From the IMG/VR virus record IMGVR_UViG_3300028914_000075, positions 5,957-69,956 of that record: a stretch of 64,000 nt of DNA. One strand, 5' to 3'. Below the pieces are notes generated by a model. It did no database searches and was not told the origin of the DNA. It saw only the letters and a list, made by a program, of their open reading frames with translations. This DNA comes from a virus (lineage: Duplodnaviria; Caudoviricetes). Shown here piece after piece: positions 1 to 64,000 of this stretch. Position 1 is the stretch's first letter. Each line of letters starts with the position of its first letter. Both the position numbers and the translations under genes were made by a program.

Positions 1-56
1 TGCCCCTCTTGCATCCGTATCGAGCGATTGCCCCGGATTTTATTTATATTTAGTGC

Positions 57-311
57 ATGGTACTAAAAAGAGACAGGGTTAACAGGGTCAGCGGATTGGT
101 CTATCTACCGATAGACGGTTCTGGCCTTACCCGTGGTGATACTGTACCTGCGGACAAGGTTCATGTGCAGGCGCAGGATATTGACATAATGGCGTTGGAT
201 GCCATGGCCATGAGGGACCCCAGGGACGGTAACGCTATAGGGGATGCCGTGTTCGACCCTATGGCTGTAGATGACCCCGATGCTGTAAATATTTGTGATA
301 GCATGCTATAG
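57..311 (+). CDS. hypothetical acidic protein
   Basis: 84-aa ORF just downstream of a TATATT box (45-50); Asp-rich, no recognisable motif. Confidence 0.35.
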   Translation: MVLKRDRVNRVSGLVYLPIDGSGLTRGDTVPADKVHVQAQDIDIMALDAMAMRDPRDGNAIGDAVFDPMAVDDPDAVNICDSML

Positions 312-406
312 TTATCGTGTTTGGACTGATACCGCTTATGGTTGCAGTCGTTTCCGTTACTTCCATAAATTATTTATATTTATGGGGGAAATGAAGGATT
401 TTATGT

Positions 407-1642
407 ATGGCAAATATTCCGGCTAAACAGTTATTCCGTTACGGCACGTATTCTGACTTGGTAGCTAGCCTTAGCGAAAGGGAAATCGGTATATGCTCTA
501 CTGACGGTCTTGTATATTACAGGACCCCCGACCCTGTTGGTGGCGAAAACCTGGTACCTATCGGAATCCATTATTTTGACGGAACAGGCATAAAGATAGA
601 CAGCGACCGAAGGATAAACCTTACGGAGCGTACGACCTTGCATCCCGTGCAGGGGGATGTCATACAGGGCGCATTGCAGATTTTCAAAGGTATCGACACT
701 ACGGATTTGGTTGTCAAGGTAGGTAACAGCGACGGTATCGGTGCCTTGGCGCCTATTCCTGCAAGCGGTTCTAAAGGTAAGGTTCTTGGCGTAGTAGGTG
801 AAAATGGCGAAATCGGGTGGATGGTTGCGGATGTCAGCATGGACAGCCCTAATGATACCGTGGACATTGCCTCGGAGATTGTCAACAATCAGAAAGTTTA
901 CCACATTAAGTTGCATAATGTAGTGGTGCCTGGCGGGTATGCCCGAGTGACTGTCGATGAATACGGTCGTGTCGTTGGCGGGGGTGTGCTTGAGTCCGAC
1001 GATATCCCGGACGGCCTTATAAACTTGGAGAAAATCAATCTCGAAGACGTGTTGCCTGTTATTGCGGGTGACGGTATCTCTATCGATAACGTGAACGGGT
1101 GGGCTAAGTTTTCGGTTATACCCCCTGTAAGTACAAATTTGTTCGGTACTGTAGGTTCCGGTGTTTCACAGGCTCTTACCAGCAGCGATGTTTCAAACGG
1201 GTACAAGGATTTTGTTAAAATTTTACCTGTAAGTTTCTATTCAAGCGCCGCAAATCTTGTAATATCTGTATTTCAGATAGCTCTTATGAGTGGCGGTGTG
1301 GACGCGGGGATGACAGCGGCCACTTATGAAGTATATGCTGGGAATGAATCTGAACCTACTAAAATATTGATACGCAATATAGGCAATACTGGCAGTTCCG
1401 ACTATGATGACAGGGGTCTTTTGATAAGCGATATATTGAGTGATAGTGATAAACCTGTATGGAATTGTATGTTGCAGGGGAGTAGGTACATAGTTGATAT
1501 CGATAGGATTGTGATAAGAGTTAAATGGAAAGACTCGTCATTTGGTAATACGTCAAATGCTATCTCTATGCTTAATACTTTTTCTCTCATGATGCCGTCG
1601 GATACTTCTGAATGGCCACCGCAAGTACAAGACGCTAGCTAG
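407..1642 (+). CDS. tail fibre-like virion protein
   Basis: N-terminal LSEREIGICSTDGLVYY resembles fibre head-binding motifs; KGKVLGVVGENGEIGW and VVPGGYARVTVDEYGRVVGG are typical phage fibre repeat motifs; RBS aagga upstream. Confidence 0.6.
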   Translation: MANIPAKQLFRYGTYSDLVASLSEREIGICSTDGLVYYRTPDPVGGENLVPIGIHYFDGTGIKIDSDRRINLTERTTLHPVQGDVIQGALQIFKGIDTTDLVVKVGNSDGIGALAPIPASGSKGKVLGVVGENGEIGWMVADVSMDSPNDTVDIASEIVNNQKVYHIKLHNVVVPGGYARVTVDEYGRVVGGGVLESDDIPDGLINLEKINLEDVLPVIAGDGISIDNVNGWAKFSVIPPVSTNLFGTVGSGVSQALTSSDVSNGYKDFVKILPVSFYSSAANLVISVFQIALMSGGVDAGMTAATYEVYAGNESEPTKILIRNIGNTGSSDYDDRGLLISDILSDSDKPVWNCMLQGSRYIVDIDRIVIRVKWKDSSFGNTSNAISMLNTFSLMMPSDTSEWPPQVQDAS

Positions 1643-1651
1643 GTACTCGCC

Positions 1652-1906
1652 ATGCGTAAGATTTTAGCATTTGGTTCTAACGCCGTAGGGCTGCTCGTCG
1701 ATGACGAGGATGTGGTTTTTGGCACATCCGACGGTGAAAAGCTTGGTTTTTTGGACGCTTCCGAACTTAAAATATTAGGGATGGTTTCTAGCAATGGTCG
1801 GTTTATTTATAATGAAAATGATACTTTGGTAGATAATGAAGATACACCGTTGGGTTATGTGGAATCTAGGGGTATGAAAATATTGGTATACGACGACGTT
1901 ATCTAG
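1652..1906 (+). CDS. hypothetical protein (possible fibre accessory)
   Basis: Tightly coupled to the upstream fibre gene; 84 aa, acidic. Confidence 0.5.
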   Translation: MRKILAFGSNAVGLLVDDEDVVFGTSDGEKLGFLDASELKILGMVSSNGRFIYNENDTLVDNEDTPLGYVESRGMKILVYDDVI

Positions 1907-1957
1907 ACTTGTATAGCAATTTAAATTTATTATATTCATAAAGGAATGGAGGTTTTT

Positions 1958-4900
1958 ATGGCCGATGCAATTAAAAGATTTAATCAACTGACTACCCAAG
2001 CATCTCGTGCGGATTGGGTGGCTACGACGTTTTTTGCGGTCGATTCTGCGACCACAGGCACCAAGAAGCTTGCAGCAGATATTTTGGTCAAGATATTGGA
2101 CAATTTCGCGCCGGAGTTCGATGCGAGCGTGGCCTGCGAAGTAAACCACTTGTATTGGCACGAAGGCGTCCTGTATAGTTGCACGGCGGCACATAGCGGG
2201 GCTTGGGACCCCAGCAAGTTTGAGCAGGTTCCGCTATCAAAATTTGTGGAAAATTTCAATTCCGAAACTGGCATTATTGAAAATGTTAATTATAACGTTT
2301 TTTCCGGTTGGCTTGATGCTTCGGGTGTAATTGAAACGGCAGACGAAACGCGCCAGCAGGTAGTAACGGAATTTATTGAAACAAACGAAGGGGAGATTTT
2401 TAACATTTCCCTTGAATACGCTACGCCTCACCCGGTTTTGATTGTGGTTGGTATTTATGGGGACACCCAATCCATAATTTCAAGGGTTGTGCTTGTTAAT
2501 GAAGCCTCCAGCCTTAAAAGTAAAAGCGTTTCTTATGTTGTGCCCGCTGGAGTTTCTAGGGTTAGGTTTAGTTATACAACTTATGGCGATGCAACTGTTT
2601 CCATTAAGCAAGCCACAAGTATGCAAAACTTAAAGGCCAGCATTCTTTCAAAGGTTTTGTTTACCCCGTTTGAACTCGGTGTAAAGCAGGGCGAATACGG
2701 ATACCTTACCGCCGCAACTGCATCCGTTTCAAATAGCATCAACCAATCCAGGGCGATTTTTGGCTTTATTAGGGTTGGCAAAGGTACGGAAATTTCCATT
2801 GAACAAATTGGGAGCAATGGAAACCCGGATATTAAAGGGCTGGAAATTGCAGAATACGATGAAACGACAGGTGACTATATCACTACTATTGGTAATGTAA
2901 ATACAAACTTGCTGCCAGTGGTTTCCGATAGGGACTGCGTTGTTATTATTCAAGTAAACACAACCGCAGAAAATGTTTCCGGCTACCTTGCCGACATTGA
3001 AAAGCGCATTAAAATTGCATTGGTGCCGCCTACCAAAATGCCCGCCAGCCAGTATCCTTGTGAATTTGAGCAGGGGACTTTAAGTAACGGGGCGCCAAGT
3101 TCCAGCACTACAAGGATTAGGTCTACCGATTTCGTGCTTATGGGCAAAGGCTCCGTCATCCAAAACTACAACCTTTCCCAGGAGTATAAAATCATCCTTT
3201 ATAGCGTTGACACTAGGGAATACTTGCAAAGCGTTCCGGCTAGTGGGTTTAGGCGGTTGCCGTCTTATCAACTTGATAACGATTACTATGTGAAGGTTAT
3301 CGGGCTAAATGCCGCTGGCGGTGATATTTTGCCCGCTGCGGCCTCGTTCAACCTTGTCAAGCACGATGTTTCCGGGACGGTAATTAAGCCGTATAAAACC
3401 CCGTTTGAACTCGGTGTAAAGCAGGGCGAATACGGATACCTTACCGCCGCAACTGGTGGCTTAAACCACTCGCTTAACAAATCTCGCGCATTATTCGGTT
3501 GGTTGCATCTTGGTAAAGGTTCAAAGGTTACAATAGACTTATCTACATTTGGCACTGATTATTCTATTACTGCACTGTCAGTTTATCTGTATAACGAACG
3601 AACGGGTGCCTATATTGAAGCTATAGGTAATTTGAACACCAACAAGGAACCGCTGACAATTCCATACGATTGCATTGCAGCAGTGTATGTGAATACTTCC
3701 GCAACTGATATTTCTTCAAACCTTGCCGATGTTGAAAAACGCATAAAAATTAAGGCACTTGATACTGCATTGCAGTTTACATCATTCCCATGCAACTATG
3801 AACGTGGTACACTTGCAGCAAACTCGGGTGAACCTTATGAAAATGAAAAAAGGATGCGCTCCGACAGGTTTGTTTTGCTCGGAAAAGGCTCTGTTATTTT
3901 TTATAGTTCTCTCACGAACCCCTTTGGGGCTATGTTGTATAGTACCAAAGATAAAGGGTATATGAAGGAAATTTCAGTATTACAATATCTGCCTTGCATT
4001 CAACTGACGGATGATGCTTATGTTAAAGTCCAGGCGGCGCCTAAAGGTACTGACCCTTTAACTGAAAGTGATATGACTATTTCCGTTTTTGCAGTAGCAC
4101 CTTCTATTGGACACTTACCTGACTACTATTACGAAGATGATTATATCCAGGATATTGTGGATGAAATTAGTTCGCACGATTCGGATTGTAGCGGTGCAAA
4201 TGGTGACTTGTTCGCCTTCATCACCGATGTGCATTGGGCAACAAACTGGAAGAAAAGCCCTCAACTCCTTGAATGGTTGGCTGGCAATACTTCACTTCGT
4301 AATGTCTTCTTCGGAGGCGATGCGATTACAAAGTATGACACAAAGGCAGAAGCCAAGGCAGAATACGATAAATTCCGCGATACGTTGTCCAACTTCAAGT
4401 CATTCGCTTGGCGACCCGTTATTGGTAATCACGAATTTAACAACCCAGGGGCAACCCAGGCGCAGTTGCCGGAAACACTTTCGGCATCGGAAGCCTTTGT
4501 GATGGTGTACGGGGAAAACGAAAACATTATAAATGTAATTGACGATTATGCTTACTATGTTGACAACAAAACGGCTAAAATTCGTTACATTTTTGTTGGC
4601 GCATCTTACACTTCCGCCATTCCCGTGGCGGTGCAAAACGATGTTATTTCTGCACTGGATGCTTTGCCTGTAGGATACCAAGTTTTAGTCATTTCTCATG
4701 TTGGACTGGTAGCGGAGAGTTTAACTATTGACTCAACATTCCAGTCTATTGTAGACAAACTTGATTTAATGCAAACAAACGAAAATGTTATTGGTGTTCT
4801 ATCAGGTCATCGTCACGTTGATGGTTCTATCACTACTAGTGCAGGAACAAATATCATTGCAACAACTTGTGATGGATATGTTGAGCATAGTAGTAGTCAG

Positions 4901-5023
4901 TTAACTCGAACTTATGGCACAATTACCGAGCAGGCCTTTGACATTGTTCAAATCGATAAAGTAAACCGAAAACTTTATTTGACCCGCGTTGGGGCAGGAA
5001 CTAACCGGGAATTTAATTATTAA
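1958..5023 (+). CDS. virion appendage protein with C-terminal calcineurin-like metallophosphoesterase
   Basis: Start at ATG 1958 after GGAGG. N-terminus (KRFNQL...VDSATTGTKK) is typical of tail appendages. C-terminus has all phosphoesterase motifs: DVH, GGD, GNHE, SH, GHRH. The middle region is internally duplicated. Confidence 0.75.
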   Translation: MADAIKRFNQLTTQASRADWVATTFFAVDSATTGTKKLAADILVKILDNFAPEFDASVACEVNHLYWHEGVLYSCTAAHSGAWDPSKFEQVPLSKFVENFNSETGIIENVNYNVFSGWLDASGVIETADETRQQVVTEFIETNEGEIFNISLEYATPHPVLIVVGIYGDTQSIISRVVLVNEASSLKSKSVSYVVPAGVSRVRFSYTTYGDATVSIKQATSMQNLKASILSKVLFTPFELGVKQGEYGYLTAATASVSNSINQSRAIFGFIRVGKGTEISIEQIGSNGNPDIKGLEIAEYDETTGDYITTIGNVNTNLLPVVSDRDCVVIIQVNTTAENVSGYLADIEKRIKIALVPPTKMPASQYPCEFEQGTLSNGAPSSSTTRIRSTDFVLMGKGSVIQNYNLSQEYKIILYSVDTREYLQSVPASGFRRLPSYQLDNDYYVKVIGLNAAGGDILPAAASFNLVKHDVSGTVIKPYKTPFELGVKQGEYGYLTAATGGLNHSLNKSRALFGWLHLGKGSKVTIDLSTFGTDYSITALSVYLYNERTGAYIEAIGNLNTNKEPLTIPYDCIAAVYVNTSATDISSNLADVEKRIKIKALDTALQFTSFPCNYERGTLAANSGEPYENEKRMRSDRFVLLGKGSVIFYSSLTNPFGAMLYSTKDKGYMKEISVLQYLPCIQLTDDAYVKVQAAPKGTDPLTESDMTISVFAVAPSIGHLPDYYYEDDYIQDIVDEISSHDSDCSGANGDLFAFITDVHWATNWKKSPQLLEWLAGNTSLRNVFFGGDAITKYDTKAEAKAEYDKFRDTLSNFKSFAWRPVIGNHEFNNPGATQAQLPETLSASEAFVMVYGENENIINVIDDYAYYVDNKTAKIRYIFVGASYTSAIPVAVQNDVISALDALPVGYQVLVISHVGLVAESLTIDSTFQSIVDKLDLMQTNENVIGVLSGHRHVDGSITTSAGTNIIATTCDGYVEHSSSQLTRTYGTITEQAFDIVQIDKVNRKLYLTRVGAGTNREFNY
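2663..3455 (+). repeat. 58-bp exact direct repeat (2663-2720 and 3398-3455)
   Basis: ACCCCGTTTGAACTCGGTGTAAAGCAGGGCGAATACGGATACCTTACCGCCGCAACTG occurs twice, encoding PFELGVKQGEYGYLTAAT at the start of two ~245-aa tandem modules. Confidence 0.95.
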
Positions 5024-5036
5024 GGAGGTGCTCCGC

Positions 5037-5123
5037 ATGCCCACCCCTTCCGAACACAAAGAATGGCGTAAGTTCCTCCAGCCAGTCATCACGGGCCTCT
5101 GCTCCCTTATGGCTGCCACCTAG
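5037..5123 (+). CDS. 28-aa small peptide with hydrophobic C-terminal half
   Basis: Strong RBS TAAGGAGGTG; MPTPSEHKEWRKFLQPVITGLCSLMAAT; below the ORF-track cut-off. Confidence 0.45.
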   Translation: MPTPSEHKEWRKFLQPVITGLCSLMAAT

Positions 5124-5155
5124 ATTTTTAACATTAAACACCAATGAGACACGAT

Positions 5156-5392
5156 ATGCCTTTGAAGATAAAAGTAAATTCCAAGAACGAAGACGCTTCT
5201 GCCGCTTCCGCGTTTAGCCGTCGCCGTAAGGATGCCCTTGGCCGCTGCGACATGCTGAAACGTGTCATCGAAGATTTCCTTCCGTCGGAAAGTGACATCA
5301 ACCACGATACTATCAGCAGCATGGATTACATCCTCGAATCGTTGGACAACGTTATCAAGGATGTGAAGAAAGCTACTGGCAGGCGAATGTAA
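5156..5392 (+). CDS. small protein with LKIK-type leader (putative capsid-targeted)
   Basis: From ATG 5156 it reads MPLKIKVNSKNEDAS, matching the leader family of the head-region array; followed by a terminator. Confidence 0.6.
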   Translation: MPLKIKVNSKNEDASAASAFSRRRKDALGRCDMLKRVIEDFLPSESDINHDTISSMDYILESLDNVIKDVKKATGRRM

Positions 5393-5413
5393 TTCGTGCG
5401 TATATTCTCATAT

Positions 5414-5441
5414 AAGGGGGCTATTTGCATGGTCCCTTTTT
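5414..5441 (+). terminator. rho-independent terminator
   Basis: AAGGGGGCTA-tttgca-TGGTCCCTT stem followed by a T run. Confidence 0.6.
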
Positions 5442-5514
5442 GCTGTATCAACGCTATCGACAATTACCCTGTAATTTGTTATATTTACATTGTACTGCCA
5501 CAGGAGATTGACTC

Positions 5515-7083
5515 TTGAATATATTTGGACCATTATCACAGCGGTTTTTGAACTATTTTGCAGATTATACGATGCTGCGTCAAATCGGGCGTCGCATGAC
5601 TTCTGTAGAAGAACTAATAGCGTCTAACGAACATGACAGGCAGGTAATACAGCAGATTTCTTCCAACGGGGCTTCCGAGCTTAACCTGCTCACGCAGATT
5701 TACGAGCAGTTCATACGGTACAGGGAGGATGTCAACAAGTACGAACCTCTGAAGGCCAACTATCTAGTGATAGCTATGATTGAGACGCTTTCCTATGACG
5801 TTCTCGCAATAGACCCCCGTACGAACAAGACGTTCGATATTATCATTGACGACCGATATCCGAAGTCCAATGCTGCCAACAAGATTGTGGACACGTTCCG
5901 TCGTTCTACGCAGCTTGACAAGTATATCTCGAAGATTCTGTTCGATTCCATTTTCTATGGTCAATATTTTGTCGAATATATCCGTGACAAGGATAACCAT
6001 ATCGTAGGTCTGAAGGACACTTACCAGCCCGGTTCGATTTTTACAATTACTTTGGAAGGTCTGAACGCAACACCGATGTACTACAAGCTGTCCGTTGACC
6101 AGACCAACCACATTGATATCCTGGACAACAAGGAAATAGTGTGCCTTGACATGCAGTCGGACCGCTACCGCTACTCGTTGTCGTCCATGAACGTGTCGTT
6201 GCAATCCCGTGATGCGACTATTGCACAGAATGGAAGTCTTGGAAGGCCGTTCTGCTTCGAGATATACGACAAGCTGACGGCTCTTGAAATGCTAGAGCAG
6301 TTGGACCTCGCGTCCATAAACGCATCCCTTCAGCGAAATTCCTTAGTTTCCGTGACGGCTCCCGATGGACTGGACCTTGAGCAGTTGAAGGAATTTACTG
6401 CATGGTACGAGAAGGCCATCAATAATACGGGTGGCGATACAATCAACACGTACAATCTTGACACTATCCGCATGTATGCCGCCGAGGCTACCAAGCTTCG
6501 TGTAGTTCCGCAGCAGAGTCAGCGCGGTGCCATAGCGGCATCCTTGAGTGCTGCCGAGAACGCCAGTGTAGAGGGTCTTCCCGACAGAATCAGCAATCTC
6601 CGTAATCTAATTCTCGATATCAAGTCTATCCCTGCTGAATTTATATTCACTGGCCGTGACGAGCAGAAAGTAGGCGGTGCACTTAGACGCTATGCCCGTT
6701 ATGCCCGCAAGGTAAAGGCCGGACAGTCCGCCTTGCAACAGTTTATAGAACGTATTGTTACCGATGTGCTCGCTTCGTACGGTCATGACGTTACGGGCAA
6801 TATCAACATACAGCAGTATTGCGCCATCAACACGTCCGAACTTGACAGGCTCGAATATGCGGATGCTTCCGCTACGGTAATCAGCAACATATTCAACGTT
6901 CTTGACACTATCGTGAAGAATGAAATGATAGCTCCTTACGTGAACATCAAGGCGTACGTGGCGTACATCGAATCGCTGCTTGACGGTATCGCGGGTGCTT
7001 CGCAGATTATCAACGTGGACGTGAACAATTCGGACGCCAAGTCACGCAGTGGGAAGGACGCCCCGCTAAAACAGAACGGATAG
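5515..7083 (+). CDS. probable portal protein (T4 gp20-like)
   Basis: 522 aa, portal-sized and helical. GQYFVEYIRDKDNHIVGL and LEMLEQLDL...RNSLVSV...LDLEQLKEF segments fit large-myovirus portals. TTG start with GGAG RBS. Confidence 0.6.
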   Translation: MNIFGPLSQRFLNYFADYTMLRQIGRRMTSVEELIASNEHDRQVIQQISSNGASELNLLTQIYEQFIRYREDVNKYEPLKANYLVIAMIETLSYDVLAIDPRTNKTFDIIIDDRYPKSNAANKIVDTFRRSTQLDKYISKILFDSIFYGQYFVEYIRDKDNHIVGLKDTYQPGSIFTITLEGLNATPMYYKLSVDQTNHIDILDNKEIVCLDMQSDRYRYSLSSMNVSLQSRDATIAQNGSLGRPFCFEIYDKLTALEMLEQLDLASINASLQRNSLVSVTAPDGLDLEQLKEFTAWYEKAINNTGGDTINTYNLDTIRMYAAEATKLRVVPQQSQRGAIAASLSAAENASVEGLPDRISNLRNLILDIKSIPAEFIFTGRDEQKVGGALRRYARYARKVKAGQSALQQFIERIVTDVLASYGHDVTGNINIQQYCAINTSELDRLEYADASATVISNIFNVLDTIVKNEMIAPYVNIKAYVAYIESLLDGIAGASQIINVDVNNSDAKSRSGKDAPLKQNG

Positions 7084-7089
7084 TGTATC

Positions 7090-7659
7090 ATGCCCAGGAA
7101 TGACTACGTATACGTGTGCGGCAAGCGCATGAGTGCCAAGAAGTATGCGGAAGCCCGTGAGTTCAACCGTGGCTGTTCAAGTTATATCAAGGCACGCAGG
7201 GAGGCACGGGAACGTGCCCGACAGATACGTGAGAAGAACGGACCTCAGTCTATGGAGTGGGTACAGTCTGCGTTGTTCCTGTATGCCTGCAAGAAGCACG
7301 GGCTTGACAAGGACTTGAAGCGTGCCATATGGGCATATACTACGGCACTTGTCGTGAAGCTTGAGGATTTCGTTACCAATGCGGAAAAGATAGCCGAGCG
7401 GGAAGGAATCGCCGATTCGTTCCACTGGGCTGCCTTGCAACTGCGGTATGCTACTCGTGTCCATATGAAGCTGCTCGACATGTTCAAGGACGAGAACATA
7501 GAAATACCGCAGGTAACTAAGGAAGGCCGTTGCATCAGCGGCATAACCCACAATCCACATGACAAGGACAGCTTCGAATCCATGAGCTACATGCTTTCGG
7601 AGTTTAGGCAGAAAAATCCCGAAGCTGAATCCGTGTTGCCACAGAAAGATTTGAAGTAA
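7090..7659 (+). CDS. hypothetical protein
   Basis: 189-aa ORF 7 nt after the portal stop; no motif recognised. Confidence 0.6.
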   Translation: MPRNDYVYVCGKRMSAKKYAEAREFNRGCSSYIKARREARERARQIREKNGPQSMEWVQSALFLYACKKHGLDKDLKRAIWAYTTALVVKLEDFVTNAEKIAEREGIADSFHWAALQLRYATRVHMKLLDMFKDENIEIPQVTKEGRCISGITHNPHDKDSFESMSYMLSEFRQKNPEAESVLPQKDLK

Positions 7660-7670
7660 CTGATAATCTC

Positions 7671-7699
7671 TTGCATTCTCACGGATATTTTATTATATT
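7671..7699 (+). promoter_or_regulatory. sigma70-like promoter
   Basis: TTGCAT-17 nt-TATATT. Confidence 0.65.
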
Positions 7700-7761
7700 T
7701 ACACACAGACAGCCACGAGCAATCGTGCCCATGTTACAAGGTGGGCGAAGGAAACGTGAGC

Positions 7762-8124
7762 ATGTCTAGAAATGTGCCAAAGAAACGATGGGTCGCGCCA
7801 GAAATTGCAGAAGTACGGCAGGGTCGTGTTCCCGAAGGCCGTACCTACTTGCAGGCGGCGTCATACGCTCACAAGCATGGAATCCCTTGGAAAGAACTTA
7901 GGCGGAACACTTGTCAGTGGTTCTGGACCGCTGCGGAAGATGCAGCCCTGCTGGCAGGAAACATAGTTCCCAATCGTTCTTGGGAATCCATACGTCAGCA
8001 CAAGGAAGTGCTCGGGATACCCCGTGCTGCCAAGCCGAGATTTACGGACTTCCAGGAGTTCAACGAGAAGAACAGGAACAGCTTCAAGGTTATACGCAGG
8101 AGTTCCGATGGCGGACAGTTATAA
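7762..8124 (+). CDS. basic protein with Myb/SANT-like motif (putative DNA binding)
   Basis: WTAAEDAALL...NRSWESIRQHKEVLGI pattern; ATG 7762 with GAAGGA RBS. Confidence 0.5.
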   Translation: MSRNVPKKRWVAPEIAEVRQGRVPEGRTYLQAASYAHKHGIPWKELRRNTCQWFWTAAEDAALLAGNIVPNRSWESIRQHKEVLGIPRAAKPRFTDFQEFNEKNRNSFKVIRRSSDGGQL

Positions 8125-8473
8125 AAATCCGTTTGATATCCTCCGGGATTCAATGGACGAGGATGCCTCCTTCGATGAAAACGTGAAGCACCTGTACGGA
8201 CTTCTTACCGAAGGCAAGATGGGCCTGCATGCCGTGGCGGAATTGTTGGCAAATGCTGCGGCTATGCCCATTCTTGCAGATGAAAACCGAAAGTTGTGTA
8301 ACGCCGTTAACGACCTTATGAGGAAGCTCGATGTTGCCGACGAGACCATTAGGGATTTGTCCGGGCAGTTAAAGGAGATTGCGATAGAGTCACAGGACGG
8401 TATGACTTCGGAAGATGAAAAATTGCTTTCCAATAAGTTTCTGAAATTTCCAGGTAATCCTGTCATAAATTGA
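8108..8473 (+). CDS. hypothetical coiled-coil protein
   Basis: ATG 8108 (MADSYKNPF); heptad-like C-terminal half. Confidence 0.55.
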   Translation: MADSYKNPFDILRDSMDEDASFDENVKHLYGLLTEGKMGLHAVAELLANAAAMPILADENRKLCNAVNDLMRKLDVADETIRDLSGQLKEIAIESQDGMTSEDEKLLSNKFLKFPGNPVIN

Positions 8474-8511
8474 TGCTGTCTGCCTATATATCCAAAAAAG
8501 AGGTAATTATA

Positions 8512-9135
8512 GTGTCTCGTAAATTTGTATTCGATATCGAAACCACTCCCCGCCCAGGAATCATGGACACATGGTACCCGCAGTGGGCTTCTGAAAAATA
8601 TCCAGGAAAGGAAGGGCAGGACCTTGAGGACATGGCTGCATTGCATGCAGAGTTTGGCATGGTATGTGCCATAGCCATAGGTAATGCCCTTACCGATGAC
8701 CCTCCTACCGTATATACGGCAGGCAGCGTTGAAGAAGAAAAGGAACTTATCAAGTCGGTGATGGATATCTTTGACAGCGACAGCGCAATACTCGTAGGTC
8801 ATAACATAAAAGGGTTCGATATCCCGTTCATGGCGAAGCGTTTCATGGCTCAATGGGGTTTCGTACCCCGTGCACTTAATTTTGGTGGGAAGAAGCCATG
8901 GGAAATTCCGCATATCGACACTATGGAACTTATGCGTTTCGGTGGTGGTGCATCCATGTCGCTCCGTTCCGCTTGCTTGATGCTGGACATTGACGACCCA
9001 AAGGGTTCCGTGTGCGGTTCCGAAGTTCCGCAGTTGTTCCGTGAAGGGAAGACGGACATTATAGGCCAGTATTGCTCGGGAGATTTTGTCGCAGAGCGTA
9101 TATTGTACAGAAAGTTGAGAGAGGCTTTGGCGTAG
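8512..9135 (+). CDS. 3'-5' exonuclease (DnaQ/PolB-exo-like, stand-alone)
   Basis: ExoI FDIET, ExoII HNIKGFDIPF, HIDTM, ExoIII YCSGD; GTG start 8512 after GAGG. Confidence 0.85.
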   Translation: MSRKFVFDIETTPRPGIMDTWYPQWASEKYPGKEGQDLEDMAALHAEFGMVCAIAIGNALTDDPPTVYTAGSVEEEKELIKSVMDIFDSDSAILVGHNIKGFDIPFMAKRFMAQWGFVPRALNFGGKKPWEIPHIDTMELMRFGGGASMSLRSACLMLDIDDPKGSVCGSEVPQLFREGKTDIIGQYCSGDFVAERILYRKLREALA

Positions 9136-9137
9136 TC

Positions 9138-9650
9138 ATGGCACATTGTATATATGTTGGAATCGACAATGGTACTAGCGGTTCTATCGCTTGGATGGGT
9201 GACGGGATTGAAACGGGTTTCGTAGAGACTCCTAAATTCGAGGAGCAGTCCTATACGAAGACCGTAAAGAATATCACCCGTATCAATCGTTCCGCCTTGC
9301 GTGAATTGTTGTTGAAGATTTTGGGAGATAATAAGCCGTTCGATGCTTTTGTCATGCTTGAACGTCCTCGCGTGAATCCAAAGCAATTTGCAACTACTAT
9401 GTCTGCTATGCGGGCGTTAGAAGCGACTCTCTGCGTTCTTGAAGACATGGGTATTCCCCACGCTTATTGTGATTCGAAGCAGTGGCAAAAGAAATTGTTG
9501 CCCCGGGGTATAAAGGGTTCTGTCGAACTCAAGAAAGCGTCAAAGGATATAGGTTGCAGGCTTTATCCGCAGTTTGCCGATGCTATCCGTAAGCACAAGG
9601 ATGCAGATGGCCTGCTTATAGCTACATGGTGTAGCCGGGAAAGATTCTAA
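9138..9650 (+). CDS. RuvC-like Holliday junction resolvase
   Basis: YVGIDNGTSG, MLERP, QWQK and DADGLLIA motifs of phage RuvC/RNase H-fold resolvases. Confidence 0.8.
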   Translation: MAHCIYVGIDNGTSGSIAWMGDGIETGFVETPKFEEQSYTKTVKNITRINRSALRELLLKILGDNKPFDAFVMLERPRVNPKQFATTMSAMRALEATLCVLEDMGIPHAYCDSKQWQKKLLPRGIKGSVELKKASKDIGCRLYPQFADAIRKHKDADGLLIATWCSRERF

Positions 9651-9705
9651 CTTAATTATGATTATCAAATGGTTTTACACATAAATGTCATAAAGTTGGT
9701 AATAT

Positions 9706-10302
9706 ATGGAAGAAGAAACGGTATTAGGAAATTCGGCTGAACTAAAATCCGAGAAACTAGATAATCATCCGTTACTTGAATTGCATTCGGATGATTCAGA
9801 AGTAAAGCGTGTAGTGAAACGTTTAATTAATTGGTATTGGGGATATGATGAAGCTGAAGGGTCGCAAGAGATTACAGATGTTCTATACGAACTCGGTCTT
9901 GAGGTTGAACCAACGGATGTTCATTCTAGAAAGATTCAAGAACACTTCATTGTTATGAATGAACTGAAGAATAGTATTAAGTTCTATCAAGAACAGTCAA
10001 TGAAGTATCTTGAACGTATTGAAGGGTTAGAATATATCGTTTATTTGCAAGACCCAAAAAATAAACTGAAGATACGAGATGTTAGCAGCATAGTTAATAA
10101 ATATCCTTATGCAGATGCAGAACTGAGAAAAGAAGTGGAACGGTCAAATGCCCGAGAATCCGCAACTTTAGATGCATTATGTGATGCTCAAATGAAATAT
10201 GATGATTTGTTGGATAAATATTGGAAGCTCAAACTTAAATATGAGCCAGAAACTAAATCAGATGATTGTCAAGTACAACAACGGTTATGTAAGTCAACAT
10301 AA
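9706..10302 (+). CDS. hypothetical protein (AT-rich)
   Basis: 198-aa ORF, visibly more AT-rich than its neighbours. Confidence 0.55.
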   Translation: MEEETVLGNSAELKSEKLDNHPLLELHSDDSEVKRVVKRLINWYWGYDEAEGSQEITDVLYELGLEVEPTDVHSRKIQEHFIVMNELKNSIKFYQEQSMKYLERIEGLEYIVYLQDPKNKLKIRDVSSIVNKYPYADAELRKEVERSNARESATLDALCDAQMKYDDLLDKYWKLKLKYEPETKSDDCQVQQRLCKST

Positions 10303-10320
10303 AATTAAAGGAATGTATTT

Positions 10321-11295
10321 ATGAGCAATATAATCGAACAGCAAGATTTGATGGCGACACCTGTGGACATTGAAACGTTCATAAAGGACCCGCAGTATCT
10401 AGGAAATATCGTCGAAGATGGTATTTACCCGTATTGGTTGGAGCAGTTCAAGAAAATCTATGCTGCTTCCGATGGTTCTCCGTTCTTCCTGTCTGAGTAT
10501 AGCGAAGTTCTGTTTGCGGGTGCTTTGGGAGCAGGCAGAAGTTTTGCTGCTATGGTAGGGTTCCTGTATGAACTTTACATCCTTACACTTGTAAAGGACC
10601 CGCACAAGAAATGGAATTTGTTGCCTACTACACCGATTGATTTGGCGGTCATTACTGCGGACGCAAGCAATACGCTTCTTTCCGACCGTATCTTGGACTG
10701 CATTTACGTGTCCCCGTATTTCAAGTCTATCCTGTTGCCGAATAAGGGTGACGCTCTTGAATCTGATATGTTCCCCAACCACGTGGGTCTTGCTCTTGGA
10801 GTGAATAAGCGTTCCTATCTGTTGGGACGTGCCTTTTTCGGGGCTATTGTGGATGATAGTTGCTTCCCGCAGGAAAAGCCTCTGTGCGACTTATGGATTA
10901 AGAATATATCCGAATTATACGAGTATACTTGGCGACGGGGATTTTCCAGGTTTGGTTGTGCAGGGACTACTCCGTTACGTATGTGGGTAGCCGTGGCTTC
11001 AAGTTCTCCTTTGTATGCCCTGGTTGACGAACGTAGAAAGCAAGGCTACGGTGTATACTATGTTTCCCCGTCTATATGGGAAGTCCATGCGTTCAAGGGT
11101 ATTTACTGCGGTGATACGTTCTCCGTGTTTGTCGGTTCCAATACGGAACCCCCGAAGATTGTTACGGACATAAACGACCTTGTGAAATACAAGGATAAAG
11201 TTATACAGGTTCCTGTCGAATATAGACATGATTTCGAAAAGAACATACGTGCCGCTGTTCAAGAATTGGCGGGCATTCCCGTCGCAAAGTTTTAA
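10321..11295 (+). CDS. terminase large-subunit ATPase-domain paralogue (truncated, degenerate)
   Basis: DIETFIKDPQYLG...IYPYW, Walker-A-like GALGAGRS, DP...L.P..PI and VPVEYRHDF...AVQELAG match jumbo-phage TerL N-domains; no nuclease domain. Confidence 0.7.
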   Translation: MSNIIEQQDLMATPVDIETFIKDPQYLGNIVEDGIYPYWLEQFKKIYAASDGSPFFLSEYSEVLFAGALGAGRSFAAMVGFLYELYILTLVKDPHKKWNLLPTTPIDLAVITADASNTLLSDRILDCIYVSPYFKSILLPNKGDALESDMFPNHVGLALGVNKRSYLLGRAFFGAIVDDSCFPQEKPLCDLWIKNISELYEYTWRRGFSRFGCAGTTPLRMWVAVASSSPLYALVDERRKQGYGVYYVSPSIWEVHAFKGIYCGDTFSVFVGSNTEPPKIVTDINDLVKYKDKVIQVPVEYRHDFEKNIRAAVQELAGIPVAKF

Positions 11296-11331
11296 CGAAC
11301 CGCTGTGCATTACAGCAAAGGAAACACTAAA

Positions 11332-11913
11332 ATGGCTACTAAAAAAGTTGCTCCGAAAACCGAAACCAAAGTCGCTCATAAAGTCAAGACGGTTGCCCCG
11401 AAGAAGGACGTGAAGTCTGCTACGAAGAAAGAAGTCAAGGCTGTCGCTCCGAAAAAGGCAGAATCTAAACGTAAGGCTAAAGCTGTTCCCGTCAAGACTG
11501 CTCCGAAGGATACAACTGCGTCAAGTGAAGAATATATACTTCTTGAGCATGATTTGCTCACGCAGAATTATACGATGATTATCCATGAAGCTGATTACAA
11601 GTTCAACGCTCCTCACCACTTCAAGGTCATCTCTGCACAACCCGACGCCGAAGGCGAACACAAGGGTCACAACCGTGTTATTGCAATCGTGGACTTTCAG
11701 GAAGGCCCCATCAAGGAAAATGGTGTGAATGGCGTTGCTAATGAAGATTTGCTTGGGATGGTTTTATGCCGTCTTGAGAATTTCCAAAAGTCCGAATACA
11801 AGTGCCGTGAAAATGCAATAGCCATTACGAAGATTGAAGAAGCCCTTATGTGGCTCCGCAAGAGAACTAATGCCCGTGTCAAGCGTGGCGTAGAAGGAAC
11901 ATCCAAGGTTTAA
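11332..11913 (+). CDS. tad1: Tad1-family immune-signal sponge with histone-H1-like N-terminal extension
   Basis: C-terminal DFQEGPIKENGVNGVANEDLLGMVLCRLENFQ...CRENAIAITKIEEALMWLRKRT...RGVEGT matches the Tad1 consensus. First ~60 aa are Lys/Ala/Pro-rich (KKVAPK repeats). ATG 11332 after AAAGGA. Confidence 0.85.
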   Translation: MATKKVAPKTETKVAHKVKTVAPKKDVKSATKKEVKAVAPKKAESKRKAKAVPVKTAPKDTTASSEEYILLEHDLLTQNYTMIIHEADYKFNAPHHFKVISAQPDAEGEHKGHNRVIAIVDFQEGPIKENGVNGVANEDLLGMVLCRLENFQKSEYKCRENAIAITKIEEALMWLRKRTNARVKRGVEGTSKV

Positions 11914-11928
11914 TGGAGGATTACTACA

Positions 11929-12225
11929 ATGGTTAAAAAGAAGAATATCAAGAAGACCCCCGTAAAGAGTGTTGCCGAAGTTATCGTTTCTCTTGAAGTG
12001 GAATTTGACGAAATTGCGGGCAGGGTTGAACGCTTGAATGCTGCGTTGAACTTGGGTGATGCCTTTATTCAAAAGGTAGGTGAGGAACAGTATGGGTTGC
12101 TTTGTGAGCAGTTCAATTCTATGCGGGACTACCGTGATACGCTTGCCGTTCGTCTTTCCTTGCTCCGTCGTGCGAATGCAAAGGTAATTGAAGCGGAAAT
12201 CAGTAAGAAGGAGGGTAAGGTCTAA
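11929..12225 (+). CDS. crAss001_48 / T4 Y16Q-like helical protein
   Basis: EFDEIAGRVERLNAAL...EEQYGLLCEQFNSMRDYRDTLAVRL fits the E..EL..RI..L...Q..LL..Q...M..Y...L..R family pattern; GGAGG RBS. Confidence 0.65.
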   Translation: MVKKKNIKKTPVKSVAEVIVSLEVEFDEIAGRVERLNAALNLGDAFIQKVGEEQYGLLCEQFNSMRDYRDTLAVRLSLLRRANAKVIEAEISKKEGKV

Positions 12226-12959
12226 TGGCTGATTCTACACAAGATACGCTTGCCCACAGACAGATGGTGGTTGACTATGCCACGACATTCTGCGAACGTC
12301 TTATGGATTTGGCAGAAAAGGGCAATCCTGTTTTGGCTGATTATGCTGCGGATTTCTGCGACGACATTATGAAGCGTGCAGAACGCCACGACGAGTCCAA
12401 GTTGCACGAACCCGAAAAGGAACGCTTTGATTACGTTGGCACCCATCAGCATCTTGGGAAGCACGAATACGGGTCCGATGAATACAAGAAGTCCTTGGAG
12501 TATCTTGGGCCTGCTTTACAGCATCATTACGAAGTCAATGACCATCATCCCGAACATTTCAAGAACGGTGTGGAAGGTATGAACCTTATGCAGCTTGTGG
12601 AATTGTTCTGCGATTGGGAGGCTGCTTGTCACCGCAACAAAAATGGAAACATATATCAGTCGCTTGAAAAGAACCAGGAACGCTTCAAGCTTTCTGAGGA
12701 CCTTTATGGCATATTGAAGACCACAGCCGACGAGATTGAGGGTAATACTGAATCTGTATCGGATGAAGATTTTTCTCTTGAAGGTCTTGTGTTGGAATGG
12801 CTTGATTGCCTTGCAGATTGCAAAGGCAATCTAGACGTAGACTTGTATGATTCTATAGAATTAAGCTGCGACAGTCATGGATTTTCCGACCAGGTGCATC
12901 GTATTGTGCTCAATACTGCAAATACTGCATATTGCAAAAATTTCAAACACCAAGAATAA
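12225..12959 (+). CDS. DUF5662-like HD-superfamily protein
   Basis: H...HDESK...HHYEVNDHHPEHF...M.L..LVELFCDW motif; C-terminal partial duplication. Confidence 0.75.
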   Translation: MADSTQDTLAHRQMVVDYATTFCERLMDLAEKGNPVLADYAADFCDDIMKRAERHDESKLHEPEKERFDYVGTHQHLGKHEYGSDEYKKSLEYLGPALQHHYEVNDHHPEHFKNGVEGMNLMQLVELFCDWEAACHRNKNGNIYQSLEKNQERFKLSEDLYGILKTTADEIEGNTESVSDEDFSLEGLVLEWLDCLADCKGNLDVDLYDSIELSCDSHGFSDQVHRIVLNTANTAYCKNFKHQE

Positions 12960-12970
12960 GGGATAACTCT

Positions 12971-13105
12971 ATGGTACAGAATAAACTTTCCATTTGTGAT
13001 AAGTGCAATTCTAAATCTTATTGTATGAATAGGGCAAGAGGTATTACTGATTGCGTTAACTACAATAAGTTCCCCAAGCCGTCCGCAGACGAATCAAAAC
13101 GATGA
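12971..13105 (+). CDS. 44-aa Cys-rich protein (putative Zn-binding)
   Basis: MVQNKLSICDKCNSKSYCMNRARGITDCVNY...; four Cys; ATGA overlap with the next gene. Confidence 0.5.
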   Translation: MVQNKLSICDKCNSKSYCMNRARGITDCVNYNKFPKPSADESKR

Positions 13106-13368
13106 ACTCCTACGCTAACAAACTGCTTGCAAGAGCCGAAGGTATTTGGCGCAGTCTAGGGCTGTCGCTTCAGGATAAGAAATTTTTTGAACAAGACGGT
13201 TATACGTCTATTGCTCTCTATTTCAACGACATTACACCCGCCCAGGCTGAAGTGCTTGTTTCTCAAATGAGCAAGGCGTTTAGGCGGGCGAATATCTATT
13301 GGAAGGAAGACGATAGCGGTAAGAAGATTTGCGTTGAAATCCCACCGTTGTATTTTTCGGACAGGTAG
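13102..13368 (+). CDS. hypothetical protein
   Basis: 88 aa, translationally coupled to the upstream ORF. Confidence 0.55.
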   Translation: MNSYANKLLARAEGIWRSLGLSLQDKKFFEQDGYTSIALYFNDITPAQAEVLVSQMSKAFRRANIYWKEDDSGKKICVEIPPLYFSDR

Positions 13369-13372
13369 GTGC

Positions 13373-13828
13373 ATGGAAGATGGAATTGATTGGGGAAGGC
13401 TTCGGGCACGTCTTCTAGAAACTCCAATAGTCGTAAAGCCGAAGCATGTAAAACGACCTAACCGTTCTCCCGAATCGTTGGAACGTAGGCGTGCGGCTGC
13501 AAGGGAACGTAGCCGGAAGGCCTATTGGGAGAACCGCGAGGAACATCTTGCCGCACAAAGGGCATGGGAGCAGGCCAATCCCGAAAAGGTACGTGCCAAG
13601 CGTAAGCGTTCCTATGACGCGCACAAGGATGACCCCGATTTCAAGGAAAAGAAAGCCCTACGGAACAAGGCATATAAGGACGCACATAAGGACGACTCCG
13701 AATACAAGGCAAAACGGGCAGAATACAGTAGATTGTACAAGTTAAAGCATAGGGACGACTCCGAATACCTGTCCAAACGGGCAGAGGCTTGCAGGCGGTA
13801 CAGGGCTAGAAAGAAGCTTGCTGCATGA
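13373..13828 (+). CDS. basic helical-repeat protein (putative nucleic-acid binding)
   Basis: Three HKDD/HRDD-x-EY/DF-K...R repeats; GACGACTCCGAATAC occurs twice at DNA level; no nuclease motif. Confidence 0.6.
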   Translation: MEDGIDWGRLRARLLETPIVVKPKHVKRPNRSPESLERRRAAARERSRKAYWENREEHLAAQRAWEQANPEKVRAKRKRSYDAHKDDPDFKEKKALRNKAYKDAHKDDSEYKAKRAEYSRLYKLKHRDDSEYLSKRAEACRRYRARKKLAA

Positions 13829-13975
13829 TAGGCTCCCTGCCGATATGTTCTGGGGCGCTTTTTGCAGTTACACGATTACTGGATTGTCCACAAAATAAGC
13901 TATATTCTGTTGGTGGGATTCCCTTATTGGGTTTATGGGGAGTTCATCGTACAATTTTTCGGATAGTGGGTTATT

Positions 13976-14179
13976 ATGAATAATATGCAGAAATGGTTCA
14001 AGTATATGCGAAAGAACAAGCCGCCTACCGCCAGCATGTATGTTCCGGAAATTGGGGAAGGCGCACAGGACAAGGTTCTTACGGCCAACGAGGACTGCAC
14101 GTCGTCATGGAAGACACTCGTTGCAGGCGAGATTCCACTTTCCGATGACGAATCAATCTGCATCATGAAGGATTCCTAG
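13976..14179 (+). CDS. small hypothetical protein
   Basis: 67 aa; contains the fibre-like KVLTANEDCTSSWK motif. Confidence 0.4.
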   Translation: MNNMQKWFKYMRKNKPPTASMYVPEIGEGAQDKVLTANEDCTSSWKTLVAGEIPLSDDESICIMKDS

Positions 14180-14188
14180 GGTCAGTGT

Positions 14189-14950
14189 ATGCGTATCGCT
14201 AAAGTCAACCAACATGTTTCTAGATTGGACGAGAAACTGTCCAAGCTAATCTATTTAAAGGAACATCCCAGGCGTCGTCTGAACGAATCCTTGTCCGATT
14301 GGGCGGAGCGTGAAGTACAGATAGCTTCTAAGAAAGAAGACGTTTATGGTTCTTCCTGTTACAAGTCGGCATTGAAGGCTTTTCGTTCGCTTATGGAGGA
14401 TGGGCACAGCGGATTTTCTATCGGTTGCACGAAAGCAATCTTGAACAGGTTGATTGACGGTCGTCCCCTTACGCCTATCAATGATACGGACGATGAATGG
14501 AATAATGTATCTAGTCCCTGGGGAGAACCTGGTCACTACCAGCATAACAGAGCTTCGTCCGTATTCAAGGAAATCAAGCCCGATGGCTCGGTTGAGTATA
14601 ACGATTTAGACAGGACTGTATTGGTCGAAGTTGAAGACGACGGTACGGAGACTACTTGGAACAGCGGACTTGCCTCACAGATTGTAGATGAAATTGTCGG
14701 ACCTATCACATTCCCGTATTATCCAAGTGTAAAGCCCTATAAGGTCTATGCACGTCAGTTTGATTCCGTGAATGCCGAAGTAGGTTGTTTCGATACCGTG
14801 CATGTGCTGAAGGTTGTTGACCCCGAAGGTAACGAGATAGCCTGTGAGCGTTTCTATGTCGAAGACGGGGACCGTGGGTTTAGGGAAGTTGGCCGTGAAG
14901 AGTATGCAGGGCGTGTCCTTTCGTATAGGAACGCCCTTCGTTGTGTGTAA
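14189..14950 (+). CDS. conserved phage protein (GHSGFS...RPLTP..D.DDEW family) with added basic leader
   Basis: Recognisable phage domain begins at SLSDWAERE, preceded by a 33-aa basic leader ending RRRLNES. Confidence 0.7.
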   Translation: MRIAKVNQHVSRLDEKLSKLIYLKEHPRRRLNESLSDWAEREVQIASKKEDVYGSSCYKSALKAFRSLMEDGHSGFSIGCTKAILNRLIDGRPLTPINDTDDEWNNVSSPWGEPGHYQHNRASSVFKEIKPDGSVEYNDLDRTVLVEVEDDGTETTWNSGLASQIVDEIVGPITFPYYPSVKPYKVYARQFDSVNAEVGCFDTVHVLKVVDPEGNEIACERFYVEDGDRGFREVGREEYAGRVLSYRNALRCV

Positions 14951-15007
14951 ATTAAAATTAACGTTAACTTGTATTTAGGTTTTGTTATATTGTTCGGAGA
15001 ACGAATC

Positions 15008-15253
15008 ATGGAGAAGGCTTTGGAGATACTTACAGGTTTATCAAGCATCATAGGAGTTCCTGCCACGATATGTCTGGCATGGACGGCCTTCATAATAAAA
15101 GACCATTCTAAGCGTATCGAACAGCTTGAGAAGGGACTGAAGGAAGCCGACAAGGACAGGGCCGGGGAACTAGCCCGTATCTACGACAGAATAGACAGGA
15201 TGTCTAACGACTTGGCGTATATCCGTGGCAAGATAGAAAAGGAAGACAAGTGA
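15008..15253 (+). CDS. membrane protein, holin/XhlA-like
   Basis: One N-terminal hydrophobic helix plus a coiled-coil tail ending LAYIRGKIE. Confidence 0.5.
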   Translation: MEKALEILTGLSSIIGVPATICLAWTAFIIKDHSKRIEQLEKGLKEADKDRAGELARIYDRIDRMSNDLAYIRGKIEKEDK

Positions 15254-15339
15254 CGAGTTAAGACAGTTTTTTGCTGTCCGTCTATATAGTCAATGGACAC
15301 CTGGGCGACTGTGTGTTCAGAAGCATCGGAGGGCCTACT

Positions 15340-15669
15340 ATGCTGTTACAGACATTGATAGTGTGCGCTATATTCATGACCCTGTTAGGCTTGTCTGTGT
15401 ATACTATCATAGTCGTACGACGGGCTTCCGAGCAGTTTCAGAGACTGGAGAAGTTGGTTAAGTCCCTACGGGAGGTAAGCACCAAGGCACGGTTCATGGC
15501 TTCTAATGCAAAGGACCATGTTTCTTCCTTGGAAACCGTTTTGCAGGACATGCAGTCGCAGATAGATATCCTGTTACAAGCTAGCTCCAACAATTTCAAG
15601 TCCGAGGTGAATGATGCAGACGGCGATAATAATATTGTCAATCCTATTGGCACTGTCGATATTGGCTAA
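15340..15669 (+). CDS. membrane-anchored coiled-coil protein
   Basis: N-terminal TM segment LIVCAIFMTLLGLSVYTIIVV then a heptad repeat; GGAGGG RBS. Confidence 0.55.
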   Translation: MLLQTLIVCAIFMTLLGLSVYTIIVVRRASEQFQRLEKLVKSLREVSTKARFMASNAKDHVSSLETVLQDMQSQIDILLQASSNNFKSEVNDADGDNNIVNPIGTVDIG

Positions 15670-15820
15670 TATTTTCCTTGCCATACGTGCCTTAGTGCAA
15701 AAAAATTACTTATCTTTAATGGATGCAAGGATGCGGGAGATAGAAATCCGTCTGTCTCCTAAAAATTCAAAAGGATTTAATCATGAACAAAAAACTGACA
15801 GCACTAAGAAACTTGATTGA
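15611..15820 (+). CDS. small membrane protein
   Basis: IIILSILLALSILANIFLAI TM segment; overlaps the previous gene. Confidence 0.5.
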   Translation: MMQTAIIILSILLALSILANIFLAIRALVQKNYLSLMDARMREIEIRLSPKNSKGFNHEQKTDSTKKLD

Positions 15821-16124
15821 TAAGCGCCGTGGAATCCAGCAGCCCGTATCCAAGCCCGTGCAGGATACCGTGGCACCGCAGGAAAATTCTGTCCCGCAGG
15901 TTGAAGAAAAGGGACAGGCTCCCGTAGAAACTGTCGTGGCTCCTGTAGTTGAAGAAGCCGTGGCAGAAGTACCCGTGGTGGAAGAACCCGTAGAGATTCC
16001 GCAGGAAGAAGTCCCTGTCGCAGTGGAAGAAGCTACAGTTCCGCAGGAAGTTGTGGATGTCCCCGAATCCGCGTCCAAGCCGAAACGTCGTAATAGAAAG
16101 AACCGTGAGGTTTCCAATGGCTAG
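15783..16124 (+). CDS. Glu/Val/Pro-rich low-complexity protein
   Basis: VEE/PVE repeats flanked by basic termini. Confidence 0.55.
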   Translation: MNKKLTALRNLIDKRRGIQQPVSKPVQDTVAPQENSVPQVEEKGQAPVETVVAPVVEEAVAEVPVVEEPVEIPQEEVPVAVEEATVPQEVVDVPESASKPKRRNRKNREVSNG

Positions 16125-16251
16125 CCAGAAAGTCGATGAAGTAGTAATCAAGGTCCCTCAAGGCACAAAGACGGTCAAGATTGAGTTCGGAAATACCCCG
16201 TCCAATGAAAACGTGAGTGGCAAGGGCGGTTGCAAGAAAATTTGTGATTAG
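16117..16251 (+). CDS. small hypothetical protein
   Basis: ATG 16117 overlapping the previous stop region; 44 aa. Confidence 0.4.
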   Translation: MASQKVDEVVIKVPQGTKTVKIEFGNTPSNENVSGKGGCKKICD

Positions 16252-16266
16252 TTCTACGGTATTTTC

Positions 16267-17166
16267 ATGGATATTTTACTGCCTTACGTCCGTAGTGACG
16301 ATGATGAATGGCTTGAAATTTTTCTTAAAGCCAAGAATCTTCATCCTCGTAACCCTAAGACGAGGCAGTTCTTTTTTATTCCGTTCAGACGGAGATATTC
16401 CGACCATGGCCTGTTCAAGTATTGGTGGCGGGCACTCGAACAGAACTATAAGTCTTTGGGAAAGGTACACCTGCTGCTTATGCAGCCTTCGCAGTTCCCT
16501 ACTTTCTTGAACAGGGATGACCCCCGTATAGTAGTTCATTATCATGACGAGTTCATACCCGAGAAGCATCGGCCCTGCTTCAATAGCAGCACTATTGAAT
16601 TGTGTGCTATAAAGGAACTGGGCTTGAAGGGTAATTTTATACTTGCAAATGACGACATGTACGTGAACTCCCCGGTGGATGATACGTTCTTCGAGCAAGA
16701 CGGAAAGCCGTTGACTTTCTATTCCAAGATGGATACGTACGGGGACTTCAATCAGTTCCGTAAGATTCTGCTTAACGGGCATAGGCTAGTGTCTGCGCAT
16801 TATGCCACAGACGTTCCATATTATGCATGGCATCACTTGTTCCAGGTATACAATGCCGAATTTTGCAAATCGTTCCTTGATAGCGAGTGGGACGCTATAT
16901 CAAAGGGCTTGGGTCAGTGGCGACGGGACGGTGACTATAACCACATGCTCTTGATGATGGCTCAAAATATAAGTGGGCTGTCCGTACACAGTGACAGGTT
17001 CCCGCATAAGGGTTATTACGAGATGCCCACGTTTACTCCGCAGGTGTATGCCGAGGCGGATACAAGGCACGTGGTTTGTTTCAATGACACCATGGGAAAG
17101 GATGACCGAACCACTAGGAAATATTTGGAAAGGAAATACCCGAATAAGAGTTCTTTCGAAATCTAG
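16267..17166 (+). CDS. Stealth-family hexose-1-phosphate transferase
   Basis: CR1 DILLPYV..DD.EW; CR2 LFKYW.RALEQN...PSQ.P.FLN..DPRIV.H.H.EFIP...PCFNS..IE...FILANDD; CR4 VCFND. Confidence 0.85.
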   Translation: MDILLPYVRSDDDEWLEIFLKAKNLHPRNPKTRQFFFIPFRRRYSDHGLFKYWWRALEQNYKSLGKVHLLLMQPSQFPTFLNRDDPRIVVHYHDEFIPEKHRPCFNSSTIELCAIKELGLKGNFILANDDMYVNSPVDDTFFEQDGKPLTFYSKMDTYGDFNQFRKILLNGHRLVSAHYATDVPYYAWHHLFQVYNAEFCKSFLDSEWDAISKGLGQWRRDGDYNHMLLMMAQNISGLSVHSDRFPHKGYYEMPTFTPQVYAEADTRHVVCFNDTMGKDDRTTRKYLERKYPNKSSFEI

Positions 17167-17181
17167 ATGGCTCCCCGTGTA

Positions 17182-17616
17182 TTATTTTCCTGCAAGTTCA
17201 TCTACATATTGCCAAATACGGTCATAATTTCCACAGGCCATCACGTCTACGAGTTTCGGTAGTTCTTTCTTGAAGGAAGCATCGTATTCGTTTATGTCCA
17301 ACGTGATATGTTCTTTTTCGCACAACCTCGCTATTTGTCTATCGAATGATTTGTTCTGAAGCTGCATTTTGGTAAAGTACATTTCGTTGATTGCCTTCTT
17401 TACCGTTTCGCGGCTGTTTCCCTTTTTCAAGTCCATCATACCGACGTTCCACAGAGCAGCTACAAGTTCGTCCTGCCAATGTTCGATGCATGGATGATTT
17501 GGCTCTCTTTGTGCGGCATATCTTACAAGAATCCAATGCTTGAACATCGGCATTAGCTGTCCCTTGGCTTCTTCCATTATTTCTTTGCGCTCGAACGCCA
17601 TTTCACGTATAATCAT
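17182..17616 (-). CDS. DUF29-like phage protein
   Basis: EMAFERK...KHWI...HWQDEL pattern; GAGAGG RBS; one of the few true minus-strand genes. Confidence 0.55.
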   Translation of the reverse strand: MIIREMAFERKEIMEEAKGQLMPMFKHWILVRYAAQREPNHPCIEHWQDELVAALWNVGMMDLKKGNSRETVKKAINEMYFTKMQLQNKSFDRQIARLCEKEHITLDINEYDASFKKELPKLVDVMACGNYDRIWQYVDELAGK

Positions 17617-17649
17617 GTGTAATCCTCTATCATGTCAACTACGCACGCC

Positions 17650-18873
17650 CTAAAGGGCGTGAGCTTGTACGGCTCCCACAGTTTCCATAGGGAGGCTTAC
17701 ATACGATTGGGTGGTTGACATGCACCCTGCCTTCCAGGTTCTCAATGCCCCGTCTAGGGGCGTCTTGAACGAGAAAGGATGTTTGCTCTTTCTAGCGATG
17801 TTTATGGCTGCATTCCAGTCGGCATCGAGGACAGTCCCGTTGGAACAATAGAACCTGCGGTTCCTGCGGGTTCCGTCCTTCTTGCCCGTTGTGCAGTCGG
17901 TATGGCTTGTCATGAACGGAGAAACTGTTTCTACCCGCTTTCCGGCGAGCAGTGCCTTGTATGACAAGATTTGCTTGAACTTGTAGAACGGTACTTGTGC
18001 CATCCTACGGTTGTGGTTCTTTTTCTTAAACCCTTCTTTGGTCTTGGAAGTCTTCTGCTTGATTCCGCTCAAATCTTCGAGGACTAGAATACTTGAATCA
18101 GTGCTTCCGATAATTGCATTGGCCATTCTGCGGCACATATCCGTGGATTGGTTCCGTTCTTTCCCGGACAGCGCGTATCTGTGCTTACGGGCAGACTTGG
18201 TACCCTTCTTCTGCAAGCATCTCTTTAGATAACGGAGCTTACGCCTACGGGCATTGTATTCCTTGCCGTTGAACATGATTCCGTCGGAAGTAATGGCAAA
18301 CCTGCGTTCACCCAAGTCCACCCCTATACAAGTTTCGTTCTGTAAAGGAATTTCGGGAACCTTGAACGGGATGGACATGTAGAACTTGCCATCCCTAATG
18401 AATATCGTGGGGTCTCCCGGAACGTATTTCTTAAACATTTCCTGCAAACGTGGATACGTTTTGAACGTGACGTGGCTACGGATACGCTTGGTGTTCGTAG
18501 TCAGCATGATTCCTTCCGCAGTTAGGTGGTTATAGAGAAACCGATTTAGTTTATGGCTCAGTTGCGTCTTTTCGGGTATTCTAGCGTCCTTATGCCCGTT
18601 AGACCTGATACTGCGGATACTACCTATTGCCGTTCTATAAATAGCTACGACGGCATTGGAAGTCAAGCCCGTGAAATTATTACGGAGATATGAATAGACT
18701 GCATTATGTACACTCTTGATATCTAAAGGAACATTGCTTTTGCAGATGATATTAGCGCATTCATTGTATGCGCTGCGGGCTTGTTGCAACAATTCAACAA
18801 AGTGAGAACGGCAGTTCTCGTCGGGGAATACTATCTCTACGTTGTAAGTTATGCAGGAATCGTTTCTTTTCAT
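17650..18873 (-). CDS. tnpB: TnpB RNA-guided endonuclease
   Basis: RuvC-I GVDLGE, RuvC-II LEDLSGI, RuvC-III DADWNAAINI; N-terminal helix pattern AYNECA. Confidence 0.9.
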   Translation of the reverse strand: MKRNDSCITYNVEIVFPDENCRSHFVELLQQARSAYNECANIICKSNVPLDIKSVHNAVYSYLRNNFTGLTSNAVVAIYRTAIGSIRSIRSNGHKDARIPEKTQLSHKLNRFLYNHLTAEGIMLTTNTKRIRSHVTFKTYPRLQEMFKKYVPGDPTIFIRDGKFYMSIPFKVPEIPLQNETCIGVDLGERRFAITSDGIMFNGKEYNARRRKLRYLKRCLQKKGTKSARKHRYALSGKERNQSTDMCRRMANAIIGSTDSSILVLEDLSGIKQKTSKTKEGFKKKNHNRRMAQVPFYKFKQILSYKALLAGKRVETVSPFMTSHTDCTTGKKDGTRRNRRFYCSNGTVLDADWNAAINIARKSKHPFSFKTPLDGALRTWKAGCMSTTQSYVSLPMETVGAVQAHAL

Positions 18874-18888
18874 ATATACCTATGTGTA

Positions 18889-18917
18889 AATATATAATAA
18901 TACAAGCGTTCTGTCAA
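18889..18917 (-). promoter_or_regulatory. sigma70-like promoter for tnpB
   Basis: Minus strand TTGACA-17 nt-TATATT, 15 nt upstream of the tnpB ATG. Confidence 0.7.
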
Positions 18918-18988
18918 GTGATAATATTGCCAATTCACATGCCACCTTAAAAGGTGGCATCTATCTTGGCTGTTTTATTGTATTTATA

Positions 18989-19017
18989 AATATAACTAAT
19001 TATCTACTGAATGTCAA
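18989..19017 (-). promoter_or_regulatory. phage promoter (TTGACA-17-TATATT with TAGATAATTAGT core)
   Basis: Minus strand TTGACAttcagtagataattagtTATATT. Confidence 0.75.
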
Positions 19018-19090
19018 TAGACAGTAATATCTAGTTTAATCTTATAAATGCATGGTATATGTTTTTTCGATATTTTTATATATTTAATGC

Positions 19091-19432
19091 ATGGACTTCA
19101 ATCATGACTATGACGGCACTAACGAACTGCTTGTTACGGGCAGCCGTGAACGCTTGCAGGCCTGCAAGTGCGTTATAATGTCGTTCGGGGATTTGGGTTA
19201 CACGGACCCGCAGGTTCCTAATTTGGGAGAGGCTATAGGTGAATATACGGATTACGACGGAATAGATTCCGTGCAGTCTAAGATTCATGAGATACTTATA
19301 CGCTCGCAGGTAGTCCGTGAGGACGAGATTATAAGCATTGACGTGATTTCTAGAGTCGGGGAAGACAGGTTCACAGTGGACTTGCAACTGACTTTTGGTA
19401 ATGAGACTTTCGATGTGGACGGGATATCGTAG
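19091..19432 (+). CDS. gp25: baseplate wedge subunit, gp25-like
   Basis: 113 aa; size, LGYTDP..PNLG..I motif and position directly before the gp6-like gene. Confidence 0.65.
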   Translation: MDFNHDYDGTNELLVTGSRERLQACKCVIMSFGDLGYTDPQVPNLGEAIGEYTDYDGIDSVQSKIHEILIRSQVVREDEIISIDVISRVGEDRFTVDLQLTFGNETFDVDGIS

Positions 19433-19443
19433 AGGTTTTTAGC

Positions 19444-21489
19444 ATGGCGCAACAATTTTATGACCATTTTTCTTTGTCCAGTCTTTCGTTGCAGGAGCGG
19501 TTAGGTCGTTCGGCGACTTCGCTAAACAAGGATTCCGCAGTGTTCGGCCAGCAGGCCCGTTCGTTCGTGCAGATGCTCACGTACGGGTTGGACGCCGTTA
19601 CGGCAAGGGCGGCATCACACCTGCTCAATATGGACGTTCTCTACAGTAACGATGCGTACTTGTTGAAACTGACCGAGGGCTTGTTACTCAATAGTATCAA
19701 GTCGATAACCCCACCGAAAATAAATGCTTCGATACCGTTGCGCTTTACGTCCGAACGACCTTATTCACGTTGGAGTTCGCTAGGTACCATTTCATTGAAG
19801 GACGGTTCCAAGACCAATATCGTTGCGTTCGAAATTTCCAAAAAGGGTTCTGTCGAAGGCTCGGAGCAAGGTAACAGCTATGAGGCTCTGTATTGTGCGG
19901 GCAACTATGTTCAGCAGATAATAGACAGCGGTTTCGAGGGTTATACACCTGGTGTGTTCGCAGCGGTATATGTTTCTGAAACGTACAAGTCTATATGGTC
20001 CGAATCCGTAGAAGTAAAGATTGAAATGGACAATGACGTTGACGCCATATACCCGAACCTGGCGTGGTCAATGGATGAACTTCTAGCAATGCCCGATGTG
20101 GACAATGCCATATTGGTTCAGCATACTCCTAGGGGTATGACGCTGACCCTGGGTGACGGTGAAATTTTTGGCAAGGGGTATAACAAAGGGGATGGCAAGG
20201 CAAGCATACAGCAGGTTATCATTACCTATGTAAAGTGCGAAAGTTTGGCCCCCGTGGACCATTCCACGTTGAAGTTCAACAGGGATATCACTGTAATACC
20301 TGGGAATGCTGTACCGCTCTTGTCACCTATCAATATGGGTGATACTGCGAGTTCGTTACGTTCTAGGGCCGTGGCGGAATTTTTTGCGGCTAGCAAGATT
20401 ACTGACGAACGGGACCTTGTTACCGAAGTGAACAAGATTCCATTCGTGAAATCCTGTTATGCCCGTAGGGAATACAACTGGTCGCTGTGGGAAACCGTGT
20501 CGTCCCTGTGCAAGGGTTATAAGGATTACACGGCATTCAAGAATACTTATGGTGTGTCGTGGCAAGAAGTGCTTGATAGGGAAGATGTCGTAAAGACCAA
20601 GGAGATGCTTTTTTATACTAGGTATCTCTATAGTTCCTATAACAGGTATAATCCAGGCGATATGGTAGTTTACAAGGATAGTGTTTATATCTGTTCAAGC
20701 GCCAATCACAGGGGTGTACCTTCTGCCCGTAACGGGTGGGCATTCTTCATGACGTTGGCTAATGGTGACGCTGTGGCCAATGTATATCAAAGATATTATC
20801 CGTCTGCCAATATTTACGACAATGCCACTATTGTACTTTCGGGATTGGTTCTGAAGAACCGCAGGTATTGGAATGAGTATGGTCTGTATTACCGTGGTGA
20901 TGTGGTGTATCACTCGGGTACACGCAAGCTGTGGTTGGCGCTTCGTGATGGAGGGCAGACTGTTGAACCCGGTAGCGAGGGCGACGTGTCCTTGTACAAT
21001 GAGGACAGGTTTTGGGTAACTCGTGAAGAGGCTTTTGAACTTGATGACTCGGATACTACGGGGACTGTCTATAACCTAAGTTACAAGTTTGACGACTATG
21101 AACAGTTGACACAGGCTATATTTGAATCCGAAATCAAGGGTTATTTCAACATTGCAGGAAAGCTGGGATTCACGTCTGTAGTCGTGGAACCGTTAGGACA
21201 GGTGGGCGTGTCCGTGGATATCCAATATACCGCTCCGTATACTATGCAGCAGCAGGTGCGGGATACGCTTGAAGAATATATATGCTATAATGTAGGAAAG
21301 ACTTTGGAAGCGGACACTCTCAATTCTTTGCTTACCGAGAAATATAACCTGTCTGCTGTCTATGTCAAGCTTCGTCTTGATTCCGTGGATAACACGCAGG
21401 ACAGTATAGAGCTTGTGCTTCCTTCGGCTACATACGTGCCTCCAAGCAAGCTTAACGTGACCATCAAGGAAATTTTAGGAACGAGGTAG
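19444..21489 (+). CDS. baseplate wedge protein, gp6/J-like
   Basis: LTLGDGEIFGK, LRSRA...ITDERDL...V.SCYA motifs; contains two CBM5/12-like inserts. Confidence 0.75.
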   Translation: MAQQFYDHFSLSSLSLQERLGRSATSLNKDSAVFGQQARSFVQMLTYGLDAVTARAASHLLNMDVLYSNDAYLLKLTEGLLLNSIKSITPPKINASIPLRFTSERPYSRWSSLGTISLKDGSKTNIVAFEISKKGSVEGSEQGNSYEALYCAGNYVQQIIDSGFEGYTPGVFAAVYVSETYKSIWSESVEVKIEMDNDVDAIYPNLAWSMDELLAMPDVDNAILVQHTPRGMTLTLGDGEIFGKGYNKGDGKASIQQVIITYVKCESLAPVDHSTLKFNRDITVIPGNAVPLLSPINMGDTASSLRSRAVAEFFAASKITDERDLVTEVNKIPFVKSCYARREYNWSLWETVSSLCKGYKDYTAFKNTYGVSWQEVLDREDVVKTKEMLFYTRYLYSSYNRYNPGDMVVYKDSVYICSSANHRGVPSARNGWAFFMTLANGDAVANVYQRYYPSANIYDNATIVLSGLVLKNRRYWNEYGLYYRGDVVYHSGTRKLWLALRDGGQTVEPGSEGDVSLYNEDRFWVTREEAFELDDSDTTGTVYNLSYKFDDYEQLTQAIFESEIKGYFNIAGKLGFTSVVVEPLGQVGVSVDIQYTAPYTMQQQVRDTLEEYICYNVGKTLEADTLNSLLTEKYNLSAVYVKLRLDSVDNTQDSIELVLPSATYVPPSKLNVTIKEILGTR

Positions 21490-21496
21490 ACTGCCC

Positions 21497-22270
21497 ATGA
21501 TTAATGTGCCACATGCCATTGTAGATTTTGCTGCCGCTTTGAAGCTCCTTGCCGAATCGCAGAGCGATGTATCGGAGCTTGTTACTAAATGGGATTTGAT
21601 ATGCAATACATATACGCCCATGACTGTAGACATAACGTTGTCTAACGGTGTACATAAGGTTGATAATCTTGCCAAGATACGTAACGACCTTATCAAGGGG
21701 CTGTCCTTGAAAAATCCCACTGTGGTTGAAATAAAGTACAGGACAAACGAGCGTGATTACGGAAGGCAGACGGCATCACAGTTAATCGGTAATTCCTGGT
21801 ATGCCGTAGGGGAGAATCCGTTTGACGCCAATTCGTCGGGATGGAAGAGTTGCTTGAGATTCCTTGACAACGACGTACGTTCGGTGTGTTTCCCGGATAC
21901 AGGGGATATCCATGCCGACCTTATGGGTATGCCACGTGTTGTTGTTTTAGGGGTACCTGTGGGTAATGGACAGCCCGTTACCGAAGTTACCATCCATTTG
22001 TCGGCACCTAGCGCCAACTGGGCATCCGACAACTTGATTGGGGGTGATAAACAGTTATACGCTGTAACTATGTTCGTGAACCGCAATTTCGGTGGTTATG
22101 GCTCTGCCGCGATTGCTTATCCGGGTAATCCTGTTACACTGCATGTGTATGACGCTACAGGTGTAAGGCTATTCACACGTGAGATACCTCCTGCCAAGTG
22201 CGTATCGTATATGTTCTTTGCGGGTCCGGGGCAGAATACTGTTAATTTCCATGAACTGATGCCTGCATAG
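21497..22270 (+). CDS. tail fibre/baseplate-attached protein
   Basis: N-terminal VDITLSNGVHKVDNLAKI, typical of fibre/spike anchors. Confidence 0.55.
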   Translation: MINVPHAIVDFAAALKLLAESQSDVSELVTKWDLICNTYTPMTVDITLSNGVHKVDNLAKIRNDLIKGLSLKNPTVVEIKYRTNERDYGRQTASQLIGNSWYAVGENPFDANSSGWKSCLRFLDNDVRSVCFPDTGDIHADLMGMPRVVVLGVPVGNGQPVTEVTIHLSAPSANWASDNLIGGDKQLYAVTMFVNRNFGGYGSAAIAYPGNPVTLHVYDATGVRLFTREIPPAKCVSYMFFAGPGQNTVNFHELMPA

Positions 22271-22288
22271 ATAGGGGGACTATAGAGT

Positions 22289-23518
22289 ATGTCAAGCGTA
22301 GTGGACAGTTCTACGGCTCTTGAAGTGATGAAGTCTGCCAATGACGACTTCGTAGAACTTTTGTTGAAATTGAAGTCCCTTCTTAACGGGAAGAATCCCG
22401 TTACTTTTACGATGGGAGAATATACTATAACGGTCAATACTATTCTTGAGTTAATCAACAACTACAAGAATGGTAAGTTCGAGGAAGTTATACTCGGCGG
22501 TCAGCCTTCGGGTCCGCAGGTAAAGCTGTCTGTAGATTCTAACGGGAATCTTTGTGTTACGGATGTTGACGGGAATGTTGTTTCGATATCCTGCAAGAAG
22601 CTTATATCCTCTGTACTTGAGAACTGCATTGCTAACCAGGTTACGGCTACGTCTGCCAAGATAAATTCTGTGCAGGGAACTGTATCCGTAACTGGCGGAA
22701 ACGTAAGTTTCGATTCTATGCAGTTCAACCGTTTGGCTATTGACAGATTGTTGAAGGCACGAGTCATAGAGGCTTCGCAGCTTGTAGTTTCAGATGATTT
22801 GCGATGCAATGAAATTATGGTTCTTGGTGTACGCAAGTTCGTACCGAAGTATGTCCGTTCGTTATTCTACAGGAACGGGACGGCCATGGTCAATGCTGCA
22901 AGTTTTCTTCAGTACGATACGGACGGTTCTTGGAAGATGAACGCAGGAGGCGACAGCTTGACACCTGCGGACATAGGATTCCGTAAAGTAGATAGTATGG
23001 ATGGGCTTGTAGCAGCTACTGTGGTACCCGATATGATTCGGTTCATGGGTGACACGGACTATTTGGATTTCGTTACCCGTCGTACCCGTATGTTTTCTAG
23101 CGTGGCTGAAGAATCTACTGTTCCGCCTAATGTGGCGGTGTATGCGACAAGCCCGAATAGTTCTTCCTATGTGCCTATAGCGTTTGACGGGAGCAAGTAT
23201 CTTTTTGCGGCAATTTTGGCTTTTCCGACAGGTGGCTATGTACCGTCACAGACCGCTAACGGTACATTGTACTTGACATCGTTTGCGCCAAGTGACATCG
23301 GTAAGGAAATTTACTATCAGACCTATAACAAGAAGTGGAAGATATACCGTACGATGAAGCTTATCTACGATAGTGCGTCCGCTACTACTCCGACATCCGT
23401 AGAGTTCGGACAGTTGACCAATCTTCCAGAGTATACTTGTTCCAAGTTCATAGTCAATTATGTCACCGAAGTTACTTCTAGTGGGAAATCCGTAACCTAC
23501 ACTTTGGAATTTGCATGA
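22289..23518 (+). CDS. tail fibre/baseplate-attached protein
   Basis: Similar N-terminal anchor; C-terminal DIGK...LP.Y domain shared with the next gene. Confidence 0.55.
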   Translation: MSSVVDSSTALEVMKSANDDFVELLLKLKSLLNGKNPVTFTMGEYTITVNTILELINNYKNGKFEEVILGGQPSGPQVKLSVDSNGNLCVTDVDGNVVSISCKKLISSVLENCIANQVTATSAKINSVQGTVSVTGGNVSFDSMQFNRLAIDRLLKARVIEASQLVVSDDLRCNEIMVLGVRKFVPKYVRSLFYRNGTAMVNAASFLQYDTDGSWKMNAGGDSLTPADIGFRKVDSMDGLVAATVVPDMIRFMGDTDYLDFVTRRTRMFSSVAEESTVPPNVAVYATSPNSSSYVPIAFDGSKYLFAAILAFPTGGYVPSQTANGTLYLTSFAPSDIGKEIYYQTYNKKWKIYRTMKLIYDSASATTPTSVEFGQLTNLPEYTCSKFIVNYVTEVTSSGKSVTYTLEFA

Positions 23519-24777
23519 TGATTAATGCCAATACGTCTACCCGTACTTTCCGTGAGTTGCAGTTTGACCTCCATGCTTTTTTGGTGGCCCTGTATGAGCT
23601 TTTCCCGGTGGATGGACAGGACGACAAGGGTTTAGTTGAAGTAAAGTGGTCGGATGGTTCCGTCGATGTGGTGCCTACGTTTGAACTTATACGTGGAATT
23701 TGCGATTCTTCATTCGGTAGGCTGATTATAGGGGATAGCGCCGAACTTGTCCCTGGTGTACTTAATGGGATGCCTTCGGATGCGACAAATTATAGGGATG
23801 AACTTTACCTTCTTATAAATTCTGTGCCGTTGAAGGCTAACATGCCTTCTATAGGTGATGCGTCTACCGACATTGAGTTTGTTGGTGGCGTAATAGTAAG
23901 CCTGGTGGCTGATACGGTGTCCTTACCCGATGGCGTGACAGTATCGGAACTGACAGTGACGGGGAACCTATCTACGGGTTATTGCGAAGTTGCAGAAAAC
24001 TTGGAATCTAACGGTGAATTTTATGCAGAGGATGGCAAGGTATCCACGTTGGACGTATCCGGGATGGATTTGACTCAACCTGTCCGTGTATATACGCCCA
24101 ATAGCCCTATATATGACTTGTCGCAATATTCGTATATAACAGACCTTTCCGATATTAAAGGAATGTACAGGGTGTCCGGGCTGTTCCGTTATGGGGATAC
24201 CTACGATGCGGATACGCAGCGCCGCTTCAATGAATACGGTGCCTGTGTTGTAGTGGAAGTACCTGTACTTTCGGATATTATCAATGGAGAACTTGTGTAC
24301 GATTATATGGAATCTCCAAAGGAGAATTATCCAGAAGACTATACACGTCCGTTCCCTGCGTATTCCATATCGAACCTGGTAATGCTGTACCCCTTGAAGC
24401 AGACCCGTAGTACCAACCGATACGGTACTATGTATGTAAGGTTGCTTCCTCCGTCGGAAGAGGATATCGGGAAGATTATAAACGTGAGGAACGTTACCGA
24501 TGGCTATATCACAGTTAGTAACGTATGGTCTTTCGGTATGAGGGAATATACGTCTGTCCGCAAGTCCACGTCGTCACCTGCATGGTTGGAGGCTTTAGGT
24601 ATTTCTAGGGAATCCAGGGATATTAGTACCGTAGGAGATGTTACATCGTTGAATACTGTTACGTTGCCTCCGTATTCGTCCATAGATTTCTTGTTTGGTT
24701 GGGATGTACGTAGCGGTAAGTTGACTGCGTATATGCAACCTATGACCAGTTTGAACTTGAAATATGCTGGGGTGTAG
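23515..24777 (+). CDS. tail fibre/baseplate-attached protein
   Basis: VEVKWSDGSVDVVPTFELI anchor; C-terminal DIGKII...TLPPYSS. Confidence 0.55.
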   Translation: MMINANTSTRTFRELQFDLHAFLVALYELFPVDGQDDKGLVEVKWSDGSVDVVPTFELIRGICDSSFGRLIIGDSAELVPGVLNGMPSDATNYRDELYLLINSVPLKANMPSIGDASTDIEFVGGVIVSLVADTVSLPDGVTVSELTVTGNLSTGYCEVAENLESNGEFYAEDGKVSTLDVSGMDLTQPVRVYTPNSPIYDLSQYSYITDLSDIKGMYRVSGLFRYGDTYDADTQRRFNEYGACVVVEVPVLSDIINGELVYDYMESPKENYPEDYTRPFPAYSISNLVMLYPLKQTRSTNRYGTMYVRLLPPSEEDIGKIINVRNVTDGYITVSNVWSFGMREYTSVRKSTSSPAWLEALGISRESRDISTVGDVTSLNTVTLPPYSSIDFLFGWDVRSGKLTAYMQPMTSLNLKYAGV

Positions 24778-24779
24778 TC

Positions 24780-27671
24780 GTGAGTGAATATTTTGTAAAT
24801 ACTTCGTATGTACGGAATTATGTAGTTGTATCGGCTTCCTCGGATGGCGTGGTACTTAGGCCCGCAGATAATGAAACGTTGATGTCGTATTGGCGTGAAT
24901 TTCTTTCGGGATATATAGACGTACCCGTTCCTGTGGACGTTTTGCCTACGTTGCATATATCTCAACTACCTTTGGATGTTCTTAAAGTCGATGCCTACGT
25001 GGACTATGTGATAGAGTACCCGCGTGTGGAAGTATATTATGGCGACAGGGTTATAGATATTTCCGACAGGGTATCGGTCAACCATCCTAATCCCGAGACT
25101 CCCGGCCTGTATGCCTTGGATTTTACGGTATCTTTGGAGGGTGGAAGTTCTTCTGTTATTTGGCGTTCGTGGGTATCCATTGAGGAACCCCCTCTTCTTA
25201 GGAAGGTTATTACTCCGTGGAATCGTGACAACAAGATTATTGCCGACATGAACAGGCAGGTAATCGAACCGCAGTTCTTGGAAGCCCTCTATGAAGCGGG
25301 TGTTCCCCTGTATAACTTTCAGCAGGCTAATGCTCCCACCGCTGTAAGTCAGTTTGCCGTCATGAAGTATAGGGATGCCCGCGTCATAGTTATTGAAGGT
25401 CGCCTATTCGTGTCTGGACCTCGTTTGCCCGTAGGTACCGAAGTGACTGTTGCGGGTATAACCCGTATACTCGGTGTGAATGTGCTATGCCCGCAATTCT
25501 CCCCGCAGGATGTGTACACGGCGGGTAATCTTGTAAGTTATTGCGGTACGGATTATTATGCCCTTGAAGATATCCCTGTTACGGAATATCCAGACCCGTC
25601 TGACCCGTCTAGGGTAATCAAGGGTAGCCTGCTCCCCACATCCCTGTATTTCGAGGGTGGCGTAAGCAATGCCTGTTGGTTGCAGGGTACATACTATTCT
25701 GTCGAGGCTATGGACTTGCCCGACGGTGAATATGAACTTACTTCGTTATGGGCAGCACTTGATGTAGGCGGATATACGTTCAAGATGGATTTGTTGAGGG
25801 CATTCCCTGTTCACCATTATTGGGGTATATACGACCGTAAGTATTTTTATGACTATGCTACGGGAGACCTTGTATCCGTAATCAATGAAGGCATGGTCTC
25901 CTTGTTCCAGCGCAACGATACGCCTATTACGGACAGCGCTGTAGATTCTTCGTATAAGCCTGGGCATTATAAGAATCCTTATTGGACAGAAGTATACAGC
26001 GAAAGTTACAACGATGCCTTGCAGAATCCTATTATACGTCCTTGTACTAATGCATCCAACGCTATTGTCAGCAAGACATATCCGGCTAGAGAAGAAGCGT
26101 TCCGTATGTATGCCAAGTTGGTGGATATACCTTATCCGCTTGTGGATGCCATAGGTGCCAAGTATAGCGTATTGCTGTGGGCGCTCCTGTACAGGACAAG
26201 GGAGACTTTCCCCGGTATCAAGGCTGCATTGAATGCCATCGGTATCGACATAGAGAATCTTAGAAGGGTTTATCCCTCCGTGAAATACAGGCTGTGGGGA
26301 AATTCTACGCCCATAGACGATATCTATACGGAAATAGCTACTGTCCGTGATATTGCTCGTTCCGTAAAATTTGACAAGATTTGGACGGCGGATGGACTCC
26401 CACCTGTGTGTGGGCAGGATGACCCCCGCTATGGTACAGCGTGGTATGTCACTGACTGGATTAGGTATTCCCGTGAAGGGGAAGACCCCGATACCGTGTG
26501 GGTATGCAGGGAGACATCATCCCCGAGAAGATGGGAAAAGTATTATTCGTTCGAGCATGTAGGCTCCGATAGGGATATAGCGGACTATGATTATTCCGTG
26601 AATAACAGATACTATAGAGCCGATGCCAATTTGATGAAACGGCTTGCGGCTGACTGCACCGTAGACTTGGATGATAACTATCAATGGATAGACGATGATT
26701 CCTTCTCAAGCTTCTCCCTAGCCTTGACAAAGTTGCTGTCCTATGAAGTACCTATCTACATTTACCTTAGATTGCGTATACGCTTGGCTACCGTAGGCCA
26801 TGCACGGGTGAGGGGTATATCCAAACCTGTAGTCTTGAAGGGTGCATGGGGTGGCTCCATAGGATTGAAACTCTATCCGGGCAAGTATTTTGACATGGCT
26901 TCCTTGGAAGTAAGGAGCGCATATCCTACCGTACTGTATTCCTATGAAAAACTTTCGGAGGATAGTCCCGACACGGATTGGACGGAATATACGGGATATT
27001 CCCCTATGGACGGATACAGGTATTTTCAGTTCGAACGTGCAGTATACGTAAGGTTGAGGTTTAGTGAAAATAACGTGTTCAAGGTAGATTCCGATGCCGA
27101 TACGGAGGCAGGACATTACAGATGGTGCTGGACTTCCCGCTATACGATAGGGTGTCTAGGCGACCCCGAATCTACGGATACGGACGACGGTTTCATTGAC
27201 GCTACACAAATGCCGACAGTAGGTAGCGGTCATTCCGCCCCGGATATCTATCTGTGCAAGGGTATTGCGGCAATTACCGTGCGTATAGGTACGGGTACAG
27301 TTAATGTCTCCGCACAGGCTCTTCAGTGGCAGTACGTCTTTGGAGACCCTGCGTGGACTATGGACGAGGTATTGCCGTTTGCGGATTGGTCGGCGCTTGA
27401 TGGTGTAAAGCTGCTAGGTTCGTGGGTGGGCAGTGCTGCGGACTTCAAGTCTGCCGTAGTACGCTGTACTTCTCCCGAGGTTCCGTGGTTGACTTCTACA
27501 TGGGAGTCGGGTACATTGAAGGTAGGCGGCGGGGTCCCAAGGTTTATTTATCTGTGGGACAGGAACAGCCGTTTGATAGGTACCCTAGTGGTACCGTTCA
27601 ACGAGCGCATGGTACTTGAAGGTAACAGTTCGGATTATCTGTTGAAGTTTGTATTTGAAGATTCCAACTAA
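24780..27671 (+). CDS. large baseplate wedge protein, gp7-like
   Basis: 963 aa; LWALLYRTRETFPGIKAALNAIG matches the wedge LYR.KGT..GI motif; position after gp6. Confidence 0.6.
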   Translation: MSEYFVNTSYVRNYVVVSASSDGVVLRPADNETLMSYWREFLSGYIDVPVPVDVLPTLHISQLPLDVLKVDAYVDYVIEYPRVEVYYGDRVIDISDRVSVNHPNPETPGLYALDFTVSLEGGSSSVIWRSWVSIEEPPLLRKVITPWNRDNKIIADMNRQVIEPQFLEALYEAGVPLYNFQQANAPTAVSQFAVMKYRDARVIVIEGRLFVSGPRLPVGTEVTVAGITRILGVNVLCPQFSPQDVYTAGNLVSYCGTDYYALEDIPVTEYPDPSDPSRVIKGSLLPTSLYFEGGVSNACWLQGTYYSVEAMDLPDGEYELTSLWAALDVGGYTFKMDLLRAFPVHHYWGIYDRKYFYDYATGDLVSVINEGMVSLFQRNDTPITDSAVDSSYKPGHYKNPYWTEVYSESYNDALQNPIIRPCTNASNAIVSKTYPAREEAFRMYAKLVDIPYPLVDAIGAKYSVLLWALLYRTRETFPGIKAALNAIGIDIENLRRVYPSVKYRLWGNSTPIDDIYTEIATVRDIARSVKFDKIWTADGLPPVCGQDDPRYGTAWYVTDWIRYSREGEDPDTVWVCRETSSPRRWEKYYSFEHVGSDRDIADYDYSVNNRYYRADANLMKRLAADCTVDLDDNYQWIDDDSFSSFSLALTKLLSYEVPIYIYLRLRIRLATVGHARVRGISKPVVLKGAWGGSIGLKLYPGKYFDMASLEVRSAYPTVLYSYEKLSEDSPDTDWTEYTGYSPMDGYRYFQFERAVYVRLRFSENNVFKVDSDADTEAGHYRWCWTSRYTIGCLGDPESTDTDDGFIDATQMPTVGSGHSAPDIYLCKGIAAITVRIGTGTVNVSAQALQWQYVFGDPAWTMDEVLPFADWSALDGVKLLGSWVGSAADFKSAVVRCTSPEVPWLTSTWESGTLKVGGGVPRFIYLWDRNSRLIGTLVVPFNERMVLEGNSSDYLLKFVFEDSN

Positions 27672-27688
27672 AAAGGTATATTTTTGCT

Positions 27689-27916
27689 ATGTATAAGTTT
27701 AGAAATAACGAAGCAACCGAACTGGACGCACAGTCGTTAAAGCAGTATACGAACAGGAACCTTCCTGCCGGATATTCCGCTGCCGTTTCCGCAGATGACA
27801 AGGGCGTGGCCATCGACATCTACGACAGTGATGTTATGGTGTCATCCGTATCTGTAGGCGGATTATCGCAGGCGGATGCCGAAAAGAAAATTGATGCTGC
27901 TTTGGAGGAATTTTAG
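27689..27916 (+). CDS. small hypothetical virion protein
   Basis: 75 aa within the structural operon. Confidence 0.5.
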   Translation: MYKFRNNEATELDAQSLKQYTNRNLPAGYSAAVSADDKGVAIDIYDSDVMVSSVSVGGLSQADAEKKIDAALEEF

Positions 27917-27918
27917 CT

Positions 27919-28755
27919 ATGCCGAATAAATATGACATGTTGACAAATGAAGGAAGCCTTGCATTGGCCCGTGCAGTAGCTACGGGTGCAAAGTTGTCTA
28001 TTAGGGGGGCTTCGCTCTGTAAGGTAGACAGTGGCATGGCCACGGTTGAAGCAGTAGCTGCCTGCACATGGGCGCCCGACCCCGACAGGCCGGAAAGGCA
28101 AGCATTGAAACCTTCGGCTATCGAAGGTGCCGTACTCCCGTGTACAAGCTATTTGCCAAGCATGCCCGATATAGACGGGGTTGAGACCGGTAGCCCTGTC
28201 GCTGCATTGGACATCGAATTTACGTTCATGCCTTCATCGGAAGTCCAGTACAACGTTATTGCTGTTTTGGCAGACCTTTACTACATGTTCGCCCCGTTTG
28301 AAAAAAGGGCCTCCTATCGTGTGGGTGATACTGTTTGGTATCTTGACAACGAGGATAACTATACGTACTACCGCTGTATCAAGGATATAGAGAGGACAGA
28401 GGTATATCCTATAGGTGATACTGAACATTGGCAGCGTGTACAGGTGTACAATCAACTGGATACATCTACCGATACGGGTAACTTGCAGTATAGGTCCATT
28501 ACGGAAGAACCCGTCTTGCTGTATGTTTCCAAGACGGCAGGTTATGTAACTGTCGGTCCCGAAATGGAAATAGATTACAAGGTCCGTCTGTATCTTGAGG
28601 GTGTTGACAATGCGGCAAGCGTACGGGAATACGTAGTGTTCGATACATTGGGTCCCGAATTTATGGATTCGACGAAAATAGAATTGTTGGCATATTTTGC
28701 GCAGGCTATGCAGCACATACGTGATGTCGCTGTTGAGCGTGCGGGGAGGCCGTAG
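27919..28755 (+). CDS. tail-collar/fibre-base protein (DUF3751-like N-terminus)
   Basis: MLTNEGSLALARAVATG.KL.I start; internal CBM-like YRVGDTVWY...YYRC...W. Confidence 0.55.
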   Translation: MPNKYDMLTNEGSLALARAVATGAKLSIRGASLCKVDSGMATVEAVAACTWAPDPDRPERQALKPSAIEGAVLPCTSYLPSMPDIDGVETGSPVAALDIEFTFMPSSEVQYNVIAVLADLYYMFAPFEKRASYRVGDTVWYLDNEDNYTYYRCIKDIERTEVYPIGDTEHWQRVQVYNQLDTSTDTGNLQYRSITEEPVLLYVSKTAGYVTVGPEMEIDYKVRLYLEGVDNAASVREYVVFDTLGPEFMDSTKIELLAYFAQAMQHIRDVAVERAGRP

Positions 28756-28758
28756 CCC

Positions 28759-29352
28759 ATGGCTGTGAATCTTCGTGATGTCATTGATGAAGAATTGAAT
28801 ATCGAGACCGAGGAACTGATTTCCGACGGTGCCCTTGCGCGTATGTACAAGAAAGCCGTAAATTGGTATCGTAAATACAGGTTGTTCCCTAGAACAAATA
28901 CGTTCAATTATTCAATCGAGAGCGGCGACTACGTTCCCGATATCCTTATGGACCAAGTTGTGACCATAGACGGTAAGACGGGGAAGCTGTCGGAGTTTGT
29001 AGATACGCAGACACGTATATTCAACGGTACCCGTACTATACAGGTAGAGATAGCCTTGACTTCGAACAATGCCTATTTGGCGGGTTTGCCACATGAGCTT
29101 GAAAACCTGTTCGTGTCCTATTGCAAGATTGCCATAGGTCAACGCTTGAAGTTCTCTAAATATCCGTCGCAGCCAATAGAGCTTGACGGTCCTGCTATGT
29201 ACTCCGAAGGAACAGAGGGTGCTAAGTATTGGGAGAACTTTATCGAGATTAACCGTGACGAGGACCCCGAGAACATTACGGACTTGCGCAAGGAAGCCTA
29301 TACGGGTATTCCAAAGACCTATTTCTATGCGGGTACGGTGCTATGGAGATGA
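28759..29352 (+). CDS. neck/head-tail adaptor, gp13-like
   Basis: AVNWYRKY...LFVSYCKIAIG...IELDGPAMYSEG motif. Confidence 0.65.
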   Translation: MAVNLRDVIDEELNIETEELISDGALARMYKKAVNWYRKYRLFPRTNTFNYSIESGDYVPDILMDQVVTIDGKTGKLSEFVDTQTRIFNGTRTIQVEIALTSNNAYLAGLPHELENLFVSYCKIAIGQRLKFSKYPSQPIELDGPAMYSEGTEGAKYWENFIEINRDEDPENITDLRKEAYTGIPKTYFYAGTVLWR

Positions 29353-29361
29353 TTTTCAGTC

Positions 29362-31332
29362 ATGGGAAAGATTAGCCGACGTGACATACTTGCTGCTGTC
29401 AAGGAACTGGGCAAGCACAGGCTCCCAAGGGTGGAGTCGGCACCCGTATCCGTACAGGCGTTGGTTTCGGTAAAGTCCCAGCACCATACGGAAAACAGGG
29501 TGGCGGTTCTGCAAGCAATAAGCGAACAGCGTAGGTCTATACTTCGCGGTAGTATAAAGTCCTCCCGTTATATATGGACCCCCGAAGATTCAGAACTATT
29601 CAAACGACTGATATCCTTGCAGGATATAGAATGTTCCTATACGGGTGATAGGTGGGGTGAACTTTTCGTACATTGGCTTTACGTTGAGCGGTCGGAACCT
29701 AGATTGACTGCTTGTGAAATATTCCATCTCAACATGTTCCGTTATTTTTCTGTTCCCTGCAAGATGTCTGTAATCCATATTCGGTTGGCTTGCAGGAGTG
29801 ATACTGTTCCTGCACCCGTGTCTGAATTTGTATCCATCATGGAATCTTACGGATGTTCCGTGGATTTGAAGATTGTACCGTGTAAGGATAACTGGGAACA
29901 TGATACGATAATGGAAGCGGTTGAATATGCCGTGTCCACGGGAAAGTTTATATACTATACGCATTTTAAGGGAGTTTCCCGATTAAAGGACAGTTGTACC
30001 CGTTATAGCGGTCGTGAAACCGTGCATCCGTTGAACGTGCTGTATTGGTGTTACATAATGTACAGGGGATTGTTCTCGGAGTTTACGGGACATGCTGCAA
30101 TAGGTCCTATAGCCTGTAACCGTATCAACAAGGAATACCTGTTGCGGGACTTGTCATGGAGTACAAATCCCACTTATCAGTATATAGGTAGTTTCCAAGG
30201 GTTTGACGGGGTTGCGCTTGCCCGTGCTTTCGAACGTCTTGGTCTGAACAGGTCTTCCCGTGACTTGATGCTATGGTGGGGAGGTCGCTATACCGTGGAA
30301 ATGTTCCTGTGCCTTGTGTTCCTTGAAAACGAGGTCTATTCCATCGCACAGATGGAAACCGAGAGCACTGCATATGGGATGTACGTAAAGGGATTCTGTC
30401 CTAGGTTCCGTCATGAATTTACAGGTTTGTTTAGTGATAGGTCTAATCCTATTGCGGATTCCCGTAATAATTCTGTGGCCGTGTGTGCCATTGCACGTAA
30501 TGAGGACGCCTATATAGTGGAATGGGTAGAATATTACAGGAAACTGGGCGTTTCCCATATATATATCTACGACAATAATACCTGTGAGACGGCCACCATG
30601 TCTTCATTGAACAAGTTGCCGTATGTTACGGTTATTCCCGTATATGGGGAAGAAGGCCTACGGGACATAGGCTACCAGGTAGGGGCATACACGCAAGCAT
30701 ATCGTGAATTTGGAGACTTGTATGGTTGGATGGGATTCTTCGACATAGATGAATTTGTAGTCCTGGACAAAAGGGATATAGTAGAATTTTTGGGGAATCC
30801 GTATTACGAAGGTACGCATGTAGTACGGTTGCATTGGCGCTATTACGGTGATAACGGTTGCACTAGGTACAGTCCAAGACCTGTAATGGAAAGGTTTAAA
30901 GAACCTGCTCCTGTCGATGTGAAATATTCCAATCCTAGGGTGGATGAAAATAGCTACGTTAAAAGTTTTGTTCGTACAGGATATGCAGAGATGCAGATGG
31001 ACGTGCATTCGCCTAGATTTTTTGGGTCTGTTTGTCGTAATTCTAAGGGATTCTTCGGGTTGCCTACAAAGACTACGGAACCTGTCATATTAGATAACGC
31101 AAGGGTCAATCATTACGGTACGAAGAGTATCGAGGAATATATATGGCGCAGGATGCCCGGTAAGGATAAAAACGTGTCTCCCAACGGTGCTTGCAATGGC
31201 AGGAACGCGATAACCGCCAAGGACCGTCTTGATTGGTTCTTCAACGTAAACGATGTCACTACAGAAAAACTAGAGATTATCGGGAAGATGCTGCCAGGTT
31301 TAATGTATGTACCCTTGAAAAAGAATGTATAA
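29362..31332 (+). CDS. two-domain glycosyltransferase
   Basis: N-domain with FIYYTHFKGVS phage-GT motif; C-domain GT92/GT2-like VAVCAIARNEDAYIVEWVEYY...IYIYDN...FFDIDEF...NHYGTKS.EEY. Confidence 0.8.
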   Translation: MGKISRRDILAAVKELGKHRLPRVESAPVSVQALVSVKSQHHTENRVAVLQAISEQRRSILRGSIKSSRYIWTPEDSELFKRLISLQDIECSYTGDRWGELFVHWLYVERSEPRLTACEIFHLNMFRYFSVPCKMSVIHIRLACRSDTVPAPVSEFVSIMESYGCSVDLKIVPCKDNWEHDTIMEAVEYAVSTGKFIYYTHFKGVSRLKDSCTRYSGRETVHPLNVLYWCYIMYRGLFSEFTGHAAIGPIACNRINKEYLLRDLSWSTNPTYQYIGSFQGFDGVALARAFERLGLNRSSRDLMLWWGGRYTVEMFLCLVFLENEVYSIAQMETESTAYGMYVKGFCPRFRHEFTGLFSDRSNPIADSRNNSVAVCAIARNEDAYIVEWVEYYRKLGVSHIYIYDNNTCETATMSSLNKLPYVTVIPVYGEEGLRDIGYQVGAYTQAYREFGDLYGWMGFFDIDEFVVLDKRDIVEFLGNPYYEGTHVVRLHWRYYGDNGCTRYSPRPVMERFKEPAPVDVKYSNPRVDENSYVKSFVRTGYAEMQMDVHSPRFFGSVCRNSKGFFGLPTKTTEPVILDNARVNHYGTKSIEEYIWRRMPGKDKNVSPNGACNGRNAITAKDRLDWFFNVNDVTTEKLEIIGKMLPGLMYVPLKKNV

Positions 31333-31349
31333 TTATTTAATAAAACCTA

Positions 31350-31378
31350 TTGACAGCTACTAGGTAATTAGTTATATT
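31350..31378 (+). promoter_or_regulatory. phage promoter
   Basis: TTGACAgctactaggtaattagtTATATT (17-nt spacer). Confidence 0.8.
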
Positions 31379-31424
31379 TACAGGGTGGACAGATAAACAA
31401 CCATTTCAAACCGAGGATAGCCCC

Positions 31425-31574
31425 ATGAAGAAGTTCAAGGTAGAATACATTGACGAATTTGGCGGTCGCCATTCTGCAATCGTGGAATGCAGTGATATCG
31501 ACGAAGTTTGCTGCGAAGCACTTGATACCGTTGACGGTATCTACGACATTGAGAATATTATTGAAATTGGCTAA
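31425..31574 (+). CDS. 49-aa acidic protein (missed by ORF track)
   Basis: MKKFKVEYIDEFGGRHSAIVECSDIDEVCCEALDTVDGIYDIENIIEIG; GAGG RBS and its own promoter. Confidence 0.7.
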   Translation: MKKFKVEYIDEFGGRHSAIVECSDIDEVCCEALDTVDGIYDIENIIEIG

Positions 31575-31598
31575 TTCTGTAAACTTACGGTTTATGTT

Positions 31599-32087
31599 AT
31601 GGCTCAACTAAAAATACGTTTGCACGGAACTCCTATGGAAAATGCGTTCATGGAGATGATGGCAGAGAATCTGGACGATACCGACTTGCATCCGAAGGTC
31701 GGAATCTTTTGGTATTCCCCGGCCTATAAGTGTTTTGGCGTGGACTACTCCTACTATGATGAAGCCCCGTTCATGCCCAACAGTTTCTTCCAGCAGAGAG
31801 CTAATATGAGCCGCAGGGTTCACCAAAACTATTGGCCCATATTGAAGCGCAGAGGAAAGTTGCCCCGTGAGTATGCGATGATTTCTGACTACACATTAGT
31901 TCCCCGTGGCAGAGTGTTCGGGTTGGAAGACGGGACTTTTCGTGTTATGCACGGCAAGTGGCTAGACCAGTACCCCGAAGCCAAGCAGGATATTTTGGAT
32001 GAATTTGAACTTCCACCCGAAAAGACCCTGTTTGTGTATTCCGACCATTGGGACATCGGGCACGGATGGAATGAAGAACTTGCCTAG
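31599..32087 (+). CDS. conserved mobile-element protein with LKIR-type leader
   Basis: PKVGIFWY...VPRGRVF...G.W...I..EF.LP...DHWDIGHGW domain preceded by MAQLKIRLH...E. Confidence 0.65.
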   Translation: MAQLKIRLHGTPMENAFMEMMAENLDDTDLHPKVGIFWYSPAYKCFGVDYSYYDEAPFMPNSFFQQRANMSRRVHQNYWPILKRRGKLPREYAMISDYTLVPRGRVFGLEDGTFRVMHGKWLDQYPEAKQDILDEFELPPEKTLFVYSDHWDIGHGWNEELA

Positions 32088-32110
32088 AGAAAATAATATA
32101 TATTTAGGTC

Positions 32111-32644
32111 ATGAATTTCGACCTAGGTACAAATGCTCTCCGTAGGGCTTTAAGTCCCCGGACTTACACGTTACGGTGTAAGGTTCTTGAAATCGGCTCT
32201 TTTTGCAAGGTGCAGTGCACGATGAACGCACAGGAAGAGACACACCTTAATTTTTGGGCCAAGCCCCTGCTCCCACAGTCATTCTCGTATGAAGTCGATG
32301 ACGAGGTTATAGTGGAAGTACGGTCTCTCTGCGAAGCATATATCCTAGGTCTAGCCAAGGAACTTTTCGATACGAACACGGAAGAGGAATACTGCGTCCG
32401 TCTGGGTAAGACCATCCTCAAGGGTAGGAAGGACGGCACACAGTTCGAGTTTACGGGTGGCGATGATGGATTCCGTGTGGAGCATTCCCCTGCGGGTACT
32501 ACCGTAGAGACCAAGGGCATACTTTCTTTGACTGGAGACAGAGTTAACCTTGGCGACGGCATGAGCCTAGGCTTGAACTGCAACACTGTATGTCCGTTGC
32601 AGGGGCAGCACTTGACACCTACACAGTTCAAGACTTATCTCTAG
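32111..32644 (+). CDS. baseplate central spike (gp5/gpV-like, no lysozyme)
   Basis: N-terminal OB-like region, beta-repeat middle, C-terminal CPLQGQH metal-tip motif. Confidence 0.6.
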   Translation: MNFDLGTNALRRALSPRTYTLRCKVLEIGSFCKVQCTMNAQEETHLNFWAKPLLPQSFSYEVDDEVIVEVRSLCEAYILGLAKELFDTNTEEEYCVRLGKTILKGRKDGTQFEFTGGDDGFRVEHSPAGTTVETKGILSLTGDRVNLGDGMSLGLNCNTVCPLQGQHLTPTQFKTYL

Positions 32645-32656
32645 AGGACACCGCCC

Positions 32657-33835
32657 ATGATTCAGTCCATTGCCATACAGGCTTATTTCAACCAGATGCG
32701 AGGATTCTTTACTCGGCAGGGTTTTGACCGCTCGATGAAGGTGGTATACGGGGCAGACGCAGAAGGTCCGCAGAGGTTGCTTGACCAGGACATAGCGAAC
32801 AAGGAAATGCCCCGCAAGTCTATGACGGACAGGGAAACCGTCCGCTCCAACCCATATACTTATCTGTTCTGGACTAGGGATTCGCTGAAGAACCTTGTAC
32901 GCCGACCTGTAAACTTGCAGGATGGGTTTGGACCCGACGGTAGCGTGCGATACAAGAAGACCGTATCGGCAGAGTTCGGTATGGGTTGCGTATTGGTCTC
33001 TAACAAGATGGACTTGATTGAGGATTTTGCGGAAGCATTTGCCTCCGAATATCAGAATCTCCACAATGTCCCGGTAAATCTGAAGTTCGCATATGACGAC
33101 CGCAATTCCGTAAGTGCCGGGGGTTTCAATACCATAGGTCTGAGCTTTACCATAATACAGGACCTCGGTACGGAGGAACCTGTATCGTTCCGTGTAGGGA
33201 ACCTGTTTTCCTATTCGTGGAACGTCCGCATATTCTTGAACTTCGTAAGCGAGTTCGCGGATATCCGCCTGTCTCCATTGGAAAGGGTTATCGTGGACCT
33301 GTATAACGTGAACGGTGTTCCGTTGGCTTCCATGGACTTCAAGAGTCACTTGAATAACAACCGTGACGCCGAATCCATGAGGGAAGTGCATTTACAGCTA
33401 CAGGCCAATGGTAAGTACAGGATTTCCATCGGAAACCCGAAGGACTTGAACATACCTACGTTCATCCTTGTTGCATTGGATGAAGGGGTCTTGCAAAATC
33501 TTGTAGATGACCAGGGGGACGTATTCGTGGCTGCCGAACCCGTGGACTGGGAAAGTATCCTGTTCTATGTCCGTTCAGTGGCAGAAGACGGCAGCGTTGC
33601 CGACCTTGTAGTAGTGTATGGTGATTCCAAGGTGTCCGATTTCTATGACATTACGGTTCCGTCGGATTCTGTGGAAATCCTTGTAGGCGGTACGTTGGAC
33701 CCGTTTTCCAATGTTCCGTTCACGGTGTCTCCGGGCGAGAGTACCGACAAGGGACTGTACGAGACATACACCGCCACGAACGGGGAGACTTTCCTGGTAC
33801 CCAAGCAGGCGTTCGTGGAAGTGAAAAAAGATTGA
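32657..33835 (+). CDS. tail terminator/completion protein (gp15-like) with C-terminal extension
   Basis: FWTR...VSAEFGMGCVLVSN...IEDFAEAF pattern; position in the tail module. Confidence 0.5.
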   Translation: MIQSIAIQAYFNQMRGFFTRQGFDRSMKVVYGADAEGPQRLLDQDIANKEMPRKSMTDRETVRSNPYTYLFWTRDSLKNLVRRPVNLQDGFGPDGSVRYKKTVSAEFGMGCVLVSNKMDLIEDFAEAFASEYQNLHNVPVNLKFAYDDRNSVSAGGFNTIGLSFTIIQDLGTEEPVSFRVGNLFSYSWNVRIFLNFVSEFADIRLSPLERVIVDLYNVNGVPLASMDFKSHLNNNRDAESMREVHLQLQANGKYRISIGNPKDLNIPTFILVALDEGVLQNLVDDQGDVFVAAEPVDWESILFYVRSVAEDGSVADLVVVYGDSKVSDFYDITVPSDSVEILVGGTLDPFSNVPFTVSPGESTDKGLYETYTATNGETFLVPKQAFVEVKKD

Positions 33836-33844
33836 TTTATACTG

Positions 33845-33873
33845 TTGACAGTGCCTAGATATTTTGTTATATT
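33845..33873 (+). promoter_or_regulatory. phage promoter upstream of non-coding region
   Basis: TTGACAgtgcctagatattttgtTATATT (17-nt spacer). Confidence 0.8.
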
Positions 33874-33879
33874 TAGCAG

Positions 33880-34555
33880 GGTGGCACGTACGGAAGCTTT
33901 TGTGCGGGGCATAAGTCTGCACAACATCTTACGTCCGTATCGTAGCCTGTTAGCTCATACCTAGCAATGATTTAATCATTTCATGAGTTATATGGCTTTA
34001 AATCTTCATTTTTGGCTATTTTCGGAAGCCGAGGGACCGAAACTTTAGAGAGAGCGAGGGATAGAGCTGTCCCCCTGTACGGGAAGGCAGCTACATCTGG
34101 ACTGAACTTCGTCGGTCGCTCGGTATGTCGGCACGTAATGTGCAATCACCTACTTTGCTGTGCAAAACCTGTTCGGTCATCCTGTAACAGGGCTTCTTGG
34201 TGATTCTGTCGTTCGTTTAGGAACAATGGCGGGATTTGGAACGCTTGCAGGGCGTTCCTCGTAATTTAGAGTTGGATGGCTTGTTCTTTTGTAGTGCACG
34301 CCATGTTCAACACTGTATGCTGCCACACGTCGCACGTCGGCTCGTCCGTGGTACGGCGGTCTAACGTGCTCCATTGCACGGCTTGTTTTCCGCCAGTTCG
34401 CCCGTGATAGGCTGTCCTGTTGGTTCCTGTGGGTTGCAGGTCTTTGCAGGCATCCGCAACAAGTGCGGTTAACGCTAGGGGATGGCATCCTTTTAGAATC
34501 CGAGGTCCCTAGTATGTTCTAAGTACCACTTATTCTGTTCGCAATGTGCCTATCG
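33880..34555 (+). ncRNA. putative large, highly structured non-coding RNA
   Basis: No credible ORF; perfect promoter upstream; at least nine nested stems; 5' GGCACGT (33883-33889) pairs with 3' ATGTGCC (34544-34550). Confidence 0.7.
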
Positions 34556-34592
34556 GCCTGTTCGCTGTCAACTGTTTTCGCATATGAAATAC

Positions 34593-34641
34593 AAATGCCC
34601 GAAGAATACTTAAAACGCAATCCAGTATTTTTCGGGCATTT
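34593..34641. terminator. long bidirectional hairpin/terminator
   Basis: AAATGCCCGAAGAATACT-loop-AGTATTTTTCGGGCATTT. Confidence 0.7.
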
Positions 34642-34699
34642 AAAATTTTTATAGCTTGTGTGTGGATTGCGTTAAACGCACATGCTAATTTCAGATGTA

Positions 34700-34728
34700 A
34701 ATATATATAATGAAGTAGTTCCCGTCAA
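34700..34728 (-). promoter_or_regulatory. leftward promoter
   Basis: Minus strand TTGACG-17 nt-TATATT. Confidence 0.6.
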
Positions 34729-34750
34729 CGTATATTTTTAGTTTACACTC

Positions 34751-34779
34751 TTGCCTGTTGGTTGATATTTTGTTATATT
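34751..34779 (+). promoter_or_regulatory. promoter for the head-region operon
   Basis: TTGCCT-17 nt-TATATT. Confidence 0.65.
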
Positions 34780-34806
34780 TAGCCTTATATTACAAGGAAG
34801 GTTCGA

Positions 34807-35217
34807 ATGGCAATTAAATTGAGAGTTCCAAAGGAAATATTCAAGATGTACCAAGGCTGTACATTAGAAGAATGTTTGCGCATGTACAGGGATTCAGCCA
34901 TGACCTTGAAAAGCACCCCTCGTTGTATTCTTAGGGCATTAATTGCTAAAAAGGCTATATATGGGGATGATGCGTACAAGGGCATTCCTAATCCTAATTA
35001 TCCCATGATTCCTAAGCATGCGGACAAGGGAATATTGTCACTCTATAAGGAATTGCCATTGGACAAATGCATTCTCTTGTACAAGATGCAGCATGATAAT
35101 GTCGATTGCAAAACTAGATTTGCCGTACGTACTATTATCGGAGCCAAGCTTATTTACGGCGAAAATTATGGTAAACTTCCCGAAAACCGTATACAACCTG
35201 TGCAATTTTCGAAATAA
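34807..35217 (+). CDS. basic protein with internal tandem duplication
   Basis: CTLEECLRMY...LRALIAKKAIYGDDAY is repeated as LPLDKCILLY...VRTIIGAKLIYGENY. Confidence 0.6.
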   Translation: MAIKLRVPKEIFKMYQGCTLEECLRMYRDSAMTLKSTPRCILRALIAKKAIYGDDAYKGIPNPNYPMIPKHADKGILSLYKELPLDKCILLYKMQHDNVDCKTRFAVRTIIGAKLIYGENYGKLPENRIQPVQFSK

Positions 35218-35259
35218 TTAGTTATTTTTCCCTTGTGAATTGATACAAGGGATTTTTTT

Positions 35260-36138
35260 ATGCCTAATTGGACAATCAGCTATACTGACGTTTTTGGTAA
35301 GAAGAAGGTGGAGTCGTTCAAGTCGCATGACGAAGCGCAGGCTCGCTACGCGGACTTGCTTCCACGTACTTACGGGGACCTCGGGGACCTTGAAAAGGTT
35401 ACAGCCCCGGTGAAATCCGCTGTTAAAGCTACGGAGTCATTACGGGATGACTTGAAGGAACAGTTTGATGACTTGGAGGATGTGGCCCGTCGTCTCATGC
35501 TAAATGGCGAAGATAATGCGGCAGGCCGTTATTTTTATGTAAAGCCGGGTCCTTCAAATTCTGCGTATCTTTCGATGTACAGTATTTTTTCCAAGACAGG
35601 TTCGCATGTCATGGATATTGTCGTTGGTGAAGAGACGGTGGATATCATCAATGGTGGTGATTACACGGATGAAGGGTTTGACGCAGCTTATGACGTTGTA
35701 GAACCTGTAGTTGCAGATATGTTCCGATTGGCATATTCTGACGGGAATACAGGTATCGTTCGTAAATTCAACAACAGTGCGGATTATCATAAAGCTATGA
35801 AGGAAGATTGCGGTGGTTCTTCTGCCGCATCGCTCGGTGCAGTCCCGACCGCCGTAGTTCGTCCGTCTCACAAGCAGGAAGCTTTGCCCCCTAAGAAATG
35901 GGGGATTACCAGACGGTTCCCGTCCCGTGCTGTGCTTGTGAACAAGGCCAAGAGTCTTCGTGGTACGGAAATCACCGATTTTGACGAATACTTGAAACTG
36001 AACAATGACCTTACGCTTGACAAGATTGGTTTTGCCATGGACCGCAACGGAAATTCCGTAGCACGTCTGTGGTGGGGCGAGGGTGACGAAAAGTATTACT
36101 ATTCTACAAGCCGCGATGTCCTGGATAGGACCGTGTAA
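35260..36138 (+). CDS. multi-module putative head protein
   Basis: Modules separated by KVES, ATES, MKEDCGGSS and KQEA; directly upstream of the protease. Confidence 0.6.
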   Translation: MPNWTISYTDVFGKKKVESFKSHDEAQARYADLLPRTYGDLGDLEKVTAPVKSAVKATESLRDDLKEQFDDLEDVARRLMLNGEDNAAGRYFYVKPGPSNSAYLSMYSIFSKTGSHVMDIVVGEETVDIINGGDYTDEGFDAAYDVVEPVVADMFRLAYSDGNTGIVRKFNNSADYHKAMKEDCGGSSAASLGAVPTAVVRPSHKQEALPPKKWGITRRFPSRAVLVNKAKSLRGTEITDFDEYLKLNNDLTLDKIGFAMDRNGNSVARLWWGEGDEKYYYSTSRDVLDRTV

Positions 36139-36159
36139 TTACAAAAGGACAGAAATATC

Positions 36160-37203
36160 ATGCAAATCGCAGAAGACTATATTCCATTTAAATGTGAATT
36201 TATAGACGATATCGCCCGCGTGGACGAGTCGGCGCAGTCCGAAGTCGCAAAGAGCGGCGGTACTATCCTGGCTATCGTGAAGGGTCAGCATTTTGTACCT
36301 GGCGGCATTTCTCGTAACCATCGCAAGTATACGGAAGAATTGTGGGAAGTGGCCGGGAAGGACGAGGACGTTCAGCGTAAGCTAAAGAACGGACAGATGT
36401 TTGGTCGTATCGGCCATGAAGCCGAAATTACAGACGAAGATATTGCCGAAGGTAAGTTCTCCCACATTACCCGTAATATTGACTGGAAGACAGGCGTTGC
36501 CGAATCGGTCATCTATAATACGGATATGGGTAAGACGCTATACACTATTCTTCGTGCGGGTACGACCATGTATGTCAGTTCCCGTGCCGATGGCGATTAT
36601 GAAGGTAAGGACGAGGACGGCAACGATATCCTTGACCCGAAGACCTACAAGCTTGAACGCTTTGACTTCGTGCAGGACCCTGGGTTCCTGGACGCAAAGC
36701 CGAAGATGATTTCCGAGAGCAAGAAGAACGAAAAGATTGAAGAAACCGTGAACGAACGTGTGGCCGAAGCTTTACTTTACCTTGCTAAGGAACTTGGGGC
36801 ACCTGTCGAACTTGACGGTAGCACCTATGTTGTCGAAAGTCTTGAAAAGTCCTCCGTATCCATGACAAATTGTGACAACGATACTTCGGATACTTACAAA
36901 TTCGAGGAATTTACCGAAGTGACCGCCGACTTGAAGCAGTCCGTTGTAAAATTTGTCGAGAGCCTGCGGGAAGACTTGAAGATATCCGAGGATACCATCC
37001 ACGATTTGAAGTTCGCCAACAAGCATGGGTTGAACGAAGATTATGTGAAGGAACGCCGTCGTGCAGGGGCTACGTATGAAGCTATCGAGCATGAACAGCC
37101 TGCCGTACAGACGTTTAAGATAGTGGAAGCCAAGGCGCCTGTCCGTGAGACGGGTGGCGACAACGACGGTTCATTGATTAGCTATATTCTCGGTAATCGC
37201 TAG
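36160..37203 (+). CDS. gp21: prohead core protease (T4 gp21 / U9 family)
   Basis: SRNHRKY...W, FGRIGH, SHI, NT..GK, VSSRADG and FDFVQDPGF..A.P motifs; C-terminal extension begins SESKKNE. Confidence 0.92.
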   Translation: MQIAEDYIPFKCEFIDDIARVDESAQSEVAKSGGTILAIVKGQHFVPGGISRNHRKYTEELWEVAGKDEDVQRKLKNGQMFGRIGHEAEITDEDIAEGKFSHITRNIDWKTGVAESVIYNTDMGKTLYTILRAGTTMYVSSRADGDYEGKDEDGNDILDPKTYKLERFDFVQDPGFLDAKPKMISESKKNEKIEETVNERVAEALLYLAKELGAPVELDGSTYVVESLEKSSVSMTNCDNDTSDTYKFEEFTEVTADLKQSVVKFVESLREDLKISEDTIHDLKFANKHGLNEDYVKERRRAGATYEAIEHEQPAVQTFKIVEAKAPVRETGGDNDGSLISYILGNR

Positions 37204-37215
37204 GAGGGCTTGATT

Positions 37216-37479
37216 ATGTCAAAGATGAAAATTAAGGTACACGAATCTGAAGAAACCCTGTTGGACAGTTTTGAAATGTTAGCTAATACCAGCAGTGTGG
37301 TTAGCAGCAGTCTGTCTGAACATGGGAATTATTCGTTGTGGTCCGTTGTTCGTGATATTCAAAATGGCTCCGAGCCGTTGGACACTCCTGCTGAGGTTAA
37401 GGCACAAATATTGAAAAAGAAAGCAAATATTGAAGCAGCGTTTGAAAATTTCATTACGAAGCTGGACGCTTATTTGTAA
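37216..37479 (+). CDS. putative internal head (cargo) protein
   Basis: Leader MSKMKIKVHES; GGAGGG RBS. Confidence 0.65.
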   Translation: MSKMKIKVHESEETLLDSFEMLANTSSVVSSSLSEHGNYSLWSVVRDIQNGSEPLDTPAEVKAQILKKKANIEAAFENFITKLDAYL

Positions 37480-37494
37480 TTTTGGGGGCAGGTT

Positions 37495-38115
37495 ATGGCA
37501 TTACGTATTAACCTACACGAAAGCAAGAAGACAGAAACACAGGGTCTTGTGTTCCTGCCAGACAGTTTGAAGTCTGACATTGAATACGAACTTCCGTCGC
37601 TTTACAGGGCTAACGGACTCGCCGTTTTCAAGGGTAAGGAAGAAGTCGAACCCGATGCAGCATGGGACGTAGAAGATATGTCCTGGGACGTTGACGAAGC
37701 CACCGTGGAAGGCAACTACCTTATGGTCGCTTTTAAGGACAATCCCGGTGCCGAAAAGGTAAAGTCTGTTATGGCTGACGAATACAAGAAGGCTGTGCTG
37801 CCCGAAGCCCTTGAACTTGTCGGCTACCTTGACGTGGGTGCCCTGCGTGACGCTTTCGGTGGGCAGGTCGTTGACGCTACGAAGGGCAAGGATTATGAAC
37901 TTGGCTACTACCTTGGCGACATTAACGATATGGGCGACGTTCCCGGTGGAATTGATAATGCCTACACTGAAAACGGTGAAGTTAGCTGTATGGTAGGAGC
38001 GTTTGGATTTACAGTGGCCGAGGCGGCTAATGGCAGCGAAATCAAGGAAACGCAATCTGTGGACGAAGCCTTGAAATTGGTCGAAGAACTGTATACCAAA
38101 TATAATTTTAGATAG
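37495..38115 (+). CDS. putative internal head (cargo) protein, acidic
   Basis: Leader MALRINLHESKKTE. Confidence 0.7.
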   Translation: MALRINLHESKKTETQGLVFLPDSLKSDIEYELPSLYRANGLAVFKGKEEVEPDAAWDVEDMSWDVDEATVEGNYLMVAFKDNPGAEKVKSVMADEYKKAVLPEALELVGYLDVGALRDAFGGQVVDATKGKDYELGYYLGDINDMGDVPGGIDNAYTENGEVSCMVGAFGFTVAEAANGSEIKETQSVDEALKLVEELYTKYNFR

Positions 38116-38125
38116 AGGTAGGAAT

Positions 38126-38695
38126 ATGAAAACTTTCTCAAGAGATGATTTGATTGCAGAACTCGCTTCTAATCTTTCGGTTATGCCGGATGGTTATGGC
38201 ACGTGGAAAGTTCGCAGTTATGTGGGGTATAGCCGTAATCCTATGGCAAAGGATTCGTTTATTACACACGATGAAGCCGACAACATTGGTGAAATGGACG
38301 GCGAGAAATACAATCCGCAGGACTTTGATGATTGGTATTCTTGGCAGGATTGGAAAGCCCATGGATGGGATGAAGAACCCGACCCGAGCGATTCTGAGGT
38401 TCGCTCTTTGTTTGATGAATACTGCAACGCTACGTGGTCTGATTCTGCCAACTCGGATAACTATGAGCCAGATGAAGATAGGGTTTTGCGTCTTGCCGAG
38501 AAGATTGTGGATATGTGGGATAATGGTAATTATCCCGACGACGTGTTTGTAGGGGATAACGGCTACTATATCTTTGAGGACGAGGACGAACAGAACGTGT
38601 TTGATGATAACCTTGGCTATTACATTACTCAATTCAACAACGGGAAGTTTGACGAATTTAACACCGAAGTTGAACGAGTCCATGATGGCGAATAA
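38126..38695 (+). CDS. very acidic protein (possible DNA mimic)
   Basis: About 48 D/E versus about 14 K/R in 189 aa (hand count); aromatic-rich. Confidence 0.6.
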   Translation: MKTFSRDDLIAELASNLSVMPDGYGTWKVRSYVGYSRNPMAKDSFITHDEADNIGEMDGEKYNPQDFDDWYSWQDWKAHGWDEEPDPSDSEVRSLFDEYCNATWSDSANSDNYEPDEDRVLRLAEKIVDMWDNGNYPDDVFVGDNGYYIFEDEDEQNVFDDNLGYYITQFNNGKFDEFNTEVERVHDGE

Positions 38696-38714
38696 TAATT
38701 TGAGAGGTTGCATT

Positions 38715-39590
38715 ATGGCATCTATGCATAAGAAGATTGAAGCGTTCAAGAAGAACGAAAGCGATGGTTCCGTATGGGACGTATTCGATGACCTCGTGGA
38801 TGGGTTGAAGGACTACGGCCTGTCACAGCAGGAAGCAGAAAAGGCTGTAGAGGATTCCGGCATTTCTTTGAGTTCTGTTAAGGCCGATGCCGAGGTGAAG
38901 GGGTATCCTCGTGCTATTATGGGTGCTCTTGATGCAGTTTATACTGTTTATATGGATAAACAGGAAGAATCTAAGAAGAACGAGGCCGATAGCGTTAGTG
39001 CGGTTGATTTCTGGAATAATTATATCAAGGACCGCACCATAGAAATTCTTGAATCCTACGATGTAAATTCCGCACAGGGCGGTGATGCATGGGAAAATAT
39101 CGGTGACGGTGTTGAAGAACGCGAGACCCGTTGGGATATAGGTGCTCTTCAGAAATCGTGGGAAACTACGTTGGGCCGGGTAGTCGGACAGGGTGTAGAT
39201 GATGAAACCGTGAAGAAGGAATATGACCGTGCTTATGAAGCTGGTATTGAAAAATGGCGCTCCGAAAATGGAGACGATGCCCCGTTGGATACCGAAGAGT
39301 TCTATGACTTTATTGACAGCTATACGACTGACGACAGTTGCACGTTCTTTGCAGAAGTCCGCGTGGTCCTTGACGACCGTGGTCATCTTATGGCTTCGCT
39401 TGGGCGCAACTTTGACTATTCCTACGGAGCGGATAACAAGTTCGTATCCGATATGGATGTCAGCATGTCTTTGGCGGATGGTCAGTTTACGAAGGAGAAC
39501 GCTGACAAGTTCCTTGACGCTTTTGAGGATTGCTTGACATCGTATTCGTTCTCGTACGGTTACAAGGATTATACAATAGAAGCCGTGTAG
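38715..39590 (+). CDS. two-module cargo protein
   Basis: ATG 38715 after GAGAGG; leader MASMHKKIEAFKKNES; internal linker EESKKNEA (38967). Confidence 0.7.
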   Translation: MASMHKKIEAFKKNESDGSVWDVFDDLVDGLKDYGLSQQEAEKAVEDSGISLSSVKADAEVKGYPRAIMGALDAVYTVYMDKQEESKKNEADSVSAVDFWNNYIKDRTIEILESYDVNSAQGGDAWENIGDGVEERETRWDIGALQKSWETTLGRVVGQGVDDETVKKEYDRAYEAGIEKWRSENGDDAPLDTEEFYDFIDSYTTDDSCTFFAEVRVVLDDRGHLMASLGRNFDYSYGADNKFVSDMDVSMSLADGQFTKENADKFLDAFEDCLTSYSFSYGYKDYTIEAV

Positions 39591-39610
39591 TTCGGCAAAG
39601 GTAGGAAAAT

Positions 39611-40723
39611 ATGACCTATAAATGCTCTATGCAGAAGAAGATTGAAAGCGTTACGAAACGAAATGAATGGTATCGGGGCGAACATGCCGATATATTTGAC
39701 GATATCCGTAGGGACACGTCTAACTCATGGTACATAGGTGCTACACGTATGATGCCGAGAAAATCGGGTGCCGTTACAGGGGCTATTGAAGATGACGATT
39801 ATCGTGATAGATTTGTCATAAACTTTACAGTGGCTTGTGACAATTTCGATTTCGGCCAAAATTCCGAAGAGTTGAAGGAGTTGGCGGATACTTGCTTGTC
39901 TATGTCCATTACAGACCGCAGTCCCCGTATCAAGGGTGATATGCTTGTTACGGCTGTGCCACTAGGTAATCCTGTAGCTAAGGGAAACTCCTGGAATTAC
40001 GATGTCGAATTGAAATATAACGACACGCAAAAAGGAGAAACTAAAATGACGTGTTCAATGCAGAAGAAAAAGGAAAGCTTTAGGAACACCTCCGAAAAGC
40101 GTACCGTCACCAAGAGTTACGATGTATATACCTACGACGAACTTTCCGGCGAAGCCAAGGAAAAAGTGAAAAAGATGTTCCTTGATTGGCGTAGTGACGA
40201 CGGAATGTTCAAAGAGGATTGCGTGAGTGCCCTTAACGAATTGTTCCCTAATTCCGATTTGGACATTGAATATCAACTGTCCTATACGCAGGGTGACGGA
40301 TTCAACACATCGGGTACCCTAAAAGTGGATGACCTTCTTAATGTTGACTTGTCCTATTATCCTCTCAATAAGTCGGGCATCAATCCGCTTTCGGATAAGA
40401 AAGCTATCAAGGCTGCATGTGAGGATGCAGGTATTTCAGAAATTAAGCTGCCTGTAAACCGTAGGTATGGGTATTCTATGGCTGACAGCATAGAACTGGA
40501 AACGGACAGCGGCTATTCTGTGGCAGATTTGGAAAGCTTGCCCGAGTCTGAAGTAGCACTATTGAATGAACTTGAAGACTTTGCACGCAGCGTATTCAAG
40601 CATATCAATGGCACGTTCAAAGACAACGGTTATGATTATTTCTACGAGATGTCGGATGAAGAAGCATCTGAACAAGCCGACGCAAATGGTTATGAGTTCA
40701 CCGAAGATGGTGAGATTGCATAA
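39611..40723 (+). CDS. fused two-cassette cargo protein
   Basis: Leader MTYKCSMQKKIES; second leader MTCSMQKKKES at ATG 40046 with its own AAGGAG RBS. The second module (YTYDELSGEAKEK...QGDG...ANGYEFTEDG) is a widespread phage domain. Confidence 0.7.
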   Translation: MTYKCSMQKKIESVTKRNEWYRGEHADIFDDIRRDTSNSWYIGATRMMPRKSGAVTGAIEDDDYRDRFVINFTVACDNFDFGQNSEELKELADTCLSMSITDRSPRIKGDMLVTAVPLGNPVAKGNSWNYDVELKYNDTQKGETKMTCSMQKKKESFRNTSEKRTVTKSYDVYTYDELSGEAKEKVKKMFLDWRSDDGMFKEDCVSALNELFPNSDLDIEYQLSYTQGDGFNTSGTLKVDDLLNVDLSYYPLNKSGINPLSDKKAIKAACEDAGISEIKLPVNRRYGYSMADSIELETDSGYSVADLESLPESEVALLNELEDFARSVFKHINGTFKDNGYDYFYEMSDEEASEQADANGYEFTEDGEIA

Positions 40724-40735
40724 GGAGGTACTATT

Positions 40736-41137
40736 ATGAAAAAGTGTTCGATGCTGAAGAAGATTGAAAGTCTTAAAAAGAAGTCCGAGGCTGCTTCGGA
40801 TATCATTCGTGTGATTGCTGAAAACGTTATGCTTACCGTCAATGACGTGTATGTAGACGAACATGGAGGTTCCTTCTCGGTTGAAATTCCCGAAGAAGGC
40901 AAGTCCTACGATTTGCTTTATATGAAGGAAATGATTCGTGGCATGTGCGAAGATTGCACGGGTTACGCTGACTATTCCCGTGACGGCAGTGAACTTCTCA
41001 TAAAAGTTATGGCAGGCGAAATGGACGATAATGGCGAATGGACGGGTGACTATTACACGGCCTATTCGTTCCGTTGCACCGCACGTATTATGAAATCTTC
41101 CCTTGAAGGAATCATAGACTTCCTAGACGAAGAATAG
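40736..41137 (+). CDS. putative cargo protein
   Basis: Leader MKKCSMLKKIESLKKKSEA; AAGGAGG RBS. Confidence 0.7.
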   Translation: MKKCSMLKKIESLKKKSEAASDIIRVIAENVMLTVNDVYVDEHGGSFSVEIPEEGKSYDLLYMKEMIRGMCEDCTGYADYSRDGSELLIKVMAGEMDDNGEWTGDYYTAYSFRCTARIMKSSLEGIIDFLDEE

Positions 41138-41163
41138 TCCCGAATATGCCGAAATTATTAAGA

Positions 41164-41190
41164 GTGCCCCGATTGCTCGGGGCATTTTCT
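41164..41190 (+). terminator. rho-independent terminator
   Basis: TGCCCCGA-ttgc-TCGGGGCA followed by TTTTCT. Confidence 0.8.
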
Positions 41191-41480
41191 GTATGTCCAT
41201 TCTCTTTCACATAAATTAAATATAACAGGTTATCTAACTTATATAACAAATTACCTATAAAATATCACTAGGTATCTTGTTATATTTGACATTTTCTGAC
41301 ATTTTTATGCTGTCATGGTCGAAATGCCCGTGACTTTTTATTATATTCTCCAATTAAGAGGGAGGGCATTTCCCTGCCAATACTTGTATGACAAACATGC
41401 AGATTCCCTTATAGGAGGGCGGCTTTCGAAGAGACGCCTGCACTTACAAACAAACTAACCCTATCAAGGAGACCATTACT

Positions 41481-41969
41481 ATGGTTAATTTCCGTAAGAA
41501 ACTCCGCGAAGACGATTCCATCGTTGAAATTGGTGATGTCAAGCTTGACGCCAAGGAAACCGAAGTCGTGTTCGCCGATGAAGAAAAGGACATCCAGGTT
41601 GTCGTTTCCCCCGACCCGGAAAACGAAAACTCCGTGACTGTCGCAGTCCTCACCAACTCCAAGGAAGACGTGGAAGAAGAAGAAGTTCTTGGTTCCGCTT
41701 CTGTCGAAGGCAGTGAGGGCGAAGGCGCTGAAGAAGCTCGCAAGGCTGCCCGCCGTGAAGCTTTCCGCAAGCGTCTCGAATCCCGCGCCAAGGCTAAGAA
41801 TGCACCCGCCCGTAACGAGGCTCGTGTGTCCGAGTTCCGTAAGCGCCTTGAAGCACGCCGTGCCGAAAAGAAGGCAGAATCCAATAAGGGTGCTGCTTTT
41901 GCCGACCGTAAGAAGTCCATCGCTGAAGCACGTGCGAAGTTCCGTTCCAAAATTGGCAAGAAAGCCTAA
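41481..41969 (+). CDS. prohead scaffold/core-like protein
   Basis: Immediately upstream of the MCP with the same optimised codon usage; acidic N-half, basic C-half with repeated FRKRLE(S/A)R. Confidence 0.6.
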   Translation: MVNFRKKLREDDSIVEIGDVKLDAKETEVVFADEEKDIQVVVSPDPENENSVTVAVLTNSKEDVEEEEVLGSASVEGSEGEGAEEARKAARREAFRKRLESRAKAKNAPARNEARVSEFRKRLEARRAEKKAESNKGAAFADRKKSIAEARAKFRSKIGKKA

Positions 41970-41986
41970 CCCAAGGAGGAGTCAAC

Positions 41987-43627
41987 ATGAAGACTTCCGT
42001 TGAAGAAATGTCTAACCAGAAGTACAACCGCCTCGTGGAAAGCTACGAAGCGCGTTACAGCAAGCAGTTCGAAGCTCTTGCTAAGTCCCCGTCGTTCAAG
42101 GGCACCCTGTCCAAGAATGCCATGTATAACCTCGGTATGCAGATGGACAACTACAAGCGTTACGAGTCCTACGTGAACGAAAACTCCTCGGCTTCCAGCC
42201 TCGGTGTTCTCCCGCGTGTCGCTCTTGACCTTATCTCTGCTACCTATGCCCTTTCCATTGCTCCGCAGTTGGCAAGCGTGCAGACCCTCGAAGAATCCCA
42301 GGGTCTTATCTACTTCAAGAAGACCTTCACCCACGGCTATCCGCTGACGGCTCAGAACGGCCTCCCGACTCTCCCGGAAGACCGTTGGATGGATGCCGAT
42401 GGCAAGCTTGACGGTGAATCCACCTTTGCAGGCGCTTGGAAGAAGTGGTACGATTCTCGTCCGCGTCCGGCTACCGATGGCACCACGCCTCTCAGCCCGG
42501 ATACCCTCGCAGCCAAGAACTTTGACGCTATCACTTTCAACGCTCTCAAGGGCTGGCAGGCTTCCCCGACTAGCTACATGAGCGAACGTCAGTTCGTCAT
42601 CGCTGCCGATGGTTCTGCCCGTATCAAGTACGGTATCGGCAATCTCCGTTGGAACGTTCCGATTAACGTCCGTCTCGTTGACGCTAGCGGCAATGTTGAA
42701 GATTCCGTCGGTGTCTGCGCTGGTCCGGGTCAGTTGCCGACCTTCTACGGCAAGGTTGCCGTGACCGCTGCACAGGACGGTGCGGATATCGTCCTCACCA
42801 TCCCGCAGGGATACCAGGGTGGCGTGACCTATGACGTGGACTTCGAAAAGGCCCCGGATGTCCCGGCCATCGAATACAGCCTTGACAGCAAGATTGTCTC
42901 CGCTGAAATCATCGGCTTGAAGGAAAACCTTGGCACGTTCAAGTCCTTCCAGTTCAATAAGCGTTTCGGCAAGGCTGCTTCCGATGAAGTTCTCGCCGAC
43001 CTCACAGGCCACATGGCCATGGCTGAATCCGAAAAGATTCTCAACGCTTACAGAATGAGCGCTAACAAGTGGAAGCCGATTACTTGGAACCTCAACAAGA
43101 CTGCGGGTATCAGCGAGTTCGAACACCGTCAGTCCTTCCTCTATGCTATCCAGGCTGCTTCTGCTGCTATCGGTAGCCGTGCAGGTAAAGGTCATGCCAA
43201 CAAGCTCGTTGCTGGCTATGTCGCTGCACAGTACATTGCATCCCTCCCTGGATTCCGTCTTGCACCGCAGACGAACCTTGTCGGTCCGCACGTGTACGGT
43301 ACCCTCGAAAACGAAGGTATCACGGTTATCCGTAGCAATGCCGTCGTCGCCCCGAACGAAGTTATCGCCGCTTACAGCAGCGACAACAGCCCGTTCGAAG
43401 CCCCGGTTGTGTGTGCAACGTATATGCCTGTCTTCTTGACGGACACCATGCCTGTTGCAGACAATCCGTTCCAGACTCAGCGTGCTATCGCTTCTTGGAA
43501 GGCTATCGAACCTGTCGTTTCCGAATTTGTCCAGCGTATCATCATTACGAAGGATGCGGAAGCCCCGGCAGATGTCAATGTCTTCCTTACTACCACCCCG
43601 AACGGTGGCAGTGGAAGCAATGGCTAA
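41987..43627 (+). CDS. gp23: major capsid protein (T4 gp23-like)
   Basis: ALSIAPQLASVQTL...GLIYF, EIIGLKENL, ANKLVAG, GPHVYGTL, APVVCATYMPV...NPFQTQRA motifs; strong RBS; highly biased codons. Confidence 0.93.
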   Translation: MKTSVEEMSNQKYNRLVESYEARYSKQFEALAKSPSFKGTLSKNAMYNLGMQMDNYKRYESYVNENSSASSLGVLPRVALDLISATYALSIAPQLASVQTLEESQGLIYFKKTFTHGYPLTAQNGLPTLPEDRWMDADGKLDGESTFAGAWKKWYDSRPRPATDGTTPLSPDTLAAKNFDAITFNALKGWQASPTSYMSERQFVIAADGSARIKYGIGNLRWNVPINVRLVDASGNVEDSVGVCAGPGQLPTFYGKVAVTAAQDGADIVLTIPQGYQGGVTYDVDFEKAPDVPAIEYSLDSKIVSAEIIGLKENLGTFKSFQFNKRFGKAASDEVLADLTGHMAMAESEKILNAYRMSANKWKPITWNLNKTAGISEFEHRQSFLYAIQAASAAIGSRAGKGHANKLVAGYVAAQYIASLPGFRLAPQTNLVGPHVYGTLENEGITVIRSNAVVAPNEVIAAYSSDNSPFEAPVVCATYMPVFLTDTMPVADNPFQTQRAIASWKAIEPVVSEFVQRIIITKDAEAPADVNVFLTTTPNGGSGSNG

Positions 43628-43654
43628 TTGTTGCCTGTAGGCTAAGACCTATGA

Positions 43655-43688
43655 GTGCCCCCGTCGCAAGGCGGGAGCACTTTTTTTG
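43655..43688 (+). terminator. rho-independent terminator after MCP
   Basis: GTGC-CC-CCGTC-GCAA-GGCGG-GA-GCAC followed by T8. Confidence 0.85.
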
Positions 43689-43758
43689 TACGTGCATGTA
43701 ATTGTTCCGTACATTTTTTATTATTTTTATTTCTGTATTAACCGTAAGGAGCGCTTCT

Positions 43759-43893
43759 ATGTCCGAAGATGAAAAGCCCGAATCCTATTCCTATAACGCC
43801 TATATCTTGGCTATGTATGCCGACGCTGAACTGCGTGACGAGTCATTGTGGACAGGCAACTTTACGGGCGATGTCCTCCCGTATGTCGTATAA
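43759..43893 (+). CDS. 44-aa acidic peptide
   Basis: AAGGAG RBS; MSEDEKPESYSYNAYILAMYADAELRDESLWTG. Confidence 0.55.
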   Translation: MSEDEKPESYSYNAYILAMYADAELRDESLWTGNFTGDVLPYVV

Positions 43894-43920
43894 CAAGGTT
43901 TTTCAACAAAAGGTATAGGT

Positions 43921-45873
43921 ATGGCTATGAACAAATTAAATTCACCCGATGGGGATAAAGGAAATACTATGAGAAACGAACGTAGAAGCACTGACGATTA
44001 CTTGCAGGAAGTCTATGACAGCCTCGTGGCTGTATGGGACAAGAACAAGTTCGATATGTCCAAGGGTTATGACGATGAATACGAATGCGAGTGCATCAAG
44101 ATTACTTACAAGGACAATGATGGAGTCTATGCGAAGATTTATGTGGACGACTATGAGGGAAAGCACCCTGTAGCCTTTGATGTCGTGTATCGCTATCCTG
44201 GCGACAAGGGAGTAGGTATCAAGGGTACTTATGAATTTCAGAGTACGGACTTTGACGAAACTGCTCCAGAGATTTTCGATTACTTTGACGAAGTGGCCAA
44301 GAAGGCAAGTGAAAGTCTAGAACCGCATATAGACTTGGACAAGCGTGGCGATGCGGAATTGTGCGAGGACGACCCGATTAAGCTTCGTAGGGATATCAAT
44401 TCCCGTGGATATTTTGTGGACGACAAGGGCTTCTACAATGTCTACGTGGGCGCATCCTTTAAGGGGAAGTTCGCATCTGTGGAAGACGCTGCCGAAGTTG
44501 GTTATACCCTGGTGGAGTCCAAGAAGTGTGAAGCTACCGATGAACAAGTCAGCAGAGCACAGGCTTTGTTGGACTCTATGGACCCCGACCAGTCATTCTC
44601 TTATTACGATGAATACGGTGATTATATTAAAGGGGTTCCGCATAGAACTATTTTGTTTGAAGCTCCTACAGAGGGTGGAAAGTTATTGACCTTCGGTGTT
44701 GAGTTTATTGACAATACATTGAGCAGCATTTATGTTTGCGATGAAGATGGCGAATGGTTTGACGAAGGTACTGATTTTGAGGATATTAAGAAAGACCCCG
44801 AAGGTTGGTACAATGCTGTGATGCGTAAGGTTCCCGAAGATAAGAAGACGGAAGGTCTTGGTACGAATATAAAGAATGCACAACCGAAGGTCTATCTTGT
44901 AAGTGAAGTTGCGGAAAAAGATTTGTATGATAGCTACGATGATATTCTTGACGTGCTTGAAGGTACACAGAGCTTCGTTTCAGTGGAAACGGCAGAAGGT
45001 CATGAAGAATTACCTTTAGGGTATGACCGTGACAAGAACGTTCTGCTTATTTATGATGATGACGCCTTGACGGATGACGTTGTAGATACGGCTAAGATGC
45101 TTGTGATGAATTTTATTACAGGACAATCTGCTGTCAGTGAAAAGCCGCTTACAGATGATTACGTATGTATCGTGGATGGTATGTATTATACGACTACTTA
45201 TTATGTGCCAGAATCCAAGAAGTCCGAAGATACAAAAGTAGGCAAGTTCACAATTATGCCGAAAGATACATCTAGGAAACAAGCGGGTATTAGGGCATAC
45301 CAAACTCGTTTGGGTGAAATGGGCTTTAAGTCTAATCTTCACAACAATGGCGATTATATACACGATTATGTCAAGGAAATCGGCAAGATTCCTGGTGCTA
45401 CTGTTTATGTTGGAACGATTGACAATTTCCAAAAGAATACCCAAGAATATCAGTATGAAGCCGAACTTTATATGGAAAACGAAAAAGGTATTCGGAGTAA
45501 CATTGAATATATGCCGTTTGCCATAACCGATATTTCGGATGGAATGCAGCGTAAGATGTATTTCAATCGTCTTAATGCCCTTATTAAAAAAGGCACGGAC
45601 TTTGTGAACAATTATGAATCTAGTGAATCCTGCAAGAAGTCCGAAAGTCTCACTTTGAAGCAGAAGGAACTCAAGGACATGGTGCGTTACGGTGAAGCCG
45701 AAGACATCACTACCATTTCTAATGAAGAAGCTAAAGAACTACGCAAAAAGGGTGTTGAAACCGTGGGAATCAGCCGTGGTACTTACGGTATGAACGGTGC
45801 ACTGCTCCGTGACAAGGATGGCAATAAGTATGTCATCACCGCCCGCAGTTCCAATCTTTTTTACTTTGTATAA
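43921..45873 (+). CDS. multi-module polyprotein-like cargo (about 6 modules)
   Basis: Unrelated domains separated by KASES, ESKKCEA (44515), EDKKTEG (44836), ESKKSED (45211), ESCKKSES (45625); alternative start ATG 43969. Confidence 0.75.
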   Translation: MAMNKLNSPDGDKGNTMRNERRSTDDYLQEVYDSLVAVWDKNKFDMSKGYDDEYECECIKITYKDNDGVYAKIYVDDYEGKHPVAFDVVYRYPGDKGVGIKGTYEFQSTDFDETAPEIFDYFDEVAKKASESLEPHIDLDKRGDAELCEDDPIKLRRDINSRGYFVDDKGFYNVYVGASFKGKFASVEDAAEVGYTLVESKKCEATDEQVSRAQALLDSMDPDQSFSYYDEYGDYIKGVPHRTILFEAPTEGGKLLTFGVEFIDNTLSSIYVCDEDGEWFDEGTDFEDIKKDPEGWYNAVMRKVPEDKKTEGLGTNIKNAQPKVYLVSEVAEKDLYDSYDDILDVLEGTQSFVSVETAEGHEELPLGYDRDKNVLLIYDDDALTDDVVDTAKMLVMNFITGQSAVSEKPLTDDYVCIVDGMYYTTTYYVPESKKSEDTKVGKFTIMPKDTSRKQAGIRAYQTRLGEMGFKSNLHNNGDYIHDYVKEIGKIPGATVYVGTIDNFQKNTQEYQYEAELYMENEKGIRSNIEYMPFAITDISDGMQRKMYFNRLNALIKKGTDFVNNYESSESCKKSESLTLKQKELKDMVRYGEAEDITTISNEEAKELRKKGVETVGISRGTYGMNGALLRDKDGNKYVITARSSNLFYFV

Positions 45874-45888
45874 AGAGGAAATACCTAT

Positions 45889-47313
45889 ATGAACAAGAGT
45901 TCCATGCAGAAACGAATCGAATCATTCAAGCAGTCCGAAGCAGCTGGAAACAGCGTTTCCAACTTCAGAAGGGATAGCCTCGGTGTTTCCTTCGACGGTA
46001 AGTTCGGCACTATGCGCAAGGCCGAAGATTGGGTAATCTACCCGACGAAGGCCGATGACAAGACTTTTGACATACAGAGCGACAAGCGCTGGGCAACCAT
46101 CGACAAGGATACAGGAGAGATGTGGCTTTCCGCCCCGCATAGCTTTGCCAACAATTACGTTCTTGCCATGGACAAGCGTTCCGGGAAGGCACAGCACATT
46201 ACTTTGGAACCCGAAGTTCTGAAGCAGTTCCTTGACGCTATTGGCGACCGTCGTATTATGGACCATAGCCTTGACAAGATTGCCGTTAGTTCGGACGTGA
46301 CCGATGCGGAACTTCGTGGGGAATCCGTGAAGAACGAAGCCCGCTACTTCGCAACTGCGGATTGGTGGAAACGCTTCCAGGACGACTACAACGATATGTA
46401 TGACGGCATGGGCTTCGAGTTCAAGTTTGACGGACCGAACAATAAGGCGGATATCTATTCCAACGGGAAGATGCTCGGCTCGATTTCATGGAAGGGTAAG
46501 TATAAGCTGCTCGATGAAGACGGGAAGTGGCTCTACAGGAGCAATGCTCCCGAATTTAGGGATTTCATCTATAACTTGGTCAAGTATCATGGTGACGACA
46601 TGAACAAGCACTACAATGGTACTGTAGCCAAGCGTAGCTGGGAAGACTATGATGCGGATTCTGCCTATTCTAAAGTCAGCGGACCTGTGGCGGATGCCTA
46701 CAAGCTGCTTGACGGCTATTTTTGCGATGACAAGGGTGCCTTGACAAAGGATGCACTTGATAAGGTATATCTGACTTATAGGAACGAACGTGACCTTTAC
46801 GACCGTAGTAAGATGAAATCCGTGCAGTCGCATTCTCTTGCGTGGGATGCGTTACTTCGCGAAATCAATGCTACCCTCGAATGGGACGACGAATATCCGC
46901 ATGCTACTAAGCTGTCTCCTATGCAAGTGAAGACTTGGTTTAAGCTCAAGAATCGTGATTTCAAGGAAGACCTCAAGCCGTTGGTTGGCGCTATAGATGC
47001 TTATCGTAGCAAGGGAGAATCCAAGAAGTCCGAAGCAGCAGAGTCCGATTTTATTAAGGATTTCCGTGCCTATATGGCCACAATGGTTGGTGAATCCTAC
47101 GACGAACAAGACCTTATCGGTTGGGGATGGGAATGGAAGTCTGAAGAAGACGAATACGTTGATGGCGAAAAGACTTGTGTTGCAACTTATACTATGACAG
47201 ACGACGGTGTTCCGTACAAGTTGGTTGTAAAGTGGAATAGTTTTATGGAAACTATTAACGGATACGATTTGTGGCAGGAACAGCCTAGTGAATCCAAGAA
47301 GTCCGAAGCCTAA
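45889..47313 (+). CDS. multi-module polyprotein-like cargo (3 modules)
   Basis: Leader MNKSSMQKRIESFKQSEA; linkers ESVKNEA (46321), ESKKSEA (47017), terminal ESKKSEA (47290). Confidence 0.8.
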   Translation: MNKSSMQKRIESFKQSEAAGNSVSNFRRDSLGVSFDGKFGTMRKAEDWVIYPTKADDKTFDIQSDKRWATIDKDTGEMWLSAPHSFANNYVLAMDKRSGKAQHITLEPEVLKQFLDAIGDRRIMDHSLDKIAVSSDVTDAELRGESVKNEARYFATADWWKRFQDDYNDMYDGMGFEFKFDGPNNKADIYSNGKMLGSISWKGKYKLLDEDGKWLYRSNAPEFRDFIYNLVKYHGDDMNKHYNGTVAKRSWEDYDADSAYSKVSGPVADAYKLLDGYFCDDKGALTKDALDKVYLTYRNERDLYDRSKMKSVQSHSLAWDALLREINATLEWDDEYPHATKLSPMQVKTWFKLKNRDFKEDLKPLVGAIDAYRSKGESKKSEAAESDFIKDFRAYMATMVGESYDEQDLIGWGWEWKSEEDEYVDGEKTCVATYTMTDDGVPYKLVVKWNSFMETINGYDLWQEQPSESKKSEA

Positions 47314-47325
47314 GGCGACAAGGAA

Positions 47326-47646
47326 GTGTTCACCATTGACCTGTATCGCATTGATGCCGACGGGGAAGAAGAAGGCTTGGACGACATGGCCGCATCCAAA
47401 ATCTACTACTCCGATGAAGACGCTATCAAGGATGCACAGGGCATTGTCGATGGCTACAAGGACGATGCTGGTGTAGTGTTTGCGGTAGTCATGGGCGGTG
47501 AAGTTGAAAAGCCTAGCGGAGACATTGTAGGCAACCCTATTGATATCTATTGGGCATCGTCTAGCGACAAGGCTACGACTTCCGATTTCCGTGAAAAGGC
47601 TAGATATGCAGCGTATGACAATGCCATGGATTATTACGCAAAATAA
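47326..47646 (+). CDS. acidic module in frame with the upstream polyprotein
   Basis: Same frame as 45889-47313, separated by one TAA; weak independent start. Confidence 0.55.
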   Translation: MFTIDLYRIDADGEEEGLDDMAASKIYYSDEDAIKDAQGIVDGYKDDAGVVFAVVMGGEVEKPSGDIVGNPIDIYWASSSDKATTSDFREKARYAAYDNAMDYYAK

Positions 47647-47667
47647 GTTTCAAACAGGAGAAAACAG

Positions 47668-48363
47668 ATGTCTGACAAAAAGTTTAATAACAAGAAGTCC
47701 GAAGGCGTTGAAGCCTTGAAAGATAAGGTTGTGTCCGATGGAACCTTGAAGCCACAGGACCTTATTCCGAAATTCCTTGATACCTTGAAATATGACGAGG
47801 AAGCCCATTCCAAGTTCTTGAAGGACTTTCCCGAAATCCTTGAAATCCAGTCATGGGATGAATTGGATGAAGAAACGCAGTCGATGCTCGTGGACGAGCT
47901 TATTGACGCTCTCAATGGTATTGCTCCCGAAGGTTACTTCTTCGGTGCGTCCGAGGGTGACGGGGCTAGCTTTGGTTTTTGGTCGGTAGGTTCCGACGAA
48001 TCCAAGAAGCCAGAAGCCAAGAAATGCGAAGCTTCCAACACAATCAAGATGAACATCGACTACAACACGTTCATGCGTCTTTGCGACAGTGCTGCTTATT
48101 TGAGCGGTGACAAGGATTATCATGATGCCTTGTGGAATTATTACTTTGATGGCGGTGAGATTACTGTACGTGCTGACGAGTTCTTCGATAACTTGTTCCA
48201 ATATACAGATTGGAAGGATGCCGAAGAAATCTATGACGAAGTGTTGGACGACGAGTACAAGGATGACAGCAAGTTCAAGGAAGAATGCATACAGGCAGCC
48301 ATTGACGCAGGGGACCTTGATGCATACCAGCAAGACAACGGCATGTACTTGATTGTTTATTAA
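47668..48363 (+). CDS. two-module cargo protein
   Basis: Leader MSDKKFNNKKSEG; module 1 is the ALNGIAPEGYFFGASEGDGASFGFW phage domain; linker ESKKPEAKKCEA (47998). Confidence 0.75.
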   Translation: MSDKKFNNKKSEGVEALKDKVVSDGTLKPQDLIPKFLDTLKYDEEAHSKFLKDFPEILEIQSWDELDEETQSMLVDELIDALNGIAPEGYFFGASEGDGASFGFWSVGSDESKKPEAKKCEASNTIKMNIDYNTFMRLCDSAAYLSGDKDYHDALWNYYFDGGEITVRADEFFDNLFQYTDWKDAEEIYDEVLDDEYKDDSKFKEECIQAAIDAGDLDAYQQDNGMYLIVY

Positions 48364-48384
48364 ATACAGTAAGGAACAGAGATT

Positions 48385-49101
48385 ATGCTTGAACCCGATG
48401 ACCAGAAAGTTTATTTTACGTCCGATGACCTGTCGGAACTTTATCCCGAAGCCGAAGACCCGATGGATGCTGCTCTTAATGTCCTTGAAGGCGAGCAGTC
48501 TTTTATCGTAGTGGATGGCAAGGAATTGCCTTTGGGCTACGATGCTGAAAAGGACGCTATCATTATTGAAGACTACGAGGCATCCCCCGAAATTGTCCGA
48601 AAGGCTCGCCAACTTATGCAGTTGTTCGTGGATAACGAACTGTTCACTACCCGTGATATTGAAGGGCAGAATGGGTATATGCCTGATGGCGACTATCCGT
48701 ATTCCGTGAATGTGGCAGACGGACAGTCGTATAGCGTTGTGTCCTATTATCCATCCGAAGAAATGATTTACCCGACTGAAGTTAGTATTTGGTCGGGCAG
48801 TGGCTATACCACGAATGACATCTATGTGGACGTGGATGCCGACAATGCCCAGGGTGCTCTTGAAGTAGCCGTGGCTGTTGCGGACAAGCGTGGGTGGACA
48901 GCTATTTTGTTAGACCCTGCCGAAGTTGAACAGGATATGGCAAATGACGGTCATTACAATATGGAAACGGGCGAGGGCGATAGAGTTTTTGATGAAACTT
49001 ATCTGTATGTGGACGCAACTATGGAAGGTGCTTCACAGCCGTATTATGTGTATGCAGAGAACCTGAGTGTTCGCCCGAATGAGTATTTGAAAATTAAATA
49101 G
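48385..49101 (+). CDS. two-module acidic protein
   Basis: N-module is paralogous to a module of 43921-45873 (VLEG.QSF...ELPLGYD); C-module ends YVDATMEGASQPYYV. Confidence 0.7.
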   Translation: MLEPDDQKVYFTSDDLSELYPEAEDPMDAALNVLEGEQSFIVVDGKELPLGYDAEKDAIIIEDYEASPEIVRKARQLMQLFVDNELFTTRDIEGQNGYMPDGDYPYSVNVADGQSYSVVSYYPSEEMIYPTEVSIWSGSGYTTNDIYVDVDADNAQGALEVAVAVADKRGWTAILLDPAEVEQDMANDGHYNMETGEGDRVFDETYLYVDATMEGASQPYYVYAENLSVRPNEYLKIK

Positions 49102-49123
49102 GAATAATACAGGAGAATTTACG

Positions 49124-49600
49124 ATGACTTTGAAAATCAATACCCGTAAGTTTGAAGGCAAAGTATCCAGTGCTACGCAGCGTGTACAGTTCCGTAGTAA
49201 TGGCGTTCATGAAAGTTACAAGGATTATGACGCCATAACCAATTTCCTTGAAGCCATACTTGACGGTGCCAATACTATGTTTACACGGGTCTATACTTCC
49301 GATAATGGCCCCGGTGAGATTTGTATAGAAATCGAAGGTTGGGATTCTACGGATGGTGACTGTATTATGTCTATCGTGTTTGACGAACAGGAAAGTTTTG
49401 AAGACACTATAGGTGAAATTGCTAATGAACTTGAAGACTATGCAAGTGATTTTGACCCAGAAGAAGAAGCAAACAAGTATATGAATGCTAATGTTCCGGG
49501 AACACCGTCTTTGCGTAAGCTGTTAAAGGCTATGGATGAACGAAAGGCGGACATGGTTGCTTTGGCGGATGCCGTTAGGGCAGCGTATAACAAGATGTAA
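49124..49600 (+). CDS. putative cargo protein
   Basis: Leader MTLKINTRKFEG...VHES. Confidence 0.7.
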   Translation: MTLKINTRKFEGKVSSATQRVQFRSNGVHESYKDYDAITNFLEAILDGANTMFTRVYTSDNGPGEICIEIEGWDSTDGDCIMSIVFDEQESFEDTIGEIANELEDYASDFDPEEEANKYMNANVPGTPSLRKLLKAMDERKADMVALADAVRAAYNKM

Positions 49601-49822
49601 TTAACGATAACTGCAAGAAATCCCATCTATCTTTAGTGGGTGAGATGAATTGCCAGAAAGAATAAGGTATATTATGTACAACAATACGGTTGGAACGACC
49701 GGAATTTATGCCGAGGGAGATATGGTATGCAATAGCGTAGCAGCTCCGGAATCCTGCAAGCCTATGATGTGTGAAACCCACACGTCTTCAGCGTGTGGGG
49801 AGTTCATAAACAGGGGAAGAGT

Positions 49823-51643
49823 ATGTCTTTGAAAATCAAAACACATAAGTTTGAAAGCCGTGTAGCTCCCGCTGCACAGCGTCGTCCGTTTGGTCGTAAG
49901 GCTGAATCCCGGAAGAATGAAGAAGCCGAAATCAAGGACAAGCAGTATTACCTTGATATGTTTGATAAAGCGTATAAGGAATGCGTCCAACTAGACATTG
50001 ACAATGGCGGTAATGGCGAGGGTTGGGCAGATTACTTTACCGACACAAAGAATTATGGGGATTTCACTCAAAAAGAAGCCGACGAAATTGTTGGTTATTA
50101 TATGGAGTTCCACCCCGAAGCCGATGAGGAACCCGATAGACCTTACAAGGATTGGTTGGATAATACGAGGGGTCTTGTTCTTACCCCGTTGGACAAGGAA
50201 ATCACCCGTATCTTGAAAGCCCTGTATGCTGCCGACGAATCCAAAAATTCCGAAGCCACGAGTTTCGGTGCTGGCATGTCCAAGCGTACGGATTTTTCCA
50301 AGATGCGTAATCTCGGTGACATCCTAGACGCACTTGAAGAACATCGCAAGCTCATGGAAAGCAAGGCAACCGACCTGTCCAAGAGCAAGGAAGATTTGAA
50401 GGCTTCTATCAAGGCTCTCAATGAATTTTCCGAACATGTCCTGTTCTTGAAGCAGCAGTCAGTCAAGGGTATCAAGGACGCCATTGCGTTCAACAAGTCT
50501 CCCGAAGTCAAGGCCGCCGCCGATGTAGAGAAGCATTTGAAGGATGCCCTCAAGATTCTTTATTCCGACTACGAGAATATCCCAGACGTTACACAGTTGC
50601 TGACAGTTATTGACAGCCGTTATGCCACCCGTGGCGACAAAGTTGTTGTATCGTGGGTAGATAATGCCGACCGTGCTATCGAAGTGGATTCCAAGACAAT
50701 CAAGGACAGCATCGCTGCCGGGGACATCTCCGAAGATGATGTCGTCAAGCTTGTGACCGTAACGTCCGTAACGCACGGTGTCAAGAACAAGGACACTGTT
50801 GAAAAATTGACACCCGTTCTTGAACGCATGAATGCCCTGCTTATGACTGCTCCGAAGATTGAAGAAGCTGTCATCGACCCGAAGGAATTTAAGGAACTGC
50901 GTGACCTCGTGGAACAGATTGTGAAGGAAGCGTCCACCCCGAAGGACACTATCAAGACCACAATCACTACGCTTTCCAAGGGAGATATCGACAAGATTCG
51001 TAAGGAATCCTTCGTATCCGAAGGTCTTCTTGACAAGCTCAAGGAACTTGTTTCCACTCTCAAGGACAAGATTTCTTCCTTGTGGAACTCCTTTACTTCC
51101 CTGTTCTTTAGTTTGGAAGATGAAGCGCTAGAATCTGCTGATACCTTCGCTGAAGTCGAGGAAACCTTTGCCATCATGGGTATCGTGGTCGAATCCTATG
51201 TGGCGAAGCGTATTCCGCTGGGTAAGCAGTTCGAAGTCCTTACTAAATCCGTCCTTCATTGTTGTGACAGGCTTGTTAAGGATACATCCCTTGCAGGCGA
51301 GTTCGACGACGAAGTTATCTACACAGAAGAAGCCGTCAAGAATGCCGTTGAATCGTTCCATGCTTTCGGAGAGGCCTGCAAGACCTTGAAGAACGCCCTG
51401 TCCTACCACAAGAACGAAGACAACATGAATGTCATCGGTATTCTTGCGGACGCCATTACCCAGATTGTAAATGATGACAATGGCGGTTCGGTTGAGGGTG
51501 ATTCCGACTCCGAAGAAGACGAAGATTCTGTAATTAACCGTGTCGAACGGGAATACAGCCCCGAGGGTGGCGAGGAAGGTGAAGAAGGCGGAGCCGAACT
51601 TTCGGGACAAGAAACTGAAGAAGAACCAAATACAATCGGTTAA
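49823..51643 (+). CDS. large multi-module putative internal head protein
   Basis: Leader MSLKIKTHKFES...AESRKNEE; linker ESKNSEA (50237); coiled-coil core; acidic tail. Confidence 0.75.
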   Translation: MSLKIKTHKFESRVAPAAQRRPFGRKAESRKNEEAEIKDKQYYLDMFDKAYKECVQLDIDNGGNGEGWADYFTDTKNYGDFTQKEADEIVGYYMEFHPEADEEPDRPYKDWLDNTRGLVLTPLDKEITRILKALYAADESKNSEATSFGAGMSKRTDFSKMRNLGDILDALEEHRKLMESKATDLSKSKEDLKASIKALNEFSEHVLFLKQQSVKGIKDAIAFNKSPEVKAAADVEKHLKDALKILYSDYENIPDVTQLLTVIDSRYATRGDKVVVSWVDNADRAIEVDSKTIKDSIAAGDISEDDVVKLVTVTSVTHGVKNKDTVEKLTPVLERMNALLMTAPKIEEAVIDPKEFKELRDLVEQIVKEASTPKDTIKTTITTLSKGDIDKIRKESFVSEGLLDKLKELVSTLKDKISSLWNSFTSLFFSLEDEALESADTFAEVEETFAIMGIVVESYVAKRIPLGKQFEVLTKSVLHCCDRLVKDTSLAGEFDDEVIYTEEAVKNAVESFHAFGEACKTLKNALSYHKNEDNMNVIGILADAITQIVNDDNGGSVEGDSDSEEDEDSVINRVEREYSPEGGEEGEEGGAELSGQETEEEPNTIG

Positions 51644-51666
51644 TAGTTTTTCCATAGGAAACTTGC

Positions 51667-51693
51667 AAGTTGCCGAGAATACCTCGGCAACTT
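51667..51693. terminator. perfect hairpin/terminator
   Basis: AAGTTGCCGAG-aatac-CTCGGCAACTT. Confidence 0.7.
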
Positions 51694-51756
51694 TCATTTT
51701 GTTGCCATGGTGCTATATTGTACATGACAGCCACGGCATACAGAAAGGAACAATGT

Positions 51757-51921
51757 ATGACGTTAAGTGAAAAAACAAAAGAACTCTATGATTCGTTGAA
51801 GCAGGAGTGCGCCGAGAAGAACTTGAACCTTGCCTGGGAAGTACACAAGGCATTGAAGAAGTTCCGCAGCGAGCATCCCGACCTTGACGAGCAGTGGTCT
51901 CTTGAAGCCTTGAAGTGCTGA
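51757..51921 (+). CDS. 54-aa helical protein
   Basis: AAAGGAA RBS; MTLSEKTKELYDSLKQEC...; TATATT box upstream. Confidence 0.6.
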   Translation: MTLSEKTKELYDSLKQECAEKNLNLAWEVHKALKKFRSEHPDLDEQWSLEALKC

Positions 51922-51942
51922 CCGAAATTGACAGATACTTTA

Positions 51943-52001
51943 TAGGTATTTTGTTATATTTATTAGGTATCTTGTTATATTACTAGGTAATTTGTTATAT
52001 T
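51943..52001 (+). repeat. three tandem copies of an 18-nt promoter/operator motif
   Basis: TAGGTATTTTGTTATATT (51943), TAGGTATCTTGTTATATT (51964), TAGGTAATTTGTTATATT (51984); period 20-21 nt. Confidence 0.9.
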
Positions 52002-52114
52002 TATTTTGTATAAAATAAATCTTTGTTCATTAAACCAAAATTCTGTGGTAATGCTCCGCAGAATTTTTATTATTTTTAAAATGTTGCAACAAAAATTAAA
52101 GGAGTATTCCTAAA

Positions 52115-53284
52115 ATGAATTTTACCGAAAATGCAAAGACTAAATTTTGGGCAGACCTGCACGCAGGAATCAAGTCCACGTTCGGTCATTCTATCGGTGA
52201 GGCTTTCCACCTTGACCAGTACAAGAGTGGTCGCTTTACGTTCACCGAATCTGTCACGGGCGGACCGGGCGCTGTCACACAGCTTATGGACAGCTTGAAG
52301 GCATCGTCCCCTGTCATCGAGTCCGTTCGTATGACACCAATTTCTAACGGTTACAATGCCACGTACAATGTATCCGTAGAGTTCGACCCCATGAAGGCCG
52401 AAGCCGTTTACAGTGACGGGAAGAACAGCGTCAAGTCGTTCGAGAAGGACGGCAAGACCTATATCGTCGATGACGACGGTTCCGCCATGGAAGTCGATGA
52501 CGCAGACAAGTTTATGGATTCGTTAAACAAGACTACGGGTTCTAGTTTCAAGAAGAAGGAAAACGCCGATGAAGTCGATATGGACGGATTCCCTATTGAA
52601 CTTGATTCAGTAATTGCACTTGCCAATGAAGCCCTTGACGGTACGGGTGTCACTATTTCCAAGGAAGACGGGAAGCTTGTTGTTCGGGGCAATTCCGAAC
52701 TTGTGAAACCTACACAGCAATATCTCCCTGCACCGAGCTATGATATGGAAGTCATGGACGGGGGCTATGACGACGATACGGGGGACCTCGTAGTGTCTGT
52801 TCCAGACTACCCGTCCGATGCCGAGCTTGAACAGCTTCGTTCCTTCCTTATTGATGCCGTGAACTACGTCATTGACAACACGCTTTCTAAGGCCGACACT
52901 TGCAGTGACGATGAATGGTGTGACGCCATGGAGAAGGCCGAGCCGTGCGAGTCTTACGCACGTAAGTACGGCTATCTTGGCGAATCGTTTGTCGGTAGCG
53001 ACAAGCAGAAAGTCGCTGTATTGGTGAAATCCTTGTTGCAGGAAAACCGTATCGAGGAAGCCAAGGCTGTAGCCACTAAGCATATGGGTGCGGAAATGGC
53101 CGAAGGATTTACCCGTAAGTATGCACCGGAAAAGGTTGAGGAAAAGCACTCGGCTGTCATTACCGACGAGATGGCATTGCTTGACAGGATGCATGAATCC
53201 GCCATGAACCGTGCTCCCGAAAAGGCCGTAGAGATGGATTCTCTCGTAGCCAAGAATTTGTTCAATAAGAAGGAGAATGTCTGA
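52115..53284 (+). CDS. acidic virion/prohead-associated protein
   Basis: 389 aa directly before the sheath gene; many x-x-E-S sites; AAAGGAG RBS. Confidence 0.6.
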   Translation: MNFTENAKTKFWADLHAGIKSTFGHSIGEAFHLDQYKSGRFTFTESVTGGPGAVTQLMDSLKASSPVIESVRMTPISNGYNATYNVSVEFDPMKAEAVYSDGKNSVKSFEKDGKTYIVDDDGSAMEVDDADKFMDSLNKTTGSSFKKKENADEVDMDGFPIELDSVIALANEALDGTGVTISKEDGKLVVRGNSELVKPTQQYLPAPSYDMEVMDGGYDDDTGDLVVSVPDYPSDAELEQLRSFLIDAVNYVIDNTLSKADTCSDDEWCDAMEKAEPCESYARKYGYLGESFVGSDKQKVAVLVKSLLQENRIEEAKAVATKHMGAEMAEGFTRKYAPEKVEEKHSAVITDEMALLDRMHESAMNRAPEKAVEMDSLVAKNLFNKKENV

Positions 53285-55617
53285 TGCCTATTAACGATTC
53301 CGCAGGTTTAGGTGTTTACCTTATAGACAAGTCGCAGCGTGCGGCAACTGCCATCGGTTTCCGTTCGGCAGGCGCCATCGAGTCCGACCGTGGTCTGTGC
53401 GGCAAGCCTACCCTTATTACTAGCGACGACGACTATGTGAAAGTGTTTGGTTCACCGAGTATGGAACGTCATGGTCTCGCTGCCATGGAAGCTTACATGC
53501 TCGCCCAGCGCAAGGTCCCGCAGGTCCTTATTAGAGCCAAGAAGCCGACAATGGGTCCGGGTGCACAGCCGTTCGGTGTCATGTCCTTCACTGTCGATAA
53601 GAACGAGGGGCTTAAACTCAATACTGCCGACAAGGCTAACGCCATTGTAGCCCCCGCAGAAGACAGTAGCACGGTCTATCTGTACTTCAAGGGTGAAGGC
53701 ACGTATTGCTCGTCCAAGGTCAGTGCAGCCAACAATGAAAAGCCCAACATTGTATTACGAATGTGCAAGCCGTCTACGCAGTCGGCCTACGCCAAGGAAG
53801 GCAGGTGCTTGCAGTTGCAGGTGTTTGACTTTGAGGGTCATGACCACATTGATGAAGATACTCCCGCCGAGCTTGCGTTTAATCCGGCGGTGTCCTCCGT
53901 CATCAATGAGAGTGGCGAACTGTATTTGAAAGGCTATAACCTTCAAAACGGGTCGGGTAGCACTGTTCCTGGTGTTGGCAAGGTCAATATTACCGCATTC
54001 GTCAATGGCCGTGTGGCTGCCTTGCCGGAGTTCAATTACAGTGACTTGAAAGCGGATACAGTAGATTCCGAAGGTGATACGGTTCACCACTATAATGGAA
54101 TGTTTGACCGTTTCATCGACGCAATCCTGTCCGCACGTACGAGCGACGGTGAACCTGTCATCGACAAGGATTGGACAGATGGCGTGGGTATGGTTTATAA
54201 CCCCGGTGACGGAAGTGGCATTGACACCCTTACTCCGGGATGCTATTACCTTGATGCCCGCAAGGAAGATGAACATGGGAACCTTTCACGTCAGATGCTC
54301 AACTGTTTCGAGCTTTCTATCACATTGACGGCATCCGTGACGCTCCCTGTATCCGAAAAGAGTCCGAGCGACCCGGAATACCGTAGGCTGACTCGTGGGT
54401 TCTATGGATTCCCGTGCGGCAATGTTACCATTACGGGTAACTCCACTGACGGCTACTTTGCCAAGTTCAGCATCACCACGCAGTTGTATCTCACGAACCG
54501 TAACGAGTACATGTACTTGGGTCCGCAGAACTCCTACTGGGCATCCTATTGGAACGCCTACTGCAAGGAGACTTACATCCTTAGTCTGTCGTTCGATGAT
54601 TTCGATGCGAACTATTTCACCATGCAGGCCGATGCGGTCCTTAACAGTTCTAAGTATATCGTGGCTAAGTCTAGCGATACGTTCGACGACTACACGCTTG
54701 ACTATGAAAATGACCCGATTACGAACAAGCTGCATTACTACGATGCCGATGATATCGAATCGAACGATATCGTGGTTCAGAACAAGTCGTATGCTTATTC
54801 GCAGGCATTGCAGGTGTTGTTGACGGATAACCTCACGGGATGGCGCTGTCTTGCCACGCCGAACCTTGGTGACGTGATGAACCCCGCCGATTACGTTGCA
54901 GCCATTACGGCTTCCAACCAGTCTACGTTCGGTATCTCCAATATTGGTCGTCCCGCTTCCGTGGACGTGTTCGGAAATCTTACGGGTCGTCATGGAAACC
55001 GCTTCATTGCGGACTACTGCCAGTATGCTTATCGCACTCTTGCAGGCAAGCGTACAGCCGTCACCATGGCATGTCTCGTGGCCGACTTGCTCAACAGTCA
55101 TTACAACGAAGGTATCGAGGCTCGTCCTCCGTTCGGTCCTAACTACGGTCAGATTGCATGCACGGCTCTGTCACAGCAGTTCAGTGGCCCGGAACGCAGC
55201 GTGCTCGCTACGCAGTACAAGATTAACCCGGTTATCGAAGATGGCGGTTTCTTCCTTTGGAAGGAATGTACGTCGCAGATTACCGAAACGTCCTTGTCGG
55301 ACATTCACTGCATCATCTCGTTCTTGTGGATTAAGTTCGCAATCTATGACGCCATGAAGTCATTCGTGGCCGAATATAACGACCAGTCCACAGTGAACCG
55401 TGGCTTGAAAGTCTTGAAGGACTTGAACCGTTACTTCATCGACCGTAACTATATCGAGGAAGGTATCCCCAACGCCGACAAGAACGTTATCGGCGACAAG
55501 GTGCTTCGTTTTGATTACAGTGTCCGTTTCAAGGGTGTCGCAGATTTCGTGGATGTCTATATCACGGCTTACAGTCAGACGCAGACCCTTGCGGTCAGTC
55601 TCGCAGAGGAGGGCTAG
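53284..55617 (+). CDS. gp18: tail sheath protein (gp18-like)
   Basis: N-terminal GVYLIDKS...AIESDRG...P.LIT...YVKVFG; C-terminal ARPPFGPNYG, YKINPVI, SLSDIH, FVAEYND. Confidence 0.9.
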   Translation: MPINDSAGLGVYLIDKSQRAATAIGFRSAGAIESDRGLCGKPTLITSDDDYVKVFGSPSMERHGLAAMEAYMLAQRKVPQVLIRAKKPTMGPGAQPFGVMSFTVDKNEGLKLNTADKANAIVAPAEDSSTVYLYFKGEGTYCSSKVSAANNEKPNIVLRMCKPSTQSAYAKEGRCLQLQVFDFEGHDHIDEDTPAELAFNPAVSSVINESGELYLKGYNLQNGSGSTVPGVGKVNITAFVNGRVAALPEFNYSDLKADTVDSEGDTVHHYNGMFDRFIDAILSARTSDGEPVIDKDWTDGVGMVYNPGDGSGIDTLTPGCYYLDARKEDEHGNLSRQMLNCFELSITLTASVTLPVSEKSPSDPEYRRLTRGFYGFPCGNVTITGNSTDGYFAKFSITTQLYLTNRNEYMYLGPQNSYWASYWNAYCKETYILSLSFDDFDANYFTMQADAVLNSSKYIVAKSSDTFDDYTLDYENDPITNKLHYYDADDIESNDIVVQNKSYAYSQALQVLLTDNLTGWRCLATPNLGDVMNPADYVAAITASNQSTFGISNIGRPASVDVFGNLTGRHGNRFIADYCQYAYRTLAGKRTAVTMACLVADLLNSHYNEGIEARPPFGPNYGQIACTALSQQFSGPERSVLATQYKINPVIEDGGFFLWKECTSQITETSLSDIHCIISFLWIKFAIYDAMKSFVAEYNDQSTVNRGLKVLKDLNRYFIDRNYIEEGIPNADKNVIGDKVLRFDYSVRFKGVADFVDVYITAYSQTQTLAVSLAEEG

Positions 55618-55620
55618 TCT

Positions 55621-56214
55621 ATGCCACAGAACATCAAGATTGGCGAAATGCTCGGTAAGGATTTCAAGGAATACAACTACATGGTTTCGACCAACTGGCG
55701 TATCCATCTAGAGGACAGCCCCGAGTTTCGGCAGCTTCTAGATGACCAGTCCGATGGACACCCGTCTGTGATTCAGCAGTTGTCCTTCGCCTGCCATTCG
55801 GACTTCCAGTTCGAAGCGTCCATAGAATATGCCGAGGCTGAAATAAAGGGTATTCACATATCGCAGGCTGCTTGGCAGGACCGTTACATTGAATCCTTGC
55901 CGTTGGATGTCTACGAAAACATGGACCACCGTGTTTTCAAGGCGCTCATGGCGGCGGCCAACAAGACTGCGGGCTATTTTAACCACCGTAACATCAACGA
56001 GAAGTCGGCCTATACGTTCAGCGGTATCCGCTTGGAAGCTCTCGGTAATTCTACCACGGATGGTGAAGTTGCCCCGACGCTTATTTACTATCTCGAAGGT
56101 GTGCAGATAGTCACCGTGCAGTCCCCTAACTACACGTCTACCGATGCTGAAATCGGTTCCGTGCAGCTTGAACTCAAGGCGCATGGATGGACCCACAGCG
56201 GAGAAACTACCTAA
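55621..56214 (+). CDS. gp19: tail tube protein (gp19-like)
   Basis: 197 aa directly after the sheath gene; tube-like beta pattern. Confidence 0.75.
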   Translation: MPQNIKIGEMLGKDFKEYNYMVSTNWRIHLEDSPEFRQLLDDQSDGHPSVIQQLSFACHSDFQFEASIEYAEAEIKGIHISQAAWQDRYIESLPLDVYENMDHRVFKALMAAANKTAGYFNHRNINEKSAYTFSGIRLEALGNSTTDGEVAPTLIYYLEGVQIVTVQSPNYTSTDAEIGSVQLELKAHGWTHSGETT

Positions 56215-56237
56215 GCTCTTTTATTGTGTCCCCTCGT

Positions 56238-56269
56238 ATCCCGTCTGTCTAGTGCAGGCGGGATTTTTT
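56238..56269 (+). terminator. rho-independent terminator
   Basis: ATCCCGTCTG-loop-CAGGCGGGAT followed by a T run. Confidence 0.8.
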
Positions 56270-56338
56270 GTTGGCTCCCTATATGTTTATAGGCAGCTGG
56301 TTTGTCCGAATTTCTTAGAAAATATCTATATTTCAAGC

Positions 56339-56785
56339 ATGGCATTTGATGAAAGAAAAGGTCTGACGATACGTTCGGCGATAGACACTACGTACCTGGA
56401 TACGTCCCACTTCGATGTGGAATGCTCGTTTCCGAAGCCTGCCTTCGAGGACTTGGACAAGCTGACCATCTCGGACGTGGATGGCCTGCGTCCGTTCATT
56501 ATGGACGGAGGGCAGCTAAAGACACAGGAAATAACCGTAAGTGCTCATGTGTCCAACAGGCAGGAACTCTTGCTACGGACTCTTTACACGTTAACTGTGC
56601 ATCCGGGCTATATAGACTTGAGATATCCCGTCATAGTGACATGGGGCCACAAGGACAACCCCGTGCAGTTGCAGTGCTACCTTTCCAACTACGTACCGCC
56701 CGATTCTGTGAACTATAAGGATGCGGAGATACTTAGTGTAAAGCTCACCTTGCGGGCAATCGAACTACAACCGAGGAGACAATAA
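56339..56785 (+). CDS. tube-initiator-like protein (gp54/gp48-like)
   Basis: ATG 56339 (MAFDERK); tube-fold-like pattern; position. Confidence 0.5.
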   Translation: MAFDERKGLTIRSAIDTTYLDTSHFDVECSFPKPAFEDLDKLTISDVDGLRPFIMDGGQLKTQEITVSAHVSNRQELLLRTLYTLTVHPGYIDLRYPVIVTWGHKDNPVQLQCYLSNYVPPDSVNYKDAEILSVKLTLRAIELQPRRQ

Positions 56786-57531
56786 TGCTCATACCTGTAA
56801 AATCGCTTCCGTCCAATTTCAAGCCCTATAAGTTCAAGCACTTCAACATGAAGGCCATGAGCTTGCAGCAGGCTATAGACTTGGGCAAGAACCCTACGCT
56901 TAAAGACATCACAAAGCTGTTGCAGATTCTGGTAGGTGACGAGATTGACGCCAGCGCCCTTGTTCCCGTAGACGTACGGTACTTGTTAGCCATGCTATCG
57001 TTCCATGCCTATCCAAAGCAGTCGTGGACACTTGAACTGACCTGCCCGCATTGCAAGGACAAGCACAAGCGCTCCATCACCATGCAGGATTTCCCGCCTG
57101 TTCCGAGTCTTACTGACGATGACCCGTATCCTCTTACGATTGACGACGGGAAACATGTATGGGAACTTGGTTATCCGTCCGTAGAGGCGTGGGATGATAT
57201 GGTTAGCAAGCTTGGCATGTCCCGCAATACGGATATCTCGGAGTTGAACCCTGCCACGTTTGTGGACCTGGTTACTCCGTATATTCTCAAGGTTGACGGG
57301 ACGGCTGAAAATATTCGCGAGAAGGTCCTTGAAATTGACGATTTCGGTGTATTGAACGTGATGCTTGAAGCTATCAAGGCATATTTCCTTGACGATACGG
57401 AAGCCGAGTTTGAATGTCCCAAGTGCAAGAAGAAGTACAGTGTAGCGTTGAGTGCCCTGGAGGTCACTCAATATACGCCGTTTCTTGACAAGGCAGCGAC
57501 TAGCAGATATAAGGTTAATTTTAGGCTTTGA
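56785..57531 (+). CDS. baseplate hub assembly protein (gp26-like)
   Basis: LPS...PY; D.RYLL..L....Y; CPHC and CPKC Zn motifs; position before the tape measure gene. Confidence 0.75.
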   Translation: MLIPVKSLPSNFKPYKFKHFNMKAMSLQQAIDLGKNPTLKDITKLLQILVGDEIDASALVPVDVRYLLAMLSFHAYPKQSWTLELTCPHCKDKHKRSITMQDFPPVPSLTDDDPYPLTIDDGKHVWELGYPSVEAWDDMVSKLGMSRNTDISELNPATFVDLVTPYILKVDGTAENIREKVLEIDDFGVLNVMLEAIKAYFLDDTEAEFECPKCKKKYSVALSALEVTQYTPFLDKAATSRYKVNFRL

Positions 57532-57628
57532 TGTGGACATGGACAAGTCCGTAGCCGAAGTCGAAGATTTCCTGCGGGCTAGGGAAGACATGTTGGAAAA
57601 GGAAAAGAAAAAGACTACTAAGCGGTAG
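57527..57628 (+). CDS. +1-frame extension completing a gp51-like domain
   Basis: FDVDMDKSVAEVEDFLRAREDMLEKEKKKTTKR, open in the +1 frame across the gp26 CTT-TGA stop. Confidence 0.5.
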   Translation, partial: FDVDMDKSVAEVEDFLRAREDMLEKEKKKTTKR

Positions 57629-57637
57629 GATGTGCAT

Positions 57638-59389
57638 ATGGCAACTTTGCAGGAATTGATGGCAGGATTGAAGAATCAGCGGGATAGGGCTTCCGAGAAC
57701 TCTCCCGTGGCTACGACATTGGGAAAAGCCGTGTCGGGCATGAATCTTGTAGCTTCCGCTGTATCAAAGTTGCATGGGGCTATAGAGGACCAGGTGGCGG
57801 CCAATCTTGCTGTACGCAAGACAGGTGAATCCAAGGACGTACAGCAGATTATCCGAAACCTGTTGCAGGCTAAGGTGGCAGAGAATACCATCGAACGTGA
57901 GCGAAACAAGCGCATGATGGATATGGCTGAACGTGTAGTTCCTCAAGTTACAGAGGAACAGCTAGAAACCTTGAAGTTGCAGCAGGAAGCCTACAGGGCG
58001 CACAAGAAGGAGATGGCGGAAGCCGAATTTGCCGTGACGGACAAGTACCGTACGCTTGAATCAGCCGTAGGAGGACTTGAATCCAAGGCGCAGGACCCGT
58101 TTTCTAAATATATTATGAGTGGCCTTGGTAGATTCATTAAGGATAGGCAAGGCTCACGCATTGAAGATACCAAAGAGAGGTTTGCTATTTCCGCAGGAAA
58201 GGCGGGAATATCCGACCCCGGTTCCGCATCTAAGTTGTTTGCAGATAGGGAGCAGCAGGTAAAGGCCCTTGCAACTCTCGGGTCGAGCATTGAGAAATCA
58301 TTTCTGTCCGGCAAGGCTACAGTATCCGTCCCTAATATTGAAGGGGCGTTAAACGGCATTGCGGGCGCTATCAACAAGTCTAGGGAATCACAGGCAGAAG
58401 TGCCAATACTTACCCGTGCAGAAATATCCGAGAAGGCCATAGCCGATACTGCTTCGGAAGCTACCGTCAAGGAAGTCCTAAAGGGAACGCCACCCGTAGC
58501 CACAGGACCGCAAGATAAAACTGTACAGGCGGAAATTCCCGCTATTACCCCGAATGCACCTCCGGCCAATGCAAGGTTCGAAAAGGCACCCGTACAGGGT
58601 ACAAGACCCATGACTCCTGCTGTATCTCGTCCTCCACAGGCTACTGTAACATCACCTGCCGTTGGTGTACTTGGCAGCAAGGCCGGAGCGGTAAACTTAG
58701 CGGGTATAGGTAGTGCATTAGGGGGCATAACTACGCAACTCGGTTCATTGGCAGGTTCCGCTGTCAAGTTTCTTGGTCCGTGGGGATTGATAGCTAGCGC
58801 TTTCATGTCCTTTGATAGGATGATACCTATTCTAAGTACGGGGGCTGGTGCGCTGATGGACATGGCCAAGATACTCATACCGCTTACAGTAACACAGCTT
58901 ATAGAGGGTTTTGCGAACGTCGTAGCGGGACTTAACGGAATTATTAACATGCTGCCGGGTACGAAGAACCTGGACAAGATGTATGCAGGGATGGCCAAGA
59001 CTAAGGACCCTCGGCTGATTGAGGCGGAAAACAAGTATAAGGCACAGCAGGCTAAGGAAAATGCCATTACCGAAAAATCCAAAAACGGCAACAAGGCGCT
59101 AGTCGTGGATACTACGTCTGTTAGAGCGAATGTAGATAGGACAAATCTACGTCAACTTAGACGGACGGAGCGCATGCGGCTTACCAATCCATCGGAAGCA
59201 TCCGCTATTGAGGACATGTCCCGTACAAGTGCATCTGCTAGAACAGGGGATACTGCTATGGTTGAAAATTGGAAGGAGCAGGTTGCACAAAACCAAATTA
59301 TGCGTGAAACCGTTATGGAAGCTGCAAGAAATCCAGGTACCACCCCTATAGTAGTGCAGAACCCGTATGCTGTTCCATGGTTCGCATAG
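57638..59389 (+). CDS. tape measure protein
   Basis: 583 aa, Ala/Gly-rich and helical with a hydrophobic segment; length close to T4 gp29; canonical position. Confidence 0.75.
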   Translation: MATLQELMAGLKNQRDRASENSPVATTLGKAVSGMNLVASAVSKLHGAIEDQVAANLAVRKTGESKDVQQIIRNLLQAKVAENTIERERNKRMMDMAERVVPQVTEEQLETLKLQQEAYRAHKKEMAEAEFAVTDKYRTLESAVGGLESKAQDPFSKYIMSGLGRFIKDRQGSRIEDTKERFAISAGKAGISDPGSASKLFADREQQVKALATLGSSIEKSFLSGKATVSVPNIEGALNGIAGAINKSRESQAEVPILTRAEISEKAIADTASEATVKEVLKGTPPVATGPQDKTVQAEIPAITPNAPPANARFEKAPVQGTRPMTPAVSRPPQATVTSPAVGVLGSKAGAVNLAGIGSALGGITTQLGSLAGSAVKFLGPWGLIASAFMSFDRMIPILSTGAGALMDMAKILIPLTVTQLIEGFANVVAGLNGIINMLPGTKNLDKMYAGMAKTKDPRLIEAENKYKAQQAKENAITEKSKNGNKALVVDTTSVRANVDRTNLRQLRRTERMRLTNPSEASAIEDMSRTSASARTGDTAMVENWKEQVAQNQIMRETVMEAARNPGTTPIVVQNPYAVPWFA

Positions 59390-59404
59390 ATGGAGATGTG
59401 ATAT

Positions 59405-60334
59405 ATGGCAGACAAAGATATAGAATCCCTTGAATTTCGTAGGCATGCTCGCCGTAATTGTTATAGATATGGACCACTGTTCATATATTCTGACCGTATG
59501 ATTATTCTTGACGAGCATAATTTCCCGTCATATGATAAAAAGGACAGTACAGGGGCTGTGGAAAAGTTTCTTTCTCTTGTACAAAGCCTTGGTTCTATTG
59601 CCAGCGGGAATGATGCCCAGCAGAAGTTGGCCAAGCCGTTGCCGGGTGTTGCATGGGGTAGCGACTCGCTATCTTACACAATAGGTTTGCAAGGTACTAT
59701 GTATTTCATGGATTACCGTGATTATATACAGAACAAGAAAAATATACGTAGGGAGTTCTTGTCGCAAGGATGGAAGCAGCTTCGGGACAAGTCGGATAAA
59801 CTCGGAATATCTGTCATGTCGTATATACCGAATAACAGCGGTGAGAGAGCTTTATTTAATGACGACCCGGTAGATGCGGCAGGTACTGCAATGATGGTAT
59901 CTGCTATGCAGAACGCTACATTGCAGGTAAAGAGGCTTAGTGCCAACTTGCGTAACGAAGTCGGTGACTATGCCTTGACTTCCAGGGATATCGAGACACG
60001 GCAAGCTATAGCGGCTATTAGGCATGACGGTCTGGTTTCATCGTTGGGTTCTTTCGGTGTAGACTTGGCGAACAGCATCGACGCCTTCGGGGCAAACATG
60101 AACTCGGGTCTTGTAACTAAATGGGCTACAGCGGGACATCCTGTGGAACTTCTTGTAGAGGGGGAATCCGTAGCTAGGAGCGTGAACGGCGTTCTTGTAA
60201 CTGCGAGACTTACTGAAAAATCTTATGTGGTTGACGGTAGCTCCGGCGACCAGATATATCCTACAGCCATGGATGTATCCATAGATGTCAAGAATATGTA
60301 CGGTGCGCTGTTAAACACTTCATCGGGAGGCTGA
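59405..60334 (+). CDS. baseplate-tube junction protein (gp48-like)
   Basis: Follows the tape measure gene; C-terminal YPTAMDVSIDV pattern. Confidence 0.5.
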   Translation: MADKDIESLEFRRHARRNCYRYGPLFIYSDRMIILDEHNFPSYDKKDSTGAVEKFLSLVQSLGSIASGNDAQQKLAKPLPGVAWGSDSLSYTIGLQGTMYFMDYRDYIQNKKNIRREFLSQGWKQLRDKSDKLGISVMSYIPNNSGERALFNDDPVDAAGTAMMVSAMQNATLQVKRLSANLRNEVGDYALTSRDIETRQAIAAIRHDGLVSSLGSFGVDLANSIDAFGANMNSGLVTKWATAGHPVELLVEGESVARSVNGVLVTARLTEKSYVVDGSSGDQIYPTAMDVSIDVKNMYGALLNTSSGG

Positions 60335-60339
60335 TTTCC

Positions 60340-60606
60340 ATGGTAGAATTGAAAAGTATTGAAAGATTCTTGTCCAACAACAGCAGCATGGACCCGCAGA
60401 CAGTTATGGGTTCTATACAGGTTGCTACCCTGCGAAACAAATACCGTCCCGATAGGATGGGTTCTAGGGACGCCTACATGAAATGGGACTTGATTTACAG
60501 CGGAATAGATACCCCGCATAGGCTTGCTCCCGGAGGAGTGCTGGGGGTAGTCGATAGGCGGTGGCTTGCTACAGAAATTAATGGGTTGAAGGATTTCAAG
60601 ATTTAG
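60340..60606 (+). CDS. baseplate wedge protein (gp53/LysM-like)
   Basis: YRPDRM...WDLI...I..P.RL.PG.VL motif. Confidence 0.6.
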   Translation: MVELKSIERFLSNNSSMDPQTVMGSIQVATLRNKYRPDRMGSRDAYMKWDLIYSGIDTPHRLAPGGVLGVVDRRWLATEINGLKDFKI

Positions 60607-60620
60607 GGATTACTAGGAAT

Positions 60621-61424
60621 ATGTTGGAATGCAGTCTTGGTAAAATTGACGGAGTGGTTCGCCACAAGGCCTTGTCCGCGTATACGTTCGTGGAATTTAC
60701 TGTACCCGTGGAAACATATTCGGACGCTCCCGTATTTTCAATGACGATAGATAATGTCACTGACGATTACGAAGTATTGGCTAGTGAAGTATATATGCGC
60801 CCAGGAGATAAGACTGTTGTAAAGATAACGGCTATACGTTCTGGGCAACGAAGTTGGTTTGATACATACCCTGTATCTGTGGATTCCGCTGAAGCGGCTA
60901 CTATTCTGAACAGCTTGGGAATAAGCAACGGTCCGCAGGTCCCTGTGACACTTCTGAACCTGTTCTTGACCCGAGGGCAGTTGGCCATAGTGCTTGCTAA
61001 CATGTCTCCGAAGACGGCTTTCGTGGATTTCTCCGAGAATAAGGTGCTATATTATTCTGACATGTACAAACAGAAACCTACGCAGGTGCAGGTGGCGTTC
61101 CGTAGGATATACAGCCATGCCCCTATAGCAGGGTACGTTGGATGGGAACAGCTTGTCACGGGAGTATTCCCGAAGGATACACAGGTCGTGCTGCCTTTCG
61201 GGCAATTCGGCAACGTTGACCAGGTTACGATGGAAAACTTGATGAACAACTGTAACGACATATCCAAGCTGTTTTCGGACATGCAGATAGTTACGTTGCC
61301 ATATGAGCTTCCCTTGGGTTCTACGGTATTGAGCGCCCTTACGCATGACAAGAAGGTAATTGTGGCCATCGAGGAACAGTGGGATGCACAGGATAACGTG
61401 CTCGCGGCGTGCTACTGTGTTTAA
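60621..61424 (+). CDS. baseplate hub protein (gp27-like)
   Basis: Position after the gp53-like gene; beta-rich. Confidence 0.45.
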   Translation: MLECSLGKIDGVVRHKALSAYTFVEFTVPVETYSDAPVFSMTIDNVTDDYEVLASEVYMRPGDKTVVKITAIRSGQRSWFDTYPVSVDSAEAATILNSLGISNGPQVPVTLLNLFLTRGQLAIVLANMSPKTAFVDFSENKVLYYSDMYKQKPTQVQVAFRRIYSHAPIAGYVGWEQLVTGVFPKDTQVVLPFGQFGNVDQVTMENLMNNCNDISKLFSDMQIVTLPYELPLGSTVLSALTHDKKVIVAIEEQWDAQDNVLAACYCV

Positions 61425-61457
61425 GTCCGGAAAAATTTGAATTTTCTATAATAGCTA

Positions 61458-61486
61458 TTGACAGTCCGTGGATAATTAGTTATATT
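61458..61486 (+). promoter_or_regulatory. phage promoter
   Basis: TTGACAgtccgtggataattagtTATATT (17-nt spacer). Confidence 0.8.
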
Positions 61487-61510
61487 GTAGATGTGTATAG
61501 GGAGTAATTT

Positions 61511-61888
61511 ATGTCTTTAAAAATCAAGATTCGCCAAAATGCGCATATTCAAGAATCGGATATATTCGAGATGGCTTGTTTGCGCAAGAAGAGAACGGGA
61601 TTGCCCGTTAATATCTATGTAGATGACAGTGGGGCTTGGAAGCAGTCCGGCCATGCGAACCGTATCAAGATTCAGTGTGACAGAGGCGACCATCCTATAA
61701 CTAGGGATATGGTACCAATGTCTATTGGTGACGAACCCGAAATATTGGTGGATAACCCGAAAATGGAATTGTCTCAATCGGACATCAATGCCGTGAAGAA
61801 GTTTGTAGTGGCTAACCAAGATTTATTGAATAGACTTGGTGATGATATAGATATTGATGACTTCATAAAGGCGATGGTGCTGGAATAA
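61511..61888 (+). CDS. conserved phage protein (EMA.LR..TGLP.NIYVD...H..RIKIQ) with LKIK leader
   Basis: Leader MSLKIKIRQNAHIQES precedes a widespread phage domain. Confidence 0.7.
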   Translation: MSLKIKIRQNAHIQESDIFEMACLRKKRTGLPVNIYVDDSGAWKQSGHANRIKIQCDRGDHPITRDMVPMSIGDEPEILVDNPKMELSQSDINAVKKFVVANQDLLNRLGDDIDIDDFIKAMVLE

Positions 61889-62001
61889 TGCCTAGCGACT
61901 ATATAACTATTGGAAGCACTTCCCTAAGTTGTTGTTTCTCTGTCGATTAGTTAATCCTTGACGGGGGGTGCTTCCATTTTTTTCAATACAGGAATTACCA
62001 A

Positions 62002-62394
62002 ATGTCTAAGAAAACCGTTTCTAAAGTGACTCCAAAGTCAGCCGACATAAAATATGCCACAGACATTGCCAACAAGGCAAAGAAATATGCACCTATGTTT
62101 AAGGATGCGTTCCCGACCGAATCTTCCTTGCGTATATCCTTGGACAACGCCATGAGGTTCCTAGCCACGTCTTATGTTGCGTTGAACGGAAACGTGACCG
62201 CAGACTACTTCTGTCTGCATGGGCCACTTGCCAATTATCCCGACCAACTGTTTTCCTTGATGGTCCTGTTTATTGACTGTGGTGTGTTCGTCCCGACTGA
62301 CGAAAACCACTTGACTTTCTCGATGGAATGCGCTAATACCTGGAAATATGTAGGTTTCCATGTGGACGGACTTGAAGAGGGAGCCGTTAATTGA
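62002..62394 (+). CDS. hypothetical protein
   Basis: 130 aa; AGGA RBS. Confidence 0.6.
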   Translation: MSKKTVSKVTPKSADIKYATDIANKAKKYAPMFKDAFPTESSLRISLDNAMRFLATSYVALNGNVTADYFCLHGPLANYPDQLFSLMVLFIDCGVFVPTDENHLTFSMECANTWKYVGFHVDGLEEGAVN

Positions 62395-62570
62395 GCAGAA
62401 ACAAGAGATATCCGATTAGCCCGCACGGGGATGCCGACACAGTGATAGTCCCTAAATGGGAATATGACTCCCTGCGTGAAATTGCGAAACTCCACGAAGA
62501 CTTGTTGGAACGGGTGCGTGTTAAACTGCCAACGGTTTTCAAGGATTTCAAGGAAGCCCACGGGAAATAA
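62391..62570 (+). CDS. 59-aa hypothetical protein (missed by ORF track)
   Basis: TTG start overlapping the previous stop, GAGGGAG RBS; MSRNKRYPISPHGDADTVIVPKWEYDSLRE... Confidence 0.5.
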   Translation: MSRNKRYPISPHGDADTVIVPKWEYDSLREIAKLHEDLLERVRVKLPTVFKDFKEAHGK

Positions 62571-62599
62571 CAAAAAATTAAAAATCTTTAGAATACCTC

Positions 62600-62628
62600 T
62601 TGACAACCAATAGGTATTTTGTTATATT
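62600..62628 (+). promoter_or_regulatory. phage promoter
   Basis: TTGACAaccaataggtattttgtTATATT (17-nt spacer). Confidence 0.8.
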
Positions 62629-62670
62629 TAAGACGTAAAGACAACCAACCACCCTAAACCGAGGATAGCC

Positions 62671-63237
62671 TTGATGCAGATTCAGTATATTACAGAACCT
62701 TTGGAACAGTATATTTCCCGAACAAAGACGAGCGGGATGAAATATACTCGCACGTCTTATCATTGTCCGTTATGTAAAGCACCGATTCCTAAAAGGGATT
62801 TTGAAGAACACGTTTTTAAGGAACATCCCAATCGTTCGGAAGAAGCCTTTGCGTTGCTGTATGGCTTGCCATACCCTGTGAGGTGTTCTTGTGGTAAAGA
62901 ACTTCATTACAGTGAGCATCATCGGGGATTTCCGAAAATGTGCGGCAGTTGTTCTACGGGTTGTATCAGTGAAGTTAATTACAAGAATGCTGAAGATGCA
63001 CACAAACACGCAGAACAGTTGAAACAGTTGATTGCCCACGCCAAGGCAGAAGAAATCCGTTTAAAGCGCGAAGCCGAATTGTCTCGCATTCCTTTGAAAG
63101 AGTTGACGTTCCCGTCTAGGAAATATGTGGCTTTTTTGAAGAGGTTGTCTATGGATATTAGGTGTTTTGCCATTAATGGTGAAAAAGATAAGTTACTAGG
63201 TATTGCCAATTTTATTGACAATAAAGTTGCGGATTAG
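62671..63237 (+). CDS. zinc-finger protein
   Basis: C2H2-like CPLC...H...H, then CSCG...CGSC. Confidence 0.7.
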   Translation: MMQIQYITEPLEQYISRTKTSGMKYTRTSYHCPLCKAPIPKRDFEEHVFKEHPNRSEEAFALLYGLPYPVRCSCGKELHYSEHHRGFPKMCGSCSTGCISEVNYKNAEDAHKHAEQLKQLIAHAKAEEIRLKREAELSRIPLKELTFPSRKYVAFLKRLSMDIRCFAINGEKDKLLGIANFIDNKVAD

Positions 63238-63240
63238 TTT

Positions 63241-63588
63241 ATGTATCGGGCACACAGATTACCGCACAAGAAAACAGGTCGCTCCGAAGTTGGAATCCGC
63301 TATCTGTATAGGGGCGTGTTCATTGAATGCGGGGGCTATTTTCAGCCCGAACACTGCGTCGTATGGGAAGCCGTTGACGAGGATGGAATCGGGGCGTTTG
63401 CCCATTGCTTTGACCTTTATTCCTGCAAGAAGTTCATTGATGACGACCTTGCAGACCTAGAAAAGAAAGGACACAAGTTTGCCTATGATGACGAAGCGTT
63501 TGCCAAGATGAACCGTCTGTTCAAGCAGTTGGGTGGAACGATTGACAAAGAGGCGGTCGCAAGCTCACGCCCTTTAGGGCGTGGGTAA
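63241..63588 (+). CDS. phage hypothetical protein, C-terminus supplied by the IS left end
   Basis: YRGVFIECGGYFQPEHCVVWEAVD domain; the last 13 codons lie in the IS end. Confidence 0.6.
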   Translation: MYRAHRLPHKKTGRSEVGIRYLYRGVFIECGGYFQPEHCVVWEAVDEDGIGAFAHCFDLYSCKKFIDDDLADLEKKGHKFAYDDEAFAKMNRLFKQLGGTIDKEAVASSRPLGRG

Positions 63589-64000
63589 GACCCGCCGATT
63601 GTGAATGTAAGAAATAAATTACATATTAGACCATCTAAAACTTATTATATTTGAGTTGGATAGTTATAAACTTTATTTGAAGTCAAGAATCTTGTTATGG
63701 AACTGGTAAGAAGTGAAGATACAAAGGCCAAGATACGGGCGAGCATGTCCGCAACGAAGGCCAGACGGCAGACACAAGTCTGCCGTGTATTCGAGCTTAA
63801 AGTTTCTATACGGCACAACCCGAAATCGGTGTTTGAAAGGTTATCCAACTGCTTCAAGGAAGCGAAGTGGGTAATCAACGACATGCTGTCCTTGTCCAAT
63901 GGCAATCCTGACAGCAGTATGTTCGACTATAAGTACACCGAACATCGTGATGTGGTCCACTACGACAAGGACAAGAATCCGGTCACTTCAACAATCACGT
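63547..64000 (+). mobile_element. second IS200/IS605-family element (left part, runs off window)
   Basis: TTGAC (63542-63546) followed by left-end hairpin CACGCCC-TTTA-GGGCGTG, with 24 nt identical to the right end of element 1. Confidence 0.75.
63697..64000 (+). CDS. tnpB: TnpB-family nuclease, N-terminal fragment (truncated by window end)
   Basis: KIRASMSATKARRQTQVCRVFELK...CFKEAKWVIN is a typical TnpB-subfamily N-terminus; frame open to the window end. Confidence 0.7.
   Translation, partial: MELVRSEDTKAKIRASMSATKARRQTQVCRVFELKVSIRHNPKSVFERLSNCFKEAKWVINDMLSLSNGNPDSSMFDYKYTEHRDVVHYDKDKNPVTSTIT

Follow-up and report, generated by a model that had tools for sequence, protein, structure and literature searches.

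The closest described relatives of the protein analysed here are CmTad1 and CbTad1 (PDB 8KBB-8KBH, 7UAV/7UAW/8SMD), and a longer Tad1 is carried by the jumbo phage phiKZ. The phiKZ protein, gp184 (230 aa), is a minor capsid protein located on the capsid's inner face (PMC11297242), and has been described as a Tad1 whose N-terminus is wedged into the capsid, while the head protease releases its C-terminus, which is injected (bioRxiv 10.1101/2025.11.23.690004; PMC13282480). It provides a precedent for an N-terminal extension giving Tad1 a delivery function, and makes outdated the statement in a preliminary description of the present locus that characterised Tad1 proteins are single domains of about 125 aa. 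No paper on a Lys-rich or disordered Tad1 tail came up in literature searches.

Protein segments that are Lys/Ala/Pro-rich, with far more Lys than Arg, free of aromatics, SPKK-like and disordered, occur in the C-terminal domain of histone H1, the C-tail of mycobacterial HupB, Pseudomonas AlgP and chlamydial Hc1. Charge-based binding of nucleic acid is a property of the C-terminal domain of H1 and also of the Lys-rich N-tails of Dps, which are displayed on an oligomer. The T4 proteins IPI-IPIII are basic, capsid-targeted and injected as anti-defence cargo.

A Tad1 gene with an N-terminal extension

The source record, IMGVR_UViG_3300028914_000075, is a virus contig of 69,956 bp from IMG/VR, estimated to be 32% complete; the 64 kb of it that were analysed are referred to as the window. 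The gene under study and its parts are as follows.

11332..11913, + strand: ORF of the tailed Tad1 (P0001), 193 codons, ATG at 11332 and TAA at 11911-11913
11319..11322, + strand: SD-like AGGA, 9 nt 5′ of the ATG, read from the sequence
11332..11535, + strand: tail and short linker DTTASSEEY, residues 1-68, supported by composition, charge, AF2, dN/dS and tree
11458..11475, + strand: AESKRK, residues 43-48, a partial match to the head-module linker ES[KR][KR]xE
11536..11910, + strand: Tad1 domain, residues 69-193, an antiparallel β-sheet followed by two C-terminal helices
11740..11886, + strand: helical hairpin, residues 137-185, in which the ligand and hexamer residues lie

SD-like motifs lie 5′ of 30 of the 47 genes of the window, compared with 13% at random positions. 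In the relatives with MATKK-type loci the tailed Tad1 always begins with MATKK, and the SD motif is conserved too. Upstream of this start the flanking sequence diverges among the relatives and a stop is soon reached, the frame opening five codons upstream of it in L008. The sole downstream in-frame ATG, M81, lies inside the conserved Tad1 core, and a start there is disfavoured because it would remove the conserved core residues L71-T77. Differences in tail length between relatives are all in frame. By the Nei-Gojobori method, dN/dS between relatives at dS of 0.2-1.4 is 0.17-0.38 for the tail, a value that is alignment-sensitive in a low-complexity segment, and mostly 0.05-0.11 for the Tad1 domain (0.20 in one low-divergence pair). 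Given the conserved start and SD motif, the in-frame indels and dN/dS below 1, the tail is translated, and the concern that the true start might lie downstream of it, raised in the preliminary description, can be set aside. Scans for sigma-70 promoters and terminators, and for the T4 late-promoter motif TATAAATA, did not reveal a promoter that could be attributed to the Tad1 gene.

The Tad1 domain and its ligand sites

In phmmer searches of PDB sequences, residues 69-193 aligned with residues 11-132 of the apo-CmTad1 chain (8kbb, E 4.6e-35), covering CmTad1 end to end at about 52% identity, and CbTad1 (7uav) was matched at E 4.5e-15. The protein also matched phrog_2428 (E 7.6e-43), and scored 26.9 bits against the Pfam hairpin family PF24729, just below the cutoff of 27 bits. 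These profile and full-length alignments bear out the earlier assignment of residues ~70-193 to Tad1. An AF2 model, built with 48 homologues, has strands at residues 68-70, 81-86, 95-101 and 116-122, and helices at 137-152 and 159-185. Searched with Foldseek, the model returned only Tad1 entries at E ≤ 1e-3, headed by CmTad1 and CbTad1, with TM values of 0.42-0.45 that are low because the use of a monomer model and the presence of the tail inflate the rmsd.

The ligand and interface residues of Tad1 were taken from Li et al. (bioRxiv 10.1101/2023.11.15.567273, section 6) and mapped by HMMER alignments, using chain and paper offsets that reproduce 11 of 11 letters in CmTad1 and 6 of 6 in CbTad1. 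The four pocket residues are those defined by mutagenesis. The correspondences are:

gcADPR/cyclic-dinucleotide pocket: CbTad1 F82, N92, R109, R113 to F151, N161, R178, R182; 4/4 identical
Cyclic-trinucleotide site: CmTad1 R88, T95 to R159, T166; 2/2 identical
Cyclic-trinucleotide contacts: CmTad1 C87, A91, M92 to C158, A162, I163; 2/3 identical, Met replaced by Ile
Hexamer (trimer of dimers) interface: CmTad1 K96, Q98, E99, M102, W103, K106 to K167, E169, E170, M173, W174, K177; 5/6 identical

The single change at the hexamer interface is from Gln (Q98 of CmTad1) to Glu (E169). R178 and R182 do not vary across the 48 homologues, and conservation is 90% or higher at F151, N161 and T166. The pocket, on whose conservation the preliminary description had made its reading of the protein depend, is therefore intact. 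As the pocket, the trinucleotide site and nearly all of the interface residues are kept, the sponge part looks fully functional, and is predicted to bind its ligands.

One subgroup of Lys-tailed proteins (P0039, P0041 and P0044) has KCKENAEAIKCL where others have KCRENAxAITKI, so that the equivalents of both R159 and T166 are replaced. This suggests that binding of cA3 may be lost or altered in that subgroup.

Composition of the tail

Residues 1-63 contain 19 Lys, 12 Ala, nine Val, eight Thr, five Pro and a single Arg, lack aromatics, and have a net charge of +15 and a pI of 10.4, in agreement with the Lys/Ala/Pro low-complexity N-terminus first reported for this protein. The ratio of Lys to Arg is 19:1, compared with 10:7 in the Tad1 domain. 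Four APK[KTD] motifs are present, which we take to resemble the minor-groove motifs of SPKK type. The AF2 model shows no secondary structure before residue 68, and the block means of pLDDT are 38-59. The preliminary description had called the tail histone-H1-like. This is true of its composition, but no winged-helix Linker_histone match was found in Pfam or NCBIfam, and no structure is predicted for it.

Neither Pfam nor NCBIfam gave a DNA-binding family for the tail, and searches of PADLOC and NCBIfam with the protein gave no match. A match of the tail to DUF6465 (E 0.12) is compositional. An Atlas search with the tail alone as query yielded no usable feature match, and its structural neighbours (HU, MARCKS-like and others) were discarded as meaningless, given a TM of at most 0.53 on a disordered segment. 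No DNA-level tandem repeat was detected by TRF in the tail of the window itself.

Genome context

Near-complete relatives of the virus are 213-216 kb in length. Matching DNA is found in bovine gut metagenomes, and cultured phages gave no match at the DNA level. The contig holding one relative was assigned to the bin of a Clostridia MAG from buffalo caecum, and this, along with the use of SD motifs, hints weakly at a Firmicutes host.

Nine loci of the MATKK type, and L049 (MVKKNETKK type), have a common gene order: exonuclease, g9072, an optional TerL-like gene, Tad1, g11929, an optional DUF5662 gene and g13102. IMG/VR contained no loci for the MVKKNETKK or MATKKVEVKK tail types, and L049 came from a metagenome scan. 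Since Tad1 occupies the same syntenic site at every locus that was fetched, all of these tailed loci point to one lineage of ruminant-gut jumbo phages of ~215 kb, within which the tail has diversified in place. The neighbours of Tad1 are replication-type genes or genes of unknown function, with no head genes among them.

The 324-aa gene immediately upstream (10321-11295) is at most a terminase-like candidate, as searches of PHROG, Pfam and PDB sequences returned nothing for it. It occupies a variable slot beside Tad1: its identity is 90-91% in some relatives and only about 45% in others, and L005 and L043 lack it. Directly 3′ of Tad1 in all relatives examined is a 98-aa gene (11929-12225; phrog_774 / phrog_3934, unknown function) with a short Lys-rich N-terminus, MVKKKNIKK. 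The next gene (12225-12959) encodes DUF5662 (PF18907, E 2.4e-29), and is present in most relatives but missing from L043. The relative G001 is organised in two arms: a minus-strand arm (about 0-99 kb) of mostly small genes, and a plus-strand arm (99-215 kb) of replication and structural genes, in which Tad1 lies at 124 kb.

Distribution and evolution of the tail

When 1.84 billion representatives were searched exhaustively, 3,961 proteins matched the Tad1 domain. Among the best 150 of these, about 65 have 15 or more residues added at the N-terminus. Most of the additions in that set are acidic or folded domains, two are weakly basic, and only this cluster has one that is Lys/Ala/Pro-rich.

Other additions recur. 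A sister Tad1 clade (P0046-P0057, P0125, P0159, P0260; L059:1467-2153) has a folded N-terminal domain of ~90 aa (PVTIE...) without a Pfam family, which may act as a second module, binding a ligand or serving as a sponge. A different domain of ~65 aa, with the pattern ...AKPMTLGDYN.YRGW...GY...SWSPK..FE..Y, recurs at the N-terminus of P0129, P0190, P0229 and P0253; a Pfam search with one of them (P0129) gave no match. Tail-less homologues are found in Herelleviridae (L047:3983-4363 in Bacillus phage Bcp1, and L048:3974-4360 in vB_BanH_McCartney), where they are annotated as 'structural protein', yet lie in the replication module, between its SSB-like and its RecA-like genes.

The preliminary description had proposed a survey of how often Tad1 homologues carry such tails. 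Among the best 120 homologues, 45 protein clusters (P0001-P0045) have Lys-rich tails, 17-79 aa in length, with 27-41% Lys and a net charge of +7 to +19. They fall into several types that can barely be aligned between subgroups, beginning MATKKVAPKTETK..., MVKKNETKKPAAVKK..., MATKKVEVKKVDVKK... or MSKQTTNKKS.... In a tree of the Tad1 domain alone, built from the same best 120 homologues, the tail-bearers form one clade (SH-aLRT 96) that requires one change of state. Within this clade of 45 clusters the tail has never been lost, and has in no case fallen below a net charge of +7, at dS of up to about 1.4. Full-length relatives with 71-90% identity comprise the proteins P0002-P0014 and the loci L001-L008 and L043.

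In a 219-kb relative, the tail is encoded in part by a 24-nt tandem repeat (L054:7041-7140; four copies, 73% matches) specifying APKKEVKx. This accounts for changes in tail length, and is direct evidence for growth of the tail by repeat expansion.

The other ORFs of the window contain no such Lys-rich stretch. In the relative G001 (215,686 bp, 99% complete, ~350 ORFs), Tad1 alone passed a filter for Lys/Ala/Pro/Val/Thr low complexity, and was also the sole match when the tail was used as query. Being unique among the ORFs of the window and the ~350 of G001, the tail is far from a chance composition; it is specific to Tad1 and not a genome-wide habit. The absence of any loss, the maintained charge, the preference for Lys over Arg, the lack of aromatics and the uniqueness within the genome together argue that purifying selection is acting on the composition of the tail and not on its sequence. 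The tail is a selected, polycationic and disordered segment of single origin.

Possible roles of the tail

If the domain is a working sponge, then it would form a hexamer that sequesters gcADPR of Thoeris, the cyclic dinucleotides of CBASS, and cyclic trinucleotides. Such a hexamer would display six disordered tails with about +90 charge in all, and these could bind polyanions non-specifically by charge, most likely DNA or RNA, so that the sponge would stay at high concentration on nucleic acid, be it the phage genome or a site of replication or transcription. This is the reading preferred here, with a probability of about 0.5: a functional Tad1 hexamer whose polycationic tails bind polyanions, most likely nucleic acid, and thereby localise or concentrate the sponge. 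Binding by charge is suggested by the selection on composition, the use of Lys over Arg, the lack of aromatics, the multivalent display and the restriction of such tails to Tad1. We infer hexamer formation, ligand binding and every binding activity of the tail. The roles put forward in the preliminary description, which are tethering to DNA, concentration in a condensate and co-packaging, are conjectural in the same way. Both the length and the charge of the tail range over more than a factor of two, which would also be compatible with a loosely constrained spacer or a solubility tag.

The last point leads to the alternative that survives best, although it is rather unlikely: that the tail has no binding partner and is a tolerated expansion by repeat slippage, serving at most as an entropic bristle, a solubility aid or an enhancer of translation start. 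The range of lengths (17-79 aa) and the poor alignability between subgroups fit this view, as do the tandem-repeat origin visible in L054, a dN/dS three to six times that of the domain, and the tolerance of the Tad1 N-terminus for unrelated additions seen in about 65 of the best 150 representatives. Against it, the tail has not disappeared or fallen below a net charge of +7 in any member of the 45-cluster clade at dS of up to about 1.4, and has no counterpart in other proteins of the 215.7-kb relative; the extreme bias of Lys over Arg and the missing aromatics likewise point to selection on composition.

A second alternative, which appears unlikely, is that the tail is a device for loading Tad1 into the virion, either by riding on packaged DNA, as the basic internal proteins of T4 do, or as a capsid-targeting leader that is trimmed by a prohead protease of T4 type. 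A ready-made sponge would then enter the cell with the genome, in functional convergence with gp184, itself an N-extended Tad1 on the inner capsid that is reported to be freed by the head protease and injected. The window does encode a head module of T4 type, with a recurrent motif, ES[KR][KR]xE (mostly ESKKxE), of which there are eight copies, all in head-module ORFs within 36160-51643. Six of these fit GARTCNAARAARNNNGAR, where 0.01 would be expected by chance, and one immediately follows the prohead-protease-like core in the ORF at 36160-37203. Outside the head module, the only credible ORF with ES[KR][KR] is the Tad1 tail, where KKAESKRK can be compared with RKAESRKNE of ORF 49793. The position of the gene, in the plus-strand arm beside replication and structural genes and not in the arm of small genes, would also suit loading.

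The AESKRK sequence pointed out in the preliminary description is thus present at residues 43-48, but its significance is doubtful. It lacks the second Glu of ES[KR][KR]xE, its codons are unlike those of the head-module copies, and it occurs in just three of the 45 tail-bearing clusters (P0001-P0003), with TAPKIMAK at that position in close relatives. Being so restricted, it cannot be the reason that the tail is retained, and is at most a recent addition in this strain. Taking ES[KR][KR]xE to be a protease site is moreover conjectural. The start of the tail matches neither of the leader classes of head-module ORFs, and the immediate neighbours of the gene are of replication type or unknown, rather than head genes. 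The extension of gp184 is acidic and has no similarity to the tail.

Since AESKRK is not conserved, co-packaging with the genome, as proposed in the preliminary description, is possible but weakly supported. Its DNA-riding form, in which the tails would load Tad1 hexamers onto phage DNA, to be packaged and then ejected with the genome before any Thoeris or CBASS signal is made, is more doubtful still. If true, it would be a second route to an injected sponge, mediated by charge where gp184 uses a capsid-anchored propeptide released by protease, and would suggest that jumbo phages repeatedly need to have a sponge delivered at time zero.

That the tail is an untranslated leader or an artefact of ORF calling, with the protein beginning downstream, is scarcely credible: a GTG at residue 27 is all that favours it, against the conserved MATKK and SD motif, a frame kept open through in-frame indels, dN/dS below 1 and the loss of L71-T77 that the next ATG (M81) would entail.

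Sponges must outrun signal production, so that where and when they are present counts as much as their affinity. The injection of Tad1 by phiKZ is one answer to this, and the ruminant-gut lineage keeps a different add-on. Should the tail hold the sponge on nucleic acid, or on the packaged genome, it would represent a new way to localise or deliver an anti-defence protein, and tails of 17-79 residues on near-identical domains would offer a clean natural system in which to examine how that function is tuned by charge and length. If instead the tail is inert, the protein is merely a decorated Tad1.

Comparison with known systems

The protein has features in common with IPI-IPIII of T4, in being a small basic anti-defence protein of a phage with a head protease of T4 type. 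It differs from them in having no recognisable capsid-targeting leader, and in that its single candidate Glu-Ser site is not conserved.

The tail is similar in composition to histone H1 and the bacterial Lys-rich tails, without homology to them and without the winged-helix globular domain of H1. It is also placed differently, at the N-terminus, and on a small-molecule sponge instead of a nucleoid protein.

As in phiKZ gp184, a Tad1 domain of a jumbo phage forms the C-terminus of a longer protein. The helical hairpin matches gp184 (PDB 8Y6V, chain I) at E 1.4e-7 by phmmer, and BLASTP aligned only residues 112-190 with gp184 148-226 (79 residues, 33% identity), finding no homology between the tail and the N-terminal extension of gp184. 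That extension is about 140 aa in length and acidic (rich in Asp, Glu and Ser), with part of it folded against the capsid shell, whereas the tail described here is basic.

The closest correspondence is with CmTad1 and CbTad1, which have the same fold of a β-sheet and two helices, and share with this protein the pocket, the trinucleotide site and nearly all of the hexamer interface. Relative to CmTad1, two substitutions at the mapped sites (Q98 to E169, and M92 to I163) are accompanied by the addition of a 68-residue, disordered and polycationic N-terminal tail. What is new at this locus is therefore not a new system, but a canonical Tad1 that carries a polycationic, disordered tail throughout a lineage.

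Follow-up and report, generated by a model that had tools for sequence, protein, structure and literature searches.

In phage T4, the internal proteins IPI, IPII and IPIII and the Alt protein carry a capsid-targeting sequence that is removed by gp21 (Mullaney and Black 1996, as summarized in PMC5694885 and PMC9026906). Polyvalent proteins are mosaics of many unrelated domains (Iyer et al. 2017, PMC5512222). Their genes lie in the context of virion genes, and packaging and delivery together with the DNA have been predicted for them. They are defined by ART, MuF, metallopeptidase, ParB-like, ArdC and other domains, their processing through an embedded peptidase has been proposed, and their rapid domain shuffling has been read as host conflict (PMC5512222). 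The jumbo phages phiKZ, 201phi2-1 and SPN3US have many internal head proteins and a Glu-specific protease, which makes several cuts per substrate at A-x-E or S/A/G-x-E; long N-terminal propeptides are removed in this way and for the most part exit the head, and about 80% of the head proteins of SPN3US remain uncut (PMC10052503, PMC5694885, PMC7411985). The P1 Dar proteins (DarA, DarB, Hdf, DdrA/B and Ulx) are head-packaged anti-restriction proteins encoded by late genes, some of them processed (discussed in PMC5512222); they are separate large proteins with ordered, co-dependent packaging, and have neither a shared leader or linker code nor a polyprotein design.

We analyzed a window of 64,000 nucleotides of viral DNA. 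Positions 35260-53284 are best read as the head module of a jumbo myovirus, so far uncultured, whose capsid protein is of the T4 type and whose prohead protease is of the gp21 type (Table 1). About 16 non-core ORFs on the + strand surround the capsid and head-protease genes in this interval. The layout is that of an operon: the gaps next to the protease and capsid genes measure 10-22 nt, and each ORF of the array has its own ribosome-binding site and a normal stop. The major capsid protein is 64-90% identical across 14 related loci (handles of the form L001), and the protein encoded at 41481, of putative scaffold-like function, is present in all relatives at 59-83% identity. The ~13 kb of cargo genes would represent an insertion into this head module. 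Our best reading, which we consider fairly likely, is that the T4-type route of capsid targeting and prohead proteolysis has here been extended to modular polyproteins. The ORF at 52115 (69-79% identity in L001 and L004) is included only because it lies inside the coordinates first proposed for the array; there was no sign of a tie to the cargo system.

Table 1. Features of the head region (window coordinates; ↓, predicted cleavage point)
Position	Strand	Feature	Remark
35260..36138	+	Leaderless ORF, 292 aa	Conserved N-terminus NWTISYTDVFGKKKVES; C-terminal ~90-aa module
36160..37203	+	Prohead protease	gp21-like catalytic domain aa 1-185; 156-aa C-terminal extension
36715..36732	+	ESKKNE at catalytic domain/extension boundary	Within protease 36160
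37216..37479	+	Cargo ORF, 87 aa	Class A leader MSKMKIKVHE↓S
37495..38115	+	ORF, 206 aa, conserved body	Class A leader then linker, MALRINLHE↓SKKTE↓T
38126..38695	+	Very acidic orphan, 189 aa, pI 4.05	No leader or linker
38715..39590	+	Two-module ORF, 291 aa	Class B-like leader MASMHKKIE↓AFKKNE↓S; linker 38967
39611..40723	+	ORF, 370 aa	Class B leader, module, internal class B leader 40046, second module
40736..41137	+	ORF, 133 aa	Class B leader MKKCSMLKKIE↓SLKKKSE↓A
41481..41969	+	Scaffold-like charged helical protein, 162 aa, core head gene	Position and composition
41987..43627	+	Major capsid protein, T4 gp23 family, core head gene	Pfam Gp23, E 1e-10
43921..45873	+	Leaderless polyprotein, 650 aa, 5-6 modules	Linkers 44515, 44836, 45211, 45625
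45646..45870	+	Constant C-terminal module, 75 aa (SLTLKQKE...NLFYFV)	End of 43921
45889..47313	+	Polyprotein, 474 aa, class B leader	Linkers 46321 (weak), 47017, 47290; end ...ESKKSEA-stop
47326..47646	+	Leaderless module, 106 aa	In frame with 45889
47668..48363	+	Two-module ORF, 231 aa	Start MSDKKFNNKKSE↓G; double linker ESKKPE↓AKKCE↓A at 47998
48385..49101	+	Conserved leaderless protein, 238 aa	48-84% identity in relatives
49124..49600	+	ORF, 158 aa	Variant class A leader MTLKINTRKFE↓G
49823..51643	+	ORF, 606 aa	Class A leader; linkers 49904, 50237; variable 111-aa module; 462-aa part
52115..53284	+	Conserved acidic ORF, 389 aa	No leader or linker; directly before tail sheath gene
36715, 37519, 38967, 44515, 45211, 47017, 47290, 47998, 49904, 50237	+	Strict linkers E-S-[KR]-[KN]-x-E	36715 within protease
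44836, 45625, 46321, 48013	+	Weaker linker copies	EDKKTEG, SCKKSES, ESVKNEA, AKKCEA
37216, 37495, 49124, 49823	+	Class A leaders	
38715, 39611, 40046, 40736, 45889	+	Class B leaders	40046 internal

The preliminary description of this locus held that the array ORFs begin with one of two short leaders. This applies to 9-10 of the ~16 non-core ORFs; leaders are lacking in 35260, 38126, 43921, 47326, 48385 and 52115, and 47668 has only a short M..KKSE↓G start. Neither leader nor linker was found in 38126, 47326, 48385 and 52115. Class A leaders are N-terminal, comprise ~10 residues and have the form M-S-K-M-K-I-K-V-H-E↓S, while class B leaders read ..K-C-S-M-x-K-K-I-E↓S-L-x-K-K-x-E↓A. Class A leaders ending in [VLI]-x-E occur in 45 non-redundant ORFs, four of them in the window, which start M-x-K-[ML]-x-I-[KR]-[VLI]-x-E followed by S or A; class B leaders occur in 15. 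With about 10 aa, a hydrophobic P3 and Glu at P1, the sequence of class A leaders supports a fit to the T4 capsid-targeting format (PMC5694885).

The locus resembles the T4 system in several respects. A gp21 (Peptidase S77)-family protease and a gp23-type capsid protein are encoded in the head module, unrelated products of late head genes share a leader of about 10 residues that ends in hydrophobic-x-Glu, here (L/I)-x-Glu, the set of cargo genes is variable, and the protease is predicted to process itself. Unlike in T4, the leaders fall into two classes, the cargo genes number dozens instead of four and the recognition motif has seven residues rather than three; internal linkers would generate 2-6 products per ORF, and a constant C-terminal module offers a possible second entry route. 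The cargo has no sequence similarity to T4 proteins, and no cargo ORF matched an internal-protein or Alt family in Pfam or PHROG. T4 internal proteins are basic, whereas the cargo here is acidic (pI 4.05-5.2, D+E 15-25%), as had been noted, although the rest of the window is mildly acidic too (median pI 5.2).

The linker motif E-S-[KR]-[KN]-x-E occurs 10 times in the window, always on the + strand and between 36715 and 50237, with no copy elsewhere in six frames. Every motif position given in the preliminary description was recovered, far above chance expectation, and the comparison that it had proposed between head and non-head ORFs revealed clear enrichment. Across the 70-kb contig, 5,488 aa of head-region ORFs held 10 strict motifs and 21 copies of KK.E, versus 0 and 1 in the 15,792 aa outside. 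The other five frames of the contig gave no hit, and the major capsid protein lacks the linker motif altogether. Related phage records of 186-216 kb contained 4-16 copies on the coding strand, in differing sequence contexts; the DNA pattern was matched 9, 16, 15 and 4 times on the forward strand of four whole records and 0, 0, 0 and 1 times on the reverse, and a reversed-pattern control on the records of relatives gave 0 matches. Among 63 distinct linker contexts the core was invariant and the flanks variable, with a small residue after the second Glu. The P3 residue of the first Glu was variable, being hydrophobic at only about 40% of sites, and that of the second was Lys. The original proposal that the phage generalizes the T4 route is partly supported: leaders and linkers form one conserved, protein-level signal system on the coding strand, associated with the head genes and also with the gp21-like protease.

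The protease matched phrog_207 (head maturation protease, E 1.7e-20), and a match to Pfam Peptidase_S77 (E 1.5e-4, 21.8 bits, below the 27-bit curated cut-off) ended at aa 188. H86 and S140/S141, which we take to be the counterparts of the T4 catalytic residues, were invariant in six relatives. Judging from the sequence, the ESKKNE in the protease is a probable self-cleavage site. I184, E186, S187 and K188 (I-x-E-S-K) were invariant in six proteases, and the second Glu was missing in L007 (ESKQEK). Autocleavage has been reported for SPN3US gp245 (PMC10052503), a parallel to the motif at the end of the S77-like domain here.

We further analyzed how the linkers relate to protein structure and to exchange among phages. 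In two AlphaFold models, pLDDT fell below 50 exactly at one leader and three linkers, between folded domains and not inside them. In 47668 this was the case only at aa 1-9 and 109-126, leaving two folded domains, and both linkers tested in 43921 had low confidence. Homology blocks in relatives start and stop at linkers: 26% of internal BLAST block ends lay within 8 aa of a linker versus 5% expected, with starts peaking at the first linker Glu and ends at the second. The same module can be leader-borne, internal or C-terminal depending on the phage. These observations support the conclusion that linkers bound independently folding modules, which are exchanged independently between phages. The modules measured 74-232 aa, plus one of 462 aa, rather than the 60-150 aa first estimated.

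Upstream of the capsid gene, the N-terminal 200 aa of 35260 were 50-53% identical in L001 and L002, and its C-terminal module (aa 203-285) recurred within post-capsid polyproteins of L004 and L002; the ORF had no match in Pfam or PHROG. No homologue was found for 37216 in six related head modules or for 38126 among the relatives searched. The body of 37495 was 89% identical in L001 and 32-68% in others, and a leader always preceded it. Module 2 of 38715 (201 aa) followed a class A leader directly in L002 and a linker in L001, L003 and L012. Module 2 of 39611, which matched phrog_5162 (E 2.8e-13), stood alone in relatives, where its leader was of class A in L008 and of class B in L002 and L009. 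The 40736 module was preceded by an ESRKNE linker in L008.

Downstream of the capsid gene, 43921 had 174 database relatives of 357-1138 aa, which matched only 12-53% of the polyprotein, and its BLAST blocks ended at aa 204, 306-311, 432-436 and 576. Modules of 45889 appeared in other contexts in L014 and L005-7. A single TAA, right after a linker, divides 45889 from 47326, whose homologue in L002 lies inside a 1265-aa ORF, at aa 401-486. Module 1 of 47668 was N-terminal, internal or leader-borne depending on the relative, while module 2 was C-terminal behind a linker in every relative. The N-terminal half of 48385 is a paralogue of 43921 module 2b (34% identity to 43921 aa 337-430). Homologues of 49124 in L002 and L009 were preceded by MSKM.IKVRE↓SKKNE↓A. 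The 462-aa part of 49823 is conserved, helical and acidic-tailed (64-85% identity in L001, L002, L004 and L014, always behind a linker-like site), and is probably a core internal head protein.

Compared with polyvalent proteins, 43921 likewise combines unrelated domains (5-6 modules, within the 2-15 typical of that class) as a mosaic in virion context, between capsid and sheath genes, and domain shuffling is common to both. However, Pfam searches of 50 related polyproteins and 96 cargo ORFs did not recover the polyvalent hallmark domains (ART, MuF, metallopeptidase, ArdC, DdrB-ParB, lysozyme etc.), and here the prohead protease would separate the modules in trans, cutting at a stereotyped linker. 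A MuF-type polymorphic head toxin does not fit, as no Phage_Mu_F match was found in the window proteins, related polyproteins or cargo ORFs, and the polarity is reversed, with variable N-terminal modules and a constant C-terminal 75 aa. As in the phiKZ and SPN3US type, several cuts per substrate and autocleavage of a C-terminal protease propeptide are predicted; that type lacks a fixed linker between exchangeable folded modules, and the motif E-S-K-K-x-E-(A/S/G) and the leaders of about 10 aa set this locus apart from it.

Most likely, the head protease cuts the leader and linker signals and the capsid is thereby loaded with a fast-changing set of small proteins. Proteins would enter the prohead through an N-terminal class A leader, through a class B leader or, for the gene after the capsid gene, through fusion upstream of the constant 75-aa module. 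The protease inside the prohead would then cleave behind Glu at three kinds of site, namely the leaders, its own C-terminal extension and all E↓S-K-K-x-E↓(A/S/G) linkers; each linker probably has two scissile bonds five residues apart. The products would be folded acidic modules of 70-230 aa, retained in the head and presumably ejected into the host, where the variable modules may serve counter-defence or takeover; because nearly all modules are orphans, such an effector role can only be inferred. More tentatively, the locus may embody a general capsid-loading code, in which a small domain of any kind would be packaged, cut free and injected once it stands behind a leader or between linkers upstream of the anchor, so that ~25-40 pre-made proteins per strain act before phage gene expression, with linker DNA as the reshuffling seam.

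The products might instead be structural, cut in the prohead but serving as scaffold or core, an inner-body-like mass or packaging-density filler, and expelled or inert rather than acting as effectors; we regard this as unlikely. T4 gp22, gp67 and gp68 do yield fragments that exit the head, and the propeptides of SPN3US undergo several cuts (PMC5694885, PMC10052503). Some parts of the array also evolve as conservatively as the structural core (37495 body, 89% identity; 49823 462-aa part, 85%; 75-aa module, 93%), and because these motif-bearing proteins are conserved like core parts, the array appears to combine core head components with variable cargo. Domain searches recognized no effector domain: Pfam matches were nearly absent from the 96 non-redundant cargo ORFs, and the 50 polyproteins and 96 ORFs together yielded five families once each (ParBc_2, DUF4313, RING, Fib_succ_major and Lcl_C) besides a Lar-like (restriction alleviation) zinc ribbon. 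This ribbon, present in 3 of the 50 polyproteins, argues against purely structural products, as does the folding of most modules into 70-230-aa domains rather than short peptides. Turnover beside the core genes is moreover extreme: only 9 of the 25 modules recur in a phage whose capsid protein is 90% identical, and 7 of 25 occur in none of six relatives.

It is improbable that the repeat is mainly a DNA-level cassette joint based on microhomology, with the peptide an uncleaved flexible linker in intact multidomain proteins. Linkers 45211, 47017 and 47290 share 19 identical nt, homology breakpoints cluster at linkers, and the linker Ser codon is TCC at 83% of sites versus 30% in the background, a bias strong enough to indicate a DNA-level process as well. 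Yet Ser is kept through both TCC and AGC, which are not interconvertible, and the Glu and Lys codons vary, which points to selection at the protein level. The motif is also always in frame on the coding strand, follows Glu-ending N-terminal leaders like known prohead-protease sites, and marks a conserved domain boundary of the protease, a place with no sign of cassette exchange. A joint can coexist with cleavage; under the protease-based reading, the near-identical linker DNA would also provide the recombination sites through which modules are gained, lost and exchanged among related phages. That leaders and linkers are docking peptides rather than protease sites, recruiting proteins into the head by binding scaffold, capsid interior or DNA, is similarly doubtful: the T4 sequence does act first as a targeting signal (PMC5694885) and a basic KK core could bind acidic partners, but the invariant features are two Glu and the small residue that follows, which matches Glu-specific prohead proteases, the copy between protease catalytic domain and tail fits autocleavage, and docking needs no tandem copies.

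If the extended T4-type route is correct, it would be the first polyprotein strategy for virion cargo in a tailed phage, a strategy undescribed for this group, with one protease and one short linker code turning few genes into dozens of packaged proteins. Capsid cargo, besides early genes, could then be a large and rapidly exchanged accessory genome, and about a hundred orphan small domains would become candidate inhibitors of bacterial defence or host functions. The compact code of leader, linker and anchor might also be used to package foreign proteins in capsids, a use to which the T4 capsid-targeting sequence is already put.

The candidate capsid anchor is the 75-aa module at the end of 43921 (pLDDT 85-94 in AlphaFold). 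Of 120 related polyproteins, about 105 terminate in it; its identity in relatives is 77-93%, and it was C-terminal in all multi-module proteins among the matches listed. Its family, which comprises 574 clusters at 50% identity and may flag similar systems in other phage lineages, also includes free proteins of 70-80 aa, and in distant members a [hydrophobic]-x-E-S-basic junction often directly precedes the domain.

All of the leaders and linkers listed in the preliminary description were present in the window. The strict linker motif, E-S-[KR]-[KN]-x-E, occurred in 10 copies, all on the + strand from 36715 to 50237, with no match in the other five frames. Over the whole contig, the strict motif was found 10 times in the 5,488 aa of the head region and not once in the 15,792 aa outside it, and KK.E was found 21 times versus once, demonstrating that the motif is clearly commoner in the head region than elsewhere in the genome. 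The single KK.E among the non-head ORFs looks below composition expectation, and its scarcity could mean that chance protease sites are avoided. A DNA pattern for the motif, run against four related phage records, matched the coding strand 9, 16, 15, and 4 times and the other strand 0, 0, 0, and 1 times, while a reversed-pattern control never matched; the majority of matches fell in the head module. Three loci from related complete records, L015 (G002:98000-111000), L016, and L017, held a second leader/linker gene cluster roughly 45-50 kb from the head module (for example MSKMKIKVHES... and MKHQCSMQKKIES..., with polyproteins of 591-717 aa). The place matching this cluster would fall off the present contig.

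The viral contig is 70 kb long, of which the window covers 64 kb. From 35260 to 55617, every gene lies on the + strand, with gaps of 10-22 nt, ribosome-binding sites, and normal TAA/TAG stops. The interval between the protease and capsid genes is 4.8 kb and that between the capsid and sheath genes 9.6 kb, the extra DNA being the array. The nearest cultured phages, whose capsid proteins share only 24-35% identity with that of the window, have compact head modules in which the protease and capsid genes are followed by about 3-4 kb of small genes and then the sheath. A compact head module with no such array was seen in the distant cultured relatives Vibrio phage Va2 and Rhizobium phage RHph_TM30. 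Capsid-protein identity rises to 64-90% in uncultured relatives, which belong to records of 186-216 kb.

Head and tail genes assigned in the window
Feature	Position	Strand	Evidence
gp21-like prohead protease	36160-37203	+	phrog_207, E 1.7e-20; Pfam Peptidase_S77, E 1.5e-4 (below cut-off)
T4 gp23-family major capsid protein	41987-43627	+	Pfam, E 1e-10
Tail sheath	53284-55617	+	phrog_23

Five consecutive ORFs (43921-49101) share one reading frame. Stop-codon recoding or read-through as the cause was rejected, because each TAA/TAG stop precedes a new ribosome-binding site and start codon. At 47290-47328, ORF 45889 ends in ...ESKKSEA and TAA, and the next module begins 12 nt further on at a same-frame GTG with its own ribosome-binding site. 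Modules homologous to the end of 45889 and to 47326 are fused inside a 1265-aa ORF in the related locus L002, so either a polyprotein has been divided precisely at a linker here or the modules have become fused in that relative.

Across the window and 14 related loci, the linker was found in 63 distinct sequence contexts. Its core was invariant, position 5 was S, N, K, P, or T, the residue following the second Glu was A, S, G, or D, and the flanks were unconstrained. Because the Glu and Lys codons vary and Ser is encoded by both TCC and AGC, a change not attainable silently, the peptide itself is under selection. The linker Ser codon was TCC in 83% of sites versus a background of 30%, and the copies at 45211, 47017, and 47290 share 19 identical nt. 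This bias and identity also point to spread or homogenization of the linker at the DNA level.

The linkers bound exchangeable modules. Window modules recurred in relatives in different contexts, with homology stopping at the linkers. The first module of 47668 (104 aa) was leader-borne in L004, internal in L005-7 and L014, and N-terminal in 938-1265-aa ORFs of L002, L008, and L009; the second module of 38715, module 2b of 43921, the 40736 module, and the second module of 39611 were each located immediately after a leader in some cases and after a linker in others. When the 650-aa ORF 43921, the leaderless polyprotein gene that follows the capsid gene, was used as a query, 174 proteins of 357-1138 aa were retrieved that shared only 12-53% of it. 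When 120 of these 174 were compared all against all, 26% of internal alignment ends lay within 8 aa of a strict linker versus 5% of random positions; alignment starts were most frequent at the first Glu of the linker and alignment ends at its second Glu. Apart from a resemblance between module 2b of 43921 and the N-terminal half of 48385, the modules of the window were mutually unrelated.

Structure prediction placed the linkers between these modules. The AlphaFold model of 47668, built on a clean 23-row alignment (mean pLDDT 74), comprised two folded domains, and pLDDT fell below 50 only at aa 1-9, the leader, and aa 109-126 (ESKKPEAKKCEA). For 43921, the full-length model was given up because MAFFT had placed non-homologous modules of mosaic relatives on the query at 15-30% identity, and modeling was restricted to a 339-aa part (aa 312-650) with a cleaner alignment. 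Confidence was low over aa 406-450, which holds ESKKSE, and aa 568-576 (SCKKSES), and the flanking folded modules had pLDDT of 66-94. All three linkers modeled in these two ORFs therefore lie outside folded domains.

Motif confinement, module exchange at linkers, and low-pLDDT linkers together provide good support for the signal system and modular design within the earlier proposal of head-targeted, protease-cleavable cargo polyproteins. That proposal is partly supported overall, with the predicted cleavage, packaging, and effector role falling outside this part.

The leaders were also conserved as peptides. Among relatives, 45 non-redundant ORFs started with the class A sequence M-S-K-M-K-I-K-V-H-E followed by S or A, and 15 more started with the class B sequence ..K-C-S-M-x-K-K-[IK]-E|S-L-x-K-K-x-E. 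Class A leaders share their length and [VLI]-x-E ending with the capsid-targeting sequence of T4 (PMC5694885). Interpretation of the leaders as signal peptides or lipoboxes was rejected, as their sequences are basic and amphipathic rather than hydrophobic and KCSM is no lipobox. Many class A leaders lack the second Glu and many N-termini consist of just M-(K)K-x-E-A/G, indicating that the two halves of the linker also occur singly. The linker would thus offer two candidate cuts at Glu-small bonds five residues apart. Class A-like starts were also seen outside the head module, at 61511-61888 of the window and at contig bases 4206-4706 upstream of it (MSLKIKIRQ..., MLKITLNEQ...); these two ORFs may be cargo genes or chance matches.

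The protease itself carries a copy of the motif at aa 186-191, exactly at the end of the S77 profile and ahead of a 156-aa extension. I184, E186, S187, and K188 were invariant in six proteases, and the second Glu was replaced in one (ESKQEK, locus L007). In SPN3US gp245, a C-terminal propeptide is taken off by autocleavage (PMC10052503). We predict that the motif copy is a self-cleavage site, and the bond after its first Glu (I-S-E|S) would fit the T4 rule, with a hydrophobic residue at P3. At the N-terminus of the capsid protein (41987-42060), R-[LIQ]-V-E-[SA]-Y-E-A is kept in all relatives; it places a hydrophobic-x-E|S site, resembling those of the leaders, at residue 18, where the protein may be cut during maturation.

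In about 105 of the 120 relatives of the post-capsid gene, the C-terminus is one and the same 75-aa module (...NLFYFV), preceded by ESKKSE|S. The sequence upstream of it is variable throughout, and a leader is usually lacking. A profile search with this end module retrieved 574 clusters at 50% identity, including free-standing proteins of 69-80 aa, and the module was C-terminal in every multi-module match listed (up to 1316 aa). In several distant lineages, [hydrophobic]-x-E-S-basic-basic precedes the domain. The module could not be named from Pfam, PHROG, PDB, or the Atlas: an ESM Atlas search with the module and one free-standing relative gave no named cluster, and its profile matched only a designed-repeat artefact among PDB sequences. 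We infer that the end module belongs to the head as a small, conserved part and that fusion to it would provide a second way into the prohead, with release at the last linker. Some relatives of 43921 (P0004, P0093, and P0094) also contain the module internally, as an additional copy that has diverged to about 36% identity.

As a mechanism, the T4 capsid-targeting and gp21 route offers the best description, with three extensions: the fixed recognition peptide is longer, it doubles as the linker between modules, giving several predicted products per ORF, and a candidate C-terminal anchor is added. Because there is no homology, the system falls outside the T4 internal-protein families. Judged by hallmark domains, it does not belong to the polyvalent proteins either. 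It also differs from phiKZ/SPN3US processing, which removes propeptides at A-x-E or S-x-E. A non-exhaustive literature search found no published account of tailed phages with cargo polyproteins joined by such linkers.

Only 9 of 25 window modules had a counterpart in L001, a locus whose capsid protein and protease domain are 90% and 94% identical, and 7 of the 25 had none in six relatives. Conserved parts were also present, namely the two modules of 47668, 48385, the body of 37495, and a 462-aa part of 49823. Given this turnover of many modules alongside conserved parts, the array combines putative core proteins of the head interior with cargo that changes rapidly. Pfam, PHROG, and PDB sequence searches with all window cargo ORFs gave nothing useful beyond phrog_5162 and phrog_29605, both function-unknown families. 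Fold searches gave background-level matches only, the best Foldseek match of the 47668 model in the PDB having an E of 0.32. T4 IPI* and Alt are the established precedents behind a counter-defense reading. A putative counter-defense role is suggested by this analogy, the polyvalent-protein concept (PMC5512222), and the turnover pattern. A Lar-like restriction-alleviation zinc ribbon was found in 3 of 50 polyproteins, and 96 non-redundant cargo ORFs of relatives gave only single Pfam matches, to ParB-like nuclease, DUF4313, RING-type zinc finger, Fib_succ_major, and Lcl_C. The Fib_succ_major match, in one ORF, was to the Fibrobacter succinogenes major domain (E 2.6e-17); the hosts may accordingly be Fibrobacter-like rumen bacteria, which the window GC of 44-53% would fit.
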